From a phage: a DNA stretch of 64,000 nucleotides. The notes under the pieces were generated by a model. The model did not search any database, was not told the origin of the DNA, and saw only the letters and a list, made by a program, of their open reading frames with translations. The stretch is taken from the NCBI GenBank assembly GCA_012690745.1, contig GCA_012690745.1_4086.2; one strand, given 5' to 3'. Position 1 is the first letter of the stretch, and the number at the start of each line of letters is the position of its first letter. The translations under genes and the position numbers were made by a program. Below, in pieces: positions 1 to 64,000 of the stretch.

Positions 1-10204: not shown

Positions 10205-11407
10205 CTATTGTTGCCATAACTGCGTTGGCATTAATGTTAGTGTAGTAATACTATAAGTGCCATCTGGCAATCTACCACCATTTCCATTCCAGCCACCACA
10301 TGCATATAATTTATAATCTTTAGTAATTATTATGGTTCTGCTCCAATCTTTAGATGCCATAAGAACATTGTCATAACCACCACTTATTGCACTAAGATTA
10401 AAAATATTCCAAGTTCTAACTAATGTATTAGTTCCATTACCTTCTTGACCATATGAGTTAGCACCACTACTTCTAACATATGGTGCGTATTGTGCCATAG
10501 GTGCACCAATTGATGCATTTCCCATATTACTTGGACAAATAAAAGTACTGTACTTACTTACATCAACCGTGACCGATGTGTTCCTAATTGGTGTTAGCTG
10601 ATTTACCGATGTAGTCGTACCATTACCAGCTTGTCCAGTACTGTTAGCCCCGCTATAATATACAGACCCACCAGTAGTAAACCACCAAGTAACATCGTAT
10701 GTAGTACTAATATGTTCTACATTACTAATCACGAATTTGTTCAAATATACAACAGAACTACCACCACATCCACTTTCACCAAAGTTATCCTTACCACAAA
10801 ACCATGCATCTTTATTTGATTTGATATAGTGCGTTCCTTGTAATGAACATGCCATATGTGTAACTTCACCCATATTAGTCATAACTGTGAGTGTAGGGAT
10901 GGAATTTTTATTACCAGAGCCACATTCACCATTGGTATTTCTTCCACACGCAATTACTCTACCATCGGTTAATAATATTCTAGTACTTTCACCTATATAT
11001 ACACTCTTGATCATATTAGCCATAACACCTATTTTATTAAATGCAACAGTAACATCAGTCCATGTTGTCAAATAACCATTAACAGGTGTTGCATCTCCAT
11101 AATCAGAAAATGCACCAACCGACCCAGTGTAGTATATTTTATTATCCAAATCAATCATCAATGAACCTTGAACACCAAGCCAAAAGGCTGCACAGTTCCT
11201 TGCAAGTACTGTAAATGACGAAACTGCTGCTGAATTCCCAAGACCAAATTGATAAAAGTTATTACTACCATAACCATATAAAGTATTAGTTGGGTTATGG
11301 AGATACATACAGTTTGTATAATGTTGTTGTAAAACATCTGAGAACTCTACAGGTTCTGGACCTGGTGCAATATTTGCGTACTTAACCATTCTTCCAAAAG
11401 GTAACAT
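10205..11407 (-). CDS. RCC1-like beta-propeller repeat protein (MLPF-tag family)
   Basis: ORF track; MLPFGRMVKYAN; Gly/Thr/Asn-rich with GQAGNG/GQEGNG motifs. Confidence 0.65.
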   Translation of the reverse strand: MLPFGRMVKYANIAPGPEPVEFSDVLQQHYTNCMYLHNPTNTLYGYGSNNFYQFGLGNSAAVSSFTVLARNCAAFWLGVQGSLMIDLDNKIYYTGSVGAFSDYGDATPVNGYLTTWTDVTVAFNKIGVMANMIKSVYIGESTRILLTDGRVIACGRNTNGECGSGNKNSIPTLTVMTNMGEVTHMACSLQGTHYIKSNKDAWFCGKDNFGESGCGGSSVVYLNKFVISNVEHISTTYDVTWWFTTGGSVYYSGANSTGQAGNGTTTSVNQLTPIRNTSVTVDVSKYSTFICPSNMGNASIGAPMAQYAPYVRSSGANSYGQEGNGTNTLVRTWNIFNLSAISGGYDNVLMASKDWSRTIIITKDYKLYACGGWNGNGGRLPDGTYSITTLTLMPTQLWQQ

Positions 11408-11444
11408 ATTTCCCTCCTTTATTCATTATACTATATTTAATACA

Positions 11445-11473
11445 AAAAGAAATGCCAGTATCAAGTACTGGCA
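11445..11473 (-). terminator. intrinsic terminator
   Basis: GCCAGTA-N5-TACTGGC hairpin plus T-run. Confidence 0.55.
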
Positions 11474-11478
11474 TAATA

Positions 11479-12657
11479 TTATCGGTTAAATTTAAAATCT
11501 GTTATGTGTGTCCATGTATGATTTAATGGGGTACTCATTGGTGTAAAGCCAGCAGGGTCTGACAAAGCTGTACCACGTGCGTACATAAATTGATTGCCAG
11601 TACAATCCATTATAGCATAAGAACGTGTTGCTGTACCACATTTGAATCCAACTGCACTACTTGGGGTTGGTAATACTTCAAATATAGGTGCATTTGAACC
11701 ACCACCCCCATCTTTTGTTCCAGATATGTACAGAACTCCATTAGTATCAATGATTAAGTTAGTCCAATATGCTTGTTCTCGACCAGCATAAAAATATGTT
11801 AAATCCCCGGGTACAAATGGTAACGTACCTTTATATAGTGTAGTATTAACATCCACTGGTGCTCCAGATACACCCCATGAACTCATATAGTTTCTCCCAC
11901 TTGCGTAGAATGTAGTTCCTTTACCGTAAAGTATTAATGTTGCTTGACTTGTTCGCATTGCATTATATTCAAACTCAGGATCATCAGTAGCGTCCTTAAA
12001 AATCTGTGTCCATGTTGTTATATTACCAGTAGTCGTAACACCCATTTGATAATAATAATTATCACCAGTAGCATAGAATTCTTTAGGGCCAGTTTGTACA
12101 ATTGCATTCCCATTAGTTAACCAAAAATCTAATGTATTAGTCTTGATCTTGGTTGGTGTGTAATTCGCCACGGTATTTCCTTTTCCGAAATAACCATTAG
12201 CGTTATTTCCATGACCCCATAAATCACCATTAGTTGTGCGTAGGAATAATGTACCAGTATTGAATCCAACTTTTTCTATAGTACTTATGTCAATACCAAC
12301 AGTCGTGTACTTCGTTGTAAAATCTTGAAAAGTACTCCAATAATTAGATGAACCATTAAACATGGTTTGTCTACCAGTGTACTTCACTTTATTATCGTTA
12401 GTGATAAGTAATGTCCCCCACACTGACGCGAACATTAACTTAACATTTTCCATAACAAAGTATGGCTTACCGTATGCTGACGCGGTAGTGTTTAAACCTA
12501 ATAGTTGTCCATCATTACTACAACCCCATACTTCGCCGTTATCCAAAAGCATCAACATAGTAGGTTTGCCGGATGATACATCCAAAAAGAAATCTTTTGG
12601 TGTTGGTACGCCCGGTGCTTCATTTCCATAATTCAACATTCTTCCAAAAGGTAACAT
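11479..12657 (-). CDS. MLPF-tag family protein (divergent body)
   Basis: ORF track; MLPFGRMLNYGN; body more divergent than neighbours. Confidence 0.65.
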   Translation of the reverse strand: MLPFGRMLNYGNEAPGVPTPKDFFLDVSSGKPTMLMLLDNGEVWGCSNDGQLLGLNTTASAYGKPYFVMENVKLMFASVWGTLLITNDNKVKYTGRQTMFNGSSNYWSTFQDFTTKYTTVGIDISTIEKVGFNTGTLFLRTTNGDLWGHGNNANGYFGKGNTVANYTPTKIKTNTLDFWLTNGNAIVQTGPKEFYATGDNYYYQMGVTTTGNITTWTQIFKDATDDPEFEYNAMRTSQATLILYGKGTTFYASGRNYMSSWGVSGAPVDVNTTLYKGTLPFVPGDLTYFYAGREQAYWTNLIIDTNGVLYISGTKDGGGGSNAPIFEVLPTPSSAVGFKCGTATRSYAIMDCTGNQFMYARGTALSDPAGFTPMSTPLNHTWTHITDFKFNR

Positions 12658-12693
12658 AGTTCCTCCTTTATCATTATACTATATTTAATACAA

Positions 12694-12721
12694 ATAAGAA
12701 AGCCAGTATCAAGTACTGGCA
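12694..12721 (-). terminator. intrinsic terminator
   Basis: GCCAGTA-N5-TACTGGC hairpin plus T-run. Confidence 0.55.
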
Positions 12722-12726
12722 TCGTA

Positions 12727-13836
12727 TTACTTGGGTAATGGAATTGTGGTCCATCTATTTGCGGCAACGTCACCTGGTACATATGTAGGACTACCACTTA
12801 CAGCAATAGTTTCATTACCATCATATACAACACTGAAGTTTGTGCACGTATACAACGCTGCGGCATCTGGATTGTAATTTTCAAGTGTTAGTGTATTGGT
12901 GAACAAATTCAATGCAGTAGTTGAGCCGTTTTTACCATATGCACCTGTAGTATATATCTTTCCTTCTGTTGTTGAGTACATATTAACATATGACCCAGAT
13001 GATGATTTAGCAATTTTATCTATCTTGCTATCTATTGTTTTAGAGTTAAATTGAAATGGATATACCTGTACGTTAGTATCTAAACCATTTCCCAGTTCCC
13101 CATTTAACTGCCACCCTGTGTGGTACATTCCCGCATTTGTATATGCAAGCGTACTATACGCATTACCACCCATTATTTTAGTGCCAGATAATTTTAAACC
13201 AAACGATGTCCACTTACCAGTTTCATTTCCTATGGAACCATAAGCACTTGTACCACACGCACGAAGCTCGCCATTTGACGTTAGAAGCACTGTATTATTA
13301 ACGTTACCAAATATATCAATAACCTGATTAGTGCCATTATTCAGTACTGAAGTAAAAGTACTCTGTGAGTAAGTACTACCTGAACCAACAGAACCATTTG
13401 TGTTCATACCTCTTCCATATACAATTTTACCATCAGCACTAACATAGTGCATTGAATCAAAACCAATGGATATCATTTTAATATCAGATATATCTGGAAA
13501 TGAAGAAGTTACATCTACTCCACCTAGTGGAATTGTATTATTTCCTAAACCTAATGAGACATTAGTTCCGTGCATTATAAATTTATCTTCTTTAAAATAT
13601 AAAATATTATATCCACCAGCCCATGCATTATTAACGCCATTTGTAATCAGTACCCATTTATTTTGTGTAGTAGTTCCAGTAATATTTAACTGTTGATAGT
13701 TATTGATTCCACAACCATATAGCGATCCATCACCATATAGTACATATAAATTATCATATCCTGCAATAACTTTCTTTATTTTTTTGGGTACAGGTGCTAC
13801 ATTCCCATACTTTAACATTCTTCCAAAAGGTAACAT
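12727..13836 (-). CDS. RCC1-like beta-propeller repeat protein (MLPF-tag family)
   Basis: ORF track; MLPFGRMLKYGN; GELGNG/LGLGNN motifs. Confidence 0.7.
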   Translation of the reverse strand: MLPFGRMLKYGNVAPVPKKIKKVIAGYDNLYVLYGDGSLYGCGINNYQQLNITGTTTQNKWVLITNGVNNAWAGGYNILYFKEDKFIMHGTNVSLGLGNNTIPLGGVDVTSSFPDISDIKMISIGFDSMHYVSADGKIVYGRGMNTNGSVGSGSTYSQSTFTSVLNNGTNQVIDIFGNVNNTVLLTSNGELRACGTSAYGSIGNETGKWTSFGLKLSGTKIMGGNAYSTLAYTNAGMYHTGWQLNGELGNGLDTNVQVYPFQFNSKTIDSKIDKIAKSSSGSYVNMYSTTEGKIYTTGAYGKNGSTTALNLFTNTLTLENYNPDAAALYTCTNFSVVYDGNETIAVSGSPTYVPGDVAANRWTTIPLPK

Positions 13837-13874
13837 TATTTTCTCCTTTATTCATTATACTATATTTAATACAA

Positions 13875-13902
13875 AAAGAAATGCCAGTATCAAGTACTGG
13901 CC
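13875..13902 (-). terminator. intrinsic terminator
   Basis: GCCAGTA-N5-TACTGGC hairpin plus T-run. Confidence 0.55.
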
Positions 13903-13907
13903 TATAT

Positions 13908-15044
13908 TTAAATTATTGTTGGTAATGGTAATGGTATAAATTCATCACTCGATGGCAAACCATATAACGTAGTTGCATTTCCAGAATAATACCATCCCGT
14001 TGAATCTTGCACTATAGATAGATATGCTAACGATGCCGCCTTTGTTATATCATTAAACCCGTGTGGTACTTCTTTAAATGCAGATGAATATTCAACACCA
14101 GGATCACCAGAAGATAGTGTATTGTTAGTACCAGCATAATATAAAGTATTGCCATCTGTGCTTATAGCAAAAGAAAGAACAGAGTTATTCATATCACTCC
14201 ACAAATCCCTAAACCTGCCTCTATATCCGGTTAATTCTGTATACGAATATACGTTTGTGGTATTTGAAGAAGAATTACCTAGTTGATAATTTCTATTTTG
14301 ACCTGCTATAACATATCTAGTGATACCATTAGTATCATAATATAATATACCAGAGTTTAATGTTGACATACCAACTGCACATTCGGATGCAAATTCGGGA
14401 GCAGAGTACAAATTATAAGAAGTTAAATTTGTGCTAGTACCCAATGCTCCAGTATTGCTTATACCACAGCGGTAGTAACCACCAGTAGTACTAGAATATA
14501 TAGTACCAGATAGAGAAGTGTAGAATTTTGAAACATTTGATGCAACTAATACAGCATTAACTTTGCTTGTTGAACCACCAAATGATTGGTTATTATCATA
14601 TCCTTTAGCATATAATCTATTATCATTTGTAAGTAATCCTACACAATAATAAGTTATTTTCATTTCACGAACTGTGCTTAGATTCACTGCACTAAATTGT
14701 GTCGTAACATCTTTCCATGTAACAACTTTAGAACTTGTCGAACCACCAGATTCAAACCATTCATCACCACAGTATAAAATTTTATTATCTACAGTTAATA
14801 CAACGCATACTAAATTACTAGCACAAGCAAACTTAACATCATCTCTAACTTTAGTCCACTCGGTTACATTCACTATAGTATCAGTTCCTATACCTAATTT
14901 GCCATACGCATTATTACCACGCACCCATAATTCATTATCCTCGGTTATTAGTAATAATGAATTAGCACCTGCAACAATATCACGTATTTTTAGTTTATCT
15001 GGTGCTACGTTCCCATAATTCATCATTCTTGCAAAAGGTAACAT
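13908..15044 (-). CDS. RCC1-like beta-propeller repeat protein (MLPF-tag family)
   Basis: ORF track; MLPFARMMNYGN; first gene of the minus-strand array. Confidence 0.7.
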   Translation of the reverse strand: MLPFARMMNYGNVAPDKLKIRDIVAGANSLLLITEDNELWVRGNNAYGKLGIGTDTIVNVTEWTKVRDDVKFACASNLVCVVLTVDNKILYCGDEWFESGGSTSSKVVTWKDVTTQFSAVNLSTVREMKITYYCVGLLTNDNRLYAKGYDNNQSFGGSTSKVNAVLVASNVSKFYTSLSGTIYSSTTGGYYRCGISNTGALGTSTNLTSYNLYSAPEFASECAVGMSTLNSGILYYDTNGITRYVIAGQNRNYQLGNSSSNTTNVYSYTELTGYRGRFRDLWSDMNNSVLSFAISTDGNTLYYAGTNNTLSSGDPGVEYSSAFKEVPHGFNDITKAASLAYLSIVQDSTGWYYSGNATTLYGLPSSDEFIPLPLPTII

Positions 15045-15093
15045 ATATCCCTCCTTTATTCATTATATCATATTTACCTCCTAACGAAAACCC

Positions 15094-15122
15094 TTGACAT
15101 TCTTTCAGTACTGGTGTACTAT
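15094..15122 (+). promoter_or_regulatory. sigma70-type promoter for array 2
   Basis: TTGACA (15094-15099), 17-bp spacer, TACTAT; SD AAGGAG before ATG 15148. Confidence 0.55.
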
Positions 15123-15147
15123 AGAAGGAATATAAGGAGAACTACAC

Positions 15148-15375
15148 ATGACAAATACTCTTAAGTACTACCTGAATACTCTAAATGAACTAGAGTACGG
15201 TGAGTTTCTCGCAGATAGTTCGTGGCTAATTGAGCTAAAAAATTATAATAGTCCAGGATGCACCCTTATGATGAACAATGCAATTGATACCCTCATAGTA
15301 AGCATATTGCACAGCAACATCTGCGGGGATAGCAATAAACAATTATCAAAAATCTTAATACTGCTATCTATATGA
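15148..15375 (+). CDS. small protein, array-2 family (divergent)
   Basis: ORF track; first gene after promoter. Confidence 0.55.
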   Translation: MTNTLKYYLNTLNELEYGEFLADSSWLIELKNYNSPGCTLMMNNAIDTLIVSILHSNICGDSNKQLSKILILLSI

Positions 15376-15575
15376 ACATTGAACAGTACTACATCGATGC
15401 ACTACCAACAAAAGGTCTACGAGAAAGCCTAGAGTATACACAAAATAATTTTATACAATTCAAACATTGTCCTAAACTCTTGAACTCGTACAGGAATAAT
15501 AAAATAAGAAATGCTGTACAAGGGGTAGAAAGTATGCAATACTATTACATCCTAACCCTTTTAATCGAGCACTAA
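15372..15575 (+). CDS. small protein, array-2 family
   Basis: ORF track; ATGA stop/start overlap. Confidence 0.55.
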   Translation: MNIEQYYIDALPTKGLRESLEYTQNNFIQFKHCPKLLNSYRNNKIRNAVQGVESMQYYYILTLLIEH

Positions 15576-15576
15576 T

Positions 15577-15786
15577 ATGAATACTGAACATAAAGAATTC
15601 TACACCAAATACCTTAGCAACGAAGAACAATTGTTTCTAAGGAGTGTATCACCTTTAAGTACCAATACTCACTTCGGTAGAGATTGCTTTAATAATTGTA
15701 TACGTAGTACTCTAGAAGCAATCGAATGCAATAACAAAAATATTATGTACTCAGGTTTAATAGGACTAATCTACTTATATGAATAA
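15577..15786 (+). CDS. small protein, array-2 family
   Basis: ORF track; MNTEHKEFY N-term; near-duplicate of 18958..19167. Confidence 0.6.
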   Translation: MNTEHKEFYTKYLSNEEQLFLRSVSPLSTNTHFGRDCFNNCIRSTLEAIECNNKNIMYSGLIGLIYLYE

Positions 15787-15973
15787 TCATAAAGATTTCT
15801 ATTGTAGTAAACTACACAAGCAAGAACAGCTATCATTCTCTTTAGCACGACCTATGAGAAAGAATAATCTGTATTATAATTACGATTTCAGGATAGAGAC
15901 ACGTGATGCAATAGAACATACGTTCCCTGCAACTAAGTACCGCTCTATCCTGAACCTCATCTTTAAGTTCTAA
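15779..15973 (+). CDS. small protein, array-2 family
   Basis: ORF track; MNNHKDFY N-term. Confidence 0.6.
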   Translation: MNNHKDFYCSKLHKQEQLSFSLARPMRKNNLYYNYDFRIETRDAIEHTFPATKYRSILNLIFKF

Positions 15974-15983
15974 AAGGTGCTAT

Positions 15984-16193
15984 ATGAAAACTACAAACAT
16001 TCATCAGTACTACATAGATATTCTCCCTAAAGATGTACAGTTCATACTTAAACAAGAATTCAGTACTTTAAAAAAACTAAAAAGAACCGCACCTTCAGCA
16101 ATCATCCAGCACCAAAAAAATGTCGTGCGTAATATACTACAAGGTACACCAGGGACCGAGTACTTTAATATAGTAAGGCTAATTACATTATAA
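15984..16193 (+). CDS. small protein, array-2 family
   Basis: ORF track. Confidence 0.55.
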   Translation: MKTTNIHQYYIDILPKDVQFILKQEFSTLKKLKRTAPSAIIQHQKNVVRNILQGTPGTEYFNIVRLITL

Positions 16194-16378
16194 TGAATCA
16201 TATAAGCTACTACTACCAACAACTATCCGACAGAGACAAGTACAGTCACAACTCTCATGTGTGGTACTACAAACGCGGCAGTATAAGAGACAAACAACAT
16301 TACTTCTGTGTTTCTATTAAAGAAGCACTTACAACTAAGTACACGTACCGAGCAGTACTTAAACTTATTGAAATGTAA
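16193..16378 (+). CDS. small protein, array-2 family
   Basis: ORF track. Confidence 0.55.
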   Translation: MNHISYYYQQLSDRDKYSHNSHVWYYKRGSIRDKQHYFCVSIKEALTTKYTYRAVLKLIEM

Positions 16379-16385
16379 GGAAGAC

Positions 16386-16574
16386 ATGAACACTTTTGAG
16401 TACTACTTCAATAAACTAAGCTCCATAGAACAACAGATGCATAACTCATATATTAAGCACTATCAATCATCTGTACCTGAAATTAAAAACATATCGATTG
16501 AGGTTATCACTGACAGGGTACTGTCATCGGAACGTTATATGTATATTGATGTACTGAAACTAATCTCTATATAA
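16386..16574 (+). CDS. small protein, array-2 family
   Basis: ORF track 16308..16574 trimmed to MNTFEYYF ATG. Confidence 0.55.
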   Translation: MNTFEYYFNKLSSIEQQMHNSYIKHYQSSVPEIKNISIEVITDRVLSSERYMYIDVLKLISI

Positions 16575-16582
16575 GGAATAAA

Positions 16583-16765
16583 ATGAACATAGAATTCTAT
16601 TTAACTAAACTACAACACGCCGAAAGATTCAACTTCAATAAGTTCAATATTTTCTACAATTGCGGGAACAAAAAAGATAAACACACCTTCCTATATGTCG
16701 TCACAAGAGATGCACAAAACGAAAAGTACACATACAGAGAAGTAATGAAACTAATCTCTATATAA
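16583..16765 (+). CDS. small protein, array-2 family
   Basis: ORF track; C-term MKLISI like neighbour. Confidence 0.55.
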   Translation: MNIEFYLTKLQHAERFNFNKFNIFYNCGNKKDKHTFLYVVTRDAQNEKYTYREVMKLISI

Positions 16766-16773
16766 GGAATACT

Positions 16774-16953
16774 ATGCAACAATTCTATATAGAACGTATA
16801 ACCATAAAAGACCGTTTCATGTACGACACATTCGTTGATTACTACAAACTAGGAACAAAAAGTACTAAAAATATTAATCTCAATAGCTGCATTTATGCTG
16901 TACTAACACAAGATAATCCCTACAGGGAAATCCTCGCCCTGGCATCTATATAA
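16774..16953 (+). CDS. small protein, array-2 family (59 aa)
   Basis: manual ORF MQQFYIERI...LALASI, just under the track length cutoff. Confidence 0.45.
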   Translation: MQQFYIERITIKDRFMYDTFVDYYKLGTKSTKNINLNSCIYAVLTQDNPYREILALASI

Positions 16954-16963
16954 AGGAAACCAA

Positions 16964-17635
16964 ATGAAACTTAATGCACACAGCAAACAATACCTTAAGC
17001 ACTTTAAGTACCTCAATAGTATTCAGGCAGAATCAGTTACATCTGCATATACGTATCACCCGAATGTACTAAAGAAACGAAATAAAAAGGAAAAATCCAG
17101 TACAAATGGAGTTAACGTATCAAAGAACCTTGAATTGTACATGAAGAAAAATAATATAGCTGTTCATTATATGAATATCTATAATACTGATTTAAAAGTA
17201 TTGAGTACTAATACGAGCACAAAGGTACTAAAGAACGCATCCTTCATCATCAATATGCAGTTGGATAATACCCCGTGCACTTTAATGCTATACTTCGGGA
17301 ATACATACTTCTTCGGGAATTGTAACACCTCCCACGATGTCAATACAGCACAATTCCAAATGGGTGGCATATACTCTACTGATGCAGAAAAAGTACACGA
17401 GAATATGCACTTCTGGCAAGCACAACGTACAGAAGAAACTGATACAGTACTGCAATTCCTCAAAGAACTAGAACACAAAGAACTACAGGAAGAAGAACTA
17501 TTCATGTACAGTACTGTAATCGATAATCCAGTACTCTATAAAAACGCGTACAATCTGACAAAACATGTACAGGAAATTATCAGTACTAATAAGAAAATGC
17601 ATCACCTCATTACGTATATTACAAACTATGTATAA
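16964..17635 (+). CDS. hypothetical protein (223 aa) embedded in array 2
   Basis: ORF track; contains EEELFMYSTVID, resembling the array-4 motif. Confidence 0.55.
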   Translation: MKLNAHSKQYLKHFKYLNSIQAESVTSAYTYHPNVLKKRNKKEKSSTNGVNVSKNLELYMKKNNIAVHYMNIYNTDLKVLSTNTSTKVLKNASFIINMQLDNTPCTLMLYFGNTYFFGNCNTSHDVNTAQFQMGGIYSTDAEKVHENMHFWQAQRTEETDTVLQFLKELEHKELQEEELFMYSTVIDNPVLYKNAYNLTKHVQEIISTNKKMHHLITYITNYV

Positions 17636-17810
17636 AGAATACTATATCTCTAAACTACCCGTGCAGCAAAAATACTTTGCTGCATACAAAGTTCTTCTCA
17701 TAACTCGTGCCGCTCGATCTAACTACATGAATAGCGTAAAACGTGCTATAGAAAATGATGATACAATGAACCAGTACTATAACATTTTACTCCTAATATA
17801 TAAGTACTAA
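17628..17810 (+). CDS. small protein, array-2 family
   Basis: ORF track trimmed to MYKEYYISKLP; C-term LLLIYKY. Confidence 0.6.
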   Translation: MYKEYYISKLPVQQKYFAAYKVLLITRAARSNYMNSVKRAIENDDTMNQYYNILLLIYKY

Positions 17811-17820
17811 AGAGAACAAC

Positions 17821-18003
17821 ATGCACAAAGAATACTACAGGGATAAAATCCCTATGCATCTCCAGCACCATATACCAACAGAACCAATAGGCATAAAAGA
17901 TCACGCAAAGATAATGTTCCAACAATGTACTAAGTACACGCTCATATACGATGATAATCCATATATGCTGTACTACGTAGTAATGCTAACATTCAGGTAC
18001 TAA
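17821..18003 (+). CDS. small protein, array-2 family
   Basis: MHKEYY...MLTFRY. Confidence 0.65.
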   Translation: MHKEYYRDKIPMHLQHHIPTEPIGIKDHAKIMFQQCTKYTLIYDDNPYMLYYVVMLTFRY

Positions 18004-18004
18004 T

Positions 18005-18196
18005 ATGAATAACCACAAAGAATACTACATAGAGAAACTCCCAATGTATCTCCAACACCTTCTACCAACAGAACCATTGGGTATAGAAAAAAACTACGAA
18101 AAAGACTACTTCATTCAGTGCACTAAATCCTCGATATATATTGAAGACTATAATCGAGTACTGTATCACATCCTTTTACTAATATATAGGTACTAA
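18005..18196 (+). CDS. small protein, array-2 family
   Basis: MNNHKEYY...LLLIYRY. Confidence 0.65.
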   Translation: MNNHKEYYIEKLPMYLQHLLPTEPLGIEKNYEKDYFIQCTKSSIYIEDYNRVLYHILLLIYRY

Positions 18197-18197
18197 T

Positions 18198-18380
18198 ATG
18201 CACAAAGAATACTACACACAATTTCTCCCCAGCATTTTTGAACACTACGCCAGATACAAAGTCCCTATGGATAACGATTTGGCAGTACTGGGATTCAATA
18301 ACTGCATAGAACGAAGTATAGAAAATAGTAGTAGTTATGACCAGCTATATAACACTATCCTACTTATATTCAGGTACTAA
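18198..18380 (+). CDS. small protein, array-2 family
   Basis: MHKEYY...ILLIFRY. Confidence 0.65.
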   Translation: MHKEYYTQFLPSIFEHYARYKVPMDNDLAVLGFNNCIERSIENSSSYDQLYNTILLIFRY

Positions 18381-18381
18381 C

Positions 18382-18570
18382 ATGCATAAAGAATACTACA
18401 CAAAATATTTCCCAATGTACCTCAGAACTAATCTATTAGATAAACCTCGCGGTATCAATGCACAAAACGATAAAGTGTACTTTACTATGTGCACTAAAGC
18501 ATGTATACTAGATCATGACAGCTACCATCGAGTACTGTATCATACCCTGTACCTAGCTTTCGTATTCTAA
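18382..18570 (+). CDS. small protein, array-2 family
   Basis: ORF track trimmed to MHKEYYTKYFP. Confidence 0.6.
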   Translation: MHKEYYTKYFPMYLRTNLLDKPRGINAQNDKVYFTMCTKACILDHDSYHRVLYHTLYLAFVF

Positions 18571-18579
18571 GAGAACAAT

Positions 18580-18765
18580 ATGCATAAAGAATTCTACTTA
18601 AGCCATCTCGATCTAAACTCCCAAATGCTTATACCACAAATCCCAATAGATATCAAGGATAAGAAAAATACCGAACAATTCATTTACCATACACAGTGTG
18701 CGATCACCCCAAATTACATTCCATATGAATTGTACTACATTATCGCCCTAATATATAGGTACTAA
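18580..18765 (+). CDS. small protein, array-2 family
   Basis: MHKEFY...IALIYRY. Confidence 0.65.
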   Translation: MHKEFYLSHLDLNSQMLIPQIPIDIKDKKNTEQFIYHTQCAITPNYIPYELYYIIALIYRY

Positions 18766-18766
18766 T

Positions 18767-18952
18767 ATGCATAGAGAATACTACACACAATTTGTTAAAG
18801 GGAACTACAAATGTGCCGTACCCAGAACCCCTTTAAATTCTCATGACCCAAGTACTATATTCTTGTTTAATGACGCAATACGTACAGTACTCAATACTAA
18901 AGATGAAGATGTGCAGTACGTATTCTTACTATTACTTATATACAGACACTAA
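18767..18952 (+). CDS. small protein, array-2 family
   Basis: MHREYY...LLLIYRH. Confidence 0.65.
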   Translation: MHREYYTQFVKGNYKCAVPRTPLNSHDPSTIFLFNDAIRTVLNTKDEDVQYVFLLLLIYRH

Positions 18953-18957
18953 CTAAT

Positions 18958-19167
18958 ATGAATAAAGAACATAAAGAATTCTACTCCAAATACATAAGCC
19001 CCTCAGAACAAATGTTTCTAAGGACTACACCACCTTTAAGTACTAATACATATTTCGGCAGAGTATGCTACAATAATTGTATTCAAATGACTTTAAACGC
19101 AAATGAAGATGGTAACAGTACTAACCTGTACTCCGGCATCATAGGTATACTATTCCTGTATGAATAA
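18958..19167 (+). CDS. small protein, array-2 family
   Basis: MNKEHKEFY; near-duplicate of 15577..15786. Confidence 0.65.
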   Translation: MNKEHKEFYSKYISPSEQMFLRTTPPLSTNTYFGRVCYNNCIQMTLNANEDGNSTNLYSGIIGILFLYE

Positions 19168-19348
19168 TTACAAAGACTTCTATTTGAATACACTACCTAC
19201 TGTACTTTCTCTAAGTGCTCAATGTAAAATCCCGCTGGATAATGCTTACGCCAGATATAGCTATTCCATAACTGTTAATCGATGTATAGAGAATCATTGC
19301 AGTACTAACCAGTACTATAACATAATCCTACTTATATTCAGGTACTAA
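19160..19348 (+). CDS. small protein, array-2 family
   Basis: MNNYKDFY...ILLIFRY. Confidence 0.65.
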   Translation: MNNYKDFYLNTLPTVLSLSAQCKIPLDNAYARYSYSITVNRCIENHCSTNQYYNIILLIFRY

Positions 19349-19349
19349 T

Positions 19350-19532
19350 ATGAATAAAGAACATAAAGAATTCTATATACGAAAACTAACATTCGTCCCC
19401 GTAAGAATATATAAAGAATGCGACCCAAGATTATACCTATGGCACTTCAATGAGTGCATAAAAGATTCTATATACCCTAAGAACTATAAAGAACAATTGT
19501 GCTCAGTACTAACACTAGTACTATCATATTAA
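19350..19532 (+). CDS. small protein, array-2 family
   Basis: MNKEHKEFY. Confidence 0.6.
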   Translation: MNKEHKEFYIRKLTFVPVRIYKECDPRLYLWHFNECIKDSIYPKNYKEQLCSVLTLVLSY

Positions 19533-19547
19533 TTAATAGAGAATACT

Positions 19548-19739
19548 ATGTATAAAAACTTCTATATAAGTAAACTAAAAGAAAATGAACAAGTATGGAT
19601 TAGATCTATAATTCCACTGGCATTTAATAGATATGCATTTAACAGATGTACCGAGATTGCTATAGACCCTTATAATATTAAAGAGAATGTACAGTATAAT
19701 CAGTACTACTATATCTTAATGCTTATATATAGAAAGTAA
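19548..19739 (+). CDS. small protein, array-2 family
   Basis: MYKNFY...LMLIYRK. Confidence 0.6.
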   Translation: MYKNFYISKLKENEQVWIRSIIPLAFNRYAFNRCTEIAIDPYNIKENVQYNQYYYILMLIYRK

Positions 19740-20150
19740 TTAAACACAAGTAGACAGGGGAAGCTCCTAGTGAACAACCTTTATGTACAGGCGAATTGTT
19801 AAAATTCAGCCTGGACAAATGCGATCACTAGGATTCTCCCCAGGCTAAACCTCGTAATCATAGGTAGTCATAAGTAATCATATATAAACATTTATATGAG
19901 CACCGTAGAATCACAGAATGATTATATATGATTCAGTACTGATTAGTATAGACAAGATTGCTCAAGAATGCACGGAAATGTGTGTGAATGATTCAGTACT
20001 GATATGCCACTAAGTAGGCAGAGGAAGTCTGCCGTACTTTGTAGTTTCCAAGCTCCTTTTCCATTTTGCAAATTACATCAAATGTAATCAAAAGTAATCA
20101 CGCAATGATTAGTACTGAATTATTACTTTCATCTTAATTTCAATTACCCC

Positions 20151-20168
20151 TTTACCCTTCGGGGTAAA
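20151..20168. other. UUCG-tetraloop-type hairpin flanked by 11-bp direct repeats
   Basis: TTTACCC-TTCG-GGGTAAA; CAATTACCCCT at 20141-20151 and 20172-20182. Confidence 0.4.
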
Positions 20169-20589
20169 ATTCAATTACCCCTTGAGGCTCCAGCAAAAAG
20201 TTGGTTAGTACTCCATCCTAAATCTGGATCGTAAAAATTTTGGAGTACCTATGAAATAAAAGTTGGATCTTCGAAAGTTGAAATTTACGTTGGGACGTTT
20301 ATGATTTGTGGGATATAATGATGATTGTAGTCGGGTAGTTCTCAAGAATATCAGTACTGAAAGATGAAAGAAAGTTATTGACATTATGATTCAGTACTGT
20401 ATAATGTTCTACATAGAGAGATGAGTTGCTGCGAACAATTCATTTACTCTACCTCCTGTCGTGAGACAGTACAGAAAAGATAGTTCCTCCTGTGGTGGTA
20501 CATCTTTTTGAACCTCATATGAAAATCGTAATAACAGTACTGATATTAACAGAATGGTATTAGTACTGATTTTAATCTAAAGCATTATG

Positions 20590-20609
20590 CCACCAGCACA
20601 AGCTGGTGG
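20590..20609. other. palindrome carrying Chi octamer on both strands
   Basis: CCACCAGC-ACAA-GCTGGTGG. Confidence 0.5.
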
Positions 20610-20796
20610 ATTCCCTCTAACAGTATTCAGTACTACATGATGGTCTTCATCCTCCTAGGGTAACATAGTGAGGGCTATGATGGCAGTACTGAATACTCCC
20701 TTTCAAAAGATAGATCTATGGTATAGTACTGACGGATTTTGGGTGTAGTTACCCTGGATGGATTTTGGGCGTAGATATGTCTAGCCCTCCAGAAGT

Positions 20797-20959
20797 CTGG
20801 AAGTAAAGATGGCTATCCATCTAGACGGCTAAACGGCTAGATTTCTGGATGGCTAGACGTTTGGACGGCTAAACGGCTAGATGGTTACACGTCTGGAAGT
20901 ATAGACGGCTAGACGGCTAAACGGCTAGATGGTTACACGTCTGGAAGTATAGACGGCTA
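20797..20959. repeat. iteron-like direct repeat cluster
   Basis: 48-bp unit beginning GACGGCTAAACGGCTAGATGG tandemly repeated at 20864-20911 and 20912-20959; partial copies 20797-20842. Confidence 0.6.
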
Positions 20960-21581
20960 AATCAAAATTTTATTTTGTTTTTTCCAATAGTTCCCCTACC
21001 GCGTCGGGGTAAATTCCCCAGCAGTATCGAACGTTAGATTTTTCTGAATCTGGAATCATTATCTTATAAACTGGGGGCAATGTCAACGGCCTGGACGGAT
21101 ATTTTTAAAATTTTTTTCAGTACTGAATTTTGGGCGTAACTATGCACCCGGTGGGCTTGAGTCTTTCTCGACTTGATGGAACTATTATACAGTACTGAAA
21201 AAATAAAGCAATACCCTGGAAGCAAAAAAGTTTTAATTAATTTGCTTGCTATCCTGGGCCGGACTATGGTACTATATTTCAGTACTGAGAAAGTGCGTTT
21301 ACCTGCTAGGGTGCGGGAGTGTATCCTTTTTTTATATCTTGAATTTTGGGCGTAATTCCGCACCCTCTGGGGTTTCCGCTTTCTCACGTCTATGTAGTAA
21401 TTATACGCTTTTTCAGGATCAAGTCAATACCTAAAAACAAAATAATTGAAAATAATTTAACGCGTTTAAACGGCCTGTAAAGCCCTGGAATGATTGGAAT
21501 GGTGCAAATGTATAGCTTATGTGTATTAATGCGTTAGAATGCGTCTGAGGCCGTTTTATGGGGTGTAGTAGTGATTTGGTT

Positions 21582-21672
21582 GATTCAGTACTGAATAATA
21601 GTACTCCTATATAGAAAGATAGTTCCCCTGGATTGATTCAGTACTGAATAATAGTACTCCTATATAGAAAGA
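21582..21672. repeat. 38-bp direct repeat x2
   Basis: GATTCAGTACTGAATAATAGTACTCCTATATAGAAAGA at 21582-21619 and 21635-21672. Confidence 0.6.
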
Positions 21673-21703
21673 AAACTATTTTAAAAGTATTTGTAGAAAG
21701 TAC

Positions 21704-21731
21704 TTGCACCGTACTGATAAAAGCGTATAAT
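21704..21731 (+). promoter_or_regulatory. early-type sigma70 promoter
   Basis: TTGCAC-16-TATAAT then GTTTTACATC and 5'UTR hairpin. Confidence 0.5.
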
Positions 21732-21786
21732 GTTTTACATCGAGAGCGGGAACACTTCCCGCTACACTTTAAGAGAGATTAATACG

Positions 21787-22149
21787 ATGGCAACTCAAAT
21801 CACCAAAATTATTGCTAACCTGGTTAACTTCCGCGACGAGATGAAAGATCTTCCGGCGGCGACGGTTAAAACTCACATTGACGCATACCGCGAACTGATT
21901 AAAATGCTGCCGCTTAAGCGTGAACAATACGCCGCTACCGTGATGCTTGATGCGATGATCCATAAGATGATCGCCAGTGATTTGACGATGGTTTATCAGT
22001 ATATGGGCGAAAATTTCGCGGTGTGTAGTAAGCCAGTACCAGGGATGGCAACAACTGAGGAATTGCACGGCTTAAACTTAAAACAAGATGCATGGGATAA
22101 TATGCCTCGTTTCCTGGTATGGGCTGACAGTGGCAAAATTTACAAATAA
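21787..22149 (+). CDS. hypothetical protein (120 aa)
   Basis: ORF track 21730..22149 trimmed to MATQITK; the upstream ATG lies in the promoter -10. Confidence 0.6.
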   Translation: MATQITKIIANLVNFRDEMKDLPAATVKTHIDAYRELIKMLPLKREQYAATVMLDAMIHKMIASDLTMVYQYMGENFAVCSKPVPGMATTEELHGLNLKQDAWDNMPRFLVWADSGKIYK

Positions 22150-22163
22150 GTTTAATAAAGTAC

Positions 22164-22191
22164 TTGCAAACTATGTTTAATGGCGTATAAT
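22164..22191 (+). promoter_or_regulatory. early-type sigma70 promoter
   Basis: TTGCAA-16-TATAAT. Confidence 0.5.
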
Positions 22192-22244
22192 GTTTTACAT
22201 CAGGTGGGGAATAGTTCCCCACTATATAAGAGGATTAAAAAAAA

Positions 22245-22484
22245 ATGGCTAAATCAAAAATGTTCTTAGGTCACAAAAACAAAACTCATTGGAATGTAAG
22301 CCTGTGGATTAATAACGATGAGGGATTGTATCGGTTGGCCCTGGACTTTATTGCCGCCAATACTAATCGCAATGATGCGGCCCGTCATATGATGTTATTT
22401 TTAGAACAGACTGGACAAGATAAAACACCGGACGGATTCAAATATAGCACTACTGCGATCCGTGCGGCGATGGTTGGAATGTAA
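22245..22484 (+). CDS. hypothetical protein
   Basis: ORF track. Confidence 0.6.
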   Translation: MAKSKMFLGHKNKTHWNVSLWINNDEGLYRLALDFIAANTNRNDAARHMMLFLEQTGQDKTPDGFKYSTTAIRAAMVGM

Positions 22485-22570
22485 TAGAATTTATTTAAAG
22501 TACTATCATTTTTTTGCGATAGTACTTTATAATAGTGTTTTATTCATACACCAACGATAAGGGCAACAGC

Positions 22571-22837
22571 ATGAATATTAAGTATTTTGCGACGCGTGAA
22601 CAAGCTCGGATCGCCGCACGCCAGGACGGGGCAACGTTTAAAGATATGGGAGCGGGATCGGCAAGTGGTAAACGTTGGGCCATTGTAAAGCGTAGTACGG
22701 CCAGATCATTACAGTACTGGTTAGCGGCCTTAAAAAGTCCCGATAGTGTATCGCGTCGAGTGGTAGAAATAAAGCTCGACCGAAAGGGCAACCGCGTGAC
22801 CGTGTACCGTACTAAAAAGATTGCAGTACTTGAATAA
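22571..22837 (+). CDS. hypothetical protein; paralogue of 35052..35447
   Basis: trimmed to MNIKYFATREQARIAAR; shared FATREQARI...TFKDMG...DRKGNRVTVY. Confidence 0.6.
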   Translation: MNIKYFATREQARIAARQDGATFKDMGAGSASGKRWAIVKRSTARSLQYWLAALKSPDSVSRRVVEIKLDRKGNRVTVYRTKKIAVLE

Positions 22838-22844
22838 AAAGTAC

Positions 22845-22872
22845 TTGCAAACTATGTTTAAAGGCGTATAAT
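22845..22872 (+). promoter_or_regulatory. early-type sigma70 promoter
   Basis: TTGCAA-16-TATAAT. Confidence 0.5.
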
Positions 22873-22924
22873 GTTTTACATCGAGAGCGGGAACTCTTCC
22901 CGCCTATAACCTGGAGTAATAAAA

Positions 22925-23155
22925 ATGACTAATATGTATATGACTGAAGTTAAAACCGTAAAAGATACTACCACGAATAAAACTACTTACTTACAGCGGA
23001 TCTGTGGTGTATGGCAACGTATCAGCAAATCAAAGTACTTTAAATTAACATCATATGCAAACCGTTCTGATTCATTCAGTACTGAAATAAAAGGTAATAA
23101 AGTACACCAATACGGCACTTATTATTATTACAGCCTGGACGCGATTGCAGTATAA
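22925..23155 (+). CDS. hypothetical protein
   Basis: ORF track. Confidence 0.55.
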   Translation: MTNMYMTEVKTVKDTTTNKTTYLQRICGVWQRISKSKYFKLTSYANRSDSFSTEIKGNKVHQYGTYYYYSLDAIAV

Positions 23156-23185
23156 GCAGTTTACAAATCTTTACAATTGCCGGTA

Positions 23186-23214
23186 TTGACTTATTTTGTC
23201 AGTACTGGCATAAT
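23186..23214 (+). promoter_or_regulatory. sigma70-type promoter upstream of a structured noncoding element
   Basis: TTGACT-17-CATAAT. Confidence 0.45.
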
Positions 23215-23404
23215 GTATTCATTGGCAGATAAGCCGTAGCCCATAGGGTGCGGGAGTGTATCTATAGAAAAATTAGTTTAGTATAGTTACAATTGTGCAC
23301 CCGGTGGGTTAGCTGTTGTCATGGGGTATATTATGCCAGTACTTGATAATGCTGTCAATACTTTTTTTTACTATCCAGTACAGAAAACTATTTTTAAAAA
23401 GTAC

Positions 23405-23432
23405 TTGCAAACTATGTTTAAAGGCGTATAAT
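23405..23432 (+). promoter_or_regulatory. early-type sigma70 promoter
   Basis: TTGCAA-16-TATAAT. Confidence 0.5.
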
Positions 23433-23522
23433 GTTTTACATCAGGACGGGGAACGAAATAAGTAACTTCCCGTTAAGTAGCCCAGGAGTAAGGCACACGA
23501 AAAACTCCCCTGATAAAATAGT

Positions 23523-23550
23523 TTGACAAATGTTTTTAAAAGCGTATAAT
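23523..23550 (+). promoter_or_regulatory. early-type sigma70 promoter
   Basis: TTGACA-16-TATAAT. Confidence 0.5.
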
Positions 23551-23582
23551 ACTTACATCAACTACTGAATGAGGGTTATAAA

Positions 23583-24194
23583 ATGAAAACTATCACTACT
23601 ACTACTTTCGTTATGGATTTTTCTGAATTGAACGCAGAACAACAAACGTCAGCTATCGAACTGGTTCGGGAACGTGAAAAAAACTCAAACGACAATTATT
23701 TTTCTGAAAGTGAAATTGAATACTATAAAGAAACAGTACTACCGGAATATGGCATTAATGACGCTGAAATACAATTCAGTGGTTTTTGGTCCCAGGGTGA
23801 CGGTGCATCAATCAGTACTGACCACGTTGACGCAGTGAAGTTTTTACGCAAGGTTAGAGCGTTAACTAAGTATCGCTCAATCCGTCACCTGCTGAATGAA
23901 GATGAATTATCTATGAGGGTACAGCGTTCTCAATCCCGCTACTCACACGAAAACACTGTAAGCGGGTACATTGAATCGGGGTACACTGATTTAACAGCAA
24001 AACAGGAAGCGTTAGCCAATGAGCTTGAGGAATTGCTTACTGTTACTATTCGTGAATTATCTCGCAAGTTGTACCGTGATTTAGAGAATGCATATGAGGA
24101 TCAATTCACTACTGAGAACATCACGGCACTGATCGAGGGTAACGAGTATCAATTCAATGTTATTGATGGCGTAGTAGAATCAATCGCATATTAA
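23583..24194 (+). CDS. hypothetical protein (203 aa)
   Basis: ORF track; SD GAGGG. Confidence 0.65.
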   Translation: MKTITTTTFVMDFSELNAEQQTSAIELVREREKNSNDNYFSESEIEYYKETVLPEYGINDAEIQFSGFWSQGDGASISTDHVDAVKFLRKVRALTKYRSIRHLLNEDELSMRVQRSQSRYSHENTVSGYIESGYTDLTAKQEALANELEELLTVTIRELSRKLYRDLENAYEDQFTTENITALIEGNEYQFNVIDGVVESIAY

Positions 24195-24249
24195 TTTAGT
24201 ACTGAGATAATGGCGGGGAATGGTTCCCGCCTTTACTGAGGAATATCTA

Positions 24250-24537
24250 ATGAGCAAAGTAATTAGCTATACAGTATTAAGCAAGTCATTATCTATTAGC
24301 CAGTGCACTGATGGTTATTGGCTTTATGATGAATCGCGTGGCATGAATTTAGCTATGCGTGCAAAAACTGCTGAGGCGGCGTATCTTGAGGCACTGGAAT
24401 ACTACCAGGAACGATTAAAGGAAGTAGAAAACGATTATAATAACCTGAAAGCGAAAGTAGATCATTTCGTCGGGCAATTCGTTGACGATGACGAGGAAGA
24501 CGGGCACTACTGCGACCGTTGCGGATCTTACAGTTAA
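24250..24537 (+). CDS. hypothetical protein
   Basis: trimmed to MSKVISY; SD GAGGAA. Confidence 0.55.
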   Translation: MSKVISYTVLSKSLSISQCTDGYWLYDESRGMNLAMRAKTAEAAYLEALEYYQERLKEVENDYNNLKAKVDHFVGQFVDDDEEDGHYCDRCGSYS

Positions 24538-24554
24538 GTACTAAGGATTATCTA

Positions 24555-24761
24555 ATGAGTGATTTAATTGAACGTATCAAAGAGCTTGAAGAAAAAGAAT
24601 TACAGTTAATCGGATTGCGTAATAAAGTTTATTCAGAGCTTGGAGGCTTCATACAGGCTTGGGATAGTGGTGATCCTGATGCTTTACCTGCTAACCGCCA
24701 GGCGATGATCAATGATGTGAGAAGTGTCTTTGATTATGTTTTAAAAAGTACTGGACACTAA
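24555..24761 (+). CDS. hypothetical protein
   Basis: trimmed to MSDLIERIKELEE; SD AAGGA. Confidence 0.55.
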   Translation: MSDLIERIKELEEKELQLIGLRNKVYSELGGFIQAWDSGDPDALPANRQAMINDVRSVFDYVLKSTGH

Positions 24762-24779
24762 GCAATAAAGGCGTATAAT
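24752..24779 (+). promoter_or_regulatory. possible sigma70 promoter (weak -35)
   Basis: TGGACA-16-TATAAT. Confidence 0.35.
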
Positions 24780-24831
24780 ACTTTATATCGAGAGCGGGAA
24801 TAGTTCCCGCTACTAATGAGGAATACTACAA

Positions 24832-24996
24832 ATGAATACTTTTACCTTCGCTCAATTGAACGCCCTGGATGTATTGTCTGATGCTTTGCGGGATGCAACT
24901 GAAAGCGGTTTATTTGACAATGTTGACATTCACCCTGATGTAATTAATAATTTTTGTGATGCTATCGCAGAAGTACTGGAAGATCTAAAAAAATAA
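24832..24996 (+). CDS. small hypothetical protein (54 aa)
   Basis: manual ORF MNTFTFAQLNALD; follows promoter, hairpin and SD GAGGAA. Confidence 0.45.
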   Translation: MNTFTFAQLNALDVLSDALRDATESGLFDNVDIHPDVINNFCDAIAEVLEDLKK

Positions 24997-25006
24997 TAGA
25001 AAGTAC

Positions 25007-25034
25007 TTGCAATTAGTTTTTAGTACTGTATAAT
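25007..25034 (+). promoter_or_regulatory. early-type sigma70 promoter
   Basis: TTGCAA-16-TATAAT. Confidence 0.5.
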
Positions 25035-25084
25035 AGTTTACATCAAGGGGAGAAATGGTTCTCCCTGGTAATGAGGAAAATAAA

Positions 25085-25306
25085 ATGGCTAATATCACTA
25101 CTCTTTCCCAACTGGAAGCACTGGTTAAATCTATGCGGGAACATGCCGACAATATCGGCGTAAAAGATCCAGCCGTTTGCTTCTGCGACGAAATGAATGA
25201 TGATACACTGGTAATAGCAGAAGTACAAGATATTTCTAACTATTCATCGCGTTACACTGGCGGCGTAGCAAATAAAGGTGACTTCTGTTTATACCTTACC
25301 AAATAA
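25085..25306 (+). CDS. hypothetical protein
   Basis: trimmed to MANITTLSQ. Confidence 0.6.
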   Translation: MANITTLSQLEALVKSMREHADNIGVKDPAVCFCDEMNDDTLVIAEVQDISNYSSRYTGGVANKGDFCLYLTK

Positions 25307-25474
25307 CAACGCGGGGAGATAATAACTCCCCGTTACTTTTTCAGTACTGAATCATTTAATAGACGGATCTCGGCACCCTGTGGGTTAGTGACTGTATCGT
25401 CTTTATGTAGTAATTATGCCAGTACTGGATGCAGTTGTCAACAATTATTTTTCAAATACTTTTTATTAAAATAC

Positions 25475-25502
25475 TTGCTATTAGTTTTTAAACGCGTATA
25501 AT
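25475..25502 (+). promoter_or_regulatory. early-type sigma70 promoter
   Basis: TTGCTA-16-TATAAT. Confidence 0.45.
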
Positions 25503-25549
25503 GTTTTGCATAGGGGGAGCGGTTCCCCTGGTAACTAAGGAATAAGAAA

Positions 25550-25786
25550 ATGGTCGAACAAATCAAATCAACGTCTTCGAATGTAACGGGAACGGTAGCA
25601 CACTTTACTAGTGATGAATCGCGGGGCGTTCCCTATTGTGCTGTACATGTAAACACTGAGGGTAACTACTGGTTTACGGTTTACGGATCATATTCATTTG
25701 GACGGCCAGGGCATCAAAAAATTCTGGATAAAGTACAACCAACGGGTAAAAATATCACTGCCGAAATGTTTTATAAAAAATCATAA
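25550..25786 (+). CDS. hypothetical protein
   Basis: ORF track. Confidence 0.6.
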   Translation: MVEQIKSTSSNVTGTVAHFTSDESRGVPYCAVHVNTEGNYWFTVYGSYSFGRPGHQKILDKVQPTGKNITAEMFYKKS

Positions 25787-25789
25787 AGT

Positions 25790-25817
25790 ACTTGATAATA
25801 GTTTTTAGTACTGTATA
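25790..25817 (+). promoter_or_regulatory. early-type sigma70 promoter
   Basis: TTGATA-16-TATAAT. Confidence 0.45.
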
Positions 25818-25870
25818 ATATTTTACATCGCAAGGGGGAGCGGTTCCCCCTGGTAACTAAGGATAATCAA

Positions 25871-26170
25871 ATGAAAATTGCAATCATCGCCCTGGCTTTA
25901 TCTGTTTCCTCTTTCGCTGTTAATGCGTCGTTAGATGTAAGTAGTGAAAAATTCATTCAGTGCACTGTAGCGATGACCAATGAAAGTACTGGCGAGATTG
26001 TTTTAAAGGATTTAGAGATCCAGCCCGAAGCATTTAAAAACGGGCCGTTCCATGAAGAAGACGAAAACGGTAGCACAACAATTTATTACGATGCAAGTAC
26101 TAAACGCGGTTCGGTCACTGTAATGGATACTGAGAAAGTAACGCACACAGGAGTAATTAACTGTTTATAA
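25871..26170 (+). CDS. small secreted or periplasmic protein (predicted signal peptide)
   Basis: N-term MKIAIIALALSVSSFAVNA is a typical Sec signal. Confidence 0.6.
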   Translation: MKIAIIALALSVSSFAVNASLDVSSEKFIQCTVAMTNESTGEIVLKDLEIQPEAFKNGPFHEEDENGSTTIYYDASTKRGSVTVMDTEKVTHTGVINCL

Positions 26171-26187
26171 TCTAGTACTGAATCACT

Positions 26188-26219
26188 AGCCCACTTATAC
26201 AGTGGGCTTTTTTGTTTTT
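26188..26219 (+). terminator. intrinsic terminator
   Basis: AGCCCACT-TATAC-AGTGGGCT then TTTTTTGTTTTTG. Confidence 0.65.
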
Positions 26220-26266
26220 GTAGTATCGTAGTACTGCATACTTTGAAAATAGTTTTAAAAAAGTAG

Positions 26267-26294
26267 TTGACATTACCAGGGAAAAGCGTAGAAT
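26267..26294 (+). promoter_or_regulatory. sigma70-type promoter
   Basis: TTGACA-16-TAGAAT. Confidence 0.45.
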
Positions 26295-26408
26295 GTATTA
26301 CATCAAGACGGGGAACATTAAGTAGACCGCCAGTAAGTCGAATGAAAAACTGGACACGTCAAACAAACTTTGATAAACTAACTTAAACTTTAATTGAGGA
26401 TTTATAAA

Positions 26409-26891
26409 ATGGCTAATGTAAAATCATTTCTGAAAGCACTGATTTCTAACGATACTGTTATTGCTGCTGAATTGCTGGCTGACCTGGATAATGATACCAT
26501 GAAAGCAGTACGCAACAATTTTAACATTGCTTACAGTGAAGCGAAAGAACTACAAGCCAAAAAGGTAGCAGAACTGGAAGAACAGAAAAAAGCCCGTGAA
26601 GCAGAACTGCAAGCAACAATAGAAAGTATTCAGGCGGCGGTGTCTGGTTTAGATCTGGAAGTGGTTATTGAAATGGCACATAAAGCCCTGGCGGTTAAGT
26701 ACGGTGAAGATAAGCCGGAATCTAAGCCTAAAAAATGGATTCAAGAACGTGTTACTGTTGTCCTTGATAACGGGGAAGAACATTTGATTCCTGTACGCGG
26801 TAACTGCATTGCGGTAGTACTGGATGCAATCAAAGAAAGCGGTATGACTCGCGAGGAATGGATCGAAGCTCACCGCAAAGTTGAAGCATAA
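26409..26891 (+). CDS. hypothetical protein (coiled-coil-like, KE-rich)
   Basis: trimmed to MANVKSFLK. Confidence 0.6.
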   Translation: MANVKSFLKALISNDTVIAAELLADLDNDTMKAVRNNFNIAYSEAKELQAKKVAELEEQKKAREAELQATIESIQAAVSGLDLEVVIEMAHKALAVKYGEDKPESKPKKWIQERVTVVLDNGEEHLIPVRGNCIAVVLDAIKESGMTREEWIEAHRKVEA

Positions 26892-26912
26892 CAATTAAAG
26901 TACTGAATCACT

Positions 26913-26942
26913 AGCCCACTGTATAAGTGGGCTTTTTTGTGT
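26913..26942 (+). terminator. intrinsic terminator
   Basis: AGCCCACTGTATAAGTGGGCT then TTTTTTGTGTTT. Confidence 0.65.
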
Positions 26943-27092
26943 TTATCGTTTACCAGGCCACCAGCACCGCCTAGAATCGATTCTAACGCATTAAACTGAT
27001 TATCTGATGCATCGCCCTAGCTGGTGGCGTTAAGGTCGTTAGAATGCGATTGAGGACGTTTAAAGTATTTTGCAAAAAGTAATAAAAAGTAC

Positions 27093-27120
27093 TTGCACGA
27101 TTAAGAGATTAGCGTATAAT
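27093..27120 (+). promoter_or_regulatory. early-type sigma70 promoter
   Basis: TTGCAC-16-TATAAT. Confidence 0.5.
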
Positions 27121-27175
27121 GTTTTACATCGAGAGGGGGAAACGGTTCTCCTTCCAAATCAAAGGAATCAAAACA

Positions 27176-27403
27176 ATGGCTATCGTAATCGCTTATGTAA
27201 CTGGTACTACTGGCACTTCTTCTACTGTTGCTGTAATTACCAACAAGAAAGGTGCGGAATTACATTCTGCAATGGATACCTGGGCGGTAAATGAGTTCGG
27301 TCAGTGGGCAAGTGTAGCATATGTTGAAACCTATCAAGTGCCAACCATTAGCTTAACGGATCTCGGTGTAGATCGTATCCTTTGCCTGGATGAATTAAAT
27401 TAA
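27176..27403 (+). CDS. hypothetical protein
   Basis: trimmed to MAIVIAYVTG. Confidence 0.6.
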   Translation: MAIVIAYVTGTTGTSSTVAVITNKKGAELHSAMDTWAVNEFGQWASVAYVETYQVPTISLTDLGVDRILCLDELN

Positions 27404-27411
27404 AAAAGTAC

Positions 27412-27439
27412 TTGCAAAGTAAATCAGATAAAGTATAAT
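27412..27439 (+). promoter_or_regulatory. early-type sigma70 promoter
   Basis: TTGCAA-16-TATAAT. Confidence 0.5.
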
Positions 27440-27489
27440 ACATTACATCAAGGGGAGAAATGGTTCTCCCTGATAATGAGGAAACTAAT

Positions 27490-27633
27490 ATGAAAACTTG
27501 TCAATGTGGTAAAAAATCTATTACTGGTTTAAAGCGGGGCGTTGCTCTTTGCCAGTACCATTATAATTTACAAGTATGGGGTAAAGAATGGGCCGACCAG
27601 GTGGAAGCAGCAAAGAAAGCAAAAAGTAAGTAA
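27490..27633 (+). CDS. small Cys-containing protein (47 aa)
   Basis: manual ORF MKTCQCGKKS...; SD GAGGAA. Confidence 0.45.
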   Translation: MKTCQCGKKSITGLKRGVALCQYHYNLQVWGKEWADQVEAAKKAKSK

Positions 27634-27653
27634 AATTATTATCACAGTACTAT

Positions 27654-27681
27654 TGACATAGATTGATAGTACTGGCATAAT
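27654..27681 (+). promoter_or_regulatory. sigma70-type promoter
   Basis: TTGACA-16-CATAAT. Confidence 0.5.
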
Positions 27682-27714
27682 AGATTTTATCAAGACAACT
27701 AAGAGGAAATTAAA

Positions 27715-28059
27715 ATGGCTAATATCAACACTATCGCAAAACAAAATATCAACCTGTCTTCTGTTGAAGTTGTACATATTGCCGCTCGGCGTTGGTTCCA
27801 GGCTTCATATGGTAACACTTATTTCTCTTTAAGTGTAGACGTAGAAATTGATGGTAATTTTATTGAAGTAGTAAACGTGCCGTTCCAATATGGATACGGG
27901 GATCACTTTGACACTGTAGCAATGGAAGAATTTAGCAAGGTTATTAATATGGAAGATAAAGAGTTTTTACGCGGTTCTTATCTTTCCCGTTTTTGCCGTG
28001 ACAATAATATCACTGTTTACAGTTCGGTAACTGATGTTAAACGCAAAAAAGATCTTTAA
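27715..28059 (+). CDS. hypothetical protein; paralogue of 34629..34952
   Basis: shared RW..GNTY..YGYG...RKKD(L/M) features. Confidence 0.6.
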   Translation: MANINTIAKQNINLSSVEVVHIAARRWFQASYGNTYFSLSVDVEIDGNFIEVVNVPFQYGYGDHFDTVAMEEFSKVINMEDKEFLRGSYLSRFCRDNNITVYSSVTDVKRKKDL

Positions 28060-28139
28060 TTAGCTTTACTTTATGCAGATACTTTGATACAGTGTCTGCA
28101 TAGGGGAAAGAAATTAAATCAACTTAAGAGGATAGTAAA

Positions 28140-28409
28140 ATGAAAAATATCAGTACTTTAATCGATGCAGGTACACATGTTCGTCGGTCTATGGTTGCAA
28201 CCAGTTCTACAAAACAAGTACCAAGCGGTTATCTTGTATTTGTGCACGATGGAAAACTCCTGGAACGTTCAATCAATTTTGATGTTAAAAACAATTGCCG
28301 TTTTATTATCTTTAAGCGTGAACAATATAAAATTGATTTGCCAGCGAAGCCCATTAGCGGGGCGTACAGCGTACAATCATTGTTTGAGCGTCAACCTTAC
28401 ACCTATTAA
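28140..28409 (+). CDS. hypothetical protein
   Basis: ORF track; SD AAGAGGA. Confidence 0.55.
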   Translation: MKNISTLIDAGTHVRRSMVATSSTKQVPSGYLVFVHDGKLLERSINFDVKNNCRFIIFKREQYKIDLPAKPISGAYSVQSLFERQPYTY

Positions 28410-28460
28410 TCAAAACATCGTTAGCGGTCGATTTAGGCCGCTTATATTGGGGATTATACC

Positions 28461-28733
28461 ATGAACGTTAATCAAGTACTGAATGAGATCGAAAGCATCA
28501 TTAAACCGATGAAGCGTACTGATGCTATGTTAACACCGGAAGAATGCCGCCTTTATGAGCGTTACAGCGTCGAACAAGTCCAGGCAATGGCTATGGCTAC
28601 CCCAGCCGTTTCACCGCCTGAGAATGCGTTACAGGACGTTACAGGGGATTATATCATTAATCCAGTACTAGGGAAGATGACTGCAATCACCGAAGATCAA
28701 AAAGACTACTTAAGCCAGTACTTAAAAGGTTAA
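28461..28733 (+). CDS. hypothetical protein
   Basis: ORF track. Confidence 0.55.
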   Translation: MNVNQVLNEIESIIKPMKRTDAMLTPEECRLYERYSVEQVQAMAMATPAVSPPENALQDVTGDYIINPVLGKMTAITEDQKDYLSQYLKG

Positions 28734-28738
28734 TTAAT

Positions 28739-28948
28739 ATGCTTACTGTACAGGATAAGATCGACATCTTAAAGGTTAATATGTATGTGATTGATGCCGT
28801 ACCTGGTAAAGTATTTGCATACGATGACACCACTGTAAGCAATTTCTACTATAGCCAGGACGTGGGGGATCTTTCTGTACAGTCGGTTATTGAAAATGTA
28901 GTTAATGCAGCGTATGAGCATTTACTTTCAAATAGTACTTGCAATTAG
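28739..28948 (+). CDS. hypothetical protein
   Basis: ORF track. Confidence 0.5.
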   Translation: MLTVQDKIDILKVNMYVIDAVPGKVFAYDDTTVSNFYYSQDVGDLSVQSVIENVVNAAYEHLLSNSTCN

Positions 28949-28966
28949 TTTTTAAACGCGTATAAT
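28939..28966 (+). promoter_or_regulatory. early-type sigma70 promoter
   Basis: TTGCAA-16-TATAAT. Confidence 0.5.
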
Positions 28967-29017
28967 GTTTTACATGAAGGGGAGAAATGATTCTCCCCAC
29001 TAATTAAGGAATATGAA

Positions 29018-29164
29018 ATGAAAGCATCAAAAAAGAGTAATACTAAGAAAGCATGTTCACCTTTCGCTGGGGTATTCCCTTTACGTTTCGTTGATGAAGT
29101 GGTTTCCTACCCGCCGGGCCTTACTCCTGAGATGGTAGAAAGTTTGCGTAAATCTAAAAAATAA
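29018..29164 (+). CDS. small basic protein (48 aa)
   Basis: manual ORF MKASKKSNTKK... Confidence 0.4.
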   Translation: MKASKKSNTKKACSPFAGVFPLRFVDEVVSYPPGLTPEMVESLRKSKK

Positions 29165-29167
29165 TAC

Positions 29168-29195
29168 TTGCAATTAGTTTTTAGTACTGTATAAT
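29168..29195 (+). promoter_or_regulatory. early-type sigma70 promoter
   Basis: TTGCAA-16-TATAAT. Confidence 0.5.
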
Positions 29196-29245
29196 TGTTT
29201 ACATAGAGGGGGAAATGGTTCTCCCCTGATACAAGGAGAATCAAA

Positions 29246-29398
29246 ATGAAACAATATAATGCTCGGTTTGATGTTACTATCGGTAACGGCAAAGGTCAAT
29301 TTTCTTTCAGTACTCGACGCAGTTATACAGAAAACTTCCTGCGTAATTGTGCACTGACCGCCGCTCAAATTAAACATTATTTTCAGGCTAAAAAATGA
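29246..29398 (+). CDS. small protein (50 aa)
   Basis: manual ORF MKQYNARFDV...; SD AAGGAGAA. Confidence 0.45.
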   Translation: MKQYNARFDVTIGNGKGQFSFSTRRSYTENFLRNCALTAAQIKHYFQAKK

Positions 29399-29484
29399 AA
29401 TCATTAGCTTATTACAGTTCGGCCCTGGTCGGTGCATTGATCGCGGCGTTGTTAGTAACCTATCTATTCTTTATGGTGATTTAA
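29395..29484 (+). CDS. small hydrophobic peptide (29 aa)
   Basis: manual ORF MKSLAYYSSALVGALIAALLVTYLFFMVI; ATGA overlap. Confidence 0.35.
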   Translation: MKSLAYYSSALVGALIAALLVTYLFFMVI

Positions 29485-29622
29485 ATGAATCCTAACGGTA
29501 TAATTTACAGTACTCCTAAAACGAAAGCAGATAAAGCGAAAGCACGTAAAGCGAAAGTAAAGGAGTACATCAAGCAAGGCATGACGCGAAAGGCGGCGAT
29601 TCTGAAAGCTAAAAATAAATGA
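29485..29622 (+). CDS. small lysine-rich protein (45 aa)
   Basis: manual ORF MNPNGIIYSTPKTKADKAKARKAK... Confidence 0.35.
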   Translation: MNPNGIIYSTPKTKADKAKARKAKVKEYIKQGMTRKAAILKAKNK

Positions 29623-29630
29623 AAAAGTGG

Positions 29631-29660
29631 TTGACTTCGGTCAGCCATTTTGCTATTATA
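29631..29660 (+). promoter_or_regulatory. repeated hairpin-promoter module, copy 1
   Basis: TGGTTGAC-TTCG-GTCAGCCA hairpin overlapping TTGACT-18-TATTAT. Confidence 0.45.
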
Positions 29661-29763
29661 TATTCATTGAGAGATAGCTCACTAGCCCACAGGGTGCAGG
29701 AGTGTATCTATTGTATAATGATTGAGTACAGAAAACTATTTTAAAGTATTTGATAAAAAGTAC

Positions 29764-29791
29764 TTGCATACTATCTCAATAGGCGTATAAT
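29764..29791 (+). promoter_or_regulatory. early-type sigma70 promoter
   Basis: TTGCAT-16-TATAAT. Confidence 0.5.
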
Positions 29792-29842
29792 GTTTTACAT
29801 CGCAAGGGGAAACGGTTTCCCCTGGTAATAAGGAAACGAATC

Positions 29843-30184
29843 ATGACTATTGCAATTGCTCAATCTAACTTTGAAAACGAAATCATCGCTCAGGCACTGC
29901 GTTTAAATGATGGTCGGGCCGAAATCAATTACGGTTTCAATAGTGGTGGATGTGAAAAATATCAGTACTTTGTAACGGCTGATGGCTGTGTCCTGGGTAT
30001 CAATACAGTTATTGTAAACATTCAGAAAATTAATTTCAATGATCCAGACGATAGCCAGTTTTACATCACGGGCGTAGACGTGAACTATGAGGATGACTCA
30101 CTAACTGATGATCACACTGGCGAGAAGTTAGAAAGTGCATACGGTGAAGATGATTATCAGTCCGGTCCAGAAGATTTCGAATAA
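29843..30184 (+). CDS. hypothetical acidic protein
   Basis: ORF track. Confidence 0.6.
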   Translation: MTIAIAQSNFENEIIAQALRLNDGRAEINYGFNSGGCEKYQYFVTADGCVLGINTVIVNIQKINFNDPDDSQFYITGVDVNYEDDSLTDDHTGEKLESAYGEDDYQSGPEDFE

Positions 30185-30198
30185 TATTAAAAAATAGT

Positions 30199-30226
30199 TT
30201 GACAATAGTTTTTAGTACTGTATAAT
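30199..30226 (+). promoter_or_regulatory. early-type sigma70 promoter
   Basis: TTGACA-16-TATAAT. Confidence 0.55.
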
Positions 30227-30279
30227 AGTTTACATCAAGGGGAGAATAGTTCTCCCCACTAACAGAGAGAGAAAACAAA

Positions 30280-30492
30280 ATGGCTAATATCCGCACTGTA
30301 CTGAAAAATGCAAAACAAGTTTTATTTTCTGATCATGAAAATTTCAACAAGGATATCACTGGCGTTCGGAATATCAAAGATGTAAAAAATGTTATGGGTA
30401 TCTATTGCAATATGAAACGTGTTGGCACGTTCGGCGATAAAGTACTATACCAGGCAGGGGATTACAATTTTACACTGACTATCATTAACTAA
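30280..30492 (+). CDS. hypothetical protein
   Basis: ORF track. Confidence 0.6.
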   Translation: MANIRTVLKNAKQVLFSDHENFNKDITGVRNIKDVKNVMGIYCNMKRVGTFGDKVLYQAGDYNFTLTIIN

Positions 30493-30511
30493 AAATATTA
30501 TCACAGTACTA

Positions 30512-30540
30512 TTGACAACGTTTGATAGTACTGGCATAAT
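30512..30540 (+). promoter_or_regulatory. sigma70-type promoter
   Basis: TTGACA-17-CATAAT. Confidence 0.5.
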
Positions 30541-30583
30541 AACTTTTATCAAGACAACGCATATTAATTTAAGGAATACTAAA

Positions 30584-30763
30584 ATGGCTATTATCGCAAA
30601 AACTGAAATCATCGGCCTGGATTCTATCATCATGACGTTTGAAGATCAAAAAGGGATGTATGTAGTTTCCTATGGTGATTATGTTCGGGAGTATGAAACA
30701 GTAGACGAAGCCTTTGAAAGTTACATTCGCCAGGTTAATAAAGCATACGACGATTACCGCTAA
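30584..30763 (+). CDS. hypothetical protein (59 aa)
   Basis: trimmed to MAIIAKTEI; SD AAGGAA. Confidence 0.5.
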   Translation: MAIIAKTEIIGLDSIIMTFEDQKGMYVVSYGDYVREYETVDEAFESYIRQVNKAYDDYR

Positions 30764-30790
30764 AATATATTACCAGTACTATTAAATCTA

Positions 30791-30818
30791 TTGACAATGT
30801 TTGATAGTACTGTATAAT
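30791..30818 (+). promoter_or_regulatory. early-type sigma70 promoter
   Basis: TTGACA-16-TATAAT. Confidence 0.55.
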
Positions 30819-30862
30819 AACTTTTATCAACAGTAGTTAACTTAACCTAAGAGAGAAAAATC

Positions 30863-31006
30863 ATGACAGCATTAGATTCATTCATCGACGCAGTACTGGC
30901 AAAAACTGGCGAGGATCTGACCGCAGAACAATACGCGATGATCGAGCAATGCCAGCAAAACGGTAAATCGGTGAAAGATACTGTTAAGATTATCCGCAAG
31001 ATGTAA
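30863..31006 (+). CDS. small protein (47 aa)
   Basis: manual ORF MTALDSFIDAVLAK...; SD AGAGAGAA. Confidence 0.4.
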   Translation: MTALDSFIDAVLAKTGEDLTAEQYAMIEQCQQNGKSVKDTVKIIRKM

Positions 31007-31012
31007 GATTAT

Positions 31013-31040
31013 AGCCCACTGGTTAACGCTGGTGGGCTTT
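31013..31040 (+). terminator. terminator-like hairpin containing a Chi octamer
   Basis: AGCCCACTGG-N6-CTGGTGGGCT then TTT. Confidence 0.4.
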
Positions 31041-31111
31041 AATCATTTACCCTATACAATGCCAGTACTAAACCGTTTAACTCGTTAGAATGCGTTACAG
31101 GACGTTTAACA

Positions 31112-31309
31112 ATGATTAGCATGAAATCAGTACAAAAACAAATAGAAACATTATCAAAAATTAAACGTAAACAGTACTCCTTAGAATATACAATCAATGG
31201 TAACTATCATCTAATGAAAGAAAATAATTTTATAGTCATTGATGAATCATTGCAGATCATTAGTATAGTACTGAAAGCATTAATCAATGACAGAAAAAAG
31301 TTAAAATAA
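31112..31309 (+). CDS. hypothetical protein
   Basis: ORF track. Confidence 0.5.
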   Translation: MISMKSVQKQIETLSKIKRKQYSLEYTINGNYHLMKENNFIVIDESLQIISIVLKALINDRKKLK

Positions 31310-31314
31310 TCTAT

Positions 31315-31343
31315 TGACAAATTATGCCAGTACTGGCATAATA
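31315..31343 (+). promoter_or_regulatory. sigma70-type promoter
   Basis: TTGACA-17-CATAAT. Confidence 0.5.
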
Positions 31344-31638
31344 CTTACATCAAGACGAGAACGTCACTAACCCATAGGGTGCACAAATGTAACTATATAA
31401 TATCGATCAATAAATGATCAAAAAAGTACTGGATCAATTTAGCATAAGGCGTATAATTCTGATCAAATCTTGATCAAAGGCAATAAACGTAGTTGAAATT
31501 ATATAGAAAGTACAAAGGCGTTACCATTCGTGGTAATGCTGGGGAATATGTAGTATCATACGGTTTGAATAAAATCAGTACTAGTAGTATTATTGTAGCA
31601 TTACAGTACTATAGTATTTTTATAATGAGGTTAAAATA

Positions 31639-31896
31639 ATGGCTGTTGGATTCGCGAAGGACGGGGCCGAGCAAGACGAGATTAACGCAGTGATTCAGGC
31701 CGCTGTAAACCACGCTAGAACGCAAATTAACGCACAAATAGAATCACTGATACATTGCCTCGACTGCGGCGATAAAATCCCTGAGAATCGCCGCCTGGCC
31801 GTTAAGGGGTGTAAGTACTGCATCACTTGCCAGGCTGATCATGATAGCATATTCAAACGCAATCCCCGTAATTGTTGGCATAGATCTATGAGATAA
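31639..31896 (+). CDS. TraR/DksA-family C4 zinc-finger protein (putative)
   Basis: C-x2-C-x17-C-x2-C (HCLDCGDKIPENRRLAVKGCKYCITC); SD TGAGG. Confidence 0.55.
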   Translation: MAVGFAKDGAEQDEINAVIQAAVNHARTQINAQIESLIHCLDCGDKIPENRRLAVKGCKYCITCQADHDSIFKRNPRNCWHRSMR

Positions 31897-31902
31897 AAAG
31901 TA

Positions 31903-31930
31903 TTGACAGTGCTGTTAGTTAGTGTATAAT
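31903..31930 (+). promoter_or_regulatory. early-type sigma70 promoter
   Basis: TTGACA-16-TATAAT. Confidence 0.55.
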
Positions 31931-31959
31931 ATTTTATATCTTAACTGAGGATTGAAATC

Positions 31960-32316
31960 ATGGGTATACAACATATCACGCGTACTACAGACAATGGTGA
32001 GATCACTGGCTATCAAGTACAAGGCAAAGTAGCACAATTGCAGTACTGGTTTGTTAAACGTGGCATTGTTGCACCGGATCTTGATTATGATCGTGTAGCG
32101 TTTATTGATTCTCTTTATGTTGATCCCGATAATCGCGGTAACGGTGAAGGTACTGAATTAATGAATGCCTTTATTGATGCCGCCGATGATTCAGATTGTA
32201 TCATCTTAGAATGCGATACGGGAGAAGATAACGAGTTTAATCTTAAAGAATGGTATGAAAGTTTTGGTTTTGAAGTACTGATTAACTGTGAATATCCTAT
32301 AATGATTTTATCCTAG
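31960..32316 (+). CDS. possible GNAT-like acetyltransferase-fold protein
   Basis: IDSLYVDPDNRGNGEGTELM resembles GNAT motif A (R-x-x-G-x-G); weak. Confidence 0.5.
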   Translation: MGIQHITRTTDNGEITGYQVQGKVAQLQYWFVKRGIVAPDLDYDRVAFIDSLYVDPDNRGNGEGTELMNAFIDAADDSDCIILECDTGEDNEFNLKEWYESFGFEVLINCEYPIMILS

Positions 32317-32319
32317 TAC

Positions 32320-32347
32320 TTGCATTTAGTTTTAAGTACTGTATAAT
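32320..32347 (+). promoter_or_regulatory. early-type sigma70 promoter
   Basis: TTGCAT-16-TATAAT. Confidence 0.5.
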
Positions 32348-32395
32348 AGTTTACATGAAGGGGAGAATAGTTCTCCCCACTACAAGGAAAGACAA

Positions 32396-32584
32396 ATGCA
32401 AAACTTATCAAGTATTTTAGTACAAGATGATTTTGGTAATCCTGGAAGTGCTATCATCGTTCGGGGCAATAAGGCAACGTTTGTTATTGCTGGTGGACCT
32501 GTACAGCGTAGCATTAAAAACAATGCAGTTACAATCAATAATGTTCGCTATCGCTTAGATAAAGAATTGATTCATAAACTGTAA
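32396..32584 (+). CDS. hypothetical protein
   Basis: ORF track. Confidence 0.55.
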   Translation: MQNLSSILVQDDFGNPGSAIIVRGNKATFVIAGGPVQRSIKNNAVTINNVRYRLDKELIHKL

Positions 32585-32611
32585 TATTAATTTAATAGAG
32601 GATAAAAATAA

Positions 32612-32935
32612 ATGTATATTCATACTACTATCACAAAAGAAGTTCGTTGTCAATTCGAAAGTATCCCTGGTGTATGTTTCATTACAGGCACTTTCTCACC
32701 TGGTGACCGTGATAATCCAGTACTGTTACAGTTACGCCATCCATTATGGGATAAAGCATTTGATCTGCCGTTGAATGAATTCGCAACCACTGCTGATAAG
32801 TACATTAAAAATATTCGCGAGAATGATTGCCTATTCATTAATGCTTTTAGTGATGCCGCGTTAAGTGAGATCCATGCTGTATTGGTTGCAATCATGGAAT
32901 CAATGGAGAAAACTAAATTCAAACAAGGTGAATAA
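32612..32935 (+). CDS. hypothetical protein
   Basis: ORF track; SD AGAGGA. Confidence 0.6.
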   Translation: MYIHTTITKEVRCQFESIPGVCFITGTFSPGDRDNPVLLQLRHPLWDKAFDLPLNEFATTADKYIKNIRENDCLFINAFSDAALSEIHAVLVAIMESMEKTKFKQGE

Positions 32936-32941
32936 AAACTA

Positions 32942-32969
32942 TTGACAATGTAATCTAGTACTGTATAAT
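32942..32969 (+). promoter_or_regulatory. early-type sigma70 promoter
   Basis: TTGACA-16-TATAAT. Confidence 0.55.
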
Positions 32970-33018
32970 AGTTTACATGAAGGGGAGAAATGATTCTCCC
33001 CACTAAGAGGAAAGAAAC

Positions 33019-33231
33019 ATGCAAGGTCAACTAATCGTTCGTAAATGGTCTGATACTAACGAAAAACCGTGGGATGTTCAATATATCGGACCGGACGGTG
33101 TTTCACGTTATCAACCTGGCGTAACGCATAGTACTGAGCAATATGCCGCCGCTCACCGTGAACGCCTGTTAGAATCTATGAAACAGGGATTCTGTGAAAA
33201 ATTCATTCAAGATCATTGGCTGAAAGATTAA
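33019..33231 (+). CDS. hypothetical protein
   Basis: ORF track. Confidence 0.6.
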   Translation: MQGQLIVRKWSDTNEKPWDVQYIGPDGVSRYQPGVTHSTEQYAAAHRERLLESMKQGFCEKFIQDHWLKD

Positions 33232-33248
33232 TAGAAGGAGTACAGCTT

Positions 33249-33341
33249 ATGCAAATGAATCCGATGATTGTTGTGTTAGCTGTACTTATGATCATTCATG
33301 CCATCGTAGAAGTACTAACACAATCAGGAGTAATACAATGA
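33249..33341 (+). CDS. small hydrophobic peptide (30 aa)
   Basis: manual ORF MQMNPMIVVLAVLMIIHAIVEVL...; strong SD AAGGAG. Confidence 0.4.
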   Translation: MQMNPMIVVLAVLMIIHAIVEVLTQSGVIQ

Positions 33342-33508
33342 TCCAAGTAGAATTATCAGTACTGAAAGATCTGTTTTATCGGTTAGGCACTACTGGCGAA
33401 TACCCTAAAGGGGATACTGCTAAACTATACATTGCATTGGATGTATGGCAACGTAATGAACTGGCTAACGCCTGGCGTAAAGGTAAATCAGAGGGGATTG
33501 CAGCATGA
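33338..33508 (+). CDS. small protein (56 aa)
   Basis: manual ORF MIQVELSVLKDLFYRLG; ATGA overlap. Confidence 0.4.
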   Translation: MIQVELSVLKDLFYRLGTTGEYPKGDTAKLYIALDVWQRNELANAWRKGKSEGIAA

Positions 33509-33654
33509 AAGAATTCTTATTCGAAGTAGTGTTCCAGGGCGTAGGAAGTAACCAACTGATTCGATCAAGTGGTTACAATGTTAACCAGGCATGGAATAAC
33601 ATTAAACAAATGTACCCGAACGCTATCACATATCGCAACCCAAAACAAGTTTAA
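33505..33654 (+). CDS. small protein (49 aa)
   Basis: manual ORF MKEFLFEVVFQGVGSNQ; ATGA overlap. Confidence 0.4.
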   Translation: MKEFLFEVVFQGVGSNQLIRSSGYNVNQAWNNIKQMYPNAITYRNPKQV

Positions 33655-33672
33655 AAAGATTTAAAAAAGGGA

Positions 33673-33701
33673 TTGACTCCGGTCAGTCCCTTTGCTATTA
33701 T
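33673..33701 (+). promoter_or_regulatory. repeated hairpin-promoter module, copy 2
   Basis: GGGATTGAC-TCCG-GTCAGTCCC hairpin overlapping TTGACT-17-TATTAT. Confidence 0.45.
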
Positions 33702-33801
33702 ATATGCATAGAAACAATCTAACCCACAGGGTGCATAAATGTATCTATTATATGCTGGTGGCTAGTACTATCAAGTACTGAAAACTATTTTTAAAAAGTA
33801 C

Positions 33802-33829
33802 TTGCATTGTACTTAGAATCAAGTATAAT
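33802..33829 (+). promoter_or_regulatory. early-type sigma70 promoter
   Basis: TTGCAT-16-TATAAT. Confidence 0.5.
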
Positions 33830-33917
33830 GTTTTACATCAGGACGGGGAACGAAATAAGTAACCCCGTTAAGTAGTCCAGGAGTAAGACATACGAAAACC
33901 TCCCCTGATAAAATAGT

Positions 33918-33945
33918 TTGACAATAGAAATTAAACGAGTATAAT
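33918..33945 (+). promoter_or_regulatory. early-type sigma70 promoter
   Basis: TTGACA-16-TATAAT. Confidence 0.55.
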
Positions 33946-33975
33946 ACTTACATCAACCACAAAGAGGAATACAAA

Positions 33976-34176
33976 ATGAAACATTTTACTTTCGGTGTAG
34001 TAGGCTTTACAGTATCCAGCGGCGTTTATAAATCAGAACGCGGTGCTAAAAATGCAGCAAGTCGGGCGTATGGTTCACAGCGTGACTTACAGGTCGGTTA
34101 TATTAGTAACATTAATAACATGTTTATTCCTGTTTCACAGCGTAAAGCGGGTAACATGAAATGGGAAACAATTTGA
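33976..34176 (+). CDS. hypothetical protein
   Basis: ORF track; SD AGAGGAA. Confidence 0.6.
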   Translation: MKHFTFGVVGFTVSSGVYKSERGAKNAASRAYGSQRDLQVGYISNINNMFIPVSQRKAGNMKWETI

Positions 34177-34185
34177 TAAAATAGT

Positions 34186-34213
34186 TTGACAATAGTTTTT
34201 AGTACTGTATAAT
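34186..34213 (+). promoter_or_regulatory. early-type sigma70 promoter
   Basis: TTGACA-16-TATAAT. Confidence 0.55.
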
Positions 34214-34265
34214 ATTTTACATCAAGTGGGGAATAGTTCCCCACCTAACAAAGAGAGAAATTAAA

Positions 34266-34541
34266 ATGCGGATTCTACTGACAGCTAACGAAATCGAGCA
34301 AGTACTGACTACTAACCTGGAAGACTGGAAACGTGATGCAGATATCCAGGCGGTGCAATGGCTCAATGATAAGTTAACGCCGGATGATTTAAGTAAGATT
34401 GTAGATCCACAATTCTATGAAGATATTCACGACACGGCTTTAAGCGTCGAGGATGTACTTGATAAGCACTACATTGATACTGATTTACATGTTTACGGTC
34501 GTAAAAACTTTATCACTATTCACGACATTTACAATACTTAA
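34266..34541 (+). CDS. hypothetical protein
   Basis: ORF track. Confidence 0.6.
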   Translation: MRILLTANEIEQVLTTNLEDWKRDADIQAVQWLNDKLTPDDLSKIVDPQFYEDIHDTALSVEDVLDKHYIDTDLHVYGRKNFITIHDIYNT

Positions 34542-34544
34542 GTA

Positions 34545-34572
34545 TTGACAAAGTATCTTAGTACTGTATAAT
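34545..34572 (+). promoter_or_regulatory. early-type sigma70 promoter
   Basis: TTGACA-16-TATAAT. Confidence 0.55.
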
Positions 34573-34628
34573 AGTTTACATCAAGTGAGGGGAATGGTTC
34601 CCTTCCTAACAAAAAGAGAGAAATTAAA

Positions 34629-34952
34629 ATGACTATGATCCTTGCCCAGAAAGTAGAAATGAAAATTGTAACTTCCTTTGACATTAAAGTTAATCGGTGG
34701 ACTGATAGCCACGGCAATACTTACCACTCATGCTACGTGTCTGCATTGATTGGTGACCGCTGGGAAGACCTGGGACATGAAACCTTTACTTACGGTTACG
34801 GTACACAAGGCGAATACACGGGCTTGGAGATCATTAAAGAAACTGTAATAGGTTTCAACCCGAAAGAGAAAGTACTACACAGAATTGAGGATGAGATCAA
34901 CAAAGAAATTACAGTTCGTTACTACGATGTAAAACGTAAAAAAGACATGTAA
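34629..34952 (+). CDS. hypothetical protein; paralogue of 27715..28059
   Basis: ORF track. Confidence 0.6.
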   Translation: MTMILAQKVEMKIVTSFDIKVNRWTDSHGNTYHSCYVSALIGDRWEDLGHETFTYGYGTQGEYTGLEIIKETVIGFNPKEKVLHRIEDEINKEITVRYYDVKRKKDM

Positions 34953-34974
34953 TAGAATCCATTTAAAGTACTAT

Positions 34975-35003
34975 TTGACATTGCCCAGATAGTACTTTAT
35001 AAT
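34975..35003 (+). promoter_or_regulatory. sigma70-type promoter
   Basis: TTGACA-17-TATAAT. Confidence 0.55.
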
Positions 35004-35051
35004 AGACTCTAACTTGTAGTACTAATTAACTTAACTAATAGGATGTACACC

Positions 35052-35447
35052 ATGATTACTAAATTCTTCGCTACCCGTGAACAAGCTCGCATCGTTGCTC
35101 GTGAAGAAGGTGAAACATTTAAAGACATGGGCAAAGATGCACCGAAAGGACAACGCTGGGCGGTACAGTTCAAAGAGATCTCTGATATTGTGAATTCACC
35201 TGAGCCTGTACTTACTGAAGCAGAACTAAAGCAAGCTCAAGAACTGGCTGAAGTACTGAACGCTCAAGATGACTTTTTGAAAGGTTCTGATATTGAAGTT
35301 ACAGTTAACGCAAATGCATGGACTCACGCGGATCACCTGGCAAACCTTAAGCGTCCAAGTGAACTGATTCGTAACCAGAAAGAGATCCGTCATGACCGTA
35401 AAGGAAACCGTGTAACAGTATACAGTAAACGCCGCCAGGTTATCTAA
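35052..35447 (+). CDS. hypothetical protein; paralogue of 22571..22837
   Basis: trimmed to MITKFFATREQARIVAR. Confidence 0.6.
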   Translation: MITKFFATREQARIVAREEGETFKDMGKDAPKGQRWAVQFKEISDIVNSPEPVLTEAELKQAQELAEVLNAQDDFLKGSDIEVTVNANAWTHADHLANLKRPSELIRNQKEIRHDRKGNRVTVYSKRRQVI

Positions 35448-35469
35448 TAACTTTGCAGTACTAACAACA

Positions 35470-35496
35470 CGGCGGGTTCAGTTCCCGCCTTTTTTT
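35470..35496 (+). terminator. intrinsic terminator
   Basis: GGCGGG-TTCAGTT-CCCGCC then TTTTTTT. Confidence 0.6.
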
Positions 35497-35511
35497 ATAG
35501 GATAAACTAAA

Positions 35512-35766
35512 ATGATGAAGGTACAACTATCTAAAGATAATATCTTGCGGGTACACTATAAAGCACCACAGAGAATCATCACAAAGGCCGTACAGCTTGC
35601 TAATGAGTTTATTAATGGTAGTCTATTACCCAGGAAGTTAAGCAACGGGAAACTACGTGTTATCGATGTAGACACTAACAATAGAATAGTAATTGAGAGT
35701 ACTGGAAAAATTAATCTATATGAACACCAACAATACAATAAAAAAATAAAACTAATATCACGTTGA
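35512..35766 (+). CDS. hypothetical protein
   Basis: ORF track. Confidence 0.55.
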   Translation: MMKVQLSKDNILRVHYKAPQRIITKAVQLANEFINGSLLPRKLSNGKLRVIDVDTNNRIVIESTGKINLYEHQQYNKKIKLISR

Positions 35767-35791
35767 CAGTACTCAATTGTTTTAGTATTAT
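35764..35791 (+). promoter_or_regulatory. sigma70-type promoter
   Basis: TTGACA-16-TATTAT. Confidence 0.5.
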
Positions 35792-35822
35792 GTATCTATA
35801 CCAACACAGAGAGAGAAACAAA

Positions 35823-36041
35823 ATGAAATTATCTAAAATCGAAAAGAAAACTATTGATGAAGCAGTGAAGCACGGTTATACCTTTCGTAATGATTCACAC
35901 TTCACCAGTTTTCAACAGGGAAACCGTACCATCAAAAAACTCATTGATAAAGGTTTACTCACTAAGGTTGATAACGGGAACGGTGTAGAATATCAACCGA
36001 CAGAAGACGCATTATCACTAAAGAAATATTCTATTATCTAA
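35823..36041 (+). CDS. hypothetical protein
   Basis: trimmed to MKLSKIEKK; SD AGAGAGA. Confidence 0.55.
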   Translation: MKLSKIEKKTIDEAVKHGYTFRNDSHFTSFQQGNRTIKKLIDKGLLTKVDNGNGVEYQPTEDALSLKKYSII

Positions 36042-36042
36042 T

Positions 36043-36070
36043 TGACAGTACTCAAATGTTTTAGTACTAT
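36043..36070 (+). promoter_or_regulatory. sigma70-type promoter
   Basis: TTGACA-16-TACTAT; near-duplicate of the 35764 promoter. Confidence 0.5.
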
Positions 36071-36098
36071 GTACGCATACCAACACGGGGAAAACAAA

Positions 36099-36341
36099 AT
36101 GATTACTTTAGAAAAACGTATCAAAGAGACTACAACGCTGGTGGAACTGTTAACCGTTCTTAAATGCCGGGTAACTCCATTCAGTACACCGGACTTTATC
36201 AACATGGTGGACGTTAACGGTCGATATCGTATTGCGGTCGAACAAGGTACGGCAAAAGTATTCAGTACTAAAAATACGCGTGAAGTATTCCACGCAGTTC
36301 AAGTAAAAAAAGTAGTTGCCATTGATAGTAAAGTACTGTAA
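36099..36341 (+). CDS. hypothetical protein
   Basis: trimmed to MITLEKRIKE. Confidence 0.55.
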   Translation: MITLEKRIKETTTLVELLTVLKCRVTPFSTPDFINMVDVNGRYRIAVEQGTAKVFSTKNTREVFHAVQVKKVVAIDSKVL

Positions 36342-36372
36342 TATAGTTTCATTAACTCAAGGAGTCAACACA

Positions 36373-36957
36373 ATGCGTAACTATACTAAATTCATCCGTT
36401 CACTTCATGCAATGGAAACCAACAAAGAGATCCTTTCAGCTTGTCGGTTAGCTGGACTGGAGATCGTCGGTGCGGGTTCTTCCCGTATTGTATTCGCTTT
36501 AAATGATCGGTTAGTGATTAAGGTCGCGAATTGTGATGCGGGTGTAGAACAAAATGAAACTGAATGTAAGGTATGGAATTTTTTAGATTATGACCGTCCG
36601 CACCTTAAACAGTTCTTTGCCAAGGTGCATATGCATTTAAGCGATCCTGATAATATGTTTATCGTTATGGATCGGTTGAGTACTGCAAGCAAAGGCAGTG
36701 TAAAGCACGTTAACGCGTGCAACGAATTAAAGTACAATATTAAACGTAATGCAATTGAACGCCAGCACCGCTTTGCTGATGCACTACAACACGTTGATGA
36801 TACACTGTCAACACTAACGATAAGAGATATCAGAAAACAGAATATCGGCCAGGATCGCAACGGCCTTATTAAAGTACTTGATTACGGTTTAACCCGCAAT
36901 ATCTGGAATCAGTACTATAAAAAGCGGGATGTAAAAGCCGTAACTATAACACGATAA
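36373..36957 (+). CDS. protein-kinase-like protein (putative Ser/Thr kinase fold)
   Basis: G-loop VGAGSSRIVF, Lys in VIKV, catalytic-loop-like IRDIRKQN, DYG in place of DFG, with kinase-like spacing; SD AAGGAG. Confidence 0.55.
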   Translation: MRNYTKFIRSLHAMETNKEILSACRLAGLEIVGAGSSRIVFALNDRLVIKVANCDAGVEQNETECKVWNFLDYDRPHLKQFFAKVHMHLSDPDNMFIVMDRLSTASKGSVKHVNACNELKYNIKRNAIERQHRFADALQHVDDTLSTLTIRDIRKQNIGQDRNGLIKVLDYGLTRNIWNQYYKKRDVKAVTITR

Positions 36958-36975
36958 AAAAGATTAAAAAAGGGA

Positions 36976-37004
36976 TTGACTTCGGTCAGTCCCTTTGCTA
37001 TTAT
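36976..37004 (+). promoter_or_regulatory. repeated hairpin-promoter module, copy 3
   Basis: GGGATTGAC-TTCG-GTCAGTCCC hairpin overlapping TTGACT-17-TATTAT. Confidence 0.45.
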
Positions 37005-37098
37005 ATATTCATTGAGAGATAGCTCACTGACCCACAGGGTGCATAAATGTATCTATTATATAAGTATTCAGTACTGAAAACTATTTGATAAAAAGTAC

Positions 37099-37126
37099 TT
37101 GCATTGTACTTAGAATCAAGTATAAT
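37099..37126 (+). promoter_or_regulatory. early-type sigma70 promoter
   Basis: TTGCAT-16-TATAAT. Confidence 0.5.
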
Positions 37127-37178
37127 GTTTTATATCGAGAGGGGGAAATGGTTCTCCCTGGTAATAAGGAATAAAATC

Positions 37179-37400
37179 ATGACTACAATGACTTGCATTT
37201 ACGCTTCCAATCTTCTGAATGATGCGGCCTTTAATGTTGATTCAGAATATCAATGTTATCGGGATGAAAATAAAAAAGTTTTTGTAGTTGATAATAATGG
37301 TTTCCATATTGAATTACAATCCGGTTTCACTGGTGTTGATGGTAAATCAGTGTGGGGCGTACAGGATGATAAAGGCACATATCATTTTAAACGTAATTAA
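37179..37400 (+). CDS. hypothetical protein
   Basis: trimmed to MTTMTCIY; SD AAGGAA. Confidence 0.55.
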   Translation: MTTMTCIYASNLLNDAAFNVDSEYQCYRDENKKVFVVDNNGFHIELQSGFTGVDGKSVWGVQDDKGTYHFKRN

Positions 37401-37403
37401 GTA

Positions 37404-37431
37404 TTGACAAAGTATATCAGTACTGTATAAT
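37404..37431 (+). promoter_or_regulatory. early-type sigma70 promoter
   Basis: TTGACA-16-TATAAT. Confidence 0.55.
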
Positions 37432-37486
37432 AGTTTACATCAAGGGGAGAATAGTTCTCCCCACACCAATAAAAGGAAACAAAATT

Positions 37487-37759
37487 ATGTCCAGCTACTC
37501 CGCTACTATGATCATTAAAGATATGAACGGTAATCCTACTTCTGCTGGTGGATCATTTGGAAATATTAACTTAGATGGGCGGTTATCCATGCAATCAGCC
37601 ATCGATACAGCGAAAGAAGTTTTTAAGAATGAATGTACTGTTAGTAAGCTGGATTATATGGGATTCGCTATCGAGAAAACTACTCGTTTTGTGAACTACA
37701 AAAATCCACTGATGATTGATACTAACCTGAAAGCTAACGAAGTGGGGTACTTATTATGA
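37487..37759 (+). CDS. hypothetical protein
   Basis: ORF track; SD AAAGGAA. Confidence 0.6.
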   Translation: MSSYSATMIIKDMNGNPTSAGGSFGNINLDGRLSMQSAIDTAKEVFKNECTVSKLDYMGFAIEKTTRFVNYKNPLMIDTNLKANEVGYLL

Positions 37760-37947
37760 CAGTAGAAGAAGTAAAAAAAGTACTGGCAGTACTACGATAT
37801 CATAATCATTGCAAGGTGAAGAATGATCCTGATTATCTCGATTCATCCCTGGAGGAAGACACCTTAAACGCGATAAGCCATATGCAAACATTAGCAAAGC
37901 GTATGACCGAAAAGAATAGGCCGGACTATATCGGAAATAAAATTTAA
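37756..37947 (+). CDS. hypothetical protein
   Basis: ORF track; ATGA overlap. Confidence 0.55.
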   Translation: MTVEEVKKVLAVLRYHNHCKVKNDPDYLDSSLEEDTLNAISHMQTLAKRMTEKNRPDYIGNKI

Positions 37948-37954
37948 AAAGTAC

Positions 37955-37982
37955 TTGCATTGTAGTTAGATTAACGTATAAT
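37955..37982 (+). promoter_or_regulatory. early-type sigma70 promoter
   Basis: TTGCAT-16-TATAAT. Confidence 0.5.
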
Positions 37983-38034
37983 GTTTTATATCGAGAGGGG
38001 GAAATGGTTTCCCCTCAAGTCCAGGAGATACACC

Positions 38035-38298
38035 ATGAACGCTATTGAAATCACTATCAATGCACACGTATACGACAACGTAGTACTGCAAACTACTATG
38101 ACCGCTAACGATACCAGTACTTTGCGGAATACTGTTATTAGTGCCGTATGTGCTGCAATCGGTGATGTATCCCTGGAAAATGCAGAACATATCAACAACG
38201 GTTTCACTATGTGCAAGCGTGATAACGCAAAACATATCATCGTAGAAGGTTACGGCGGTGTAGAATTTAATGTTTATATGAAAAAAGTACTTGCATAA
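38035..38298 (+). CDS. hypothetical protein
   Basis: trimmed to MNAIEITIN; SD CAGGAGA. Confidence 0.6.
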   Translation: MNAIEITINAHVYDNVVLQTTMTANDTSTLRNTVISAVCAAIGDVSLENAEHINNGFTMCKRDNAKHIIVEGYGGVEFNVYMKKVLA

Positions 38299-38318
38299 TA
38301 ACTAAAACAAAGTATAAT
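38291..38318 (+). promoter_or_regulatory. early-type sigma70 promoter
   Basis: TTGCAT-16-TATAAT. Confidence 0.5.
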
Positions 38319-38365
38319 GTTTTGCATAGGGGGAGATATCCTCCCCCACTAAAAGGAGTAATAAA

Positions 38366-38590
38366 ATGGCTAACTTTGATGAACTGATGCGGGAAGTAGC
38401 TAACCTGGCAGAAGAGAAGAAATCATTCGATTCTATCTATAACACCGCTCACCGTGATTCAGTACTGGCATGTACTCAGGATCAAAAAGATGAACTAATC
38501 GCCACCTATCATGAAGCATGGAAGTACTACCGACAATGGGAGAAAGAAGAAAGTGAGTCTACCATTGACGGCCTCAATAATCTAATCTAA
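38366..38590 (+). CDS. hypothetical protein
   Basis: ORF track; SD AAGGAG. Confidence 0.6.
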   Translation: MANFDELMREVANLAEEKKSFDSIYNTAHRDSVLACTQDQKDELIATYHEAWKYYRQWEKEESESTIDGLNNLI

Positions 38591-38608
38591 AAGTTTTATT
38601 TCAGTACT

Positions 38609-38638
38609 ATTGACATAGCTTGATAGTACTGATGTAAT
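38609..38638 (+). promoter_or_regulatory. sigma70-type promoter
   Basis: TTGACA-18-TGTAAT. Confidence 0.4.
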
Positions 38639-38666
38639 AACTTTACTAACTACAAGGGGAAACATA

Positions 38667-38924
38667 ATGGAACAGTTCACACAATATCGGGTAAATCCTC
38701 AAGCTATGGCCTACGTAGAAGACCATAAAACATTACCAGTACAGACACCAATCAAAGGCCGTATCTATCGTGCTATGCAGTGGAATAACGCCTATAATGG
38801 CTATAAAGCGGTAGCGGCTGCAATGTACTTAGGGGATGGTGAATGGTTTGATCCAAATAATCCTGGTGCACTAGATAGTACTGAACAAATGACATGGGCC
38901 GACTATATCGAAGATATCTCATAA
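38667..38924 (+). CDS. hypothetical protein
   Basis: ORF track. Confidence 0.6.
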   Translation: MEQFTQYRVNPQAMAYVEDHKTLPVQTPIKGRIYRAMQWNNAYNGYKAVAAAMYLGDGEWFDPNNPGALDSTEQMTWADYIEDIS

Positions 38925-38931
38925 AAACTAT

Positions 38932-38959
38932 TTGACAGTACTACAAGATAATGTATAAT
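38932..38959 (+). promoter_or_regulatory. early-type sigma70 promoter
   Basis: TTGACA-16-TATAAT. Confidence 0.55.
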
Positions 38960-39012
38960 GTTTTACATAGAGCGGGGGAATAGTTCTCCCGCACCTTTAG
39001 GAGTAAAACATT

Positions 39013-39213
39013 ATGTCAATCGCTAACGAATTGGTTGCAGTACTGAATGAAGCAAAAGCCAACCGCATCGATGTACAGATCAAAGAGCTTGGCAATGGCT
39101 TGATCGGCTGTACTTGTTCCGTGCAAACGGCTACCGATTATCGGGAAGTGGAATCACTCGAATCACTGGTACGGTATATTAAAATCCTGGTAGAAGATTG
39201 GAGAATCATCTAA
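39013..39213 (+). CDS. hypothetical protein
   Basis: ORF track; SD AGGAG. Confidence 0.6.
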   Translation: MSIANELVAVLNEAKANRIDVQIKELGNGLIGCTCSVQTATDYREVESLESLVRYIKILVEDWRII

Positions 39214-39234
39214 CAAAAAAGAATAAAAAAGGGA

Positions 39235-39263
39235 TTGACTCTGGTCAGTCCCTTTGCTATTAT
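39235..39263 (+). promoter_or_regulatory. repeated hairpin-promoter module, copy 4
   Basis: GGGATTGAC-TCTG-GTCAGTCCC hairpin overlapping TTGACT-17-TATTAT. Confidence 0.45.
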
Positions 39264-39386
39264 ATACGCATAGACAAAAACTAGCCCACAGGGTGCAGAG
39301 AAGTATCTGTAAGATAGTTAATAACGGTGAGTAACTATCTGCTGGTGGATGTAATTCCAGTACTCAAAACTATTTCAAAAAAAGTA

Positions 39387-39415
39387 TTGACAAAGTATAT
39401 CAGTACTGCAATAAT
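39387..39415 (+). promoter_or_regulatory. sigma70-type promoter
   Basis: TTGACA then CAATAAT about 16-17 bp downstream. Confidence 0.4.
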
Positions 39416-39468
39416 GTATCTCGTAGGGCGGCAATAGTGCGACGGCCCACAAAGTTAGGAGATTCAAA

Positions 39469-39795
39469 ATGAGTACTTCAATCGCTATCGTTAAAGCTTT
39501 CATCCGTACCAATTTCGACCGCATTACTGTTGATGGTAATGATCGGGAAGTAGAATACTCTTTCATCGTTGCACAAACCGCAAACGGTGCACGCTATATC
39601 TTAAACGATAGTGAAGCTAACCACTACTTCTATAATAAAGGATTACACTATATCCCTAGCGAAGTAGTCTACACTAAGATGAATAAATTAGTAGACAAGA
39701 TTAACGCGAAAGGTACTATAGATTTACAGTACTGGACCGAAACAGATCCAGAATACGGATCACATCGTTACCTGAATCCAGGTATTAAAATGTAA
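39469..39795 (+). CDS. hypothetical protein
   Basis: ORF track; SD AGGAGA. Confidence 0.6.
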   Translation: MSTSIAIVKAFIRTNFDRITVDGNDREVEYSFIVAQTANGARYILNDSEANHYFYNKGLHYIPSEVVYTKMNKLVDKINAKGTIDLQYWTETDPEYGSHRYLNPGIKM

Positions 39796-39802
39796 AAAGT
39801 AC

Positions 39803-39830
39803 TTGCATAGTACTTAGAATCAAGTATAAT
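39803..39830 (+). promoter_or_regulatory. early-type sigma70 promoter
   Basis: TTGCAT-16-TATAAT. Confidence 0.5.
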
Positions 39831-39885
39831 GTTTTACATAGAGAGGGGGGAAATGGTTCTCCCTCCTAAATTAAGGAGTTTTATC

Positions 39886-40287
39886 ATGACCTTCTCAATC
39901 ACTTCCTTCGCTGATGTTTTAGTACTGGCTCGGACTTTTGGTAAAGATGCACTGGAGTACGCTGTAAGTAATGGCACTCTCCAACCGGAACAATGCCGCA
40001 TCATTGGAAACTGCAAACGTTGGGCGGTATCCAATACTATTGCACTAGAAAACTTCAACGATGGTAACAATGAGTATTCAGTTGATGCAGTATTCGAAGC
40101 CGTTGATCTTGGCGGTATCTATAACACTAACCTAAATGATGTGCGTATCGTTCGCACGGGGTTCGGTGCTTATGATGTATCTATCCGTGAAGCTATGAAC
40201 ACCGGATACATTAGTAAGGACTTACTTGCTCACATCATGCAGCTATGGACGGAACGTAACGAAGCACGCACTATCTTAGGACTATAA
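39886..40287 (+). CDS. hypothetical protein
   Basis: trimmed to MTFSITSF; SD AAGGAG. Confidence 0.6.
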   Translation: MTFSITSFADVLVLARTFGKDALEYAVSNGTLQPEQCRIIGNCKRWAVSNTIALENFNDGNNEYSVDAVFEAVDLGGIYNTNLNDVRIVRTGFGAYDVSIREAMNTGYISKDLLAHIMQLWTERNEARTILGL

Positions 40288-40355
40288 GCATTACACATCA
40301 CCAAACATCATAGGCCGCTCTCTAGCGGCCTTAACTATATCAGGAGGGCATACAT

Positions 40356-40565
40356 ATGTTCTATACAGTATACAGCGTTCTAGGTACTATTGCTGGCGTA
40401 CATGATAACGTCAGTGATGCTATGCGTACAGTACTGCAACAGGTTCCACTAAAGCCTAAGACTGTTAAGCAGATGACAGCACGACTAACCAGGGCGACGG
40501 ATGGCGTGGAAGTATGGCAGGACTACGGGGATACACAGATAATCGTTAGCGTAACGAAGGATTAA
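40356..40565 (+). CDS. hypothetical protein
   Basis: ORF track; SD AGGAGGG; preceded by AGGCCGCTCTCTAGCGGCCT hairpin. Confidence 0.55.
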   Translation: MFYTVYSVLGTIAGVHDNVSDAMRTVLQQVPLKPKTVKQMTARLTRATDGVEVWQDYGDTQIIVSVTKD

Positions 40566-40756
40566 TGCGTAAAGGGATCTAGTACTGAATCAGAAAAAAG
40601 TCAAGGCGTTTTTAAAATAATGCGTTAAAAAAATGCATAGGTAATCCCTTGACTTTTTTAAAATAAAAGGGATTGGACTATGGCAAAATGCGTAGGGGGC
40701 TAAAGGGCGGGTAACCTTAGCGACTTCGATAAAGGGGTATTACGAATAAAATGTTA

Positions 40757-40784
40757 TTGACTTTTTATACAATTCATATATTAT
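40757..40784 (+). promoter_or_regulatory. putative sigma70 promoter for array 3
   Basis: TTGACT-16-TATTAT; SD GGGAG before ATG 40815. Confidence 0.45.
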
Positions 40785-40814
40785 ATGATTGATATTATTT
40801 TCAAGGGAGTCCCT

Positions 40815-41012
40815 ATGCGTATTTTAACTCAAGCAGAACACCACGAAAGACTTATCAATAACATGGCTATGATAATGTATAAGTCACATGACCGTGGTAT
40901 TGCCTATAAGCGTGAATTAATTATGGCACTATTCATTGGAACTAACTTTCAGGAAAGGTATGTCAAGGATTGGATTTGGTATTTAATTGAAGATGTAACG
41001 AGTAAACTATGA
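40815..41012 (+). CDS. small protein, array-3 family (LGTNYQE motif)
   Basis: ORF track trimmed to MRILTQAEHH; motif FIGTNFQERYV. Confidence 0.6.
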   Translation: MRILTQAEHHERLINNMAMIMYKSHDRGIAYKRELIMALFIGTNFQERYVKDWIWYLIEDVTSKL

Positions 41013-41209
41013 AAATGCGTAAATTAACCGAAAAAGAATATCAAGCACTGTTACGTAAAAACTTCACAAAGATTTATAATACAGACTCACACGTAGAACG
41101 AATGGAGTTATACCTTTTGATTACATTGGGAACTAACTATCAGGATGCATGGGTAACGAAATATGTGGATACATTGAAAAATAAAACATTGTCCACGAGG
41201 AAACAATGA
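41009..41209 (+). CDS. small protein, array-3 family
   Basis: LGTNYQD motif; ATGA overlap. Confidence 0.6.
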   Translation: MKMRKLTEKEYQALLRKNFTKIYNTDSHVERMELYLLITLGTNYQDAWVTKYVDTLKNKTLSTRKQ

Positions 41210-41415
41210 AAACTATAACACGAACCCAATCATTCGGACTTATCTTGAAATACATGGACTTAATGGTGGATATCAGCAAAGACCTGCCTAAAACTGCAAT
41301 TGAAGTTGCAAGAGCAGAGATCCGCATGTTGGCTGTACTGAACACAAACCATCAGGAAGAGTATGTTGACGATTGGATTCGATTTTTAATAGAAGATATT
41401 AAGAGTAAACTATGA
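41206..41415 (+). CDS. small protein, array-3 family
   Basis: LNTNHQEEYV; ATGA overlap. Confidence 0.6.
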   Translation: MKTITRTQSFGLILKYMDLMVDISKDLPKTAIEVARAEIRMLAVLNTNHQEEYVDDWIRFLIEDIKSKL

Positions 41416-41624
41416 TTATATTAACACCTGAAGAATATAAGAAACGTTTTAAATCTGTCCAGGCTGAAATATTACTTATATACCTTTCAAATGCAGATCT
41501 TAACTTATCAAGGGTAATGGAGAAGGATTTACTTATGGGTGCATTTTTGGATACAGACTTTCAGGAGTATTATGTAGGGGAATACTTTATTGCACTTCAG
41601 AACCACATTAAGAGTAAACTATGA
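41412..41624 (+). CDS. small protein, array-3 family
   Basis: FLDTDFQEYYV; ATGA overlap. Confidence 0.6.
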   Translation: MIILTPEEYKKRFKSVQAEILLIYLSNADLNLSRVMEKDLLMGAFLDTDFQEYYVGEYFIALQNHIKSKL

Positions 41625-41836
41625 TTATTCTAGAAAAATCATATCAATATACTGAACGCATCGCTGCCAGACAACTTGAAATCCTCATAGTATATGAAGA
41701 GACTGATGATTTAAACTTAGCATTAGTATTGGAAAATGATATACTATTGGGTGCATTCCTCGGCACAGACTATCAGGAGCACTTCTTGAATGAGTATATA
41801 ATTGCACTCCAGAAATACATTAAGAGCAAACTATGA
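41621..41836 (+). CDS. small protein, array-3 family
   Basis: LGTDYQEHF; ATGA overlap. Confidence 0.6.
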   Translation: MIILEKSYQYTERIAARQLEILIVYEETDDLNLALVLENDILLGAFLGTDYQEHFLNEYIIALQKYIKSKL

Positions 41837-42051
41837 AACATTTAAGTAATTACGAGAAGAATAAAATTATCGTTGCTGCAATAAACAAATATTTTACACT
41901 TCCTCACACAGAAGGTTTATGTGTAAGGGAACACAGGATAAACACCACCGATATACGCATGATGGCTGTACTGGGGACGAACTTTCAGGAAGAGTATGTT
42001 GTTGCACACATAGTTGCCCTCACTGATTTAATAAGGGACAAATGCAAATGA
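41833..42051 (+). CDS. small protein, array-3 family
   Basis: LGTNFQEEYV. Confidence 0.6.
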   Translation: MKHLSNYEKNKIIVAAINKYFTLPHTEGLCVREHRINTTDIRMMAVLGTNFQEEYVVAHIVALTDLIRDKCK

Positions 42052-42356
42052 AACACTTAACTGATGATGAATTTGAAACTATAATTCGTAAACTAACCCC
42101 CATCACAAGGATAGTCTACGGTGACCCCAGCCTTACATGGAACCAAATGCGAGCTAAAGTTAATGAGCTATGGTTGCTGTACTTTATGGGGACTCAATAT
42201 CAAGATAAGTTTTGCACAGAATATATCGAACAATTAACGAATGTTATACAGGATAAACTAGATGATTATTTGCTCACAAAACATGAAGATTTTATCAGGA
42301 GTGGAGTATCAGACTGCCCTCTTCTCTCTTCTAAACACCCTCCGCACGAACAATAA
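42042..42356 (+). CDS. array-3 family member with C-terminal read-through extension
   Basis: 104 aa; usual ...IQDKL end continues into next gene in another frame. Confidence 0.45.
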   Translation: MQMKHLTDDEFETIIRKLTPITRIVYGDPSLTWNQMRAKVNELWLLYFMGTQYQDKFCTEYIEQLTNVIQDKLDDYLLTKHEDFIRSGVSDCPLLSSKHPPHEQ

Positions 42357-42534
42357 ACTTTATAATTCCCGTGAAGCTGATATCGTCAACGCTGATGTAT
42401 ATCTTAATAAATTCATAGGGACTAACTATCAAGAACTGTTCACTCTACGATATATCGCTGCATTGAGAAACGAAATATCAGATAAAACCCGTCAAGCCAG
42501 AAGAGAATGGAATAAACAATGCGACACAGACTAA
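42262..42534 (+). CDS. small protein, array-3 family
   Basis: IGTNYQELF; overlaps the upstream read-through. Confidence 0.55.
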   Translation: MIICSQNMKILSGVEYQTALFSLLNTLRTNNKLYNSREADIVNADVYLNKFIGTNYQELFTLRYIAALRNEISDKTRQARREWNKQCDTD

Positions 42535-42767
42535 ATCACAAAATGTATTGTAAACTATTACAGACACTGGCACAGAAACACTATGACACGGTATCTGGAA
42601 TATTACCCTATGATATCATGCGTTTACTTCACTGTGAGGCCGAGATGCTTGTACTGATGACAGGCACTGATAAAACAGCAATCGCCAGATCGATAGAGCA
42701 ATATATTGATGCACACTGCCAACACATGAGAACCGAAATCTGGAGGAAAGAGAATGATAATTCTTAA
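42519..42767 (+). CDS. small protein, array-3 family (divergent)
   Basis: ORF track. Confidence 0.55.
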   Translation: MRHRLNHKMYCKLLQTLAQKHYDTVSGILPYDIMRLLHCEAEMLVLMTGTDKTAIARSIEQYIDAHCQHMRTEIWRKENDNS

Positions 42768-42969
42768 TGAGTATCAGTATCATTGGAGGTTACAAACTAT
42801 CAAATCAAAAGTGTATAGTATTGTGTTAAACAAATCTATTGCACAAGAGGACAAATGTGTTATAATAGCTGAAATGAAGTTGGGTGTATTCGTAGGGACA
42901 AACTATCAAAACATCTACACTGACGTATTATTAAGTTCCTTACGTAACAAGGTGGTATCCAAAATATGA
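42754..42969 (+). CDS. small protein, array-3 family
   Basis: VGTNYQNIY. Confidence 0.6.
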   Translation: MIILNEYQYHWRLQTIKSKVYSIVLNKSIAQEDKCVIIAEMKLGVFVGTNYQNIYTDVLLSSLRNKVVSKI

Positions 42970-43184
42970 GAAATTTACAAGGCTTTGAATACATCAGACT
43001 CCTGAAAACATGTGGAAGCAGAAGGAGAATGATATCAAGCGATAAGAGCATCCAAGCTAACCTTAAGCACGCACTAGTAACTGAACTTTATGTAGGTGCA
43101 CTCTTAGGCACAAACTATCAACAAATGTATGTAGATCTATGGATTGACGCTCTACAGAAAGAGGTTAAAAGTAAATGCAAATGA
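42966..43184 (+). CDS. small protein, array-3 family
   Basis: LGTNYQQMYV. Confidence 0.6.
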   Translation: MRNLQGFEYIRLLKTCGSRRRMISSDKSIQANLKHALVTELYVGALLGTNYQQMYVDLWIDALQKEVKSKCK

Positions 43185-43393
43185 TTAATTTAAGTAAAGA
43201 CGAATTTTATGTTATACTGGCGAAAACTTATCCAGCACGTAAGGCCGTTTATGATAGTCACATTATTGAACCCTCAAAGAAGTTGATTTTAGTAAATGAG
43301 ATAAAGATGCTTTCAGTCTTAGGAACAAACTATCAAGAGAATGCTGTACTGATGTTAATTGATGCCCTCCAGCGAGAGGTTAAACGTAAATGA
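43175..43393 (+). CDS. small protein, array-3 family
   Basis: LGTNYQENAV. Confidence 0.6.
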   Translation: MQMINLSKDEFYVILAKTYPARKAVYDSHIIEPSKKLILVNEIKMLSVLGTNYQENAVLMLIDALQREVKRK

Positions 43394-43620
43394 AAATGAT
43401 TCATTTAACTTACCATGAATATCAAAAACGTTTAAATGCATCCAGAGATATAAGGATTCAAATATTCAATAACAAAAGATTGAAGCCTGATATCAGGAAA
43501 ATCAAAATCATAGAAGCCGTGTTGTGCAACTTCCTAGGGACTAACTATCAGGAAGGTAAGGTAGAAAACTATCTTATAGAACTCATGAATAGTATTGAAA
43601 ATAAATGTAAGGGTAATTAA
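43390..43620 (+). CDS. small protein, array-3 family
   Basis: LGTNYQEGKV. Confidence 0.6.
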   Translation: MKMIHLTYHEYQKRLNASRDIRIQIFNNKRLKPDIRKIKIIEAVLCNFLGTNYQEGKVENYLIELMNSIENKCKGN

Positions 43621-43621
43621 C

Positions 43622-43861
43622 ATGAAAATGATTAAATTATCTCAAGCAAAATATAAAGAACGCCTGGTAAAAATTGCACCTGGACTTAATGAAATCCATC
43701 ACGGAGAAGTCATTAAACACGGAAATAAGATGATTATGAAACTTGAGTTAAAGGTGGGTGCATTCATAGGAACAAACTATCAGGAGTATTATGTAGATGA
43801 ATACATAATCGCACTTAAGAGATACATTGGAAGAAAACTATATCTACAAACTAAAGAATAG
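43622..43861 (+). CDS. small protein, array-3 family
   Basis: trimmed to MKMIKLSQAKY; IGTNYQEYYV. Confidence 0.6.
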   Translation: MKMIKLSQAKYKERLVKIAPGLNEIHHGEVIKHGNKMIMKLELKVGAFIGTNYQEYYVDEYIIALKRYIGRKLYLQTKE

Positions 43862-43890
43862 TATTGAAAATAAATGTGAGGTTGATGAAC

Positions 43891-44154
43891 ATGCAAATGA
43901 TCAATTTAAGTAAAGATGAATATACCGAGCGTATGACAAAAATTACGCACAAACGTAATACAATCTATCACAACCCAGAAATTCAACACAGTAAGAAAAT
44001 GATTATGATGCGTGAGTTAAAGATGGGTGTATTCTTAGGAACAAACTATCAAGATACAGAAGTAAATCGCTTAATCGCGGAGTTACTACTGGAAATCAAA
44101 GGTAAGCTGTACTTTTATCAAATGACCCAACCACTAAGGTGTACTAAGAAATGA
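43891..44154 (+). CDS. small protein, array-3 family
   Basis: trimmed to MQMINLSKDEY; LGTNYQDTEV. Confidence 0.6.
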   Translation: MQMINLSKDEYTERMTKITHKRNTIYHNPEIQHSKKMIMMRELKMGVFLGTNYQDTEVNRLIAELLLEIKGKLYFYQMTQPLRCTKK

Positions 44155-44366
44155 TCAACATCACATTGCAAGAAAGATTCATCCGAATCAACTATGCAAT
44201 TACCAAATTAGATGCTACTATAGGCAACCAAAGTTTACCGTTCAAAACAAGAATGATATTAGAGTGCGAAGCCAAGTTAGGTGTACTGTTAGGGACGCAA
44301 CACCAACAACGATATGTGGAAATCTGGATTGATCTTTTAACCCAAAATGCACATGAGAGAATGTAA
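44151..44366 (+). CDS. small protein, array-3 family
   Basis: LGTQHQQRYV. Confidence 0.6.
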   Translation: MINITLQERFIRINYAITKLDATIGNQSLPFKTRMILECEAKLGVLLGTQHQQRYVEIWIDLLTQNAHERM

Positions 44367-44597
44367 ATGCAAAAGGAAATGATATACTTAACACATGATG
44401 AATTTCAAGAGAAGATGTTAAAAGCCAATAACATTACTCTTAAGTTCGTTCCAAATCAATCAATATATGAAATGTCTGCGAATGTATTGTTTCAGAAGCT
44501 ACCATACGTTCTTGGAACTGATAAACAAGAATTTATGGTTCAAAATATGATTGAGCATCTTGCAATGAGTATTATGGAAAAAGTAAATGCAAAATGA
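44367..44597 (+). CDS. small protein, array-3 family
   Basis: LGTDKQEFMV. Confidence 0.6.
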   Translation: MQKEMIYLTHDEFQEKMLKANNITLKFVPNQSIYEMSANVLFQKLPYVLGTDKQEFMVQNMIEHLAMSIMEKVNAK

Positions 44598-44847
44598 AAT
44601 GAAATACTTAACATATAATGAATACGTCGAGAGATTAGTTCGTGCCAAGAGATATACCAATAAACGTCCAATTGACCTAAACCAAACCCCAGCAGAAAGG
44701 AGTGCAGAAGTATTATTCCAATCACTACCATATCTTCTGGGAACTGATAGACAAGAGGAATATGTTGCACGTATGATTAGATATCTTAAAATCACTATTA
44801 AGGAAAAAGTAAATGCAAATGCAAATGAAATACTTAACAGACGATGA
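44587..44847 (+). CDS. small protein, array-3 family
   Basis: LGTDRQEEYV. Confidence 0.6.
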   Translation: MQNEMKYLTYNEYVERLVRAKRYTNKRPIDLNQTPAERSAEVLFQSLPYLLGTDRQEEYVARMIRYLKITIKEKVNANANEILNRR

Positions 44848-45070
44848 GTTAAAAGAACGATTAATTAAATCCAGAAAACTTACAAATCAACTTCCAAACG
44901 ACACAAACAAGTCACATGCCGAAAGGAGTGCAGAAGTTTTATACATTCAACTCCTGTACTTTCTTGGAACTGACAGACAAGAGTATTACATTGAAAGTAT
45001 GCTTCGATATCTTAAATTCTCTATAAAGGAAAAGGTACATGCTCAAGAATTTAAAAATCCTAACAGTTAA
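44813..45070 (+). CDS. small protein, array-3 family
   Basis: LGTDRQEYYI. Confidence 0.6.
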   Translation: MQMQMKYLTDDELKERLIKSRKLTNQLPNDTNKSHAERSAEVLYIQLLYFLGTDRQEYYIESMLRYLKFSIKEKVHAQEFKNPNS

Positions 45071-45281
45071 TGAATATCATAAGATTGTAATGAAGACTAA
45101 TAGTGCTTACGCTAAAAAATCAAACCCAAAGTACATACTGGAACACACATTCGAAGAACGTCAATTAGCTCTAGTTGAAGCAAAACTTCTTGCACTCCTA
45201 GGAACAAACTATCAGGAAGAATACATCAGAAAACTAATATACCTTTTAACTAAACACATCAGGAAAAGAAAAAAAGCATGA
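45039..45281 (+). CDS. small protein, array-3 family
   Basis: LGTNYQEEYI. Confidence 0.6.
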   Translation: MLKNLKILTVNEYHKIVMKTNSAYAKKSNPKYILEHTFEERQLALVEAKLLALLGTNYQEEYIRKLIYLLTKHIRKRKKA

Positions 45282-45508
45282 AACACTTGACAGATGATGA
45301 ACATGGGCTTATAGTAATGGATGTAATCAACATCGAATACAAAAAGTTGATACGCTATCGTTGTTATGAAGATAAGCAACTCGTTCTAGCAGAACAGAAG
45401 TTGTTTCGACTCTTAAACACAAACTACCAAGCACAATACGAAGAATCGTACATGTACCTTTTGGCGAGGAAAGCAAAAAGAGATTATGAAAATTTTAAGC
45501 AAAGGTGA
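45278..45508 (+). CDS. small protein, array-3 family
   Basis: LNTNYQAQY. Confidence 0.6.
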   Translation: MKHLTDDEHGLIVMDVINIEYKKLIRYRCYEDKQLVLAEQKLFRLLNTNYQAQYEESYMYLLARKAKRDYENFKQR

Positions 45509-45707
45509 TTCAGTAATATTACTTATAGAGAGTTCAAGTAAATTCTTAAACATAACACTGTCTGATATAGATGAAGATGACAAAGAAGTACTGAGAGCAG
45601 ATTTAAGAGTACTGTTACATCTCGGAACAAACCTACAAGAAGAATATGTAGAGTGCTACATCAATGAACTTAAAGAATCAGTACTGAGAAGATGCAAATG
45701 CGAATGA
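45486..45707 (+). CDS. small protein, array-3 family
   Basis: LGTNLQEEYV. Confidence 0.55.
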   Translation: MKILSKGDSVILLIESSSKFLNITLSDIDEDDKEVLRADLRVLLHLGTNLQEEYVECYINELKESVLRRCKCE

Positions 45708-45919
45708 TTACCGACGAAGAATACCTAACAATTATAAATGGATTGTTTTTGAAGTTGTTTGTTATTAACACATCAGATATACCAGATATGGATAAAATTA
45801 TTAAGAGAAATGAAATCTATGTTCAAGCTACACTAGGGACTAACTATCAAGAATGCTATATTAATGATTATATTAATACACTTAAACGAGCGATTGAACT
45901 AAAATGCCAAAACCACTAG
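45692..45919 (+). CDS. small protein, array-3 family
   Basis: LGTNYQECYI. Confidence 0.6.
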   Translation: MQMRMITDEEYLTIINGLFLKLFVINTSDIPDMDKIIKRNEIYVQATLGTNYQECYINDYINTLKRAIELKCQNH

Positions 45920-46119
45920 GAACAGCAGAATACATTGAACTCATGGGATTACACTTCTCATCCTTTCAGAAACTTATGCGAGATTCAAAGAATGATTTAG
46001 AATATACCATCAGAAGTTCAGAATTAAGAATGCTTCTCACCCTAGACACAGATTCCCAAGAGCGTTTTGTCAATGAGCACATTAGAGCACTTTTAATGGA
46101 AATTAAAAGTAAACTATGA
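45904..46119 (+). CDS. small protein, array-3 family
   Basis: LDTDSQERFV. Confidence 0.55.
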   Translation: MPKPLGTAEYIELMGLHFSSFQKLMRDSKNDLEYTIRSSELRMLLTLDTDSQERFVNEHIRALLMEIKSKL

Positions 46120-46331
46120 AGATAATATCAAACCAAGAGTACTTGGCACTATTCAGAAAGAATAATCACAAATTTATGGCACTTGATTCAAGAACTGATA
46201 TAAGTGAACTTGAAAAAAATCTTTTGCGTTCAGATATGATAGTACTGACACTCTTAGGAACACAGCATCAAGAGAGAACTGTTAATTCACACATAGGTAT
46301 TCTTATACAGATTGTACAGGAAAAGATATGA
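46116..46331 (+). CDS. small protein, array-3 family
   Basis: LGTQHQERTV. Confidence 0.6.
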   Translation: MKIISNQEYLALFRKNNHKFMALDSRTDISELEKNLLRSDMIVLTLLGTQHQERTVNSHIGILIQIVQEKI

Positions 46332-46549
46332 GAATCATATCACAACAAGATATTCTTAAGTTCACAAGGGTTCATGCATCTGAATTTGATGCTATATTAT
46401 CAAAAAGTTACAATGACCCTTATACACAAGATGTACATTACAGTGAATTATGGATGTATATACTTTTAGGTACAAATAAGCAAGAGCAAGCCGTACAGAA
46501 GTATTTGACAGCTTTACGTGATGCTACAGCTAATGGAGTATGTGTTTAA
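46328..46549 (+). CDS. small protein, array-3 family
   Basis: LGTNKQEQAV. Confidence 0.6.
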   Translation: MRIISQQDILKFTRVHASEFDAILSKSYNDPYTQDVHYSELWMYILLGTNKQEQAVQKYLTALRDATANGVCV

Positions 46550-46550
46550 T

Positions 46551-46793
46551 ATGAAAGTACTGACAGAACTAGAAATGTATCATAGATTTAATAAGTACTA
46601 TCATTTACTTAAGCCTATACAGAGGATTAAATGTCCATTTGAAGAGAAACAGGTTTTAATCTATGAGCACAAGTTCTTTGTATCATTAGGTACAGATCAA
46701 CAAGAGTACTATTTGACGTTGTACTTGATTACATTAATAGATTTAATTCACTATAAAACCAAACAAGCTAATAAAGAGAAATATGAAAACTAA
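46551..46793 (+). CDS. small protein, array-3 family
   Basis: trimmed to MKVLTELEMY; LGTDQQEYYL. Confidence 0.55.
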   Translation: MKVLTELEMYHRFNKYYHLLKPIQRIKCPFEEKQVLIYEHKFFVSLGTDQQEYYLTLYLITLIDLIHYKTKQANKEKYEN

Positions 46794-47127
46794 TATACAA
46801 CTCAAGGTATATAAATCATTTGAACATACATATATCAAAAGTAGTCTATGTAGAGATGTAATGGATTACAAGGGTAAGCCATTCACAATTACCTATGATT
46901 CTTATGTTAGTGATTTATATATATCATTTGTTAATTACGAAAATAAAATATACAAGCACGTTGATATTAAAGATTTAAGTACTTTATCACCAGAGGAATA
47001 CTTTCAGGAATCATTAGTATGGGATTTAGAGTTTCCTATGCCATTAGTACATAAGATGATAGTACTAATGAAAGAATCTAAACAGGAGCCTAATGGTGAT
47101 TATGAAGAACACACAGTTGAGTATTAA
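46783..47127 (+). CDS. array-4 family protein (EEYFQ-SLV-D motif)
   Basis: EEYFQESLVWD. Confidence 0.6.
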   Translation: MKTNIQLKVYKSFEHTYIKSSLCRDVMDYKGKPFTITYDSYVSDLYISFVNYENKIYKHVDIKDLSTLSPEEYFQESLVWDLEFPMPLVHKMIVLMKESKQEPNGDYEEHTVEY

Positions 47128-47497
47128 AAGTACTGATAATACTAAGAGTTATACAAGCTCAAGTACTGTGACAATCGAAGTGAATTCTATTAATGCTGGT
47201 AATGCAGTAGATAAGTTCTTTATTGCTCAAGGGTACAGGAAAGATATTCATCAATACTGTTCAGTATATGGGGAGTACAATTCTACTGAAGATATAATTT
47301 ATTGGTCAACACATCAAGATTATATAACTAAAATTGGCGTTCCAGATGTTAGTACTTTATCTGAAGAAGAATACTTTCAGTACAGCTTAGTACATGATGT
47401 ACCTATACCTTTAGAGTTGCTCAAGGGTATACAGGAAGAGGTTCATAAGCTTAAATCCATGAGTTCAGGTACTTTCATTAGAACAGTGCAATACTAG
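47093..47497 (+). CDS. array-4 family protein
   Basis: EEYFQYSLVHD. Confidence 0.6.
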   Translation: MVIMKNTQLSIKSTDNTKSYTSSSTVTIEVNSINAGNAVDKFFIAQGYRKDIHQYCSVYGEYNSTEDIIYWSTHQDYITKIGVPDVSTLSEEEYFQYSLVHDVPIPLELLKGIQEEVHKLKSMSSGTFIRTVQY

Positions 47498-47498
47498 C

Positions 47499-47527
47499 TT
47501 GACAGTACTTTTCATTACTGATATAGT
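47499..47527 (+). promoter_or_regulatory. internal sigma70-type promoter
   Basis: TTGACA-17-TATAGT. Confidence 0.45.
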
Positions 47528-47556
47528 ACTTGTACGTTAATCATAGGGTAAAAATT

Positions 47557-47802
47557 ATGTTAAATTTTTTAAATTTCCTTATCGTTTTGTGTATTGTTCT
47601 TGGGATTGCACCATTTGTATTGTATTTCATGGATTCAGATGAAATGCAGAAGATGAATTGCACAAGGACAGGACAGAGTAGAGAAGAGACGATTCTTATG
47701 CCTGTTACGGTTATTGTTAACAACATGCCCATTACAAACATGGTCCCTACCCTAACGACAACGTACCAGTACTCTTGTACAGATGGAGAGAGGTGGAGAT
47801 GA
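47557..47802 (+). CDS. small membrane protein (hydrophobic N-terminal helix)
   Basis: trimmed to MLNFLNFLIVLCIVLGIAPFVLYF, downstream of the internal promoter. Confidence 0.5.
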   Translation: MLNFLNFLIVLCIVLGIAPFVLYFMDSDEMQKMNCTRTGQSREETILMPVTVIVNNMPITNMVPTLTTTYQYSCTDGERWR

Positions 47803-48119
47803 AATTTAATATAGCAAAAACATCTAATATATGTATATTTGGTTATGCCGAAGAGTTGGGTGATATTGACATTCTTTTGTACAAAAAAGATGGTGTTATG
47901 CATTTCAAGTACCAGGATGAAGAGGCAGACAATTATTCTTTACCTAATTTAGTACAAATGCAGGAAGAGGAATTATTCCAGTACAGCTTAGTATATGACA
48001 TTGATATTTGCACGATGCCAGTACTAATTAATATTCAAAAAGTGATGCTCGATGTGTTTGATAGGCTAATACAAGGCACACAAGGAAGAACCATATATGT
48101 CAATGTACAAGACAATTAA
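47799..48119 (+). CDS. array-4 family protein
   Basis: trimmed to MKFNIAKTSN; EEELFQYSLVYD; SD GGAGAGAGGTGGAG. Confidence 0.6.
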   Translation: MKFNIAKTSNICIFGYAEELGDIDILLYKKDGVMHFKYQDEEADNYSLPNLVQMQEEELFQYSLVYDIDICTMPVLINIQKVMLDVFDRLIQGTQGRTIYVNVQDN

Positions 48120-48312
48120 TCAAGAATGGAAGACCCAAAAGTACAGGGAATTCAGTACTAGTTTAACAAAAGATGCATTGAATTTAAAAAGAACAGAGTT
48201 TGATATGTTTATTTTTCTTGGAACACGTTCACAGGAACAATACATTCATTATTATATAAGTTCATTGCGAACGGAGATCGTATGCAAAACACAGGGTATT
48301 ATAAAAAAGTAA
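48097..48312 (+). CDS. small protein, array-3-like (LGTRSQEQY) inside array 4
   Basis: ORF track. Confidence 0.5.
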   Translation: MSMYKTINQEWKTQKYREFSTSLTKDALNLKRTEFDMFIFLGTRSQEQYIHYYISSLRTEIVCKTQGIIKK

Positions 48313-48548
48313 ACCAATATTTGTACGCATCGAAGTACAGGGATTTTTGTTTAAAGGGTGGTGATGAAGATTTTTCTTTGCGATTATCAGAATTTAATCT
48401 GTTATTTTATCTTGGTACAAAAGAACAAGAAGAAATGGCACAGAAATTTATCAAGCACCTTTTACAAAAAATTAATATGCAAATTTTGATGCTTAAGTTA
48501 CAGAATGAGATAAATGAATATGAATCCAGAAATAGTTCAGGATCTTAA
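48282..48548 (+). CDS. small protein, array-3-like (LGTKEQEEM) inside array 4
   Basis: ORF track. Confidence 0.5.
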   Translation: MQNTGYYKKVNQYLYASKYRDFCLKGGDEDFSLRLSEFNLLFYLGTKEQEEMAQKFIKHLLQKINMQILMLKLQNEINEYESRNSSGS

Positions 48549-48906
48549 AAAAGTAATATTTCTTTTGAATACCAGAAGTGAATTGTATACAGAGTTAAAA
48601 GAGATTAATGCATTTTATCAGAATTTTGTAATCCAAGAGATCAGTGATTTAATTACAGATGCATTATTTGAATTATCGGAGAAATACAAAGGAACAGAGT
48701 TCAGTGTTAAGAATGTTATTCGTCCAATTACAAGGAAAATTATATTATCACATTTTACATTTGACAATAAAGATTTATTCAGTCATAATCCAAGTACAGC
48801 TTTATATTTTATTCCTGATTCAGACAAAAATCATCCTATTCATTACGGATGGATTTTGTCGTACATAGTACAAGGAAAGGAGTATCCTATTAAATGGAAC
48901 GATTAG
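48514..48906 (+). CDS. hypothetical protein
   Basis: ORF track; family motif not evident. Confidence 0.5.
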   Translation: MNMNPEIVQDLKKVIFLLNTRSELYTELKEINAFYQNFVIQEISDLITDALFELSEKYKGTEFSVKNVIRPITRKIILSHFTFDNKDLFSHNPSTALYFIPDSDKNHPIHYGWILSYIVQGKEYPIKWND

Positions 48907-49054
48907 GGCGATTAGATTATTACACAATTAATACAAATTATTTGTTGCGTAATATAAAATCCGATTACAAAATATGGATAAAGAACAGAGATAGTATGTG
49001 TTATGAATTTTATTTAGATTATGCCATCAAACGCTTTTTAAGAGAAGAACATTA

Positions 49055-49246
49055 ATGCACACACCGCACAAAGAGCACAAAAATACAAAAACGATAAATG
49101 TTTTAAATGATTCTTTATTGGTGAGTATAAATTTATATTATAAAATTCATTTAAATGGTGGTATTGAAAATTTTAGTTATTATTTGAGTGCAATATCGCA
49201 AGAGCATTTAATATACCAAGATCATTTATTGCACCCGAATCCATAA
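49055..49246 (+). CDS. hypothetical small protein
   Basis: ORF track only. Confidence 0.35.
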   Translation: MHTPHKEHKNTKTINVLNDSLLVSINLYYKIHLNGGIENFSYYLSAISQEHLIYQDHLLHPNP

Positions 49247-49254
49247 GGCAAATT

Positions 49255-49800
49255 ATGAATGATATAGAATTATTAGCACACAAGATTAGTACAATAATGC
49301 TTATCCTCAATAACAACCATCCTATATCGCAGATAGATGGAATCCTGAGTCAGAGGACAGGTGGTAGTTTATATTTGACATTAACAGAGGTTATCGCAAG
49401 GAATTACATTGATATTGAAATCGAGAACAGTGATGCATCAGGAAAGGTTGATGTAGGTGCATTAATCAGTTCAAATCCAGTATCAGCATCACCATTGACA
49501 AGAAATGTAAGTACAGGATTCGAAGGGTATTTGTGGTACAATACCAATGATGATTATTTTATATATCAGCATTCCAATACAAATTATGATGAAGACAAAT
49601 TTCAGTTCATAGACCCTTATGATGAAGCTGAAGTATTTCAAAAATCATTAATCACAAAACCGCATGAGATGATGTATCTAATGTTATTCAGTACAATGCA
49701 TTTGAATCCATTAATTAAAGGTTTAAAATTTTATATTCAATTGAATTTAGTCCATGTAGTTTATGATTTATTAATGCAAGGATATAGTTATGAAGTATAA
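49255..49800 (+). CDS. array-4 family protein
   Basis: DEAEVFQKSLITKP. Confidence 0.55.
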   Translation: MNDIELLAHKISTIMLILNNNHPISQIDGILSQRTGGSLYLTLTEVIARNYIDIEIENSDASGKVDVGALISSNPVSASPLTRNVSTGFEGYLWYNTNDDYFIYQHSNTNYDEDKFQFIDPYDEAEVFQKSLITKPHEMMYLMLFSTMHLNPLIKGLKFYIQLNLVHVVYDLLMQGYSYEV

Positions 49801-50107
49801 AATGCTTAATACAGCATCAGGGATATATGTAGAATTAGAATCCGATTATTCAGATGGATGGAATTTTATTAAACGACACGATAGAAATACATGGTACATG
49901 GCACATTTGGATAATGACGTAATAATAGATAATTTTGTCGATTTTAATACATTATCAGAAGAAGAATTTTTCCAAATGCAATTTGTGCTTGATACAAATG
50001 GATTTGATTTGCTATTATTAAGGAATATTCAGAAAGCGGTTAATGAATTCATAATCCAAAATAATTCAGGTAAAATGGGGATGTTCCATGATCTGGAAGT
50101 ACAATGA
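49790..50107 (+). CDS. array-4 family protein
   Basis: EEEFFQMQFVLD. Confidence 0.6.
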   Translation: MKYKMLNTASGIYVELESDYSDGWNFIKRHDRNTWYMAHLDNDVIIDNFVDFNTLSEEEFFQMQFVLDTNGFDLLLLRNIQKAVNEFIIQNNSGKMGMFHDLEVQ

Positions 50108-50663
50108 AAGCAATGATTACAATGAAATTCAGTACACCTACGCTAATGCAATCCTTATGGGACAAAAGTTAGCTTGTATTGTTGCAGCCTTATATAATGC
50201 CCAGAAATATCACAAGCGTCATTTCCACAAATGTATTGGTATTATTCCATCGAAGTACAATACATATATTGCGTGCACGAGTCATTTTGATAAACGATTC
50301 AATACACCTGATACCCCAAATTCCTGTAGTGTTATTGGTCTTTTGGATTTCGCACCTGGTGCTGTTATTGGAAAGAATGATTTAGAGTACGCATGGTATA
50401 ATAAAAATGCCCCGTTAGTAATGGTAAAATATGATACAGAAACGAATAAAACAATAGAGTACAATACATATAAATCAGAGGAAGAATTTTTCCAAGGTTC
50501 ATTGCTTGTACCAGTGCGTTTGTTATTTTATAATGTCATAATGAGTACAGTACACAATAGTCCATTACACAAGAATCACAAAATTAATTTCAATTTTTGT
50601 GCTTATGCGATTGATGGTGTGTATGAGTGTTTAATGGAGGTATTGAGTTATGAAGCTGAATAA
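50088..50663 (+). CDS. array-4 family protein
   Basis: EEEFFQGSLLVP. Confidence 0.6.
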   Translation: MIWKYNESNDYNEIQYTYANAILMGQKLACIVAALYNAQKYHKRHFHKCIGIIPSKYNTYIACTSHFDKRFNTPDTPNSCSVIGLLDFAPGAVIGKNDLEYAWYNKNAPLVMVKYDTETNKTIEYNTYKSEEEFFQGSLLVPVRLLFYNVIMSTVHNSPLHKNHKINFNFCAYAIDGVYECLMEVLSYEAE

Positions 50664-50991
50664 TACATTTGATATTAATAAGTTAAGAGAATGGTTTTAT
50701 AGTATTGAAATTGAAGCCATCCCGTATCATAGATATGAACAATATAATTTAACCAGTATTGATATCAGTGAGTTGTACGCGTATTATCAAAGTGCATTAG
50801 AGATGCATAAGTTATTTTTGAGTACAGATTTTGTTCTAAATTACAATTTTGAGGAATTTAAAAATTATAATTTAGTACAGAAATATGTAGTAGCAAAGTA
50901 CATGTACCTTCAAGGAATTACAAGTAATTTGGAATTCAATACAGTCCTTGCTTTAGTTGAGGTAATTTTATGCAGTACATGTATGATTTAG
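50650..50991 (+). CDS. array-4 family protein (divergent)
   Basis: ORF track. Confidence 0.5.
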   Translation: MKLNNTFDINKLREWFYSIEIEAIPYHRYEQYNLTSIDISELYAYYQSALEMHKLFLSTDFVLNYNFEEFKNYNLVQKYVVAKYMYLQGITSNLEFNTVLALVEVILCSTCMI

Positions 50992-51476
50992 AGTTTAGTT
51001 TAGATGCTGCCTTTAAATTTGTTCACAAGATAGAAACAATATACAGTACATTATGTGCAATACAATCAGTATCATCTGAGTTTGATGTTGGTGAAAAATA
51101 TCAGGTATGGAATAATACATTTCTAAACAAAGAACGTTGCTCTACGGGGTTTAATATTTTAACATTTAATCCCAGCAATTGTTACCCAGAGAAGCATGAA
51201 CGTTATCCGAATGACGACATGTGGTTTGATTACACAAAAGATGGTGATATGTCATCCCTTGTAGTTCCTGATGATTTTAATGCCGAAGATTTAACGGAAG
51301 AGTGGTGGTTTCAACAGAATTTAGTACACGATGATATTGATTTATTTTTTTATGTAGTATTTAAAATGCTTTACCACAACAATATATTAAAAGATAGTGT
51401 GTTTTTTTCATGTCTATATATTGATGATTTGTACAATGAAATCCAAATCAACATTCCCAGCACGCCTGTATCGTAA
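50970..51476 (+). CDS. array-4 family protein
   Basis: EEWWFQQNLVHDD. Confidence 0.6.
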   Translation: MQYMYDLEFSLDAAFKFVHKIETIYSTLCAIQSVSSEFDVGEKYQVWNNTFLNKERCSTGFNILTFNPSNCYPEKHERYPNDDMWFDYTKDGDMSSLVVPDDFNAEDLTEEWWFQQNLVHDDIDLFFYVVFKMLYHNNILKDSVFFSCLYIDDLYNEIQINIPSTPVS

Positions 51477-51501
51477 GATATGGGCTTTTTTCGTTTTGGT
51501 A

Positions 51502-51530
51502 TTGACAAAGAAGTGCAAAGCTGTTATCAT
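51502..51530 (+). promoter_or_regulatory. internal sigma70-type promoter
   Basis: TTGACA-17-TATCAT; SD AAAGGAGAA. Confidence 0.45.
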
Positions 51531-51558
51531 GTGTAATCATTTTAAAGGAGAACATATA

Positions 51559-52071
51559 GTGAGTTTCATAATCCCAAGTACATACGAAGATGCATCAAGT
51601 GCAGTTCATAAGATTCATTATATTTTTAATTTAATTATTAGATCTGCAAAAATTAAAATGTATGCACCTCTTGTGGAATACGATAAAAATGAGGAAATTT
51701 TTGTTAGCACAGACCAAATTATTTTTCCATATTTCAATGAAGATAGATTGTGGTTCATGCATTTAGCTGCATTACAAAAATATAAAATGTCAATTCGTAA
51801 TAATTTGGATATACCGTTATATCATCCTGATATTGGAGAGGATGAATATTTTCAGTACAGTACAGTACACCGCCATGAAGATATCTTTGTTGCTATGCTT
51901 ATTGCTAAATTGAATACCGTTGATTTGGAGCAGTACAAATACAATAATAAATCATGTAAGATCATAATCCCTGCATTCATAGCTCTTTATGATTATGTGG
52001 TGCATAACAAAAAAGATGATACATATGCTTTCAATGAAGAGTATTTGAATTTTTTTAAGGAGAACATATGA
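51559..52071 (+). CDS. array-4 family protein
   Basis: ORF track 51397..52071 trimmed to GTG after promoter and SD; DEYFQYSTVH. Confidence 0.5.
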   Translation: MSFIIPSTYEDASSAVHKIHYIFNLIIRSAKIKMYAPLVEYDKNEEIFVSTDQIIFPYFNEDRLWFMHLAALQKYKMSIRNNLDIPLYHPDIGEDEYFQYSTVHRHEDIFVAMLIAKLNTVDLEQYKYNNKSCKIIIPAFIALYDYVVHNKKDDTYAFNEEYLNFFKENI

Positions 52072-52595
52072 GCAGTGAAGTGCTGAAATCAATGACATTC
52101 AATGAAATTGGTACATTTAAAGATAAGATCATTGATTGCATTGAATACATGATTTGTAGTAATATCGAAAGTATCGAGATATTTAACAAGACAAATCGCT
52201 CTTACCATATGATGTACATTGCAAACAATAATGGTATCATTCCATTTATTTCGGATAGTACAATATGGTACGCATGTGATACGAAAAAAACCACAATAGG
52301 TTTACATTCATTTGAGACACATTATGATCTAATTATTCCTGAACATTGTATGCAAGAAGAAGAATATTTTCAAATGCAATGTATACATTCACCATTAGTG
52401 TTGTTTAGTTTATATATTATACCTTATATCACCAAATGTGTTCATGAGAATAAAGCTCCGTGGAATCATGAATTTGTATCGTTGAAGTTATTGTATAATG
52501 TATTAGTAGAATATTATGATTACAGGCACAATGGTACAATCAGTGATGTATGGGATTTTGAATCGCTAAGGGTGAAAACATACACAGGTGAATGA
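52068..52595 (+). CDS. array-4 family protein
   Basis: EEEYFQMQCIHSP. Confidence 0.6.
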   Translation: MSSEVLKSMTFNEIGTFKDKIIDCIEYMICSNIESIEIFNKTNRSYHMMYIANNNGIIPFISDSTIWYACDTKKTTIGLHSFETHYDLIIPEHCMQEEEYFQMQCIHSPLVLFSLYIIPYITKCVHENKAPWNHEFVSLKLLYNVLVEYYDYRHNGTISDVWDFESLRVKTYTGE

Positions 52596-53211
52596 TATGA
52601 CCAGAATTAAAATGTATGATTTGATGCTGTACAGTAAAATTGCCATTCCAGTGCTTAATAAAGTGCTGGATGCATTCATTGCCAAATACCCTGAGAATTC
52701 AGTGTTATGTATTCCATTTAGTGTTCCAGATAAAGATGATATATTCCAAGTGAATGTCAGTACACGTGGTATTACATTGCAGCAGAAATATATGGATACG
52801 GAATATTATGGAATAAAGTTGGATTCAGTACAGGGTTCTAAATCAGCCTATGATTTTTTTGTTCCTAATAACATCGAGTCATGGGAAACAAACATTTCAA
52901 AGAAAGATGAAAATGATGTTCCTATTAGTGGTGTGTTCAACAATAAAGTTTTTTATTATTACGAAACCGACAAATTCCCTGAAGAGTTATATTACAATTC
53001 AGAAATGAATGAAGATGTAGATGCATTCATGTTTCAATTATCGTTAGTACATGATATCATTGATGTTCAAGAGTTAAGAGCAGAAATCAATTTAGCTAAA
53101 GAGTTATCGGACATGCTCCCACCGTTTAGTATGCTTTTTTGTGAAGGAGGTTATTTTTCAAAAGAAGTGTTTGAACATTTCGTAGATGTTGTAAAAGGGT
53201 TGGATATATAG
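52588..53211 (+). CDS. array-4 family protein
   Basis: DAFMFQLSLVHD. Confidence 0.6.
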   Translation: MNDMTRIKMYDLMLYSKIAIPVLNKVLDAFIAKYPENSVLCIPFSVPDKDDIFQVNVSTRGITLQQKYMDTEYYGIKLDSVQGSKSAYDFFVPNNIESWETNISKKDENDVPISGVFNNKVFYYYETDKFPEELYYNSEMNEDVDAFMFQLSLVHDIIDVQELRAEINLAKELSDMLPPFSMLFCEGGYFSKEVFEHFVDVVKGLDI

Positions 53212-53212
53212 T

Positions 53213-53407
53213 ATGCTTATAATTGATATTAAACAAAAATACCGTAAGTTTGATTGGTTCACCGATAGTTTCCAGCTTGAATTATTACATATGAATATCA
53301 GTGAAACATTATGTGCAGAAACACAAGATGAATTTGATGATAGAGTGATGAACATAGTAATGCTTTCTTGCTTTAAACATTTTGGTTATTTTTTCGGACA
53401 GTATTGA
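53213..53407 (+). CDS. small hypothetical protein
   Basis: ORF track. Confidence 0.45.
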   Translation: MLIIDIKQKYRKFDWFTDSFQLELLHMNISETLCAETQDEFDDRVMNIVMLSCFKHFGYFFGQY

Positions 53408-53415
53408 GGTAAAAA

Positions 53416-53931
53416 ATGCATCAACACAAGCATCATTCATATGATTTTGCAATTAACATTATGAAGTTTATTCGAGCGTTGGAGGATGGGAAGCTTAGTC
53501 ATAAGTACAGGAAAGAGGGTAACAATTGGTTCAGAAATGATTCCGAGTTCAGTTGTCATAAAATCGTGTATAGTAATCAGTACAGTGCCAATTACCTACA
53601 AGATGTAGTGATGTGTTTTGAATACGTGTTGCAGTTCAGGGGTTCAATCCAAGATGAGTTGATGGAGAACATGTACATCCGATACCTTCCAATGCTCAAA
53701 GATGAAAATGTATTATTAAATTCAATATACCAACGAGTTCGTGAAATTGAGTGCAGGGATATATTAGATACAGAAGAATCGTATTTCCAGCAATCCCTGA
53801 TTTATTCACCTGATTTATTACAGGTACATAATTTGTTTAATACATTACGTCAGAACATCAGTACAGACATATTTTTGTCATTATCGGATTATGATACATT
53901 TGTCAAAGATTTAGAGGAAATAGGTTTATGA
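53416..53931 (+). CDS. array-4 family protein
   Basis: EESYFQQSLIYSPD. Confidence 0.6.
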   Translation: MHQHKHHSYDFAINIMKFIRALEDGKLSHKYRKEGNNWFRNDSEFSCHKIVYSNQYSANYLQDVVMCFEYVLQFRGSIQDELMENMYIRYLPMLKDENVLLNSIYQRVREIECRDILDTEESYFQQSLIYSPDLLQVHNLFNTLRQNISTDIFLSLSDYDTFVKDLEEIGL

Positions 53932-54272
53932 GTCGATTTTCGGTTTATATAGTAAACGTCAGTAAAGATGGTAGTTTAATTGAATTTGATGTAGTTGATA
54001 ACAATGATAATTCATATGGTATTAAGGTACAGGACAATGATGTACAGTTCAGTACAAGGACAAATTTTGAGAATCCAGTCCAAGTTCCGAATTTCATAGA
54101 AGATGAAGCTGCACGATTCCAATACGAAACGGCCTTTGATAATGTACATATGCATATTATTATGCAACAAAGTTTAGTTCAATTAGTTCCTTTGTTCAGA
54201 CAAAATATATATGTACATGAAGTGTCGATTAATGGCATTCAAAGTTCCGTATTGTTCGATACAAATATGTAA
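53928..54272 (+). CDS. array-4 family protein
   Basis: EAARFQYETAFDN. Confidence 0.55.
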   Translation: MSRFSVYIVNVSKDGSLIEFDVVDNNDNSYGIKVQDNDVQFSTRTNFENPVQVPNFIEDEAARFQYETAFDNVHMHIIMQQSLVQLVPLFRQNIYVHEVSINGIQSSVLFDTNM

Positions 54273-54282
54273 GGAAAGTACA

Positions 54283-54834
54283 ATGAGTTCAATGAGTTTA
54301 TTAGATACATTAGAAAAAGACAGAAGTGCAATTAAGCGTTTAAAAGAGCAAGTACAAAAGATTGTATACAACGTTGATAAGTTTGAGGTTCCCGGAAGAT
54401 TTGGTGATATTTCCCATACGGAGATCAAATCCCTTAAGTCAGATTTGTTGATTAAAAATAAAAATGGGTTGATTTTAGTTTTGAGTTCAGATATGATGGG
54501 GGCAACACATAGTTATAATGCCGTATCGGTGCGTTCCGAGTGTGAAGGTATATATCTATCACAGGGTTTCAATAGCGAGACACAGGTTTGTTTTTGTGAT
54601 GCAGTACATGACCCTATGAAGTTCACGAGAAGTGAAGCCCAAGCGTTATTAGAGCTATCAGACGAGAGTTTGTTTCAGTACAGTACAATGTATGACAATG
54701 ATAAGCTTCGTTGTATGTACGCTGTAAAGCATTATACACAGGAGTTTTCTGGATTTGCATACCTTTTAGTTAGAACCAATACCAGATATATTGATATGTT
54801 AGAAGATTACATCGATAAAGTTGTTAATGTATGA
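54283..54834 (+). CDS. array-4 family protein
   Basis: ORF track 54211..54834 trimmed to MSSMSLL; DESLFQYSTMYDND. Confidence 0.6.
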   Translation: MSSMSLLDTLEKDRSAIKRLKEQVQKIVYNVDKFEVPGRFGDISHTEIKSLKSDLLIKNKNGLILVLSSDMMGATHSYNAVSVRSECEGIYLSQGFNSETQVCFCDAVHDPMKFTRSEAQALLELSDESLFQYSTMYDNDKLRCMYAVKHYTQEFSGFAYLLVRTNTRYIDMLEDYIDKVVNV

Positions 54835-54854
54835 TTTTGTGATGGGATGGGATA

Positions 54855-55022
54855 ATGCTGATGAAAGAGTTATTTGAAGATCAGTTCAATACATATGTGG
54901 ATAATATTCTTTATTCCAGCCGTGCTAGTCAACGAGGAAATCGTGCTTACAATATAGATTACCTATTAGTGGTGCTGAGTTCACAGTACACCTACGCTGT
55001 ACAGAGGACATATTATGAATAA
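54855..55022 (+). CDS. small hypothetical protein (55 aa)
   Basis: manual ORF MLMKELFEDQFNTYV. Confidence 0.35.
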   Translation: MLMKELFEDQFNTYVDNILYSSRASQRGNRAYNIDYLLVVLSSQYTYAVQRTYYE

Positions 55023-55218
55023 TTTTAGAGATGTTGCTAAGGAGAAGTTCAAGTGCAGTTTAGATTTTGGGTTAAATGATTTTCTGACATGCACAATGTA
55101 CAGGAATGATGATTATGAGCAATCCGTAATTTCGTTGCACAGATATTTCGAAATAATTTACGCAAGATATCTTAGAAGGTTAGAGGGAATAGGGGATTGG
55201 AATTATGATTACGTTTGA
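55015..55218 (+). CDS. small hypothetical protein
   Basis: ORF track. Confidence 0.45.
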   Translation: MNNFRDVAKEKFKCSLDFGLNDFLTCTMYRNDDYEQSVISLHRYFEIIYARYLRRLEGIGDWNYDYV

Positions 55219-55429
55219 AGAGCCGGAAGTGGCATATTGCTTTAGTGTGAAAGGTTTTGAATTCATGATGGATTCTATTTTGAAGGATACATATTTGGTT
55301 CAGATTGCAGTTGCAGATAATACAGATAATGCATTACAGCGAGTATTGAATATATACGAGAGGACGAGTCGAAGGCTTTGTGCAATGAAAAGGATTGAAG
55401 AAATCAAGGTTTCTAGGCTGAATAAATAG
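55205..55429 (+). CDS. small hypothetical protein
   Basis: ORF track. Confidence 0.45.
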   Translation: MITFEEPEVAYCFSVKGFEFMMDSILKDTYLVQIAVADNTDNALQRVLNIYERTSRRLCAMKRIEEIKVSRLNK

Positions 55430-55625
55430 AGACGTTTCATTTTGACAGGCCGCAGGGGGGTCAAAAAAATTTCCGCTGAAAAACATGCTAAGGTATATGT
55501 TTAATATAAAGTTTTATATTGTGTTTTTCAGAGTACAGTTCATGTTTCCTGAAACAAAAAATACCCCGCCGCCGAACGTTCTCCTTATATTGGAGTTTAC
55601 CTTATTAATTATAGTAGAGATTAAG

Positions 55626-56003
55626 ATGGAAATAAAATATAATGAATTTTGTGCAAGGACATGGATGTACACTGGTGAGTTAGTTACGCACTCTAACTTA
55701 TACAAGGGTGATTTAAACTACGCTAGGGACAAGATTTTAAAGTACTGGAATGCTGACTTTTATTTGATGGATTTTAGTACTGGGTTTAGGGGTAAAGCAA
55801 CCGAGATGTTGGACTATACAGTACTTGATGATGCTACACTGTTTCAGGCGGCATTAGTATTTGATAAGAAGTACATCTGTACATTAGAAGAGATGATTGA
55901 ATTACAGCGTAGAATTAAATGTATTCACAGGGAATGTATAGATATCTGGTGCAGTACTGGTGAAGATGATTTTTGTAATCATTTCAATCTAGGGGAAGTG
56001 TGA
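55626..56003 (+). CDS. array-4 family protein (subfamily with 56532 and 56885)
   Basis: ORF track 55485..56003 trimmed to MEIKYNEF; DATLFQAALVFDKKYICTLEEMIELQ. Confidence 0.6.
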   Translation: MEIKYNEFCARTWMYTGELVTHSNLYKGDLNYARDKILKYWNADFYLMDFSTGFRGKATEMLDYTVLDDATLFQAALVFDKKYICTLEEMIELQRRIKCIHRECIDIWCSTGEDDFCNHFNLGEV

Positions 56004-56004
56004 T

Positions 56005-56166
56005 GGAATTTGATTTTTTAATATCAGTACATTCTTTTAAGCACAGTTATCAGTACTTTTGTAATTTAAACAAAGGTGATTTGATTATGGATACAGATAC
56101 AGAGGCTGTATACAGTTCTAATATTCTGTACAAATTCAGTACTAATCTGAAGGAGATTTTATGAAA
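56005..56166 (+). pseudogene. truncated duplicate of the 5' end of gene 56532..56888
   Basis: about 90 nt near-identical to 56532-56620 (MEFDFLISVH.FKHSYQYFCNLNKGDL), then diverges and stops. Confidence 0.4.
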
Positions 56167-56532
56167 AAAGAAATTAGAATTCAATTCGGTATGAGGAAAA
56201 AAGAGGTCATCTGTACACTGAATCATGCGGTCGTGGAAAGCCTTGGTGGTGCATTACAAAAATTCTCCCATTTTGTTCTTGTACTATATGAAAATGGGTC
56301 TTTTAAAATCTTCACATATGATGATTCAAAAAATTACCGTAATGATTTTGTAAATCTGACAGTACTGTCAGAAGAGGAATTCTTTCAGGAAAGTACTGTC
56401 TGGAATTTACCAGGAGCACCAATTGAATACGTCCGTGCTACACAGGCAGAAATGATCAAAGTAATGCAGAACTATCCAGAAGATTATATGACTAAGTTTC
56501 CTGAATCTATTTATGTAGAGGTTGAGTACTGA
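56161..56532 (+). CDS. array-4 family protein
   Basis: EEEFFQESTVWN. Confidence 0.6.
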   Translation: MKKEIRIQFGMRKKEVICTLNHAVVESLGGALQKFSHFVLVLYENGSFKIFTYDDSKNYRNDFVNLTVLSEEEFFQESTVWNLPGAPIEYVRATQAEMIKVMQNYPEDYMTKFPESIYVEVEY

Positions 56533-56888
56533 TGGAATTTGATTTTTTAATATCAGTACATACTTTCAAGCACAGTTATCAGTACTTTTGTAATTTAAAC
56601 AAAGGTGATTTAATGCACAGTGCAAATGAGTATATTCATTACACTCAGGGTAAATTTACATTCATTGATTACAGTTCATTACAGTATCCACACCAAGATA
56701 TGCCGGACTATACATTAATGGATACCGCAGAACTATTCCAAGAATCATTAGTATTTGATAAGAAGTACTTGTGTACATTTGAAGAAGTTATTGCAATACA
56801 AAATGAAATGAAAGAGTATGCTGCTTTGCATAAACCCAATGCAAGTATTAATCAAGAATACAAATTCAATTTAGGAATTCAAGAATGA
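56532..56888 (+). CDS. array-4 family protein
   Basis: TAELFQESLVFDKKYLCTFEEVIAIQ. Confidence 0.6.
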   Translation: MEFDFLISVHTFKHSYQYFCNLNKGDLMHSANEYIHYTQGKFTFIDYSSLQYPHQDMPDYTLMDTAELFQESLVFDKKYLCTFEEVIAIQNEMKEYAALHKPNASINQEYKFNLGIQE

Positions 56889-57244
56889 CATATGATTATT
56901 CTATGTACTATTATAAGTTACCTAAAGGATGGGACTTGTGCTGTAATCTTATTAAGGGCGACTCGGAACATGAGTTGAGTTTATATATGCATTACAAAGA
57001 TTCTTGTTTTAAATTTATTCATGTATCACATGACGACTATGACTATGAATCTGAGAGTCTTATAGATTATACAGTACTGGACGATGGTGAACTATTTCAG
57101 GCTGCATTAGTGTTTGATAAGAATAAGTACTCCTGTACATTTGAAGAAATGGTTTCTTTGCAAAATGAAATGAAGAGATTTGAAAAAGAAAACGTATTTA
57201 ATCCATCCCCATCAAGAACGAATAATTATTATTTCAATATATGA
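56885..57244 (+). CDS. array-4 family protein
   Basis: DGELFQAALVFDKNKYSCTFEEMVSLQ. Confidence 0.6.
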   Translation: MTYDYSMYYYKLPKGWDLCCNLIKGDSEHELSLYMHYKDSCFKFIHVSHDDYDYESESLIDYTVLDDGELFQAALVFDKNKYSCTFEEMVSLQNEMKRFEKENVFNPSPSRTNNYYFNI

Positions 57245-57253
57245 GATTATAAA

Positions 57254-57745
57254 ATGACATTACAGAGTTCATTGGAAAAAGCAAAGAAGATTCATGAGTA
57301 CATGAATATGGCAAAAGAAGGTTCAGTTTACGGTGTTTTCAAAGACACAAGTACTCAATATTATGTACCGGATAACCTCCTTTATAATGACTGCTCAGAT
57401 ACAGAAACGTGCGTACTGGATACAGAAACGTGCATACTAGATACCGACCCTAATGATTATGAATGCTTCATTAATATGCATAATGAGTACATGGTCTATA
57501 TTAATGATACAGATACCATCAACAGTACTGACAGCGATTCCAATGACATTATAATTCCGAGTGAAGTACTGGAAGGTCCGTGGGATAGTGAAGAGTATTA
57601 CTTCCAACAAAGTACTGTATATGATAATGAAGTACTTGATGTTATTATAATTATGTGGTACTTTAAAAGTATTGGTTCTGGGAACTTCTATTTCGATTAC
57701 AAATACGTAAAGAAAACTGTAGATAACGGTATTAACAGGGGTTGA
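57254..57745 (+). CDS. array-4 family protein (MSLQSALEKAKK subfamily)
   Basis: GPWDSEEYYFQQSTVYD. Confidence 0.65.
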   Translation: MTLQSSLEKAKKIHEYMNMAKEGSVYGVFKDTSTQYYVPDNLLYNDCSDTETCVLDTETCILDTDPNDYECFINMHNEYMVYINDTDTINSTDSDSNDIIIPSEVLEGPWDSEEYYFQQSTVYDNEVLDVIIIMWYFKSIGSGNFYFDYKYVKKTVDNGINRG

Positions 57746-57746
57746 A

Positions 57747-58217
57747 ATGAGTTTAGAAAGAGCATTAGAGATTGCGAAGTTAATTGATTTATGCAGCAAA
57801 GAAATTGTAGCAAATTGTCTTAATGGATATCTATTCAAGGAAGGTAAATCATATTGTCGAATGAGATACGATGACAGTAGTGAGTACATTCACATGTATG
57901 AAGAAAACTTAGATTCTTCTGAAACAACACTCAATGGGTGTGATGTTAATTTGGAAGATAATTACATGTACTTCTGTCGTGATGCTGATATTTTAATACA
58001 AGATTCTGACATTATATCTGGTGCAGCAGAGAAACATCTTCCGTATTCAGTACTGGATAATGACTGGGGAAGTGAAGAGTACTACTTCCAGCAGAATACT
58101 ATCTACGAGGAAGATGTACTTGACAAGCTTGTCATTCTGTGGTACTTTAATAATACAGATTGTCCTAGCTTCTATTTGGACTTGGATCTACTACGAGTTA
58201 TTAAAGAGGATATATGA
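57747..58217 (+). CDS. array-4 family protein (same subfamily)
   Basis: DWGSEEYYFQQNTIYEED. Confidence 0.65.
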   Translation: MSLERALEIAKLIDLCSKEIVANCLNGYLFKEGKSYCRMRYDDSSEYIHMYEENLDSSETTLNGCDVNLEDNYMYFCRDADILIQDSDIISGAAEKHLPYSVLDNDWGSEEYYFQQNTIYEEDVLDKLVILWYFNNTDCPSFYLDLDLLRVIKEDI

Positions 58218-58657
58218 GTTTAGCAAGTGCACTTGAACTAGCACACAGAATACATCACTTCCACGATAACATAAAAAGTGGGTTCTATGGTGATAAAGTA
58301 AGTGCATTTGGTGATGAGTATTATCTATCAGGTATAAAGACATACTCTGATGATATTTTACTTATGGGACAGGATAAAGACAATACTATACAGTACTCTT
58401 CATGTAGTCAATATACTAATTTTTTTGTATATATTCCAGGTACTAAGATTACTTTTGACACAACAAATACACCTGTTGACTTCGGGGTACTTGATGGCCC
58501 GTGGGGTACTGAAGAGTATTACTTCCAACAGAGTCTCATTTTTAACCAAGAAATTCTTGATTCCTTGGTTGTGTTGTGGTACTTTAAGGAATTGAATTTT
58601 GAACCATTCTTTCTTGACTGGGGAGCATGTGAATATTTAAGTACAGGGGATTTGTAA
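58214..58657 (+). CDS. array-4 family protein (same subfamily)
   Basis: GPWGTEEYYFQQSLIFNQ. Confidence 0.65.
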   Translation: MSLASALELAHRIHHFHDNIKSGFYGDKVSAFGDEYYLSGIKTYSDDILLMGQDKDNTIQYSSCSQYTNFFVYIPGTKITFDTTNTPVDFGVLDGPWGTEEYYFQQSLIFNQEILDSLVVLWYFKELNFEPFFLDWGACEYLSTGDL

Positions 58658-59145
58658 TGTCATTACAAAGTGCATTGAAAGAAGCAAAGAAGATTCATGA
58701 GTACATGATTATGGTACAGGAAGGTTCAGTACCAGGTGTATATAAAACATCTGATACTGAATTTTTTGTAAAAGACCGTGACGATTATGACGAGTCCGAG
58801 ATATGTGCAGAAACATTAGTACTGCACACTGATACTGGTGACAGTGATAACTGTGAATATCATATGTACAATCAGTACATTAGTTATTGCCGTAATGAAG
58901 ATATTACCATCTACAACACAGATAGTGATGCTGATGACACTATCATTCCTTATTCAGTACTGGAAGGACCGTGGGATAGTGAAGAATATTACTTCCAGAA
59001 TAGTACGTTGTACAATGAAGAAGAATTAGATGTTATTGTAATTATGTGGTATTTCAAAAGTATTGACTCCAGTAGTTTCTATTTTGATTATGAATATGTA
59101 GAGAATACTGTAGGAGAAGGTAATGTCATTACAAAGTGCTCTTGA
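58657..59145 (+). CDS. array-4 family protein (same subfamily)
   Basis: GPWDSEEYYFQNSTLYNEE. Confidence 0.65.
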   Translation: MSLQSALKEAKKIHEYMIMVQEGSVPGVYKTSDTEFFVKDRDDYDESEICAETLVLHTDTGDSDNCEYHMYNQYISYCRNEDITIYNTDSDADDTIIPYSVLEGPWDSEEYYFQNSTLYNEEELDVIVIMWYFKSIDSSSFYFDYEYVENTVGEGNVITKCS

Positions 59146-59575
59146 AAAAGCAAAAGAACTACATGGATACTTTGAAGATATAAAGGCAGGAAAGTTCAAA
59201 GAAGTGTACAAAGCCGAGAACGGCAACTACTACAAGGATGAAATGTATAATAACTCCGTTGGTGTAAGGGTTATTCTTGGGTTGAATTCCAATAGTCCTA
59301 TATCGTTTTCTGAATACAATAGAGATGCAGAATTTATTAGTTATGTTGAAAATGGTAGCATTCGTTTTATTAATCGCAAAAAACCATTAATTTTGAATTA
59401 TGAAGTACTGGAAGGTCCGTGGGATAGTGAAGAGTATTACTTCCAAAACAGTACTGTTTACGATGATGAAGTACTTGAAGCATTAGTTATTATGTGGTAC
59501 TTAAAGAGTGTTAACTGTCCTCGATTTTATTTGGATTTCGAAGAACTTCGTAAAGATCCAGAAGGTATAGAATGA
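59123..59575 (+). CDS. array-4 family protein (same subfamily)
   Basis: GPWDSEEYYFQNSTVYDDE. Confidence 0.65.
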   Translation: MSLQSALEKAKELHGYFEDIKAGKFKEVYKAENGNYYKDEMYNNSVGVRVILGLNSNSPISFSEYNRDAEFISYVENGSIRFINRKKPLILNYEVLEGPWDSEEYYFQNSTVYDDEVLEALVIMWYLKSVNCPRFYLDFEELRKDPEGIE

Positions 59576-59886
59576 AAAACTTATTCAGTGTTCAGTACGT
59601 CCCTGGTGAAATTAGTTTATTGTATCTGTTTGATCATGATAATTCATTATTACTAGTAGTAAAGAAATGCCAAGCTAGTTCGTTTGTTGAATACATTCAC
59701 GATAGTGAATATATACCTGATTTTTTAGAGTGTGATTATTACGATGAACATGAATCATTTATTTTCCAGGAATCTCTCGTATGGGATAAATCGATCAACT
59801 TCTTTACGTTAATTGAATTACAAAAGCAGGTGAAGTATCATTGGGATTATTTAATCACACAGGATTACATTGAGATAGAAATATAA
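59572..59886 (+). CDS. array-4 family protein
   Basis: ESFIFQESLVWD. Confidence 0.6.
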   Translation: MKNLFSVQYVPGEISLLYLFDHDNSLLLVVKKCQASSFVEYIHDSEYIPDFLECDYYDEHESFIFQESLVWDKSINFFTLIELQKQVKYHWDYLITQDYIEIEI

Positions 59887-60194
59887 TGACTAAAAATGAA
59901 TTTGATTCACTTTGTACGGTTTATAATTCATTGACAGAAATACCTGACTTTATTAATTACATTTCAGCTTTAAATCAAATTATGCATAGTTTTGAACAAT
60001 CGTTTGAAGAGAAATATGCTGGTAGAAAAGTTCTATGTCATATGTCAATGTACTTAGGAGATGGTGAGCCTTACACTACAAGTACTACATGTGAAATAAA
60101 AAAATATAATATATTATTGGGGACAATAGAATTCACAGTATCCAATGGTGGTAGTTATATGTACTTTAGAGATGGAGTGGTTGAATTATTATGA
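59886..60194 (+). CDS. hypothetical protein
   Basis: ORF track; family motif not evident. Confidence 0.5.
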   Translation: MTKNEFDSLCTVYNSLTEIPDFINYISALNQIMHSFEQSFEEKYAGRKVLCHMSMYLGDGEPYTTSTTCEIKKYNILLGTIEFTVSNGGSYMYFRDGVVELL

Positions 60195-60640
60195 GTTACG
60201 AAAGTGCAATCAAGAAAGCAAATGATATTCTACGCGTCGTTAAATTCTTCAAAGAAAATCCTGAATACTTAGCTGATGAAAACCATGATCACGATGAGAG
60301 ATTGAGACGAAAAATTGTCGCTTTATTTGACACTAATGCGGATAATTATAGTCTAATTGAGTTAGCATACGATTATATTTCATTGAACCGAAACGGCAAT
60401 ATAGTTAATATAGAAAGACATGCAACTGAAGAATCTTTTAAAATTTCAGATATTTTATCCCTGAGTACTGAAGAAGGGTACTTCCAGGGTAGTACTGTTT
60501 ATGAACAAGGAACACTTGACAATCTATGCACATTCAGTGTAATATATCAGAAATCTGTACTAGATGTATTTTATCTTGACACTGCTGAACTGGATACACT
60601 AACCAATTTTGTTACTACTGAAGAGGCTACATTCGAGTGA
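60191..60640 (+). CDS. array-4 family protein
   Basis: EEGYFQGSTVYEQ. Confidence 0.6.
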   Translation: MSYESAIKKANDILRVVKFFKENPEYLADENHDHDERLRRKIVALFDTNADNYSLIELAYDYISLNRNGNIVNIERHATEESFKISDILSLSTEEGYFQGSTVYEQGTLDNLCTFSVIYQKSVLDVFYLDTAELDTLTNFVTTEEATFE

Positions 60641-61173
60641 TGAAAGTTAACATCAATGACTTTGATGCATTACAAGATTTATCAAAAAAGATTCGCACCA
60701 TTGTACCAGTACTCAAAAAATGCAGTACTGGTTTAATCGATCCTAGTACTGTTGTTAATGAGAAGTACAATTTTCATTATGTATTACAGGGTACTGGGGC
60801 ATTCCAGAAGTGTGAGGTGCGTGAGACACACGTAATTGATACATCATTGTTTTCTATTGGTGCACCTGTGTCGAATAATACTATTTTCCTAGACAACGCT
60901 GGAAATATTCAACAATTAACATTTAAGAAAAGGAAAAAGAACAATAACATTGGTGTGTATGCGATGAAGTGGGGTCAACCTGATTTGAAGCGTGAAATTC
61001 ACATCCCTAAGTACAATTACAATGCATTTGACGAACAGTGTTTTCAACTATCGTGTACTGACCCTGACTATGCTATCATTCAGTTCTATATGGAATTGCA
61101 GATAGCATTTAACAGTAATTTGTATATTAACTTATTGGCGATTAACATTGATGAAGTATTCAAAAACATTTAA
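60637..61173 (+). CDS. array-4 family protein (divergent)
   Basis: DEQCFQLSCTDPD. Confidence 0.55.
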   Translation: MMKVNINDFDALQDLSKKIRTIVPVLKKCSTGLIDPSTVVNEKYNFHYVLQGTGAFQKCEVRETHVIDTSLFSIGAPVSNNTIFLDNAGNIQQLTFKKRKKNNNIGVYAMKWGQPDLKREIHIPKYNYNAFDEQCFQLSCTDPDYAIIQFYMELQIAFNSNLYINLLAINIDEVFKNI

Positions 61174-61186
61174 TCGAATTGAATAC

Positions 61187-61369
61187 ATGAGAACTGTGAG
61201 TGCAGTGTGGGACATATGGTTCACTACTAAACCAAAAATGGATTACCATGACTTTAAGCTCTTGTTCTTCGTTGGCTCTAACAAACAGGATGTTGCAATG
61301 AAGGGTTATATTCAGCACTTACAGGAACTAATCCAGAAGAGAATATATGAAAATAATAGACCAAAATGA
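61187..61369 (+). CDS. small protein, array-3-like (VGSNKQD) inside array 4
   Basis: ORF track 61148..61369 trimmed to MRTVSAVWD. Confidence 0.45.
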   Translation: MRTVSAVWDIWFTTKPKMDYHDFKLLFFVGSNKQDVAMKGYIQHLQELIQKRIYENNRPK

Positions 61370-61538
61370 CATTGCTAAACTATTCAATATATATTCTACT
61401 AGAATGATGCAAACAGACTCATATAGTACTGAATTCAAAGAGTTGAAAGTCCTGATGTACTTGGGAACCCAATATCAGGAACAAGTTATTTTGGAATATA
61501 TTAATTCGCTGAAGAAGGATATCCGTTATGTACGATGA
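61347..61538 (+). CDS. small protein, array-3-like (LGTQYQEQ) inside array 4
   Basis: ORF track. Confidence 0.55.
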   Translation: MKIIDQNDIAKLFNIYSTRMMQTDSYSTEFKELKVLMYLGTQYQEQVILEYINSLKKDIRYVR

Positions 61539-62088
61539 TTTAGATATTGCGTTTGAACGTATGGTAATTTTAATGCAATGTGCAGAAATGCATGAAACAA
61601 TCCGTCGCACCAAAGGGATTGAATATACAAGTAAACTATTCTCATACGAAAGTCGTCGAGGGATGGATCATTTTTACTGCACTGATTGTTCAAAGTTTTC
61701 AGTACTGAAATATTATCATCCTACTGTTTCCAATAATAGTTTAATATCCACATATGACGGTGATCTGTTTAGTGTAATGTATGACACATTACATCCATCA
61801 ATTTCAATCTATAAAGATTGCGATAGTAGTTTATCGTATATAATTGAAGATTACTTATCTCCTAATACTGAAGAGAATATTTTTCAGAACAGTGTGTTGC
61901 ATGATGAATTAAGTATAAAATGCATCTATATGTTCAATAAGTTAAAAGAGTACGCCGATAATAATTACTTAATTGATAAGTTAGCAGTATTGTCTGTTTC
62001 CGTTTTTAATACAAATGACATTGATATGAAATACTATAATGAGATTTGTAAAGTACATCATATGTATAAGGAACTATTATGTCAATAA
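61528..62088 (+). CDS. array-4 family protein
   Basis: EENIFQNSVLHDE. Confidence 0.6.
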   Translation: MYDDLDIAFERMVILMQCAEMHETIRRTKGIEYTSKLFSYESRRGMDHFYCTDCSKFSVLKYYHPTVSNNSLISTYDGDLFSVMYDTLHPSISIYKDCDSSLSYIIEDYLSPNTEENIFQNSVLHDELSIKCIYMFNKLKEYADNNYLIDKLAVLSVSVFNTNDIDMKYYNEICKVHHMYKELLCQ

Positions 62089-62681
62089 ATGCAAATAAAT
62101 GTTGTAGTGCAGATGTGCATTTGTTTTTTAAGAAATTAGCAAATGATATTATATATATGCAGGAAATGATTTATCACAAACGAGCGGATTTAGAAAAAGC
62201 ATTAGTACAGTTCTCATTTATGCTTGATGGTGATATATTTCTAGAGAGTGATGCATTGCGAATAGTATTAGACAAAAATGCTAAAAGATTTTTATTTCAT
62301 ATAGATAATAAATTATGTTCCTCCGTATGTCGTACTTTTTATAATCGTGATTCGGACTTATATCAATTCCTTTATTCTAAAGGTGCAGTAGAAGCATCAT
62401 ATGGTGATGGTTATGCCCTAGGAAAGAGTATTCCATTTATGAAATCATTTAAAATAGAACACATCAGTACTGATGAAGATGCAATGTTCACAAATGATAT
62501 AACTATGGGACGTGAAGATGCAATGCGATATATTACAAATTCTATGCATACATTCTTTCAACGAACAGAATTTGATAATGTATATATATCAAATGTAAAT
62601 ATTTTCAATGACCTGTGTCAGTACTTGAGAAGTGTTTGTGATTTTGATGAAAGCTATTGTAAGCTTTATACTGAGGTATAA
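62079..62681 (+). CDS. array-4 family protein (divergent)
   Basis: ORF track; FFQRTEFDN variant. Confidence 0.5.
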   Translation: MSINANKCCSADVHLFFKKLANDIIYMQEMIYHKRADLEKALVQFSFMLDGDIFLESDALRIVLDKNAKRFLFHIDNKLCSSVCRTFYNRDSDLYQFLYSKGAVEASYGDGYALGKSIPFMKSFKIEHISTDEDAMFTNDITMGREDAMRYITNSMHTFFQRTEFDNVYISNVNIFNDLCQYLRSVCDFDESYCKLYTEV

Positions 62682-62686
62682 AACAA

Positions 62687-63049
62687 ATGAACACATTAAG
62701 TATTACATACTATACAACTAAAAAATTAGTTACTTGTTTAATATCATTGAAGACAAACCATGATGATATGTTTGATATGGCTGCATATGAATTAGAATTA
62801 TCAGAAGATGGCTTCAAGAGCTATGAAGTATATAGCTATGTTCGTGAAGATGTAATTGACACTACACTAATGCAAGAGGATGAGTTATTCCAAGAAAGTT
62901 TAGTATGGGATAATAAGTACGATTGTAACTTTGATTTCTTATGTTTAATCCAGAAAGAAATGAAAAGAATCTTTGATAATTATCCAGTGAAGAGATTGAG
63001 TACTGGACCGGAGCAGTACAGGAGAATTTTATTCCGTTATGAAGACTGA
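62687..63049 (+). CDS. array-4 family protein
   Basis: DELFQESLVWDN. Confidence 0.6.
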   Translation: MNTLSITYYTTKKLVTCLISLKTNHDDMFDMAAYELELSEDGFKSYEVYSYVREDVIDTTLMQEDELFQESLVWDNKYDCNFDFLCLIQKEMKRIFDNYPVKRLSTGPEQYRRILFRYED

Positions 63050-63374
63050 ATTAGTGAAAGTAATGTACGCTACTCATATTAAACTACTACTTGTGAAATT
63101 TGATTATAATAAAAAACATAATGATTTCTATACTTTAATTCGTGATGAAAATACATTCTCCTTGCGATGCAACAATATACCGTTGAAGATAAATGATTTT
63201 ACTTCACTTGACGAGGGTGAATTATTTCAAGAATCATTAGTTTTTAATAGTAATATAAAAATTGATATAGAAGTTATTAAAAAATACCAGATTTTATTGA
63301 ACAAAATTATGAATTGTTATCCATGTGAAATAGGAGGTCATATGCAGTTCAAATCAAAAATGTATGAATTATGA
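63039..63374 (+). CDS. array-4 family protein
   Basis: GELFQESLVFNSN. Confidence 0.6.
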   Translation: MKTELVKVMYATHIKLLLVKFDYNKKHNDFYTLIRDENTFSLRCNNIPLKINDFTSLDEGELFQESLVFNSNIKIDIEVIKKYQILLNKIMNCYPCEIGGHMQFKSKMYEL

Positions 63375-63918
63375 GGTTTATATGTTAGATGAAAAAATGA
63401 ACAATGGAACACAATATAATCATCTTAAGTTGGATACATTCGAATCAGCTATCAGTACTGCACAAGATATAATTGATATTATCAAGTTCATTAAAGAAAA
63501 TAAGTTCAAATGTTTGAAAATACTAAATCGTTCAATGTACCGTGATAAAAATATTCATGTATCAGTACGTAGACCGAAAGATCAAGAAAGTGGGAGAGAT
63601 TTCTATAACAACAGTGAGCAGTTCGAATGTGAATATGATCCAGAATTCAGAGGCGGTTTCATGTGTTACAGTATAAAGGATACCTCACACATTGAGATAC
63701 GTTCATCGAAAGGTGGCATACGTACATTAGAGTTCATTGATATAGTTTTAAATCAGGAATACTACTTTCAACTATCATTATTGTTTCCTGCATACGATTT
63801 AGGAGTTCTATTCATGTATAAGTACTTTCATGAGCACTGGAATGAAGACTTCTATCTGGACTTAGAAGATTACCAATTAGTTTGGAAAGAAATGGTAGAA
63901 CTTCGCAATCCCTCTTGA
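63364..63918 (+). CDS. array-4 family protein
   Basis: QEYYFQLSLLFPAYD. Confidence 0.6.
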   Translation: MNYEVYMLDEKMNNGTQYNHLKLDTFESAISTAQDIIDIIKFIKENKFKCLKILNRSMYRDKNIHVSVRRPKDQESGRDFYNNSEQFECEYDPEFRGGFMCYSIKDTSHIEIRSSKGGIRTLEFIDIVLNQEYYFQLSLLFPAYDLGVLFMYKYFHEHWNEDFYLDLEDYQLVWKEMVELRNPS

Positions 63919-63944
63919 CACCCACCGATTCTTTGTGATATAAT
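63915..63944 (+). promoter_or_regulatory. sigma70-type promoter
   Basis: TTGACA, 17-18 bp spacer, TATAAT; then CCCTTTA-N9-TAAAGGG hairpin. Confidence 0.5.
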
Positions 63945-63977
63945 CCCTTTATATTAATTGTAAAGGGTTATAACACA

Positions 63978-64000: not shown

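Follow-up and report, generated by a model that had tools for sequence, protein, structure and literature searches.

The window, a 64,000-nt stretch of DNA from a jumbo coliphage of the Asteriusvirus type (121Q/PBECO4/RaK2-like), contains a dense block of small plus-strand genes, many of them preceded by a promoter and a hairpin. We wondered what these repeated units are and what the hairpin does in them.

21704..40565, +, putative early-gene block: 51 small genes (45–203 aa), 41 sigma70-like promoters, 24 leader hairpins

The block is real and lies where the initial annotation had placed it, but that observation is confirmed only in part since its numbers were too high: instead of about 53 small genes, 51 small plus-strand ORFs with an SD are found between 21787 and 40565. 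Their products are ORFans, together with a DksA/TraR zinc finger, a ParE-like domain and a GNAT acetyltransferase. The block shares synteny with what is inferred to be the early region in related jumbo phages (PMC5259590); in one relative the region is annotated within the direct terminal repeat. The early or host-takeover label is plausible but indirect, and the genes would be expressed early; no transcription start mapping, half-life or expression data for this phage group were found in the literature searched.

Most promoter-like plus-strand sites of the window (47 of 70) fall in 20–40 kb. Within the block, 41 sigma70-like promoters were detected on this strand, 11 of them perfect TTGACA-N16/17-TATAAT (12/12), and 34 of the 51 genes are directly preceded by one or more promoters. 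The unit AAAGTACTTGCAA-N16-TATAATGTTTTACATC had been thought to recur about 40 times. That number suits the sigma70-like promoters taken together but not the literal unit, which occurs 15 times at ≤3 mismatches (0 expected). Hairpin cassettes have TATAAT, a 16-bp spacer and A at the 8th nucleotide after the -10 element in 23/23 cases, so that a 7-nt discriminator separates TATAAT from the predicted +1 A. Their -35 element is TTGCAN or TTGACA, with an A-rich/AGTAC segment upstream of it. In the following list, +1 is the predicted start.

21704..21786, +, hairpin cassette: -35 TTGCAC, 16-bp spacer, TATAAT 21726, predicted +1 A 21739, hairpin 21745-21763, AUG 21787
22164..22244, +, hairpin cassette: TATAAT 22186, +1 22199, hairpin 22203-22223, AUG 22245
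22845..22924, +, hairpin cassette: TATAAT 22867, +1 22880, hairpin 22887-22903, AUG 22925
24212..24249, +, leader hairpin without canonical promoter: hairpin 24212-24231, AUG 24250; promoter intact in the 121Q orthologue
24752..24831, +, hairpin cassette: TATAAT 24774, +1 24787, hairpin 24793-24811, AUG 24832
25007..25084, +, hairpin cassette: TATAAT 25029, +1 25042, hairpin 25047-25066, AUG 25085
25475..25549, +, hairpin cassette: TATAAT 25497, +1 25510, hairpin 25511-25530 (GAG…UUC apex), AUG 25550
25792..25870, +, hairpin cassette: TATAAT 25814, +1 25827, hairpin 25833-25851, AUG 25871
27093..27175, +, hairpin cassette: TATAAT 27115, +1 27128, hairpin 27133-27154 (two internal G·U), AUG 27176; UE-S1 synteny break inside hairpin
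27412..27489, +, hairpin cassette: TATAAT 27434, +1 27447, hairpin 27452-27471, AUG 27490
28939..29017, +, hairpin cassette: TATAAT 28961, +1 28974, hairpin 28979-28998, AUG 29018
29168..29245, +, hairpin cassette: TATAAT 29190, +1 29203, hairpin 29208-29225, AUG 29246; alternative 3' arm–SD pairing (-12.6 kcal/mol)
29764..29842, +, hairpin cassette: TATAAT 29786, +1 29799, hairpin 29805-29823, AUG 29843
30199..30279, +, hairpin cassette: TTGACA/TATAAT 30221, +1 30234, hairpin 30239-30257, AUG 30280
32320..32395, +, hairpin cassette: TATAAT 32342, +1 32355, hairpin 32360-32378, AUG 32396
32942..33018, +, hairpin cassette: TTGACA/TATAAT 32964, +1 32977, hairpin 32982-33001, AUG 33019
34186..34265, +, hairpin cassette: TTGACA/TATAAT 34208, +1 34221, hairpin 34226-34244, AUG 34266
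34545..34628, +, hairpin cassette: TTGACA/TATAAT 34567, +1 34580, hairpin 34587-34605, AUG 34629
37099..37178, +, hairpin cassette: TATAAT 37121, +1 37134, hairpin 37140-37159, AUG 37179
37404..37486, +, hairpin cassette: TTGACA/TATAAT 37426, +1 37439, hairpin 37444-37462, AUG 37487
37955..38034, +, hairpin cassette: TATAAT 37977, +1 37990, hairpin 37995-38016, AUG 38035
38291..38365, +, hairpin cassette: TATAAT 38313, +1 38326, hairpin 38329-38347 (GAG-AUAUC-CUC apex), AUG 38366
38932..39012, +, hairpin cassette: TTGACA/TATAAT 38954, +1 38967, hairpin 38972-38992, AUG 39013
39803..39885, +, hairpin cassette: TATAAT 39825, +1 39838, hairpin 39843-39865, AUG 39886

The hairpin had been ascribed to most genes, or some 40 units. 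This is overstated: 24 of the 51 genes (47%) carry it, 23 behind a promoter and one (24212) behind a promoter that has decayed here but is intact in 121Q. The four hairpins which the initial annotation spelled out were found in their places, and the proposed GAA-N3-5-TTC centre is kept in 21/24. Each hairpin is a stem of 7–9 bp (-8 to -15 kcal/mol) with a G-rich (G/A-rich) 5' arm and a C-rich (C/U-rich) 3' arm, starting 12–13 nt past the -10 element and ending 17–24 nt before the AUG. The stretch from hairpin to AUG is unstructured A-rich RNA containing the SD; because the SD lies outside the hairpin and stays unpaired, the hairpin was rejected as an SD occluder. Folding at ≤-9 kcal/mol was observed for 56% of 34-nt windows downstream of promoters vs 4.9% of random ones. 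When the 64 kb were searched with covariance model R1, exactly 24 leaders were retrieved (30–48 bits), all on the plus strand and within the block; the next match (16.5 bits) lies on the opposite strand of a genuine leader. Together with the clustering of promoter-like sites, these figures put the pattern far outside chance expectation.

Remaining promoters of the block fall into four classes: eight with a short unstructured leader, three with a structured leader of ~85 nt, six followed by a RCCCAYNGGGTGC element without a gene, and one with a different hairpin, which is conserved in Erwinia phage Hallingskeid.

23523..23582, +, hairpin-less promoter: TTGACA-16-TATAAT 23545, short unstructured leader, gene 23583
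27653..27714, +, hairpin-less promoter: CATAAT 27676, inverted repeat over -35 (27645-27674), gene 27715
30512..30583, +, hairpin-less promoter: CATAAT 30535, inverted repeat over -35 (30504-30533), gene 30584
30791..30862, +, hairpin-less promoter: TATAAT 30813, gene 30863
31903..31959, +, hairpin-less promoter: TATAAT 31925, gene 31960
33918..33975, +, hairpin-less promoter: TATAAT 33940, gene 33976
34975..35051, +, hairpin-less promoter: TATAAT 34998, gene 35052
35763..35822, +, hairpin-less promoter: TATTAT 35786, gene 35823
23405..23525, +, promoter 23427 with ~85-nt structured leader: first six nt (AUCAGG) pair with CCUGAU; then promoter 23545
26267..26408, +, promoter 26289 with divergent long structured leader copy: AUCAAG…CUUUGAU, gene 26409
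33802..33922, +, promoter 33824 with long structured leader; then promoter 33940
23186..23270, +, promoter 23209, then RCCCAYNGGGTGC element (core 23240-23251), without gene
29631..29716, +, promoter 29654, then RCCCAYNGGGTGC (29686-29697); -35 inside terminator hairpin 29624-29651
31314..31400, +, promoter 31337, then RCCCAYNGGGTGC (31371-31382)
33673..33752, +, promoter 33696, then RCCCAYNGGGTGC (33723-33734); -35 inside terminator hairpin 33666-33693
36976..37060, +, promoter 36999, then RCCCAYNGGGTGC (37031-37042); -35 inside terminator hairpin 36969-36996
39235..39314, +, promoter 39258, then RCCCAYNGGGTGC (39285-39296); -35 inside terminator hairpin 39228-39255
25311..25441, -, promoter CATAAT 25418-25413, then RCCCAYNGGGTGC (25384-25373), then bidirectional terminator 25333-25311; possibly a ~95-nt RNA
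23280..23358, -, promoter CATAAT 23335-23330, then RCCCAYNGGGTGC (23308-23297)
39387..39468, +, promoter 39410 with different leader hairpin (GGGCGGCAAUAGUGCGACGGCCC), gene 39469
26188..26215, +, canonical intrinsic terminator: AGCCCAC…GTGGGCT and T-run, in contrast with leader hairpins
26913..26940, +, canonical intrinsic terminator
35471..35497, +, canonical intrinsic terminator, bidirectional

No U-tract follows the leader hairpins. A terminator function was rejected: none of the hairpins was called terminator-like, whereas canonical terminators nearby were.

The stems vary in sequence and remain paired. Pairing at positions 1–7 is complete (168/168 cells in the 24 hairpins), with GC, AU, CG and UA exchanged for one another (e.g. 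GC12/AU7/GU5 at position 4, GC19/CG4 at position 6 and GC18/AU3/UA2 at position 7). These positions include 11 G·U pairs but no A·C, and it is this strand asymmetry that places the pairing in plus-strand RNA, where the hairpin works. The covariation noted earlier is borne out: among 35 distinct hairpins from 5 phages, compensatory changes occur at every stem position and double changes affect all 9 stem pairs, with a covariation score of 0.470 vs 0.229±0.018 for shuffles, none of 500 reaching 0.470; in slid pairing registers it is ≤0.19. This cross-phage count is subject to ascertainment bias as the hairpins were chosen by their ability to pair. The core of the earlier reading, an early-gene block with promoters followed by a hairpin constrained at RNA level, is supported by five lines of evidence: these compensatory changes, the strand asymmetry, a start site placed upstream of the hairpin by analogy, and, as described below, the hairpins of orthologous leaders and those of an Erwinia jumbo phage.

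By analogy with T7 promoter A1, transcription would start upstream of the hairpin, at the predicted +1 A. This promoter, whose +1 is annotated, has the initial transcribed sequence ATCGAGAGGG, identical to that of the cassettes, and shares the 7-nt discriminator with them; a stem-loop is also present at the start of T7 phi10, A1 and A2 transcripts. In the long-leader class, pairing starts exactly at the predicted +1 A. Cassette mRNAs are predicted to begin with AU(C/A/G), always with U at position 2. Counted from the predicted A, 1–6 nt remain unpaired ahead of the stem, and an overhang of 5 nt is the commonest (11/23 cassettes).

The promoter–hairpin cassettes resemble known phage designs and are not a new kind of system. 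We tentatively regard the block as a set of portable, PeSL-like early-expression cassettes, also used as recombination modules, a combined reading that we hold somewhat short of probable. Within it, the most likely function of the 5'-proximal hairpin would be to stabilise or insulate the mRNA. In well-translated E. coli mRNAs, a more single-stranded 5' UTR means faster decay, with an influence of the first four nucleotides (PMC11541907). Once the hairpin has formed and a ribosome covers the RBS, hardly any single-stranded RNA would remain in the ~45-nt leader for attack of the RppH/RNase E type. RppH moreover prefers a purine at position 2 (PMC8833179), whereas predicted cassette transcripts have U there. 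The hairpin may also prevent interactions of the RBS with RNA further upstream, both in transcripts of the gene's own promoter and in read-through transcripts.

Protection of this kind has precedents in ompA and papA mRNAs, cited as stabilised by 5'-terminal stem-loops (references 93–95 in PMC3997798). A classic ompA-type stabiliser is nevertheless disfavoured because of the 5-nt overhang predicted here. For such stabilisers, the Emory/Belasco abstract reportedly gives about 2–4 nt as the greatest distance allowed between the 5' end and the stem. Two further points count against a protective hairpin: 2–3 unpaired nucleotides are enough for RppH and RNase E (PMC8833179), and a simple stem-loop is readily bypassed by scanning RNase E (PMC9943677). 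The eight hairpin-less promoters, together with orthologues of two hairpin genes that have short leaders without a hairpin in sister phages, indicate that the hairpin is dispensable for expression. It could instead be a recognition site for a protein or RNA polymerase; if any stable stem were sufficient, neither the fixed arm polarity nor the conserved GAA/UUC apex (21/24) would be needed.

Finally, we compared the cassettes with those of other phages. The hairpin is kept in 39 of 43 gene-anchored orthologous leaders of UE-S1 and 121Q, about 11 of these with changed stem, loop or whole cassette. Erwinia jumbo phage Hallingskeid displays the same architecture with unrelated stems at +2 to +4 (GGGAAGAG/CUCUUCCC, GGGGGUA/UAUCCCC and GGGGCGGA/UUCGCCCC). 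Six indel or synteny breaks relative to UE-S1 were examined, and three have an edge within a cassette or immediately ahead of one (24988; 27134–27170, inside the hairpin; 32934). A fourth, at 24196, stops just short of hairpin 24212, the one without a promoter, and that at 33960–34174 extends from the leader of a hairpin-less promoter to the upstream edge of the next cassette. Vequintavirinae phage A73 has five gene blocks in common with our phage, in a different order, and the same cassettes are present in at least two of these blocks.

If the hairpin stabilises or insulates the mRNA, early proteins would be produced via host RNA polymerase in a strong burst that does not depend on context. 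Since the ~100-bp cassettes are repeated, they may also act as recombination modules by which single ORFan genes are inserted, deleted or swapped, among members of the genus as well as with unrelated coliphages.

The early region is densely packed, as the initial annotation had stated, with 51 plus-strand ORFs preceded by an SD (45–203 aa) at 21787-40565 in place of the about 53 genes reported there. The further statement that one promoter unit recurs about 40 times holds for promoters in a broad sense, since 41 credible plus-strand promoters are found when TTGACA variants are included, but the quoted 45-nt unit itself occurs 15 times at ≤3 mismatches (0 expected). Exact matches to TTGCAA-N15–18-TATAAT number 7 against 0.21 expected, the perfect 12/12 consensus is present in 11 of the 41 plus-strand block promoters, and 20–40 kb holds 47 of the 70 plus-strand promoter-like sites of the window. 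A private promoter is indeed common, with 34 genes located directly 3' of one; the leader hairpin, which had been ascribed to most genes, is present in 24 copies and not in about 40. Twenty-three of these follow a promoter and together with it, an SD and an AUG form a cassette. The remaining copy, at 24212, stands behind a decayed promoter that is intact in the sister phage 121Q. The other promoters have short unstructured leaders (8), structured leaders of ~85 nt (3), a conserved RCCCAYNGGGTGC element without a gene (6) or another hairpin (1). Upstream gaps range from 55 to 284 nt.

In all 23 cassettes the -10 is a perfect TATAAT, the spacer is 16 bp long and the eighth nucleotide past the -10 is an A. 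The stem usually starts 12–13 nt past the -10 (range 8–14), comprises 7–9 bp (-8 to -15 kcal/mol) and closes on a loop of 3–5 nt (UAG ×7, AUGG ×6, AUGA ×2, and others). From stem end to AUG there are 17–24 nt, the full leader has 40–49 nt, and the SD is unpaired in minimum-energy folds. The 5' arm is always G/A-rich and SD-like and the 3' arm always C/U-rich; this polarity is constant, never flipped, across 35 distinct hairpins. The GAA-N3-5-UUC apex, already recognised in the initial annotation, is present in 21 of the 24 hairpins, and stem position 5 is G-C in all of them.

A covariance model of the window's leaders (R1), run over both strands of the 64 kb with filters off, retrieved all 24 leaders and nothing else at 30–48 bits; the best match below these scores 16.5 bits and corresponds to a true leader read on its reverse strand. 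Among 34-nt windows beginning at the predicted +1, 56% fold at ≤-9 kcal/mol, compared with 4.9% of random windows from the same region. The corresponding figures are 57% in the sister phage UE-S1 and 35% in an Erwinia phage. Shuffle z-scores of single leaders are modest (-1.7 to -3.6), and the evidence for the hairpin is therefore positional and collective. Rfam covariance models gave nothing relevant over 19000–42000 at E≤1.

Two further properties of the hairpins were observed. Their 5' arms mimic an SD better than the SDs of the genes themselves (e.g. 25047-25066): the duplex of arm and anti-SD reaches -8 to -10.8 kcal/mol in 17 of the 23 arms that were scored, compared with roughly -5 to -6 in the majority of real SDs. 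Moreover, nine loops (AUGG/AUGA/AAUGG) contain an AUG 2–3 nt past GGAGAA, which for three genes is in frame with the ORF.

Position of the transcription start was predicted by comparison with T7 A1, whose +1 (RefSeq) is the A of ATCGAGAGGG, eight nt past GATACT. T7 A1 shares discriminator length and the first ten transcribed bases with cassettes 27115, 37121 and 37977. In the class with long leaders, the terminal helix AUCAGG/CCUGAU begins exactly at the predicted +1 A and covaries to AUCAAG/CUUUGAU in a divergent copy. By this analogy the leader hairpins very probably lie within the 5' UTR. With the start inferred from T7 A1, the predicted 5' overhang in the window ranges from 1 to 6 nt and is most often 5 nt; for the Erwinia phage it is 1–3 nt.

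To describe the stems, pairs were anchored at the apex and numbered away from the loop. All 168 cells of positions 1–7 are paired, with exchanges at position 4 (GC12/AU7/GU5), position 6 (GC19/CG4/GU1) and position 7 (GC18/AU3/UA2/GU1). These seven positions include 11 G·U pairs, each with its G in the 5' arm, and no A·C. Since G·U is present and A·C absent, the stem appears to act as RNA on the plus strand; the opposite strand would mismatch. Swapping arms between hairpins reduces the contiguous stem from 8.0 to 5.5 bp. Distinct arm pairs number 17 among the 24 hairpins, many copies being near-identical.

Alignment of the leaders bears out the covariation that had been suspected: among 35 distinct hairpins from five phages, a set selected for pairing ability whose copies are related by descent, double-sided changes affect every one of the 9 pairs (43 cells). 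Covariation scores 0.470, compared with 0.229±0.018 in shuffles, none of 500 reaching the observed value, and slid registers score ≤0.19. Alignment A5 consists of real arms only, with placeholder loops. The structure count obtained on A3, an alignment fitted to the model, was weak (79.6% paired, a +1 slide being equally good) because the model imposed a 4-nt loop and so shifted the register of hairpins with 3-nt loops; it was replaced by the apex-anchored arms.

A gene-anchored comparison with UE-S1 and 121Q, in which orthology is set by the downstream gene, is free of the bias of selection for pairing. A hairpin of ≤-7.5 kcal/mol is kept in 39 of 43 orthologous leaders, and in about 11 of the 39 the stem, the loop or the whole cassette is altered, as in the stem replacement GGGGAGAA/UUCUCCCC to GGGAAGUA/UACUUCCC. 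Single changes in orthologous stems interconvert G·U with G-C or with A-U. Three of the four other leaders now have a hairpin-less promoter cassette and one is decayed. Judged from sequence comparison, the stem-loop of the 24 cassettes is demonstrably constrained as RNA.

The 21704–29704 segment matched 139 phage records in megablast. The best matches are Escherichia jumbo myoviruses of the genus Asteriusvirus (~350–386 kb), with CMSTMSU on top (89% identity over 85%), followed by UE-S1, slurp01, G17, PBECO4 and 121Q; coverage across Asteriusvirus relatives is patchy (37–85%). Surroundings of the block are syntenic with Asteriusvirus, comprising opposite-strand RCC1-like genes and then a long series of small "hypothetical" plus-strand genes, and in one relative the counterpart of the block is annotated within the direct terminal repeat. 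Protein annotation of the 51 genes was almost uninformative, with nine Pfam family matches. The only products recognised are a DksA/TraR-type zinc finger, a ParE-like toxin domain, a GNAT acetyltransferase, DUF7249 and DUF7247; weak matches (two) concern DUF1033 and a SAM_SMF domain. Every PHROG match of the 51 genes is to a family of unknown function.

Block genes recognisable by Pfam
31639-31896, 31960-32316, and others in the block

Sequences adjoining the block are organised otherwise. Just 5' of it lies a non-coding tandem repeat at 20795-20959 (48 bp × 3.4 copies, with the 8-nt subunit CTAGACGG ×17), near which a 53-bp direct duplication is found at about 21573–21678. Directly 3' of the block, 40785-42051 contains six paralogous genes of ~70 aa (25–38% identity) with a common LGTNFQE motif. 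These are translationally coupled by ATGA overlap without intervening promoters, an organisation different from that of the cassette block.

A 101-nt cassette query matched 65 phage records, which include Asteriusvirus, Salmonella jumbo phages (7t3, Munch), Erwinia, Yersinia and Serratia jumbo phages and Vequintavirinae of ~140–150 kb. In the Erwinia jumbo phage Hallingskeid, all four promoter classes are present in 23 kb of syntenic sequence. The 12 leader hairpins of this phage begin between +2 and +4, frequently close on an ACAAC loop and are built on other stems (GGGGCGGA/UUCGCCCC, GGGAAGAG/CUCUUCCC, GGGGGUA/UAUCCCC, GGGGAG/CUCCCC). Searching IMG/VR for the exact pattern TATAATGTTTTACATC gave mainly single matches attributable to chance, and GenBank relatives were more informative. 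Phage A73, a member of Vequintavirinae of ~142 kb, has five gene blocks in common with the window, at 77–85% identity and in different order.

Window segments in common with phage A73 (sequence L074)
22245-22484
23383-23561
27114-27629
29924-30150
30264-30553

At least two of these five blocks carry the same promoter/hairpin cassettes. The sequence similarity indicates horizontal exchange of early genes between unrelated coliphage families. Six indel or synteny breaks between the window and UE-S1 were examined as well. Three have an edge inside or just 5' of a hairpin cassette (24988; 27134–27170, within the hairpin; 32934), and two beyond these lie next to a related leader element. The one at 24196 stops directly before the promoter-less hairpin at 24212, and the one at 33960–34174 extends from the leader of a hairpin-less promoter to just 5' of the next cassette. 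Cassette swaps are also seen at orthologous genes.

Several other repeated elements accompany the promoters. AGTACT occurs in 262 copies in the whole window (~22 expected) and CAGTACTG in 52 (0.7 expected); 57 AGTACT copies lie immediately 5' of a -10-like hexamer ("cagtactgTATAAT"). Within the block 53 of 112 copies are in coding sequence; few copies occur at 40–44 kb and 48–56 kb. Promoters of one class combine an inverted repeat of 9–13 bp across the -35 (CAGTACTATTGACA…TGATAGTACTG) with TGnCATAAT, and this class is conserved in the Erwinia phage. Its leader is short and hairpin-less wherever a gene follows, and by its sequence the class looks operator-like. In addition, a terminator hairpin, AAAGGGATTGACTYCGGTCAGTCCCTTT, carries the -35 of the next promoter (TTGACT) in its loop and 5' arm.

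The RCCCAYNGGGTGC element has 10 copies in the window against 0.37 expected. Each lies ~22–26 nt 3' of the -10 of its own sigma70-like promoter, often the one with its -35 inside the preceding terminator hairpin, and no ORF follows. Many copies are closely preceded by a short variable hairpin. In Hallingskeid (11 copies within 23 kb, of which one is divergent) and in Salmonella phage 7t3 the core hardly varies, and in IMG/VR the element is multi-copy mainly in contigs of 345–394 kb. Two mutually exclusive mini-hairpins are possible, the second of which is followed by T7 at 21308 in a terminator-like manner. The element has no Rfam match, and RNAalifold gave only a 4-bp mini-hairpin without covariation. 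It may represent an sRNA family or a nut/put-like leader.

The ~85-nt leader is found behind three promoters. Its first six nucleotides, AUCAGG, pair with CCUGAU and enclose two inner hairpins. A second promoter follows it, which results in tandem promoters before genes 23583 and 33976. This leader is 84% conserved in phage A73.

Other promoter and leader elements
27645-27681, 30504-30540, 38601-38632, 23178-23214: promoters with inverted repeat across the -35 (many copies in sequence L077)
29624-29659, 33666-33701, 36969-37004, 39228-39263: terminator hairpins carrying a -35
23240, 29686, 31371, 33723, 37031, 39285, plus strand: RCCCAYNGGGTGC cores
21144, 21360, 23297, 25373, minus strand: RCCCAYNGGGTGC cores
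21300-21327: RCCCAYNGGGTGC variant
23440-23525, 33837-33922, 26302-26400: ~85-nt structured leaders (in phage A73, L074 2610-2700)

The best-supported role of the leader hairpin is that of a 5'-proximal stem which would protect the message and insulate it. With the stem folded and a ribosome bound at the RBS, about 5 nt of a 45-nt leader would stay single-stranded. In E. coli, the length of single-stranded 5' UTR and the first four nucleotides are major determinants of mRNA decay (PMC11541907), and ompA and papA are stabilised by 5'-terminal stem-loops (Emory, Bouvet and Belasco 1992, as cited in PMC3997798). RppH favours a purine at position 2 (PMC8833179), which in the predicted transcripts is always U. 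For RppH and RNase E, 2–3 unpaired nucleotides suffice (PMC8833179), and simple stem-loops are bypassed by scanning RNase E, which weakens the idea of a barrier to scanning (PMC9943677). Hairpin-less cassettes also serve neighbouring genes and orthologous genes. The ompA stabiliser stem reportedly lies within 2–4 nt of the 5' end; the predicted modal overhang of 5 nt would exceed this limit and would count against a classic stabiliser. The constant polarity of the arms, like the GAA/UUC apex, may point to a factor that recognises the hairpin. Having weighed the supporting against the opposing points, we therefore propose the protective and insulating role tentatively, as one that falls somewhat short of probable.

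Two other mechanisms were rejected on sequence grounds. None of the 24 leader hairpins was called terminator-like on the plus strand, although the block's canonical terminators were called; the absence of U-tracts argues against a terminator or attenuator. A switch in which the 3' arm pairs with the real SD is not a general mechanism, as this alternative pairing is weak (-0.6 to -5.7 kcal/mol). Stronger pairing was found in two exceptions, the cassettes with TATAAT at 29190 (p29190, -12.6 kcal/mol) and 29786 (p29786, -8.3 kcal/mol).

Instead of protecting the message, the hairpin might serve as a recognition tag. A phage or host RNA-binding protein, or RNA polymerase, would bind the G-rich/C-rich stem with its GAA/UUC apex and time translation, decay or shut-off together, so that early mRNAs of the hairpin class would form a post-transcriptional regulon. 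The widely kept apex, the invariant G-C at position 5 and the lack of any polarity flip fit this, the overhang of 5 nt is a poor fit to pure 5'-end protection, and hairpin and hairpin-less promoters located side by side would permit differential control. On the other hand, Erwinia stems such as GGGGAG/CUCCCC, GGGGGUA/UAUCCCC and GGGAAGAG/CUCUUCCC lack the apex, loops vary from 3 to 6 nt, cassettes are freely swapped between orthologous genes and between phage families, and no candidate for a binding protein was found. The conservation could have no other cause than a recent common ancestor of the cassettes, and we regard a tag as rather unlikely. More doubtful still is an extended version, according to which the tag, specific in both shape and sequence, would be recognised by RNA polymerase or by a dedicated factor of phage or host, would time two dozen early mRNAs together and, linked to its promoter, would pass as a mobile regulatory module between jumbo phages and the unrelated Vequintavirinae, the promoter-proximal RCCCAYNGGGUGC units being a second, nut/put-like layer of early-transcription control. 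An effect during transcription also seems improbable. The nascent hairpin would emerge with RNA polymerase at about +35 to +40, over the SD/AUG, and pause it or prevent backtracking, which might couple the first ribosome to polymerase or help clearance from very strong promoters. The spacing to promoter and to AUG is tightly fixed, and at near-consensus promoters such as these escape or proximal pausing can become limiting. A weak resemblance to -10 elements is seen in loops such as AAUAGU and AAUGGU; a consensus signal for pausing was not found, however, and the hairpin-less class works without a hairpin.

Attenuation of transcripts arriving from the upstream cassette, which would leave each gene to be expressed mainly from its own promoter, has a precedent. 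In the T4-like phages RB49 and phi1, polyG/polyC stem-loops of promoter cassettes cut reporter read-through as much as rrnB T1 (PMC2839356), and G-run/C-run stems occur here too. This is nevertheless quite improbable for hairpins none of which has a U-tract, in a block with about 9 canonical T-run terminators; located 3' of their own promoter, they would attenuate their own transcripts as well. Few terminators for 41 promoters mean that nested read-through transcripts are to be expected. RNase E might cut the AU-rich leader of such RNA, so that the hairpin would end the upstream message and block 3' exonucleases. Persistence of the hairpin at 24212 without a promoter is in line with this, but spacing is fixed to the downstream promoter and AUG and not to the upstream stop codon, and it is left unexplained why the hairpin always follows a promoter; such protection of 3' ends is highly improbable. 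Disfavoured to the point of being barely credible is absence of any RNA function, with the repeat being a DNA palindrome (operator or recombination site) or a passenger of recent cassette duplication and the covariation an artefact. The cassettes are repeated and clearly recombining, near-identical copies leave just 17 distinct arm pairs, and the structure count was weak on the model-fitted alignment, though that one was register-shifted. A DNA palindrome should, however, accept G·U and A·C alike, whereas only the former is found; compensatory GC↔AU, GC↔CG and GC↔UA exchanges, different stems at the same position in distant phages and the gene-anchored retention argue against it as well.

The closest described system are promoter-early stem-loop (PeSL) cassettes of T4-like phages (Arbiol et al. 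2010, PMC2839356; Comeau et al. 2014, PMC4122927). These are likewise repeated units of ~100 bp, consisting of an AT-rich upstream segment, a consensus sigma70 early promoter and a polyG/polyC stem-loop, with a 3' end formed by the SD and start codon of the ORFan that follows. They are concentrated in ORFan-rich plastic regions and involved in single-gene insertion, deletion or replacement between close relatives. In the five PeSL subclasses the stem-loop is placed 5' of the -35, between or overlapping -35 and -10, or just before the start site (PMC2839356). PeSL stem-loops are read as terminators or attenuators, and PeSL units form mini-circles. In contrast, the stem-loop of the 24 main cassettes is predicted to be transcribed, at a fixed +2 to +8 in the 5' UTR, has no terminator features and covaries at the RNA level. 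The lineage differs too, being Asteriusvirus with related jumbo phages and Vequintavirinae. A true PeSL-type layout, with the stem-loop across the -35, is found in other block promoters (29624, 33666, 36969, 39228, 27645, 30504).

RaK2-like phages CBB and GAP32 (PMC5259590) and PA5oct (PMC7318152) belong to the same supergroup, have short hypothetical genes in or near the terminal repeat and rely on host RNA polymerase. RpoD-like promoters with UP-like elements, inferred to be early, were reported from such regions of CBB-type jumbo phages (PMC5259590), and RNA-seq of PA5oct showed dependence on host RNA polymerase and early transcription adjoining the terminal repeat (PMC7318152). Descriptions of CBB and GAP32 (PMC5259590) and of PA5oct (PMC7318152) cover promoters and terminators only, without leader hairpin, covariation or cassette classes, and the RaK2 paper contains no promoter analysis. 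Our literature search found neither a description of these leader hairpins in RaK2-like phages nor mapped start sites or transcriptomes of Asteriusvirus phages.

In function, the leader hairpin would resemble the ompA-type and T7 leader stems. As in ompA and papA, and in keeping with the 5' UTR rules of PMC11541907, a stable hairpin stands at the message start. Its sequence is variable so long as pairing holds, as seen from covariation and stem replacement, and a ribosome-covered RBS comes next, leaving little single-stranded leader. The predicted overhang, usually 5 nt, lies above the 2–4 nt reported for ompA. The T7 A1 transcript start, AUCGAGAGGG, is identical to that of several cassettes, with equal discriminator length, and T7 A1, A2 and phi10 RNAs fold into a 5' stem-loop. 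The phi10 (gene 10) hairpin, GGGAGACC-ACAAC-GGUUUCCC, has the same purine-5'/pyrimidine-3' polarity, and its ACAAC loop recurs in Erwinia phage leaders. R1 did not match the T7 leaders (L079, L161) at E≤0.01, so that the likeness is one of architecture and of the ATCGAGAGGG start only. T7 stems also begin at +1 or +2, phi10 is a late promoter for T7 RNA polymerase with its hairpin 42 nt from the AUG, and T7 has single promoters in place of a 24-fold repeated cassette.

These findings would give the early regions of jumbo phages, annotated almost wholly as "hypothetical protein", a regulatory grammar that can be read, made up of four or more classes of promoter and leader. They extend the PeSL idea of mobile promoter cassettes past T4-like phages, to a stem-loop that is constrained as RNA. 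If the proposed function is right, the cassettes, in which a consensus promoter is joined to 20 nt of hairpin and 20 nt of RBS, would be compact natural E. coli parts for strong, context-independent expression. Their boundaries appear to mark points of ORFan exchange, also across phage families, and are useful for tracing how host-takeover gene sets evolve.

Follow-up and report, generated by a model that had tools for sequence, protein, structure and literature searches.

Several described phage systems place a short regulatory element at the junction of transcription units. In lambdoid antitermination, lambda nut consists of boxA/boxB with N, qut lies at PR' with Q, and HK022 has its put RNA. 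Both nut and put act as small hairpins in RNA, with variable stems and conserved loops or boxes, and PR'-qut-tR' is laid out as a promoter followed by a short terminated RNA. In bacteria, coupled or overlapping promoters and terminators are reportedly known as a general idea, with the start and end signals of adjacent units physically coupled. The composite terminator/promoter design is already known from the promoter-early stem-loop (PeSL) cassettes of T4-type phages (Arbiol et al. 2010, PMC2839356; Comeau et al. 2014, PMC4122927). In phi1/RB49, the PeSL stem-loop terminated transcription and the promoter was active in reporters (PMC2839356, PMC4122927). Additionally, the related jumbo phage PA5oct uses the host RNA polymerase and makes non-coding transcripts from its direct terminal repeat, which account for 2-5% of phage reads (Lood et al. 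2020, PMC7318152).

We analyzed a stretch of 64,000 nt (the window) from an Asteriusvirus-like (Rak2-like) jumbo coliphage. The first-pass annotation had described four copies of a hairpin-plus-promoter module there, and sequence inspection and alignment of the copies found all four in place on the + strand. The hairpin of copy 1 (AAAGTGGTTGAC-TTCG-GTCAGCCATTTT, 29624-29651) begins 2 nt past the stop codon of ORF 29485-29622. Those of copies 2 (33666-33693) and 3 (36969-36996) each begin 11 nt past a stop codon, of ORF 33505-33654 and of the ORF ending at 36957, respectively, and that of copy 4 (39228-39255) begins 14 nt past the stop codon of ORF 39013-39213. Thus, as at intrinsic terminators, a stable G/C-containing hairpin follows the coding region in all four cases, at 2-14 nt. 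The 9-bp stem with a UUCG-type loop that had been proposed was correct for the G/C-containing core, but three extra A-U pairs extend the stem to 12 bp, and the loops of copies 1-4 read TTCG, TCCG, TTCG and TCTG. Folding energies range from -15.9 kcal/mol (copy 1) to -19.5 kcal/mol (copy 2), with copies 3 and 4 at -18.5 and -17.6 kcal/mol, and the z-scores against shuffles are -4.6 to -5.9. The U-tract at the stem end is short, being UUU or UUUU followed by GCUAUUAU; it is interrupted, yet it passes the scan rule of 5 T in 8 that we used for terminator-like sites. By this rule, four of the five strong terminator-like sites on the + strand between 29 and 40 kb are the four hairpins. An A-run lies upstream of the hairpin and would read as a U-run on the opposite strand; because of this run, the hairpin should also halt transcripts arriving from the other side.

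Comparison with other phages points to selection on the hairpin as RNA. Two compensatory changes of stem pairs (G-C to U-A and A-U to G-C) set copy 1 apart from the other three. Among 26 orthologous and paralogous copies from six phage loci and the window, four pairs of the lower stem are altered on both sides, a count taken from alignments that were partly selected or fitted for pairing. In the same set, TTGAC is invariant, and its partners vary only in wobble-compatible ways (U-G/U-A and G-C/G-U). The lower-stem covariation together with the wobble-only partners argues for an RNA hairpin whose 5' arm is fixed by promoter function. Moreover, the hairpin is present on 35 of the 50 units that have a co-directional gene upstream vs none of the 22 opposite-strand units. 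In UE-S1 and G17, an independent terminator annotation lies under or adjoins the match, and in GAP32, ARNold calls terminators at comparable post-gene sites in the same zone.

The overlapping TTGACT-17-TATTAT promoter that had been reported was found in all four copies, with a TG before the -10. It matches the consensus at 10 of 12 positions, with a 17-nt spacing, inside the 16-18 bp range of sigma70 promoters, and an A-run upstream in every copy. In copy 1 (29631-29659), the -35 at 29631-29636 falls in the 5' arm and loop, and the TG-extended -10 occupies 29654-29659. The promoters of copies 2-4 span 33673-33701, 36976-37004 and 39235-39263. From the usual 7-nt distance to the -10, transcription is predicted to start near 29666, 33708, 37011 and 39270. 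In fHe-Yen9-03, the promoter carries annotated -35/-10 signals. Across the copies, the spacing between the -10 and a conserved RNA element is constant, which is what transcription starting there would predict.

From sequence, covariation and context, we infer the following arrangement of terminator, embedded promoter and leader RNA. The UNCG-type hairpin after the stop codon, with an A-run on one side and a T-run on the other, would serve as the intrinsic terminator of the upstream early operon. The top of its 5' arm and the first loop base would provide the -35, TTGAC(T), and the 3' arm and T-run would form the 17-nt spacer ahead of the -10. Host sigma70 polymerase would then start about 7 nt past the -10; the new transcript would not contain the hairpin and would therefore not be terminated by it. 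That the same DNA may both end one transcript and start another, as had been suggested, is supported by the covariation and the wobble-kept TTGAC arm, by the confinement of the hairpin to units with a co-directional upstream gene, by its position after the stop codon and by the fixed distance of the leader. Such cassettes would belong to the early part of the genome, within the terminal repeat, of a Rak2-like jumbo phage reliant on the host RNA polymerase.

In PeSLs as in these cassettes, a strong early sigma70-type promoter is combined with a stem-loop that may lie between or overlap the -35 and -10, directly after the upstream stop codon and before the next gene (PMC2839356), in an A/T-rich context and in many copies among small orphan ORFs. 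Both are also linked to indels between close relatives. Homology with relatives is interrupted where copies 1 and 2 start (29610 and 33653) as well as at ordinary promoters, and indels relative to UE-S1 are bounded by promoter cassettes. Like PeSLs, the cassettes may therefore delimit variable gene blocks. However, the hosts of this design are Rak2-like jumbo phages and not T4-type phages, and the stem always tops with TTGAC and usually carries a UNCG loop. Furthermore, the last parts of a PeSL are the Shine-Dalgarno sequence and start codon of the gene that follows, whereas here the embedded promoter leads into a non-coding leader and the gene has a second promoter of its own. Shine-Dalgarno and ATG come after this second promoter, 100-130 bp beyond the embedded one. 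In copy 1, an ordinary early promoter, TTGCAT-16-TATAAT (29764-29791), is followed by a 5'UTR hairpin (29806-29823) and an ATG at 29843. The same promoter sequence recurs in copy 2 (33802-33829) and in copy 3 (37099-37126), the latter followed by a 5'UTR hairpin and an ATG at 37179; copy 4 has TTGACA-17-AATAAT (39387-39415) and an ATG at 39469. What is added to the first-pass annotation is that the design is that of PeSLs, that the embedded promoter drives a non-coding element and not a gene, and that this element belongs to a larger family.

The second half of the module had been described as CCCACAGGGTGCA followed by TGTATCT. Exact copies of CCCACAGGGTGCA do occur at 29686, 33723, 37031 and 39285, but the sequence is not specific to the four copies. 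A search of the window that allowed up to 2 mismatches gave 10 occurrences, vs 0.4 expected, so the module is not limited to them. A survey of about 214 kb from eight phages gave 72 covariance-model matches, 10 of them in the window. We conclude that this box RNA is a putative small structured non-coding element, present at about 10 copies per genome in all Rak2-like jumbo phages and apparently undescribed. It is confined to an early zone of about 16-18 kb, inside the terminal repeat where that repeat is annotated, and its motif does not vary among phages whose hosts belong to eight genera. In all 64 exact-box matches, the box lies 21-28 nt past a sigma70-type -10, and all 72 elements lie in the same range. 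No match to the element was found in Rfam, the E. coli genomes or the literature searched; across the whole window, Rfam 15 gave 0 matches at the gathering score and elsewhere only weak terminator-like matches with E up to 5.

The box RNA is predicted to begin with a 5'-terminal hairpin, P1, with a variable stem and a purine-rich loop, followed by a 4-nt linker. Then would come a small hairpin, P2, of the form (A/G)CCC-N3-4-GGGU, with an invariant GGGUGC and a YRYYUAU tail, and the transcript would pass through the second, ordinary early promoter into the next genes. In P1, all 4 pairs are altered on both sides and 24 distinct stems occur, again in alignments partly chosen or fitted for pairing. 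Leaders picked by the box alone fold at -3.0 kcal/mol, compared with -1.0 kcal/mol for shuffles, and 27 of 64 fall in the 5% tail. P2 shows two independent compensatory variants, CCU...AGG. The leader of copy 1 (29666-29711, 61.2 bits) has P1 at 29668-29681, the box CCCACAGGGTGC at 29686-29697 and a tail reaching 29711, and that of copy 3 (37011-37056, 63.7 bits) has P1 at 37013-37026 and the box at 37031-37042. Copies 2 (33708-33748, box 33723-33734, 44.8 bits) and 4 (39270-39311, box 39285-39296, 37.1 bits) carry short forms, that of copy 2 lacking P1 (AUAGAAACAAUCUAA).

Six further box units in the window have an ordinary promoter and no hairpin. Two are on the + strand. A fifth co-directional unit (31314-31399), with promoter TTGACA-17-CATAAT at 31314-31342 and box RNA at 31350-31399, lies in a 318-bp segment missing from UE-S1. 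The other (23186-23268), with TTGACT-17-CATAAT at 23186-23214 and RNA at 23219-23268, stands face to face with a unit on the - strand (23280-23361). Three more lie on the - strand. One stands alone at 25313-25441, with its promoter at 25413-25441, box RNA at 25356-25406 and a terminator hairpin at 25313-25331. The weakest match (21343-21393, 24.8 bits) has a decayed inverted box about 50 nt downstream, and the last unit (21127-21177) is directed toward an 8-bp periodic array at 20781-20969.

For the function of the box RNA, we favor, as a guess, a leader that acts in cis and alters the polymerase transcribing it, with a trans-acting small RNA and a DNA site as live rivals. The leader would act on the very polymerase that has just made it, as a promoter-proximal pause and loading signal, after which the polymerase would resist the many downstream terminators, much as with lambda nut/qut or HK022 put. 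In that case, transcripts from ordinary early promoters would be operon-limited and those from box promoters would read through, and the promoter-box-terminator units on the opposite strand would work as switches gated by a factor. No other step is as uncertain as this one, and we offer it tentatively, since we give it clearly less than an even chance. In its favor, co-directional units lack a terminator of their own and stand at operon heads exactly at terminators, and strong terminators follow within 30-60 nt of opposite-strand units, a layout that resembles lambda PR'-qut-tR'. As in lambdoid antitermination, a short conserved element lies just past a strong phage promoter and upstream of terminators, here in 72 elements, and some opposite-strand units share the PR'-qut-tR' arrangement. 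In contrast to those systems, the box has no recognizable similarity to boxA, boxB or put and matches no Rfam model, and it occurs in about 10 copies per genome rather than one to three. The box RNA has an invariant GG, a U nine nt later in 69 of 72 and then a G in 45 of 72. The pause consensus is G-10 Y-1 G+1, and the spacing appears to fit it, a resemblance rather than a test. Several observations count against a cis role: a number of opposite-strand units lack an evident gene for read-through to enter, antitermination leaves the face-to-face pairs unexplained, and the 8-bp periodic array close to the end of the genome has the tail motif CCGTCTAT as its unit, which hints at a reader at the DNA level. 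A scan of 19 window ORFs, of which 17 belong to the early region, revealed no candidate antiterminator (N-, Q- or NusG-like), although small arginine-rich proteins would escape such a scan; the only recognizable products among these ORFs were a DksA/TraR-type zinc finger, a GNAT and a kinase-like protein.

Alternatively, the box RNA may be a multi-copy immediate-early small RNA acting in trans, or a protein decoy. Each unit would give a short stable RNA, protected by its 5' hairpin, whose CCC/GGG hairpin and GGGUGC bind a conserved host or phage factor, and the hairpin-promoter cassettes would merely reflect the packing of small RNA genes between operons. The opposite-strand units are arranged in the classic way of such genes, with a strong promoter followed after about 95 nt by a strong, U-run-bearing terminator, many copies fall within the terminal-repeat part of the genome, and the motif is unchanged across eight host genera. 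Two abundant non-coding RNAs also arise from the terminal repeat of PA5oct (PMC7318152), although these are single-copy, measure 236 and 451 nt, lack the box motif and do not match the box model. However, the 50 co-directional units reach the next promoter without a terminator, which means that a discrete RNA could arise only by processing, and face-to-face pairs would yield mutually complementary RNAs. We regard this reading as possible but rather doubtful. We are more skeptical still of a double-stranded DNA site, formed by box and tail, that would serve as an operator or roadblock through which a phage regulator silences or pauses these promoters, or as a promoter for the sigma factor encoded by the phage; this seems unlikely. 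The same protein would bind the 8-bp array, which lies about 200 bp from the first box units and is conserved in the window phage, CBB, GAP32 and BF. One array unit is the tail variant CCGTCTAT (the - strand units being CCGTCTAG, CCGTCTAT and CCATCTAG), the invariant 12-mer is partly palindromic (CCC N3 GGG), and the layout TAACCC-N16-18-(C)GTCTAT loosely recalls ECF-type promoters. Against it, P1 covaries as an RNA hairpin, the P2 changes are compensatory and not half-site-weakening, and the box loop varies from 3 to 4 nt. Furthermore, the best-conserved GGGTGC would sit in the spacer of the putative alternative promoter, and an independent DNA site would not need the tightly kept distance to the upstream sigma70 -10.

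Finally, the repeats might be recombination cassettes only, that is, PeSL-type shuffling joints, with the box as a functionless hitch-hiker. Homology breakpoints between relatives do coincide with cassettes, the 31.3-kb unit is an indel relative to UE-S1, and PeSL recombination, in which exchange between copies yields mini-circles, is documented in T4-type phages (PMC2839356). However, a passenger would not keep CCC and GGGTGC invariant across genera in which the flanks, P1 stems and promoters have diverged, nor would it keep pairing through compensatory changes, and we consider this explanation very improbable. We favor as fairly probable, for the arrangement as a whole, a terminator-promoter cassette followed by a box leader, with the action of that leader in cis as the least certain part. 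That the box represents a new class of phage leader RNA, which reprograms the host RNA polymerase or captures a conserved host factor in the first minutes of infection, we put forward as speculation; if true, these 350-kb phages would possess a nut/put-like temporal switch that nobody has described.

The module had also been said to carry Chi about 50 bp downstream of copies 2 and 4. The octamer GCTGGTGG is indeed present at 33754 and 39341, but the distance was loose: these sites lie 20 and 45 nt past the box and 88 and 113 bp past the hairpin start. Chi is not tied to the module: it is enriched throughout the window on the + strand, with 9 occurrences vs 0.22 expected.

The four hairpin-plus-promoter repeats at 29624, 33666, 36969 and 39228 on the plus strand (copies 1-4) are a real, conserved regulatory cassette. 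Inspection and alignment confirmed that all four exist where the first-pass annotation had placed them, each beginning 2-14 nt past a stop codon with an A-run. The 9-bp stem described there is present but forms the core of a longer hairpin, which reaches 12 bp through three further A-U pairs and carries the loops TTCG, TCCG, TTCG and TCTG in copies 1-4, respectively (-15.9 to -19.5 kcal/mol; z about -5). The TTGACT-17-TATTAT promoter does overlie the hairpin in the four copies, with an extended -10 TG, and the exact 13-mer CCCACAGGGTGCA lies 21-26 nt past the -10 in each. A consensus scan marked the same four places as both terminator-like and promoter-like. Between 29 and 40 kb, the only other strong plus-strand terminator-like site is 35471-35489; therefore, the four hairpins would divide this region into operons. 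Annotations of related phages place a terminator under or adjoining the cassette match (UE-S1 and G17), ARNold terminator calls at comparable post-gene sites (GAP32) and -35/-10 signals at the same spot (fHe-Yen9-03). The earlier proposal that this DNA both ends the upstream transcript and starts a new one is well supported by comparison, and the hairpin is probably a terminator doubling as a promoter. Such an overlap would illustrate the dense insulation of the early region. The Chi octamers reported 3' of copies 2 and 4 are also there; because Chi is enriched across the window's plus strand, it is handled apart from the cassette question.

By blastn, the module was found at 304 places in 68 records of phages infecting Escherichia, Klebsiella, Salmonella, Erwinia, Yersinia, Serratia, Pectobacterium and Cronobacter. 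We aligned 26 distinct hairpin copies from the window and from UE-S1, fHe-Yen9-03, CBB, RaK2, GAP32 and BF, with PHA46 giving one copy; 14-28 kb was examined per related genome. Four pairs of the lower stem vary on both sides (G-C, A-U, U-A and C-G). TTGAC, which tops the 5' arm, never changes, and the bases opposite it vary solely as U-G/U-A and G-C/G-U. This pattern is what would be expected if promoter function kept one arm constant and the second arm drifted under helix constraint. Because hairpins entered the alignment only with 9 or more contiguous pairs, part of the percentage paired follows from the selection; the variety of pair types does not.

In T4-type phages, the promoter-early stem-loop (PeSL) is a composite terminator/promoter cassette in which the stem-loop may overlap or separate the -35 and -10 elements; both termination and promoter activity have been demonstrated for PeSLs, which are located at indel boundaries (PMC2839356, PMC4122927). 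In sequence and position, our cassettes match these features with one exception. As judged from its sequence, the terminator/promoter half belongs to this already-known design. However, whereas a PeSL closes with a ribosome-binding site and a start codon, the promoter embedded here feeds a conserved non-coding leader. As far as we could find, this box leader RNA, named for its CCC-N3-4-GGGTGC element (the box), is undescribed. No known RNA family in Rfam matches it, and the full-text literature searched for the motif returned unrelated primer hits only. An exact-pattern scan of IMG/VR gave 23 stretches, of which only those from RaK2, 121Q and BF match the model; none of these lies outside the present phage group, and no diversity was added. 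The box has no blastn match across 5,426 E. coli genomes, and a host origin or host mimicry was rejected.

When up to two mismatches are allowed, the window contains 10 copies of the box compared with 0.4 expected. The regular expression CCC N3-4 GGGTGC gave 66 hits, representing 64 distinct elements, in the window and seven loci; all hits are in the sense orientation, 21-28 nt 3' of a sigma70-type -10. A covariance model trained on 24 elements recovered 72 in 214 kb, including 10 within the window (23219, 29664, 31350, 33706, 37009 and 39274 on the plus strand; 21127, 21343, 23280 and 25356 on the minus strand). Numbered from its predicted start, the A of (C)AU, the box RNA opens with a 5'-terminal hairpin, P1, whose stem of 3-5 bp closes a loop rich in purines (GNGAAA, AGAUAA or AGAACAA). 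A CUAA or CUAG linker leads to the second hairpin, P2, of the form (A/G)CCC-N3-4-GGGU, and to the invariant GGGUGC, followed by four mostly purine bases, a near-invariant U (69 of 72) and the tail N-Y-R-Y-Y-UAU.

P1 is the best-supported feature of the box RNA. Its four pairs all vary on both sides, giving 24 different 4-bp stems, and leaders chosen by the box alone fold at -3.0 kcal/mol compared with -1.0 kcal/mol for shuffles (the 5% tail holds 27 of the 64). About 15% of the copies, including copies 2 and 4, have no P1 and carry an unpaired GAAAACAA-like stretch instead. P2 is near-invariant, with two independent compensatory CCU...AGG variants (one in fHe-Yen9-03, one in CBB) and a loop that differs among copies in sequence and length. 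An alternative helix, P3, would overlap P2 by pairing GGUG with the YRYY tail; it is compatible with the data (97% paired) but has one-sided changes only. The energy model favours P2 in 43 of the 72 copies and P3 in 19. Pair counts throughout rest on partly selected or model-fitted alignments. That the product of the cassette promoter would start with a selected RNA structure is as well supported as the terminator/promoter reading. Short and invariant, the box leader offers a concrete, mutable handle on early regulation. Small ORFs are annotated across box elements in several records, and recognition of the box would correct them.

Several other identities for the box were rejected. For a mini-ORF (GGGUG as Shine-Dalgarno, then AUG UAU CUA stop), NUG is present in only about 60% of the copies, the others having AUC or NUA, and copies are separated by 5-nt indels. 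A T4-type late promoter (TATAAATA) within GCATAAATG varies between copies, a T7/T3-like promoter (TAACCC...GGG) has the wrong register, and an ECF-type promoter would put the best-conserved bases in the spacer. Against a CRISPR-repeat mimic, the motif is invariant across hosts with differing systems and has no known likeness to I-E or I-F repeats. Pseudoknot or long-range pairing of the P1 loop (AGAUA) with the tail (UAUCU) is confined to one subclass.

Units of promoter plus box are restricted to one zone, at 21.1-39.3 kb in the window and within the initial 14-19 kb of the compared loci. In CBB, vB_Ec-M-J and Muenster, for which a direct terminal repeat is annotated, the repeat and this zone are the same. 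Eight hairpin-type copies, versus four elsewhere, occur in records that exceed the others in length by about 22 kb. The hairpin accompanies 35 of 50 co-directional units, oriented as the surrounding genes, versus none of 22 opposite-strand units. Co-directional units lack their own terminator; 60-130 bp on comes another promoter, of the ordinary early type, followed by a 5'UTR hairpin, a ribosome-binding site and the gene. One kind of opposite-strand unit meets a strong, apparently bidirectional terminator after 30-60 nt, and its RNA is predicted to be about 95 nt long. The other kind faces a plus-strand unit, with 60-90 bp between the boxes. Such face-to-face pairs occur at 23219/23280 of the window (spanning 23186-23361) and in CBB, GAP32, BF, fHe-Yen9-03 and PHA46; the relative-phage loci hold them at 986-1098 and 3796-3908 (L026), 3767-3879 (L028), 975-1104 and 3692-3804 (L029), 283-414 and 2547-2660 (L002), and 4144-4275 and 10043-10161 (L030). 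They amount to two strong promoters aimed at each other at a conserved position near the early zone's left end, and each transcript would carry one box in sense and the second as its complement, forming a stem of about 15 bp.

The exact points at which homology to relatives starts are copies 1 and 2 or ordinary promoter cassettes. All four cassettes are in synteny with UE-S1, the intervening blocks differing by whole small genes, and the box unit at 31.3 kb is a 318-bp indel relative to that phage. The stretch 33830-33975, which follows the second promoter of copy 2, contains a 5'UTR hairpin and AGGAG, then ATA where the start codon is expected; a third promoter (33918-33945) precedes the gene at 33976, and 33961-34259 is missing from UE-S1. 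This stretch resembles the decayed start of a gene where cassettes join.

We remained tentative about the role of the box. It is possible that the box works in cis, as a leader altering the polymerase that transcribes it through pausing or antitermination, which would account for its strict promoter-proximal position, its siting exactly at operon-ending terminators, the terminator-less co-directional units and the promoter-box-terminator arrangement of opposite-strand units. We also counted towards it the GG-N8-UG spacing of the box, which we take to resemble the elemental pause consensus and the ops element. However, a cis-acting leader leaves the face-to-face pairs unexplained, and no candidate factor was found among the 19 window ORFs covered by our domain scan. 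Stand-alone units would suit a trans-acting, multi-copy small RNA or decoy, for which the abundant terminal-repeat ncRNAs of PA5oct are a precedent. Their sequence is unrelated to the box, and co-directional units would fit only with processing; we rate a small RNA or decoy only slightly below the cis-acting leader.

A DNA-level site seems improbable. It is suggested by the tail variant CCGTCTAT, which recurs among the units of a conserved array with an 8-bp period, and it clashes with the RNA-type covariation. This array of about 10-24 units (CTAGACGG, CTAAACGG, CTGGATGG etc.) lies at 20781-20969 in the window and at 715-805, 3508-3586 and 610-766 in L026, L028 and L029, respectively. In the window phage, CBB, GAP32 and BF, about 200 bp separates it from the first box units; in CBB, the terminal repeat's left end is about 0.75 kb away. 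On the minus strand, its units read CCGTCTAG and CCGTCTAT and resemble the box tail. The array may serve in packaging, end recognition or protein binding.

The 11 kb around the cassettes matches Asteriusvirus jumbo coliphages, with JP4 at 90.8% identity over the entire stretch and further matches in phAPEC6, slurp01, G17 and UE-S1. The window has three parts: an RCC1-like minus-strand array, two plus-strand runs of small ORFs and, between them, an extremely promoter-rich early region. The RCC1-like array (311-15044; 13 paralogues of about 380 aa; Pfam WD40_RLD and RCC1_2) agrees in layout with GAP32 and PHA46. The plus-strand runs each comprise about 25 tandem paralogous ORFs, of about 60 aa (MHKEYY...LLLIYRY) at a spacing of about 190 bp in 15148-19739 and of about 75 aa with a common ...LGTNYQE... 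motif in 40815-48548; two members checked of the latter had no Pfam match. No tRNA, tmRNA or Rfam family at gathering score was found within the window. To our knowledge, Rak2-like jumbo phages have no multisubunit RNA polymerase of their own and would therefore have to direct the host's enzyme across more than 500 genes. Early genes here include a DksA/TraR-type C4 zinc finger (31639-31896; a fold known to bind the secondary channel of RNA polymerase) just 3' of the 31.3-kb box unit, as well as a GNAT acetyltransferase (31960-32316) and a weak protein-kinase-like match (36373-36957).

More than 20 ordinary early cassettes lie in 27000-42000 (e.g., 30180-30255, 32301-32376, 34167-34242 and 37385-37460), each with TTGACA or TTGCAT, 16-17 nt, TATAAT, ACAUCAAG, a GGGGAGAAnnGUUCUCCCC 5'UTR hairpin, ACUAAC and a ribosome-binding site; the CAUCAAG-hairpin-ACUAAC frame is common to these and the box leader. 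AGTACT is the window's commonest hexamer (262 versus about 50 expected; densest in 16000-40000), and CAGTACTG occurs 52 times versus 2.8 expected. The hexamer is fixed at two early-promoter places, as AAAAGTACTTGCA at the -35 and as AGTACTGTATAAT or AGTACTGGCATAAT just 5' of the -10, and may be a regulator site or simply AT-rich stem material of promoter hairpins. Classical terminators at 26174-26224 and 26899-26949 (GCCCACU-loop-AGUGGGC and a U6 run) start with CACTAGCCCAC, the 11-mer preceding the box loop; their weak Rfam Trp_leader scores (E = 0.015 and 0.27) probably reflect terminator shape. Chi (GCTGGTGG) occurs nine times on the plus strand versus 0.22 expected, about 40-fold (1857, 20602, 27020, 31028, 32489, 33754, 36137, 37544 and 39341), and on the minus strand at 13613, 20590 and 26958. 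This orientation would presumably halt RecBCD arriving from the right, and the sites 3' of copies 2 and 4 are also found in UE-S1.

What the first reader, a model, noticed from the sequence alone, without database searches (positions are those of the whole stretch)
31344..31638. Long untranslated leader with five clustered GATC sites upstream of the TraR/DksA-like gene
Between the 31315 promoter and ATG 31639 lie about 300 nt without an ORF. Within 31405-31475 the heptamer TGATCAA or close variants occurs five times around an internal TATAAT. Clustered GATC is the hallmark of Dam/SeqA-controlled regions and could make this promoter methylation-sensitive or a binding array for a regulator.
Basis: partly seen in the sequence, partly recalled or inferred. 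Interest (0 to 1): 0.45.

Follow-up and report, generated by a model that had tools for sequence, protein, structure and literature searches.

The report
Phased GATC pairs at phage promoters
The five clustered GATC sites are real and are the only such cluster in this 350-kb jumbo phage genome. They sit on the tandem promoters of a small optional gene cassette, not in a gene-free leader, and whether they act as a DNA-methylation switch is plausible but untested.

Summary
The window is a 121Q-like jumbo coliphage (Asteriusvirus). Five GATC sites, all GATCAA in one orientation, lie at 31405-31475. This is the only place in the 348.5-kb 121Q genome with 4 or more GATC per 75 nt, and GATC is depleted genome-wide (0.57 of expectation).

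The "300-nt ORF-free leader" is wrong. Positions 31310-31639 are a 330-bp optional cassette flanked by an 11-bp direct repeat and absent from phAPEC6. It carries a strong promoter P1, a family-wide box CTAACCCAYAGGGTGCA followed by a -10-like hexamer, the GATC array around a second promoter P2, and a real 48-aa gene (gp293, phrog_38664, dN/dS 0.24). That gene's stop codon overlaps the start codon of the DksA-like gene.

The array is built from GATC-N7-GATC pairs, 11 bp start to start. The same box, GATC-pair array and gp293 homologue recur in Erwinia phage Hallingskeid, where the DksA-like gene is 8.5 kb away. A further conserved GATC pair sits beside another promoter-like site elsewhere in 121Q. 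The phage encodes a Dam-family methyltransferase.

Best reading: a DNA-level operator array on early promoters, most likely read through adenine methylation (SeqA-type). A dedicated TGATCAA-binding regulator is the main rival. No methylation or expression data were available, so dam-dependence is untested.

The parts
31300..31310 (+). Left copy of the 11-bp direct repeat GTTAAAATAAT; it includes the stop codon of gene 292.
   Evidence: repeat family D4, spacing 330
31311..31640 (+). 330-bp optional cassette, an indel relative to phAPEC6. One repeat copy is counted as part of it.
   Evidence: In phAPEC6 the gene 292 stop overlaps the DksA-like ATG within a single GTTAAAATAATGG. phAPEC6, ph0011 and UE-S1 align in two pieces covering 68% of the query.
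31314..31342 (+). Promoter P1: TTGACA-17-CATAAT with a TG extension (11 of 12 consensus positions). It belongs to the repeated 'AGTACTGGCATAAT' promoter class.
31321..31342 (.). Perfect 22-bp palindrome ATTATGCCAGT|ACTGGCATAAT covering the spacer and -10 of P1; operator-like.
   Evidence: inverted repeat I5
31367..31384 (+). Conserved box CTAACCCATAGGGTGCAC. There are 7 copies in the window and 8 in 121Q, all inside the terminal-repeat region and all co-oriented with transcription.
   Evidence: shared by other jumbo phages
31396..31401 (+). TATAAT two bases downstream of the fixed -10-like hexamer slot that starts 9 nt after the box (here TATATA, 31394-99). Inferred -10 of a box-dependent promoter, 'Px'.
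   Evidence: conserved aaaTGTAtCTATtATAt after every box. That it is a promoter is inferred, not shown.
31405..31419 (.). GATC pair 1, GATCAATAAATGATC (11 bp start to start). Invariant in 9 Asteriusvirus sequences and present in Hallingskeid.
31425..31430 (.). AGTACT hexamer between pair 1 and the third GATC. In the PBECO4 group this position carries a further GATCAA instead.
31430..31435 (+). -35-like hexamer of P2 (TGGATC here, TTGATC in the PBECO4 group). It contains GATC number 3 (31432-35).
   Evidence: 16-nt spacer to the TATAAT at 31452
31452..31457 (+). TATAAT, the -10 of internal promoter P2.
   Evidence: invariant in all 9 sequences
31396..31478 (+). Two copies of the 27-nt unit TATAAT-N3-GATCAA-N5-GATCAAA (31396-31422 and 31452-31478; 74% identical, spacing 56).
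   Evidence: repeat family D1
31461..31475 (.). GATC pair 2, GATCAAATCTTGATC, at about +1 to +15 of P2. Present only in the 121Q-type allele; lost in the PBECO4 group, and Turkey5 has lost the fifth GATC.
31493..31639 (+). gp293: a 48-aa protein of unknown function (phrog_38664) with a TTG start. Its stop overlaps the DksA-like ATG (TAATG).
31626..31629 (+). GAGG Shine-Dalgarno sequence for the DksA-like gene. It is supplied by the cassette and lies inside the gp293 coding sequence.
31639..31896 (+). TraR/DksA C4 zinc-finger gene (121Q gp294).
   Evidence: PF01258, E = 2e-11; phrog_54

Best explanation
The GATC cluster is a DNA-level operator array on the tandem promoters of an optional early-gene cassette. 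The cassette is 330 bp, lies in the long terminal repeat of a 121Q-like jumbo phage, and consists of P1, the conserved box with a -10-like hexamer (Px), P2, the small gene gp293, and then the DksA-like gene, whose start codon overlaps the gp293 stop.

The working unit is a pair of GATC sites 11 bp apart, about one helical turn, so both sites face the same side of the DNA. One pair lies just downstream of the Px -10 and about 45-60 bp upstream of the P2 start. A single GATC forms the -35 of P2. In the 121Q-type allele a second pair covers the P2 start.

The most likely readout is the adenine-methylation state of these sites. Incoming virion DNA would be fully methylated by host Dam and/or the phage's own Dam-family enzyme. 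Replication would then make the sites hemimethylated, and a GATC-pair reader of the SeqA type, or RNA polymerase itself at the -35 GATC, would change promoter use. That would tie expression of gp293 and the RNAP-binding DksA-like protein to the onset of phage replication.

Shown: the cluster, its uniqueness, the pair geometry, its conservation, the cassette, the real small gene, and the Dam-family gene. Inferred: that Px and P2 fire, that the sites are methylated, and that a methylation reader acts there.

My confidence that this is a DNA-level cis-regulatory array of some kind is about 0.65. My confidence that it is read through methylation is about 0.4.
For: 1. Uniqueness. This is the only window with 4 or more GATC per 75 nt in 348.5 kb, in a genome where GATC is at 0.57 of expectation. 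Simulations give p = 0.002-0.013.

2. Geometry. Both pairs are exactly 11 bp apart. The PBECO4 group has two such pairs at offsets (0, 11) and (16, 27), and Hallingskeid has two. About 0.3 exactly 11-spaced pairs are expected in each terminal region.

3. Invariance of the core. GATC is invariant in all 13 sites across three lineages, while the flanks vary a little: T precedes 11 of 13 and AA follows 11 of 13.

4. Conservation. The block from the box through the -10 to pair 1 is 87.5% identical between 121Q and the Erwinia phage, while the adjacent protein is only about 36-40% identical. At the homologous place Hallingskeid has its only cluster of 4 or more GATC in 30 kb.

5. Position. The sites overlap promoter elements: the -35 of P2, the 27-nt repeat TATAAT-N3-GATCAA-N5-GATCAAA found twice, and the -45 to -60 zone of P2.

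6. A second locus. A further GATC-N7-GATC pair lies next to a terminator and a late-like TAAATA motif at 121Q 215908. Its GATC cores are conserved while its spacer varies in 121Q, PBECO4, vB_Ec-M-J and phAPEC6.

7. Methylation capacity. 121Q gp417 is a PF05869 Dam-family N6-adenine methyltransferase (E = 7e-32).

8. Fit with SeqA. In vivo, SeqA binding is best at GATC spacings near 10 or 20 nt (PMC2912659), and a SeqA dimer was crystallised on two GATC sites about one turn apart (PMC2691817).

9. RNA structure is not favoured. The P1 leader folds no better than shuffled sequence (z = -0.76).
Against: There are no methylation, transcript-start or expression data, so nothing here shows dam-dependence.

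The flanks are more conserved than GATC alone requires (TGATCAA, all in one orientation). This fits a dedicated sequence-specific protein at least as well as it fits Dam or SeqA.

The downstream pair is dispensable. It is absent from the PBECO4 group and from the recombinant metagenome contigs, and Turkey5 has lost one site.

The CBB homologue of gp293 has no GATC array. The whole cassette is missing from several sister phages, so whatever it does is accessory.

Within the terminal repeat GATC is not depleted (observed/expected 1.18), which weakens the 'retained against selection' argument locally.

The GATC specificity of gp417 is assumed from its family, not shown. One source states that efficient SeqA binding in vitro needs phasing of two to three helical turns (PMC5145175).
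Confidence: 0.4

Rival explanations
1. The TGATCAA repeats are operators for a dedicated sequence-specific DNA-binding protein. This could be a phage regulator, or gp293 acting on its own promoter. It would bind head-to-tail or as dimers on one face of the helix and repress or activate Px and P2 independently of methylation.
For: The motif extends beyond GATC: T precedes 11 of 13 sites and AA follows 11 of 13. All five sites in the window have the same orientation. The sites sit at classic operator positions, the -35 and +1 to +20. A 7-bp repeat with a 4-bp A/T spacer and 11-bp periodicity resembles winged-helix or iteron-type sites (my own knowledge). The array is linked to gp293-family genes in two genera.
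Against: No candidate regulator was identified. gp293 has no Pfam or PDB relative, and its AlphaFold model is poor (pLDDT 66). The CBB homologue of gp293 has no such array. The second GATC pair at 121Q 215908 keeps GATC but not the AA flank, and it is retained in phAPEC6, which lacks gp293. Only one or two such loci exist in 348 kb.
Confidence: 0.25
2. The array acts in RNA. Each GATC pair is self-complementary and forms a small hairpin at the 5' end of the Px and P2 transcripts and inside the P1 leader. These hairpins would protect the mRNA from 5'-end-dependent decay or modulate translation of gp293.
For: Each pair folds into a 5-7-bp hairpin of -4 to -6 kcal/mol, better than shuffles (z = -2.6 to -4.7). 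If Px and P2 fire, the hairpins would lie at about +1 to +20.
Against: Pairing is automatic for any two copies of a palindrome, so it is not independent evidence. There is no covariation: the arms are always the same TGATCA. The hairpins are weak and AU-rich. The whole leader is not structured (z = -0.76). There is no Rfam match. The third GATC is unpaired. The pair at the second locus lies upstream of a promoter-like motif rather than in a leader.
Confidence: 0.1
3. The cluster is a cis-acting site for DNA metabolism: a P1-pac-like packaging site, a replication origin, or an injection-stop site.
For: The P1 pac site is a 161-bp segment with seven TGATCA/G hexamers whose Dam methylation controls cleavage (PMC10028697). 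The local sequence is AT-rich and promoter-proximal, like transcription-primed origins (my own knowledge).
Against: The site lies 11.4 kb and 9.3 kb from the two ends of the terminal repeat as mapped from vB_Ec-M-J. The whole cassette is absent from phAPEC6, ph0011 and UE-S1, and one search found no similar array elsewhere in those genomes. The large terminase is T4 gp17-like, not PacAB.
Confidence: 0.05
4. The cluster has no function of its own. It would be a by-product of a local 56-bp duplication of a promoter unit plus -35-like TTGATC hexamers, carried along with a mobile cassette.
For: A 27-nt direct repeat accounts for four of the five sites. TTGATC is a 4-of-6 match to the -35 consensus. 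GATC is not depleted inside the terminal repeat. The downstream pair is variable.
Against: Pair 1 and the -35 GATC are invariant across alleles whose adjacent coding sequence is only about 60-74% identical. The pair geometry recurs in Hallingskeid and at a second locus with a changed spacer.
Confidence: 0.15

Closest known systems
SeqA/Dam-controlled GATC clusters (E. coli oriC, dnaA promoter) and SeqA binding to GATC pairs
   Same: Several GATC sites lie within less than 100 bp. Pairs sit on one face of the helix about one turn apart, the spacing range reported as most favourable for SeqA (PMC2912659, PMC2691817). The hosts carry Dam and SeqA (established knowledge for E. coli), and the phage adds its own Dam-family enzyme.
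   Different: The cluster sits on the early promoters of a lytic jumbo phage, not at an origin. The flanks (TGATCAA) are conserved beyond what Dam or SeqA need. Methylation and SeqA binding are untested.
Bacteriophage P1 pac site (seven TGATCA/G hexamers, cleavage governed by Dam methylation; PMC10028697)
   Same: The same hexamer, TGATCA, is repeated in two groups within a short segment of phage DNA.
   Different: P1 pac lies inside pacA and marks the packaging start. This array is in a promoter region 9-11 kb from the terminal-repeat ends, inside a cassette that sister phages lack, and the terminase is T4-like. It is not a pac site.
Methylation-sensitive promoters and operators (Mu mom/OxyR, agn43, pap/Lrp, IS10 pIN, dnaA P2). 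Recalled from my own knowledge; not tested here.
   Same: GATC sites lie inside or next to -35, -10 or regulator sites, so that methylation state changes transcription.
   Different: No OxyR or Lrp motif was identified. The pair architecture with exact 11-bp spacing and the TGATCAA flanks is not a described feature of those systems.
PeSL mobile regulatory cassettes of T4-type phages (PMC2839356)
   Same: The terminal-repeat region is packed with small non-essential genes, each with a strong sigma-70-like promoter. Some promoters are embedded in terminator stem-loops. Close relatives differ by whole promoter-plus-gene cassettes.
   Different: This cassette's boundaries are an 11-bp direct repeat at gene ends, not two PeSLs. 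Its own P1 has a palindromic spacer instead of a terminator hairpin.
T4 middle promoters (MotA box replacing the -35). This is an analogy for the conserved box only; recalled from my own knowledge.
   Same: A conserved box sits at a fixed distance (9 nt) upstream of a -10-like hexamer, placed downstream of a consensus early promoter.
   Different: The box sequence is different. No activator is identified, and promoter activity has not been shown.

Membership tests
Dam/SeqA-type GATC cluster | Two or more GATC sites on the same helical face, within about one to three turns of each other. | tested here: met
   There are two pairs exactly 11 bp apart. The same spacing is found in PBECO4, Hallingskeid and the second locus.
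Dam/SeqA-type GATC cluster | Local GATC density far above that of the rest of the genome. | tested here: met
   Five GATC sites lie within 71 nt. This is the only window with 4 or more per 75 nt in 348.5 kb; simulations give p = 0.002-0.013.
Dam/SeqA-type GATC cluster | A GATC adenine methyltransferase is available. | tested here: inconclusive
   121Q gp417 matches PF05869 (Dam) with E = 7e-32, but its sequence specificity is not known. Host Dam is assumed from established knowledge of E. coli.
Dam/SeqA-type GATC cluster | The sites are methylated, a hemimethylated state persists, and SeqA binds. | not testable with these tools
   This needs 6mA sequencing, EMSA or ChIP.
Dam/SeqA-type GATC cluster | Expression of the downstream genes depends on dam or seqA. 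| not testable with these tools
   This needs reporter fusions or infections in dam- and seqA- hosts.
P1-type pac site | TGATCA/G hexamers in two groups within about 160 bp. | tested here: met
   There are three exact TGATCA plus CGATCA and GGATCA, arranged 3 + 2. The P1 description is from PMC10028697.
P1-type pac site | The site marks the packaging start or genome end and is indispensable. | tested here: not met
   The site is 11.4 kb and 9.3 kb from the terminal-repeat ends, and the cassette is absent from phAPEC6, ph0011 and UE-S1.
P1-type pac site | A PacA/PacB-type terminase. | tested here: not met
   By annotation only: the 121Q large terminase is annotated as T4 gp17-like.
Long untranslated leader or structured RNA element | No coding sequence between the promoter and the gene. 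| tested here: not met
   gp293 occupies 31493-31639; it matches phrog_38664 and has dN/dS 0.24.
Long untranslated leader or structured RNA element | A stable or conserved RNA structure, or a known RNA family. | tested here: not met
   The fold z-score is -0.76, there is no Rfam match at gathering threshold, and there is no covariation in the hairpin arms.
PeSL-like mobile regulatory cassette | A strong sigma-70-like early promoter plus a terminator stem-loop, repeated through a region of small non-essential genes. | tested here: inconclusive
   Promoter: yes. Neighbouring modules have hairpin-embedded promoters (29624 and 33666), but this cassette's P1 has no terminator hairpin.
PeSL-like mobile regulatory cassette | Insertion/deletion polymorphism between close relatives at cassette borders. 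| tested here: met
   A 330-bp indel relative to phAPEC6, flanked by an 11-bp direct repeat.

The most novel reading that the evidence does not exclude
Pairs of GATC sites one helical turn apart are a reusable epigenetic timing device in this family of jumbo lytic phages. On fully methylated incoming DNA the promoters of an optional early cassette (a 48-aa protein plus an RNA-polymerase-binding DksA-like factor) are in one state. Once phage replication produces hemimethylated DNA, a GATC-pair reader (host SeqA or a phage protein) flips them. The same device is used at a late-type promoter elsewhere in the genome (121Q 215908). The phage's own Dam-family enzyme would set the clock.
Probability: 0.2. 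Interest if true: 0.6.

Novelty: new member of a known kind. Interest (0 to 1): 0.38.

Why it matters
If the array is methylation-read, it would be a replication-coupled switch for early genes in a lytic jumbo phage. It would control a protein predicted to act on host RNA polymerase (DksA/TraR type). That would extend Dam/SeqA-type epigenetic control, known from chromosomal origins, transposons and temperate phages, to temporal gene control in giant virulent phages. It would also give a function to the phage-encoded Dam.

Even without that, the work corrects the local annotation. The 'leader' is an optional promoter-plus-gene cassette, the small gene gp293 is real, and the DksA-like gene gains extra promoters and a Shine-Dalgarno sequence from the cassette. 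As it stands this is a well-supported cis-regulatory curiosity, not a surprise for specialists.

Tried and rejected
- tRNA and Rfam scans of the window found nothing.
- Pattern scans for 'box + GATC pair': IMG/VR returned only 121Q itself plus chance hits in GC-rich contigs. The metagenome scan returned only two close Asteriusvirus contigs, a 121Q/PBECO4 recombinant, plus chance hits. No further distant lineages were found.
- The large protein search with gp293 returned one near-identical protein.
- Pfam and PDB sequence searches with a 5-member profile gave nothing usable. The AlphaFold model had pLDDT 66, so no fold search was run. gp293 therefore remains of unknown function.
- IHF consensus (WATCAANNNNTTR) and the oriC 13-mer (GATCTnTTnTTTT): compared by eye, each site mismatches or has the wrong polarity. 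Rejected, without a formal scan.
- Minus-strand promoters using TTGATC as a -35: only one 9-of-12 match (31421 to 31392). Not pursued.
- Pac, origin or injection-stop function: rejected on position and dispensability.
- gp293 as the sole reader of GATC pairs: weakened, because phAPEC6 lacks gp293 but keeps the pair at the second locus.
- Two literature searches for transcriptomes or promoter studies of Asteriusvirus or RaK2-like phages found nothing specific. The CBB paper describes only generic promoter classes.

Full report
**What the window is.** Window 31000-32000 is 99.6% identical to Escherichia phage 121Q (NC_025447, 146293-147293). It is 88-96% identical to about 35 other Asteriusvirus jumbo phages. 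In relatives whose ends were determined, this region lies inside a long direct terminal repeat, annotated at 21,525 bp in vB_Ec-M-J. Mapping the ends of that repeat onto the window places it at about 20013-40717. The finding therefore sits 11.4 kb from one end of the repeat and 9.3 kb from the other. The region is packed with small genes, each with its own consensus-like sigma-70 promoter.

**Checking the observation.** The promoter at 31314-31342 (TTGACA-17-CATAAT, TG-extended) is there. GATC starts at 31405, 31416, 31432, 31461 and 31472. All five sites read GATCAA on the + strand, three are exact TGATCAA, and a TATAAT lies at 31452-57.

The window holds 136 GATC against about 206-210 expected, and no other 75-nt stretch has more than 3. 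I assembled the whole 121Q genome from seven fetches. It holds 620 GATC against 1091-1182 expected (ratio 0.57). This site is the only place in 348,532 bp with 4 or more GATC per 75 nt. Random-placement simulations give p = 0.0017 for the window, 0.0046 for the genome and 0.013 against the local background. The local figure matters because GATC is not depleted inside the terminal repeat: observed/expected is 1.18 there against 0.39 in the rest of the window. The hexamer GATCAA is not enriched overall (32 observed, 42 expected). What is unusual is the clustering, the common orientation and the spacing.

**The 'ORF-free leader' is not one.** In phAPEC6 the stop codon of the gene 292 homologue overlaps the ATG of the DksA-like gene within a single GTTAAAATAATGG. 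In the window this 11-mer occurs twice, at 31300-31310 and 31630-31640, exactly 330 bp apart. The whole interval is therefore an optional cassette. It is present in 27 of the 37 matching records at full length, and it is missing from phAPEC6, ph0011 and UE-S1.

Its 3' half is a gene. ORF 31493-31639 (TTG start, 48 aa) is annotated as gp293 in 121Q and matches phrog_38664 with E = 9e-34. Compared with the PBECO4 allele it is 74% identical in DNA and 62.5% identical in protein, with no indels. It has dN/dS 0.24 in frame, against 1.8 and 6.4 in the other two frames. Homologues exist in Erwinia phage Hallingskeid (60 aa) and, unannotated, in Pectobacterium phage CBB (49 aa).

The gp293 stop overlaps the DksA-like ATG (TAATG), and the GAGG Shine-Dalgarno sequence of the DksA-like gene lies inside gp293. 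The DksA-like identity of 31639-31896 is confirmed (PF01258, E = 2e-11; phrog_54).

**Anatomy of the non-coding part (31311-31492).**

- P1 (31314-31342) has a spacer and -10 that form a perfect 22-bp palindrome. It belongs to a repeated 'AGTACTGGCATAAT' promoter class with 23 matches in the window.
- The box CTAACCCATAGGGTGCAC (31367-84) has 7 copies in the window and 8 in 121Q. All lie in the terminal-repeat region and all are co-oriented with transcription. Its distance from the upstream promoter varies from 17 to 24 nt. It is always followed by aaaTGTAtC and then a -10-like hexamer at a fixed 9 nt. The same module occurs in 106 phage records of Escherichia, Klebsiella, Salmonella, Cronobacter, Erwinia and other hosts. 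I read the box plus -10 as a second promoter class ('Px'), by analogy with activator-dependent middle promoters. This is inference.
- A 27-nt unit, TATAAT-N3-GATCAA-N5-GATCAAA, occurs twice, at 31396 and 31452. The second TATAAT, with TGGATC 16 nt upstream, makes promoter P2. In the PBECO4 group the -35 is TTGATC, giving a 10-of-12 promoter. The five GATC sites are therefore: a pair just after the Px -10, which is also 45-60 bp upstream of the P2 start; one site in the P2 -35; and a pair over the P2 start.

**Conservation.** In nine Asteriusvirus sequences the stretch from P1 to the P2 -10 is almost invariant, including GATC 1-3. By contrast, the 5' two-thirds of gp293 differs by about 35-40% between the 121Q and PBECO4 groups.

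The PBECO4 group replaces the AGTACT between GATC 2 and 3 with another GATCAA. This gives two 11-bp pairs at offsets (0, 11) and (16, 27), and the group lacks the downstream pair. Turkey5 has lost the fifth GATC. Two metagenome contigs carry a recombinant: 121Q-type upstream sequence joined to PBECO4-type downstream sequence.

Erwinia phage Hallingskeid is otherwise too distant to align at DNA level. It nevertheless has CTAACCCACAGGGTGCACAAATGTATCTAAAATATATTGATCAAGAAATGATCAAA, followed by TTGATCAATAATTGATC around a TTGACT-17-AATAAT promoter, directly upstream of its gp293 homologue. This is the only cluster of 4 or more GATC in its first 30 kb, and it holds both of that region's 11-spaced pairs. 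The DksA-like gene of Hallingskeid is 8.5 kb away. The array therefore belongs to the gp293-family gene, not to DksA. The CBB homologue has a plain promoter without GATC, so the link is not universal.

**The unit is a GATC pair.** All six pairs at the gp293 promoters of the three lineages are exactly 11 bp start to start. Genome-wide, 121Q has four such pairs, with about one expected by chance. Two are ours and one lies in a coding region. The fourth, at 215908, lies between a terminator and a TAAATA late-like motif. At that locus the GATC cores and the 11-bp spacing are kept in 121Q, PBECO4, vB_Ec-M-J and phAPEC6, while the 7-nt spacer changes (AAAAAAT, ATATTTT, AAAAATT).

**Mechanism.** RNA-level explanations are weak. 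The P1 leader folds no better than shuffles (z = -0.76). The small hairpins formed by each pair are automatic for two copies of a palindrome and show no covariation. There is no Rfam match.

Essential cis functions (pac, origin, injection stop) do not fit the mid-repeat position, the absence of the cassette from sister phages, or a T4-type terminase. The resemblance to the P1 pac site, with its seven TGATCA/G hexamers (PMC10028697), is therefore only formal.

A DNA-level regulatory array on the promoters explains the position, the phasing and the conservation. Several points favour a methylation readout:

- the invariant core is exactly the Dam site;
- the second locus conserves only GATC and the spacing;
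- the pair geometry matches what SeqA prefers (spacings near 10 or 20 nt in vivo, PMC2912659; a dimer on two sites about one turn apart, PMC2691817);
- GATC is costly enough to be depleted across most of the genome;
- the phage encodes a PF05869 Dam-family methyltransferase, gp417.

The conserved T and AA flanks and the single orientation point instead to a dedicated TGATCAA-binding protein. I put about 0.65 on a DNA-level regulatory array of any kind. Of that, 0.4 is on a methylation-read array and 0.25 on a methylation-independent specific regulator.

**Origin of the cassette.** The 11-bp direct repeat covers the stop codons of gene 292 and gp293 and the first T of the following sequence. 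It fits either microhomology-mediated insertion or deletion between the repeats, and I cannot tell which. The surrounding region resembles the hyperplastic regions of T4-type phages, with their promoter/stem-loop (PeSL) cassettes (PMC2839356). Neighbouring modules even embed the -35 in a terminator hairpin.

**Verdict.** This is a new example of a known kind of element, a GATC-based promoter control region, in an unusual host: a lytic jumbo phage. Interest is moderate.

Noticed in passing
whole window; also 121Q genome and L052 (Hallingskeid 1-30000): The palindrome AGTACT is about 12-fold over-represented: 262 in the window against 21.6 expected, 903 in 121Q, and 192 against 9.5 expected in Hallingskeid. 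It occurs in genes and in promoters, both in the P1 spacer and directly upstream of P2-type -35 hexamers. In the PBECO4 group one AGTACT in the array is replaced by GATCAA.
   Followed up: partly
121Q genome (L013-L019), including the window: The tetranucleotide GCGC is completely absent from 348.5 kb (0 observed, 153-291 expected). Several other GC-rich palindromic hexamers are absent from the window. The phage encodes a C5-cytosine methyltransferase, gp91.
   Followed up: no
window 20013-40717 versus the rest: GATC depletion is confined to the part outside the terminal repeat. Observed/expected is 1.18 inside and 0.39 outside in the window; in 121Q it is 1.2 against 0.53.
   Followed up: partly
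window ~20013 and ~40717: The ends of the 21.5-kb direct terminal repeat annotated in vB_Ec-M-J map here, at 95.8% and 87% identity. 121Q has a 2-kb stretch with no annotated gene just inside the left end (121Q 135194-137161).
   Followed up: partly
window 23295, 25371 (- strand); 29682, 31367, 33719, 37027, 39281 (+ strand): The box CTAACCCAYAGGGTGCA, followed at 9 nt by a -10-like hexamer, always lies downstream of a strong promoter. It is confined to the terminal repeat and shared by jumbo phages of many Enterobacterales (106 records, 439 places). It may be an undescribed promoter class or another leader element.
   Followed up: partly
window 31321-31342, and 23 related sites (for example 25413, 23330, 27666, 30525): A promoter class with a conserved AGTACTGGCATAAT. 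At 31321-42 it forms a perfect 22-bp palindrome over the spacer and -10, which looks like an operator.
   Followed up: no
window 29624-29651 and 33666-33693: Terminator-like hairpins (AAAGGGATTGACTCCGGTCAGTCCCTTT) carry the -35 TTGACT of the next promoter in their stem. These are PeSL-like terminator/promoter modules (PMC2839356).
   Followed up: no
121Q 215908-215922 (L017 15908; outside the window): A second conserved GATC-N7-GATC pair lies between a terminator and a TAAATA late-like motif upstream of gene 467. It is kept in PBECO4, vB_Ec-M-J and phAPEC6 with a changed spacer.
   Followed up: yes
L020 1140-1345 (Pectobacterium phage CBB 16844-17049): An unannotated 49-aa homologue of gp293. 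Its start codon lies inside a 13-bp inverted repeat, AGTACTCGCATAG...CTATGCGAGTACT, that could sequester it.
   Followed up: no
L049 ~790-1140 (Cronobacter phage GAP32 ~8876-9226): About 350 nt with no convincing ORF lie between a box-type promoter and an annotated rho-independent terminator. This may be a non-coding RNA.
   Followed up: no
window 1000-31000 versus 121Q: The window is not 121Q itself. The coordinate offset changes by about 1.5 kb between window positions 1000 and 31000, so there is at least one indel, probably in the array of RCC1-like repeat genes.
   Followed up: no
L005 2014-2442 (Hallingskeid): An HNH endonuclease gene lies immediately upstream of the promoter, box, GATC array and gp293-homologue module. 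There is no such gene next to the cassette in 121Q.
   Followed up: no

Follow-up and report, generated by a model that had tools for sequence, protein, structure and literature searches.

A YbiI-type zinc-finger protein of the DksA/TraR family encoded by a jumbo phage related to Escherichia phage 121Q

Small phage proteins that bind the RNA polymerase (RNAP) secondary channel can reprogram the host without ppGpp. The contacts involved have been described for TraR. In the C4 globular domain of this protein, R48 contacts the beta' rim helices, and E46, R49 and K50 contact beta'Si3 (PMC9239242; PMC6970531). The C-terminal helix touches the beta lobe-Si1, and the N-terminal helix carries a DxxDxA tip that gets to the RNAP active site (PMC9239242; PMC6970531), with residue S2 located 4.3 A from the catalytic Mg2+ (PMC6970531). 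The DxxDxA motif is essential for the activity of TraR and of lambda Orf73 (PMC9239242) and likewise for that of DksA, in which the tip residues are D74 and A76 (PMC4010833). Five phage homologues of TraR have been tested, and all of them bind RNAP, act as inhibitors at rRNA and r-protein promoters and complement the loss of dksA; by this route lambda Orf73 brings about a 3- to 4-fold increase in burst size (PMC9239242). All homologues tested to date bear DxxDxA, and their sources are temperate phages, a likely prophage or the F plasmid.

A second branch of the family is represented by E. coli YbiI. At high level this protein rescues dksA auxotrophy, a result reported as 'data not shown', and the same authors guessed at a role in iron metabolism (PMC2613031). 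A text search for a published RNAP-binding experiment on any YbiI-type protein found none, the search being swamped by ytterbium(II) chemistry.

The protein analyzed here is encoded by an ATG-initiated open reading frame (ORF) at positions 31639..31896 (+ strand, stop codon included) of the window, that is, the whole 64,000-nt stretch of phage DNA that was analysed. The ORF list gives 85 amino acids plus stop, and the product is annotated as an 85-aa DksA/TraR-family (YbiI-type) zinc-finger protein from Pfam, PHROG and NCBIfam matches and from its tblastn identity to gp294 of phage 121Q. A GAGG Shine-Dalgarno sequence, the ribosome-binding site, is read at 31627..31630 (+), 8 nt before the ATG. 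The cysteines are arranged as C40-x2-C43-x17-C61-x2-C64 within the segment HCLDCGDKIPENRRLAVKGCKYCITC (residues 39-64, nt 31753-31830). A fifth cysteine, C58, lies inside the finger spacer and is C or V among homologues; a second metal site formed by C58, C79, H81 and H68 was considered and rejected, since C58 is V in many of them.

A six-frame scan of the whole window for C-x2-C-x15-19-C-x2-C returned the zinc-finger gene and one antisense frame only, and no occurrence was found across 30 shuffles. The antisense string, at 11941, is spurious, as it lies opposite a real 392-aa gene. With a single genuine site in the window, none in the shuffles and a Pfam E-value of 2.2e-11, the C4 pattern of the 31639..31896 product is not due to chance. 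Phage copies of the gene with quite different GC content at third codon positions (GC3) still share 65-75% amino-acid identity, and comparison with the orthologue of phage vB_Ec-M-J gives a dN/dS of ~0.18. This ratio shows that the gene is under purifying selection and, together with conservation at the protein level despite the GC3 differences, it establishes the ORF as a real gene.

The profile PF01258 (zf-dskA_traR) matches residues 39-68 at E 2.2e-11, its 44 bits exceeding the gathering score (24.9), and the four-cysteine arrangement of that family is present in the protein. PHROG 54, 'DksA-like zinc-finger protein', is matched at E 7e-19. The top NCBIfam model is the YbiI equivalog NF008243, whose score of 79.2 bits falls below the cut-off of 96 because the match is limited to residues 1-71. 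The models for the TraR subfamily (TIGR02419, 50.1 vs a cut-off of 59.7), for TraR (NF010268, 30.4 vs 108) and for DksA (NF033459, 13.7 bits vs 105) all remain below threshold. A sequence search of the PDB ranks E. coli YbiI (2KGO, E 3e-11) first, followed by RNAP-bound TraR (5W1S/6N57, E ~1e-5).

The two branches were also compared by hhalign, using 92 YbiI-type sequences and 23 TraR/Orf73-type sequences. For the latter set a word-indexed protein search gave close F-type TraR alone, and ORFs of lambda, phiCTX and a Vibrio phage were added from tblastn. The profiles align without gaps at 99.4% probability, with query residues 17-73 placed over TraR 14-70. Membership of the DksA/TraR family is secure, and the protein falls on the YbiI-type branch. 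An earlier note on this DNA had read a C-x2-C-x17-C-x2-C arrangement and a TraR/DksA-type protein from the sequence; the exact spacing is there, and the family call is right, being borne out by the profile search that the note had proposed (PF01258, above threshold), by PHROG 54, by the YbiI and TraR matches in the PDB and Foldseek searches and by hhalign. That the protein is of the YbiI type rather than the TraR type, as these sequence comparisons indicate, goes beyond that note.

The C4 zinc finger spans codons 40-64 (31756..31830, +), as delimited by the Pfam match, the invariant columns and the hhalign register, and includes the stretch I47-P48-E49-x-R51-R52. This stretch is in register, with no gaps, with I44-P45-E46-x-R48-R49 of TraR. 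The residues I47, P48 and R51 and the four cysteines are invariant; among the 92 YbiI-type sequences, arginine is retained at position 51 in 92 and at position 52 in 89, and glutamate at position 49 in 72. The equivalents of TraR R48 and of E46/R49 are present in the phage protein as R51, E49 and R52.

The largest departure from TraR is located at the N-terminal tip, MAVGFAKDGAEQ (codons 1-12; 31639..31674, +), where a YbiI-family motif, recognized by its conservation in the 92 YbiI-type sequences, stands at the place of DxxDxA. The tip follows the family pattern MAxG[F/W]xxDGA and, at the very N-terminus, reads M-A-x-G-[F/W]-x-x-D-G-A-x-Q. Within the 92-sequence set G4 and an aromatic residue at position 5 are each found in 92/92, D8 in 80, G9 in 73, A10 in 77 and Q12 in 75. 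DxxDxA is absent from the protein; in the hhalign register D3, D6 and A8 of TraR fall on A6, G9 and E11. The motif is carried by 0/44 phage-clade proteins and by 4/149 family representatives, and is present in lambda Orf73, phiCTX orf39 and one Vibrio phage homologue. Judging from these alignments, the YbiI-type tip is not a degenerate version of the TraR tip but a different, strongly constrained motif common to the phage protein and bacterial YbiI. In the same register the N-terminus runs 3 residues past that of TraR. Equating D8-G-A10 with D6-E-A8 of TraR or D74-R-A76 of DksA, as half of the DxxDxA motif, is not claimed; it needs a 1-residue shift from the ungapped alignment, and is further weakened by the Asp, which wanders between positions 8 and 10 among family members.

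A second distinctive element is the C-terminal tail, FKRNPRNCWHRSMR (codons 72-85; 31852..31893, +), which is specific to the phage clade, invariant within it as FKRxPRNCWHRSMR and predicted to be disordered (pLDDT 48-63). It aligns as a derived form of (Y/F)NRRGSKDSQLR, with a CWH insertion and a shared R...S-[M/L]-R. The latter sequence, the canonical YbiI tail, is not found as such in the zinc-finger protein; it is retained in bacterial YbiI, in the YbiI-type protein of RaK2 and in those from phages of Erwinia, Proteus, Acinetobacter, Aeromonas and Klebsiella.

An AlphaFold2 model generated from 52 homologues (mean pLDDT 72.6, moderate confidence) displays a helix at residues 6-29, a zinc-finger region with a short helix at 49-54, a helix at 62-70 and a disordered tail at 71-85. 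The long N-terminal helix (codons 6-29; 31654..31725, +; 24 residues, pLDDT 75-78) is the predicted counterpart of TraR-N residues 2-27, the limits given for TraR in PMC6970531, and a single helix of ~25 residues ahead of the finger, as found in TraR, is predicted here with moderate confidence. The post-finger helix, by contrast, has ~9 predicted residues (62-70) vs 16 in TraR (58-73), and is followed by the disordered, conserved tail. Foldseek searches of the PDB placed 2KGO and 6N57_M on top, with a target-normalised TM of 0.55, and RNAP-bound DksA (7KHI_M) as a weaker match. The modelled architecture is TraR-like.

The genomic setting bears on when the protein would be made. Immediately upstream lies a 48-aa ORF from the ORF list (31493..31639, +), which corresponds to 121Q gp293 and PHROG 38664, has no assigned function and is kept among close relatives only. 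The TAA stop of this ORF and the start codon of the zinc-finger gene share a base (TAATG), and this overlap suggests that the two genes are probably co-transcribed and translationally coupled. The gp293-gp294 unit is likely driven by a sigma-70-type promoter found by the promoter scan at 31314..31342 (+), TTGACA-17-CATAAT, which matches 11/12 consensus positions, has an extended -10 TG and belongs to repeat family D3. Repeat family and sequence point to a possible second promoter-like element of family D8 at 31421..31457 (+), with the -10 sequence TATAAT at 31452-31457 and a poor -35; this repeat, in the leader, lies within a group of five GATC sites (TGATCAA sites). Directly after the stop codon, promoter scan and repeat family reveal a perfect consensus promoter (TTGACA-16-TATAAT; 31903..31930, +), which would start the next unit, beginning with a GNAT acetyltransferase gene at 31960-32316, and would mark the downstream edge of the gp293-gp294 unit.

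These promoters are part of a larger array. Repeated cassettes consisting of TTGACAAT, a spacer and TATAAT, often with a GGGGAGAA...TTCTCCCC hairpin, crowd the region, and the + strand has 29 sigma-70 promoters with at least 11/12 consensus positions, vs 2.1 in shuffles, which cluster at 20.4-39.4 kb of the window. Searches with Rfam at gathering thresholds found no structured RNA in the whole window, and no tRNAs were found. In the sister phage vB_Ec-M-J the orthologue is located at 12,349, inside an annotated direct terminal repeat of 21.5 kb; transferred to the window from the position of the orthologue, this repeat would extend over ~19.3-40.8 kb. Terminal-repeat genes of the related jumbo phage PA5oct are early, and its infection is rifampicin-sensitive and dependent on host RNAP (PMC7318152). 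In an E. coli jumbo phage compared by its authors with 121Q and PBECO4, a sigma factor is expected to use host RNAP (PMC11895373). Promoter density, the vB_Ec-M-J repeat and the two related phages make early transcription of the zinc-finger gene by host RNAP a well-supported reading. The 'early block' of the earlier note is thereby upheld, with 29 promoters where ~2 are expected and the orthologue inside a terminal repeat.

On balance we favour, by somewhat better than an even chance, a regulator that binds RNAP and alters host transcription early in infection. Host RNAP would produce the YbiI-type protein very early, by way of the strong sigma-70 promoters of the Asteriusvirus terminal-repeat block. 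Like TraR, the protein would dock at RNAP's secondary channel, with its 24-residue N-terminal helix extending along the channel in the direction of the active site. By filling the channel it would alter the kinetics of transcription initiation and keep out DksA, GreA and GreB. What the analysis itself shows is the family, the class of fold, the retention of the RNAP-docking residues, promoters of early type around the gene and purifying selection; binding to RNAP is a reasonable inference. The regulatory outcome is more weakly inferred, because the tip is the YbiI-family G-[F/W]-x-x-D-G-A and not DxxDxA, and because a conserved basic tail appears to stand in place of the TraR C-helix. The suggestion of the earlier note, that host transcription might be retuned through the secondary channel, is the best inference from the present analysis and agrees with the experiments on five phage TraR homologues (PMC9239242).

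Several observations count against this model, namely the absence of DxxDxA, the scores below the TIGR02419 and NF008243 cut-offs, the short post-finger helix and the mean pLDDT of 72.6. The literature also holds a precedent against it: RSP0166 and SMc00049, C4 proteins of the DksA/TraR family that lack an intact DxxDxA among other missing features, do not act like DksA. In view of these two proteins, TraR-like regulation cannot be assumed for the zinc-finger protein.

A different output is envisaged by the alternative that survives best, which we regard as rather unlikely: the protein would bind RNAP by its finger as a plug of, or a competitor for, the secondary channel and, without DxxDxA, would trigger no TraR/DksA allosteric programme. 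In one form it would exclude DksA/ppGpp, GreA and GreB, as does Rnk, the precedent for a pure competitor; in another, the G-aromatic tip would act differently on the active site, with an effect on elongation or pausing as one example. In both forms the phage would shield its transcription from the stringent response of the host. The combination of conserved docking residues with a tip that is completely different from that of TraR yet strongly conserved (glycine at 4 and the aromatic residue at 5 throughout, D8 in 80/92) fits this view, and plugging or competition could follow from an N-terminus that extends 3 residues past that of TraR, whose S2 comes as near as 4.3 A to the catalytic Mg2+. 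Against it stands the reported rescue of dksA auxotrophy by YbiI, which suggests some DksA-like output and is more in keeping with the favoured regulator.

The tail raises the further question of whether YbiI-type proteins target something other than RNAP. The zinc finger would then serve as a scaffold, and a conserved partner, for example the ribosome, a nucleic acid or a factor linked to stress or iron, would be bound by the invariant tip together with the basic tail at the C-terminus. The sequence (Y/F)NRRGSKDSQLR hardly varies between E. coli and the phages of Acinetobacter, Aeromonas and Erwinia, and has no counterpart in TraR, implying a constrained interaction that has not been described for TraR; in addition, ybiI is a gene of the sigma-S regulon without an assigned function, for which a link to iron has been suggested (PMC2613031). 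Nevertheless, we consider this reading improbable. The positions at which YbiI and TraR are most conserved coincide exactly with those contacting RNAP in TraR structures, and the end of lambda Orf73, for which RNAP binding is proven, reads ...KQRGSK, similar to how the YbiI tail begins. Moreover, no alternative partner is known, and no conserved neighbour gene was found that would hint at one.

A search with a 2-kb segment surrounding the ORF found 39 phage records, every one a jumbo phage (347-386 kb) of E. coli, Salmonella or Shigella, and the position of the gene is conserved across the Asteriusvirus hits. Escherichia phage 121Q (Asteriusvirus) is matched with 99.1% identity over 81% of the 2-kb query, and by tblastn the zinc-finger protein is 100% identical to 121Q gp294. 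A DksA-like assignment is already known for this protein, as RefSeq labels 121Q gp294 (YP_009101881.1) a "DksA-like zinc-finger protein".

Farther afield, a profile search run exhaustively over 1.84 billion cluster representatives revealed 2,241 relatives at E <= 1e-3, including 246 at E <= 1e-10; one 50%-identity cluster only carries the phage-type tail. By tblastn, relatives occur in 974/50,697 phage records. The 60-80% identity band includes Tevenvirinae, e.g. Gaprivervirus UPEC07 and Kanagawavirus PEi26, where the gene is found in the tk-vs-nrdC region with small accessory genes around it. A search beside the homologues in five other phage lineages did not find a conserved partner gene of the kind that QisA is to TraR in VP882, and the ORFs flanking those homologues show no similarity to gp293 or to the GNAT gene. 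This lack of conservation of the neighbouring genes between lineages indicates that the zinc-finger gene moves as a single cassette. PADLOC returned no defence or anti-defence match for the zinc-finger protein or its two neighbours.

The ORF also stands out by composition. Its GC content is 0.484 and its GC3 is 0.512, compared with a GC content of 0.351 for the window and a GC3 of 0.25-0.29 for the neighbouring genes, and only 0.13% of 258-nt windows are equally GC-rich. The GC3 of the homologues is 0.45 in vB_Ec-M-J and 0.29-0.38 in all other phage homologues examined; metagenomic clade members have values of 0.35-0.38. The excess of GC at third positions suggests that the gene was acquired horizontally, and relatively recently, from a donor richer in GC. 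In a search for the donor, no DNA match was found in 5,426 complete E. coli genomes, and all plasmid matches were below 60% amino-acid identity and of the bacterial YbiI type. Amino-acid composition accounts for part of the excess GC in the ORF.

The foreign look of the gene (GC3 0.51 vs 0.25-0.29 in its neighbours) and its place in a hyperplastic block of small accessory genes would suit a recently acquired passenger without a role in infection, or a spurious ORF, a reading made highly improbable by the dN/dS of 0.18, by the constant position across Asteriusvirus hits, by clade members in unrelated Tevenvirinae that remain 65-75% identical despite a fully ameliorated GC3, and by the Shine-Dalgarno sequence and promoter that the gene has of its own.

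As a piece of genome annotation the gene is ordinary and already in RefSeq. Its residual interest lies in the YbiI branch, which is little studied, has an invariant tip and tail of its own and occurs widely among T4-like and jumbo phages. These phages carry a branch different from that of the homologues tested so far, one in which the RNAP-docking residues are kept and combined with a separate tip and tail. A more tentative reading is that YbiI-type proteins may constitute a functionally distinct class of RNAP secondary-channel factors, recruited repeatedly by large phages for control of host RNAP and unlike TraR in mechanism. The class would be marked by two features, an invariant G-aromatic-x-x-D-G-A tip at the N-terminus, where DksA/TraR have DxxDxA and the Gre factors DxxExA, and a conserved basic tail at the C-terminus. 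Its recruiters might include Asteriusvirus, RaK2-like and Erwinia jumbo phages and many T4-like genera, taken here as virulent, and the Asteriusvirus/Tevenvirinae clade may have evolved its own tail variant, PRNCWHRSMR; as a whole, this reading is less likely than not. A function for the phage protein would annotate the gene in hundreds of phage genomes, and would help to assign the function of E. coli YbiI.

A comparison with the described members of the family summarizes the position of the phage protein. With E. coli DksA (151 aa) it has the Pfam zinc-finger domain in common. It is half the length of DksA, with a single helix, and lacks the coiled coil and the ppGpp-binding residues; the features that define DksA proper, i.e. 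a coiled coil with a DxxDxA tip, the residues of the ppGpp site and a length of ~150 aa, are not found in it.

The resemblance to the TraR type is closer. F TraR, lambda Orf73, P2 Orf82, VP882 Orf61 and VHML Orf8 are built in the same way, with a helix at the N-terminus, then a globular C4 domain and then a C-terminal segment. The TraR-type proteins and the phage protein share the finger spacing and the equivalents of E46, R48 and R49, and belong to mobile elements or phages of Proteobacteria. The phage protein differs in the lack of DxxDxA, in an N-terminus 3 residues longer and in a predicted C-terminal helix that is shorter and followed by a conserved basic tail. The carriers differ as well: the tested TraR homologues are from temperate phages or a likely prophage, whereas this gene is found in a 121Q-type jumbo phage and related genes in T4-like phages. 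Jumbo phages of the 121Q type and T4-like phages are taken as lytic.

The best relative both in the PDB and in NCBIfam is E. coli YbiI (2KGO, NF008243), which is ~44% identical to the phage protein. The two proteins, of 88 and 85 aa, respectively, have in common the tip MAxG[F/W]AxDGA, the helix, the C4 finger and IPExRR. They diverge at the C-terminus, where the YbiI tail YNRRGSKDSQLR is replaced by FKRxPRN-CWH-RSMR, and in their setting, YbiI being the product of a sigma-S-regulated chromosomal gene of stationary phase and the phage protein being phage-borne and, as judged from its context, probably expressed early. The nearest counterpart of all is 121Q gp294, which has the same neighbours as the gene in the window, with gp293 upstream and the GNAT acetyltransferase downstream. 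The window differs from 121Q by an additional ~0.4 kb with a 107-aa ORF slightly downstream, and the orthologues of other Asteriusvirus phages are 84-94% identical.

The near-consensus sigma-70 promoters of the window are almost all restricted to positions 20378-39387 on the plus strand. This block agrees in size and position with the annotated 21.5-kb direct terminal repeat of the sister phage vB_Ec-M-J, whose counterpart is inferred to lie at approximately 19300-40800. The window probably spans a genome terminus in a permuted record.

A 76-nt cassette is present in six copies in the window (29149-29224, 30180-30255, 30772-30847, 32301-32376, 32923-32998 and 34167-34242), and in every copy AGTTTACATCAA comes after a consensus sigma-70 promoter (TTGACAAT...AGTACTGTATAAT). 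Five copies, all but the one at 30772, continue with a GGGGAGAATAGTTCTCCCC hairpin in the 5' leader, and this hairpin may serve in the stabilization or processing of the transcript. The minus-strand "ORFs" with GENYSPLHVNYYTVLKT are the cassettes in translation. A second composite repeat, made of the repeat families D10 (61 nt), D6 (35 nt, CTAACCCACAGGGTGCA...) and D8 plus D9, occurs as two full copies, at 29610-29814 and 33652-33852, upstream of the ORFs at 29843 and 33976, respectively, and as one partial copy at 31367-31457, upstream of gp293, the 48-aa ORF that precedes the zinc-finger gene. It may constitute an alternative promoter and leader module.

The leader that extends from the 31314 promoter to the start of gp293 contains five GATC sites inside 75 bp (31404-31477), four of them within the heptamer TGATCAA, and the cluster overlaps a weak promoter-like repeat. 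Across the whole window TGATCAA is not enriched (10 observed versus approximately 15 expected), and the clustering is, therefore, local. The cluster may represent a Dam/SeqA-sensitive or operator-like element.

Directly downstream of the zinc-finger gene, a GNAT-family acetyltransferase gene (31960-32316) has its own perfect consensus promoter; its product is short (118 aa), and the match to PHROG 1249 is confined to residues 40-106. A 107-aa ORF of PHROG 3566 (32612-32935) lies in a stretch of approximately 0.4 kb that fEgEco12, Ecwhy_1 and others possess but Escherichia phage 121Q lacks, so the window belongs to a close relative of 121Q and not to 121Q itself. Apart from the zinc-finger gene, just two ORFs of the window are strongly GC-rich, 22535-22837 (100 aa) and 21730-22149 (139 aa), in which 258-nt windows reach a GC content of 0.52, and these are possibly further early genes gained horizontally.

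Klebsiella phage RaK2 has an unannotated YbiI-type ORF (L006 292-561) between ORF263 and ORF264, which ends in the canonical YNRRGSKDSQLR tail and probably starts at a non-ATG codon. The orthologue is likewise unannotated or called hypothetical in UB, CMSTMSU and JNE01. The C-terminal end of lambda Orf73 (L004 229-453), ...SKQRGSK, is similar to the initial half of NRRGSKDSQLR, the tail of YbiI, and, judging from this sequence likeness, the tail may be linked to the C-terminal segment of Orf73, a proven RNA polymerase binder.
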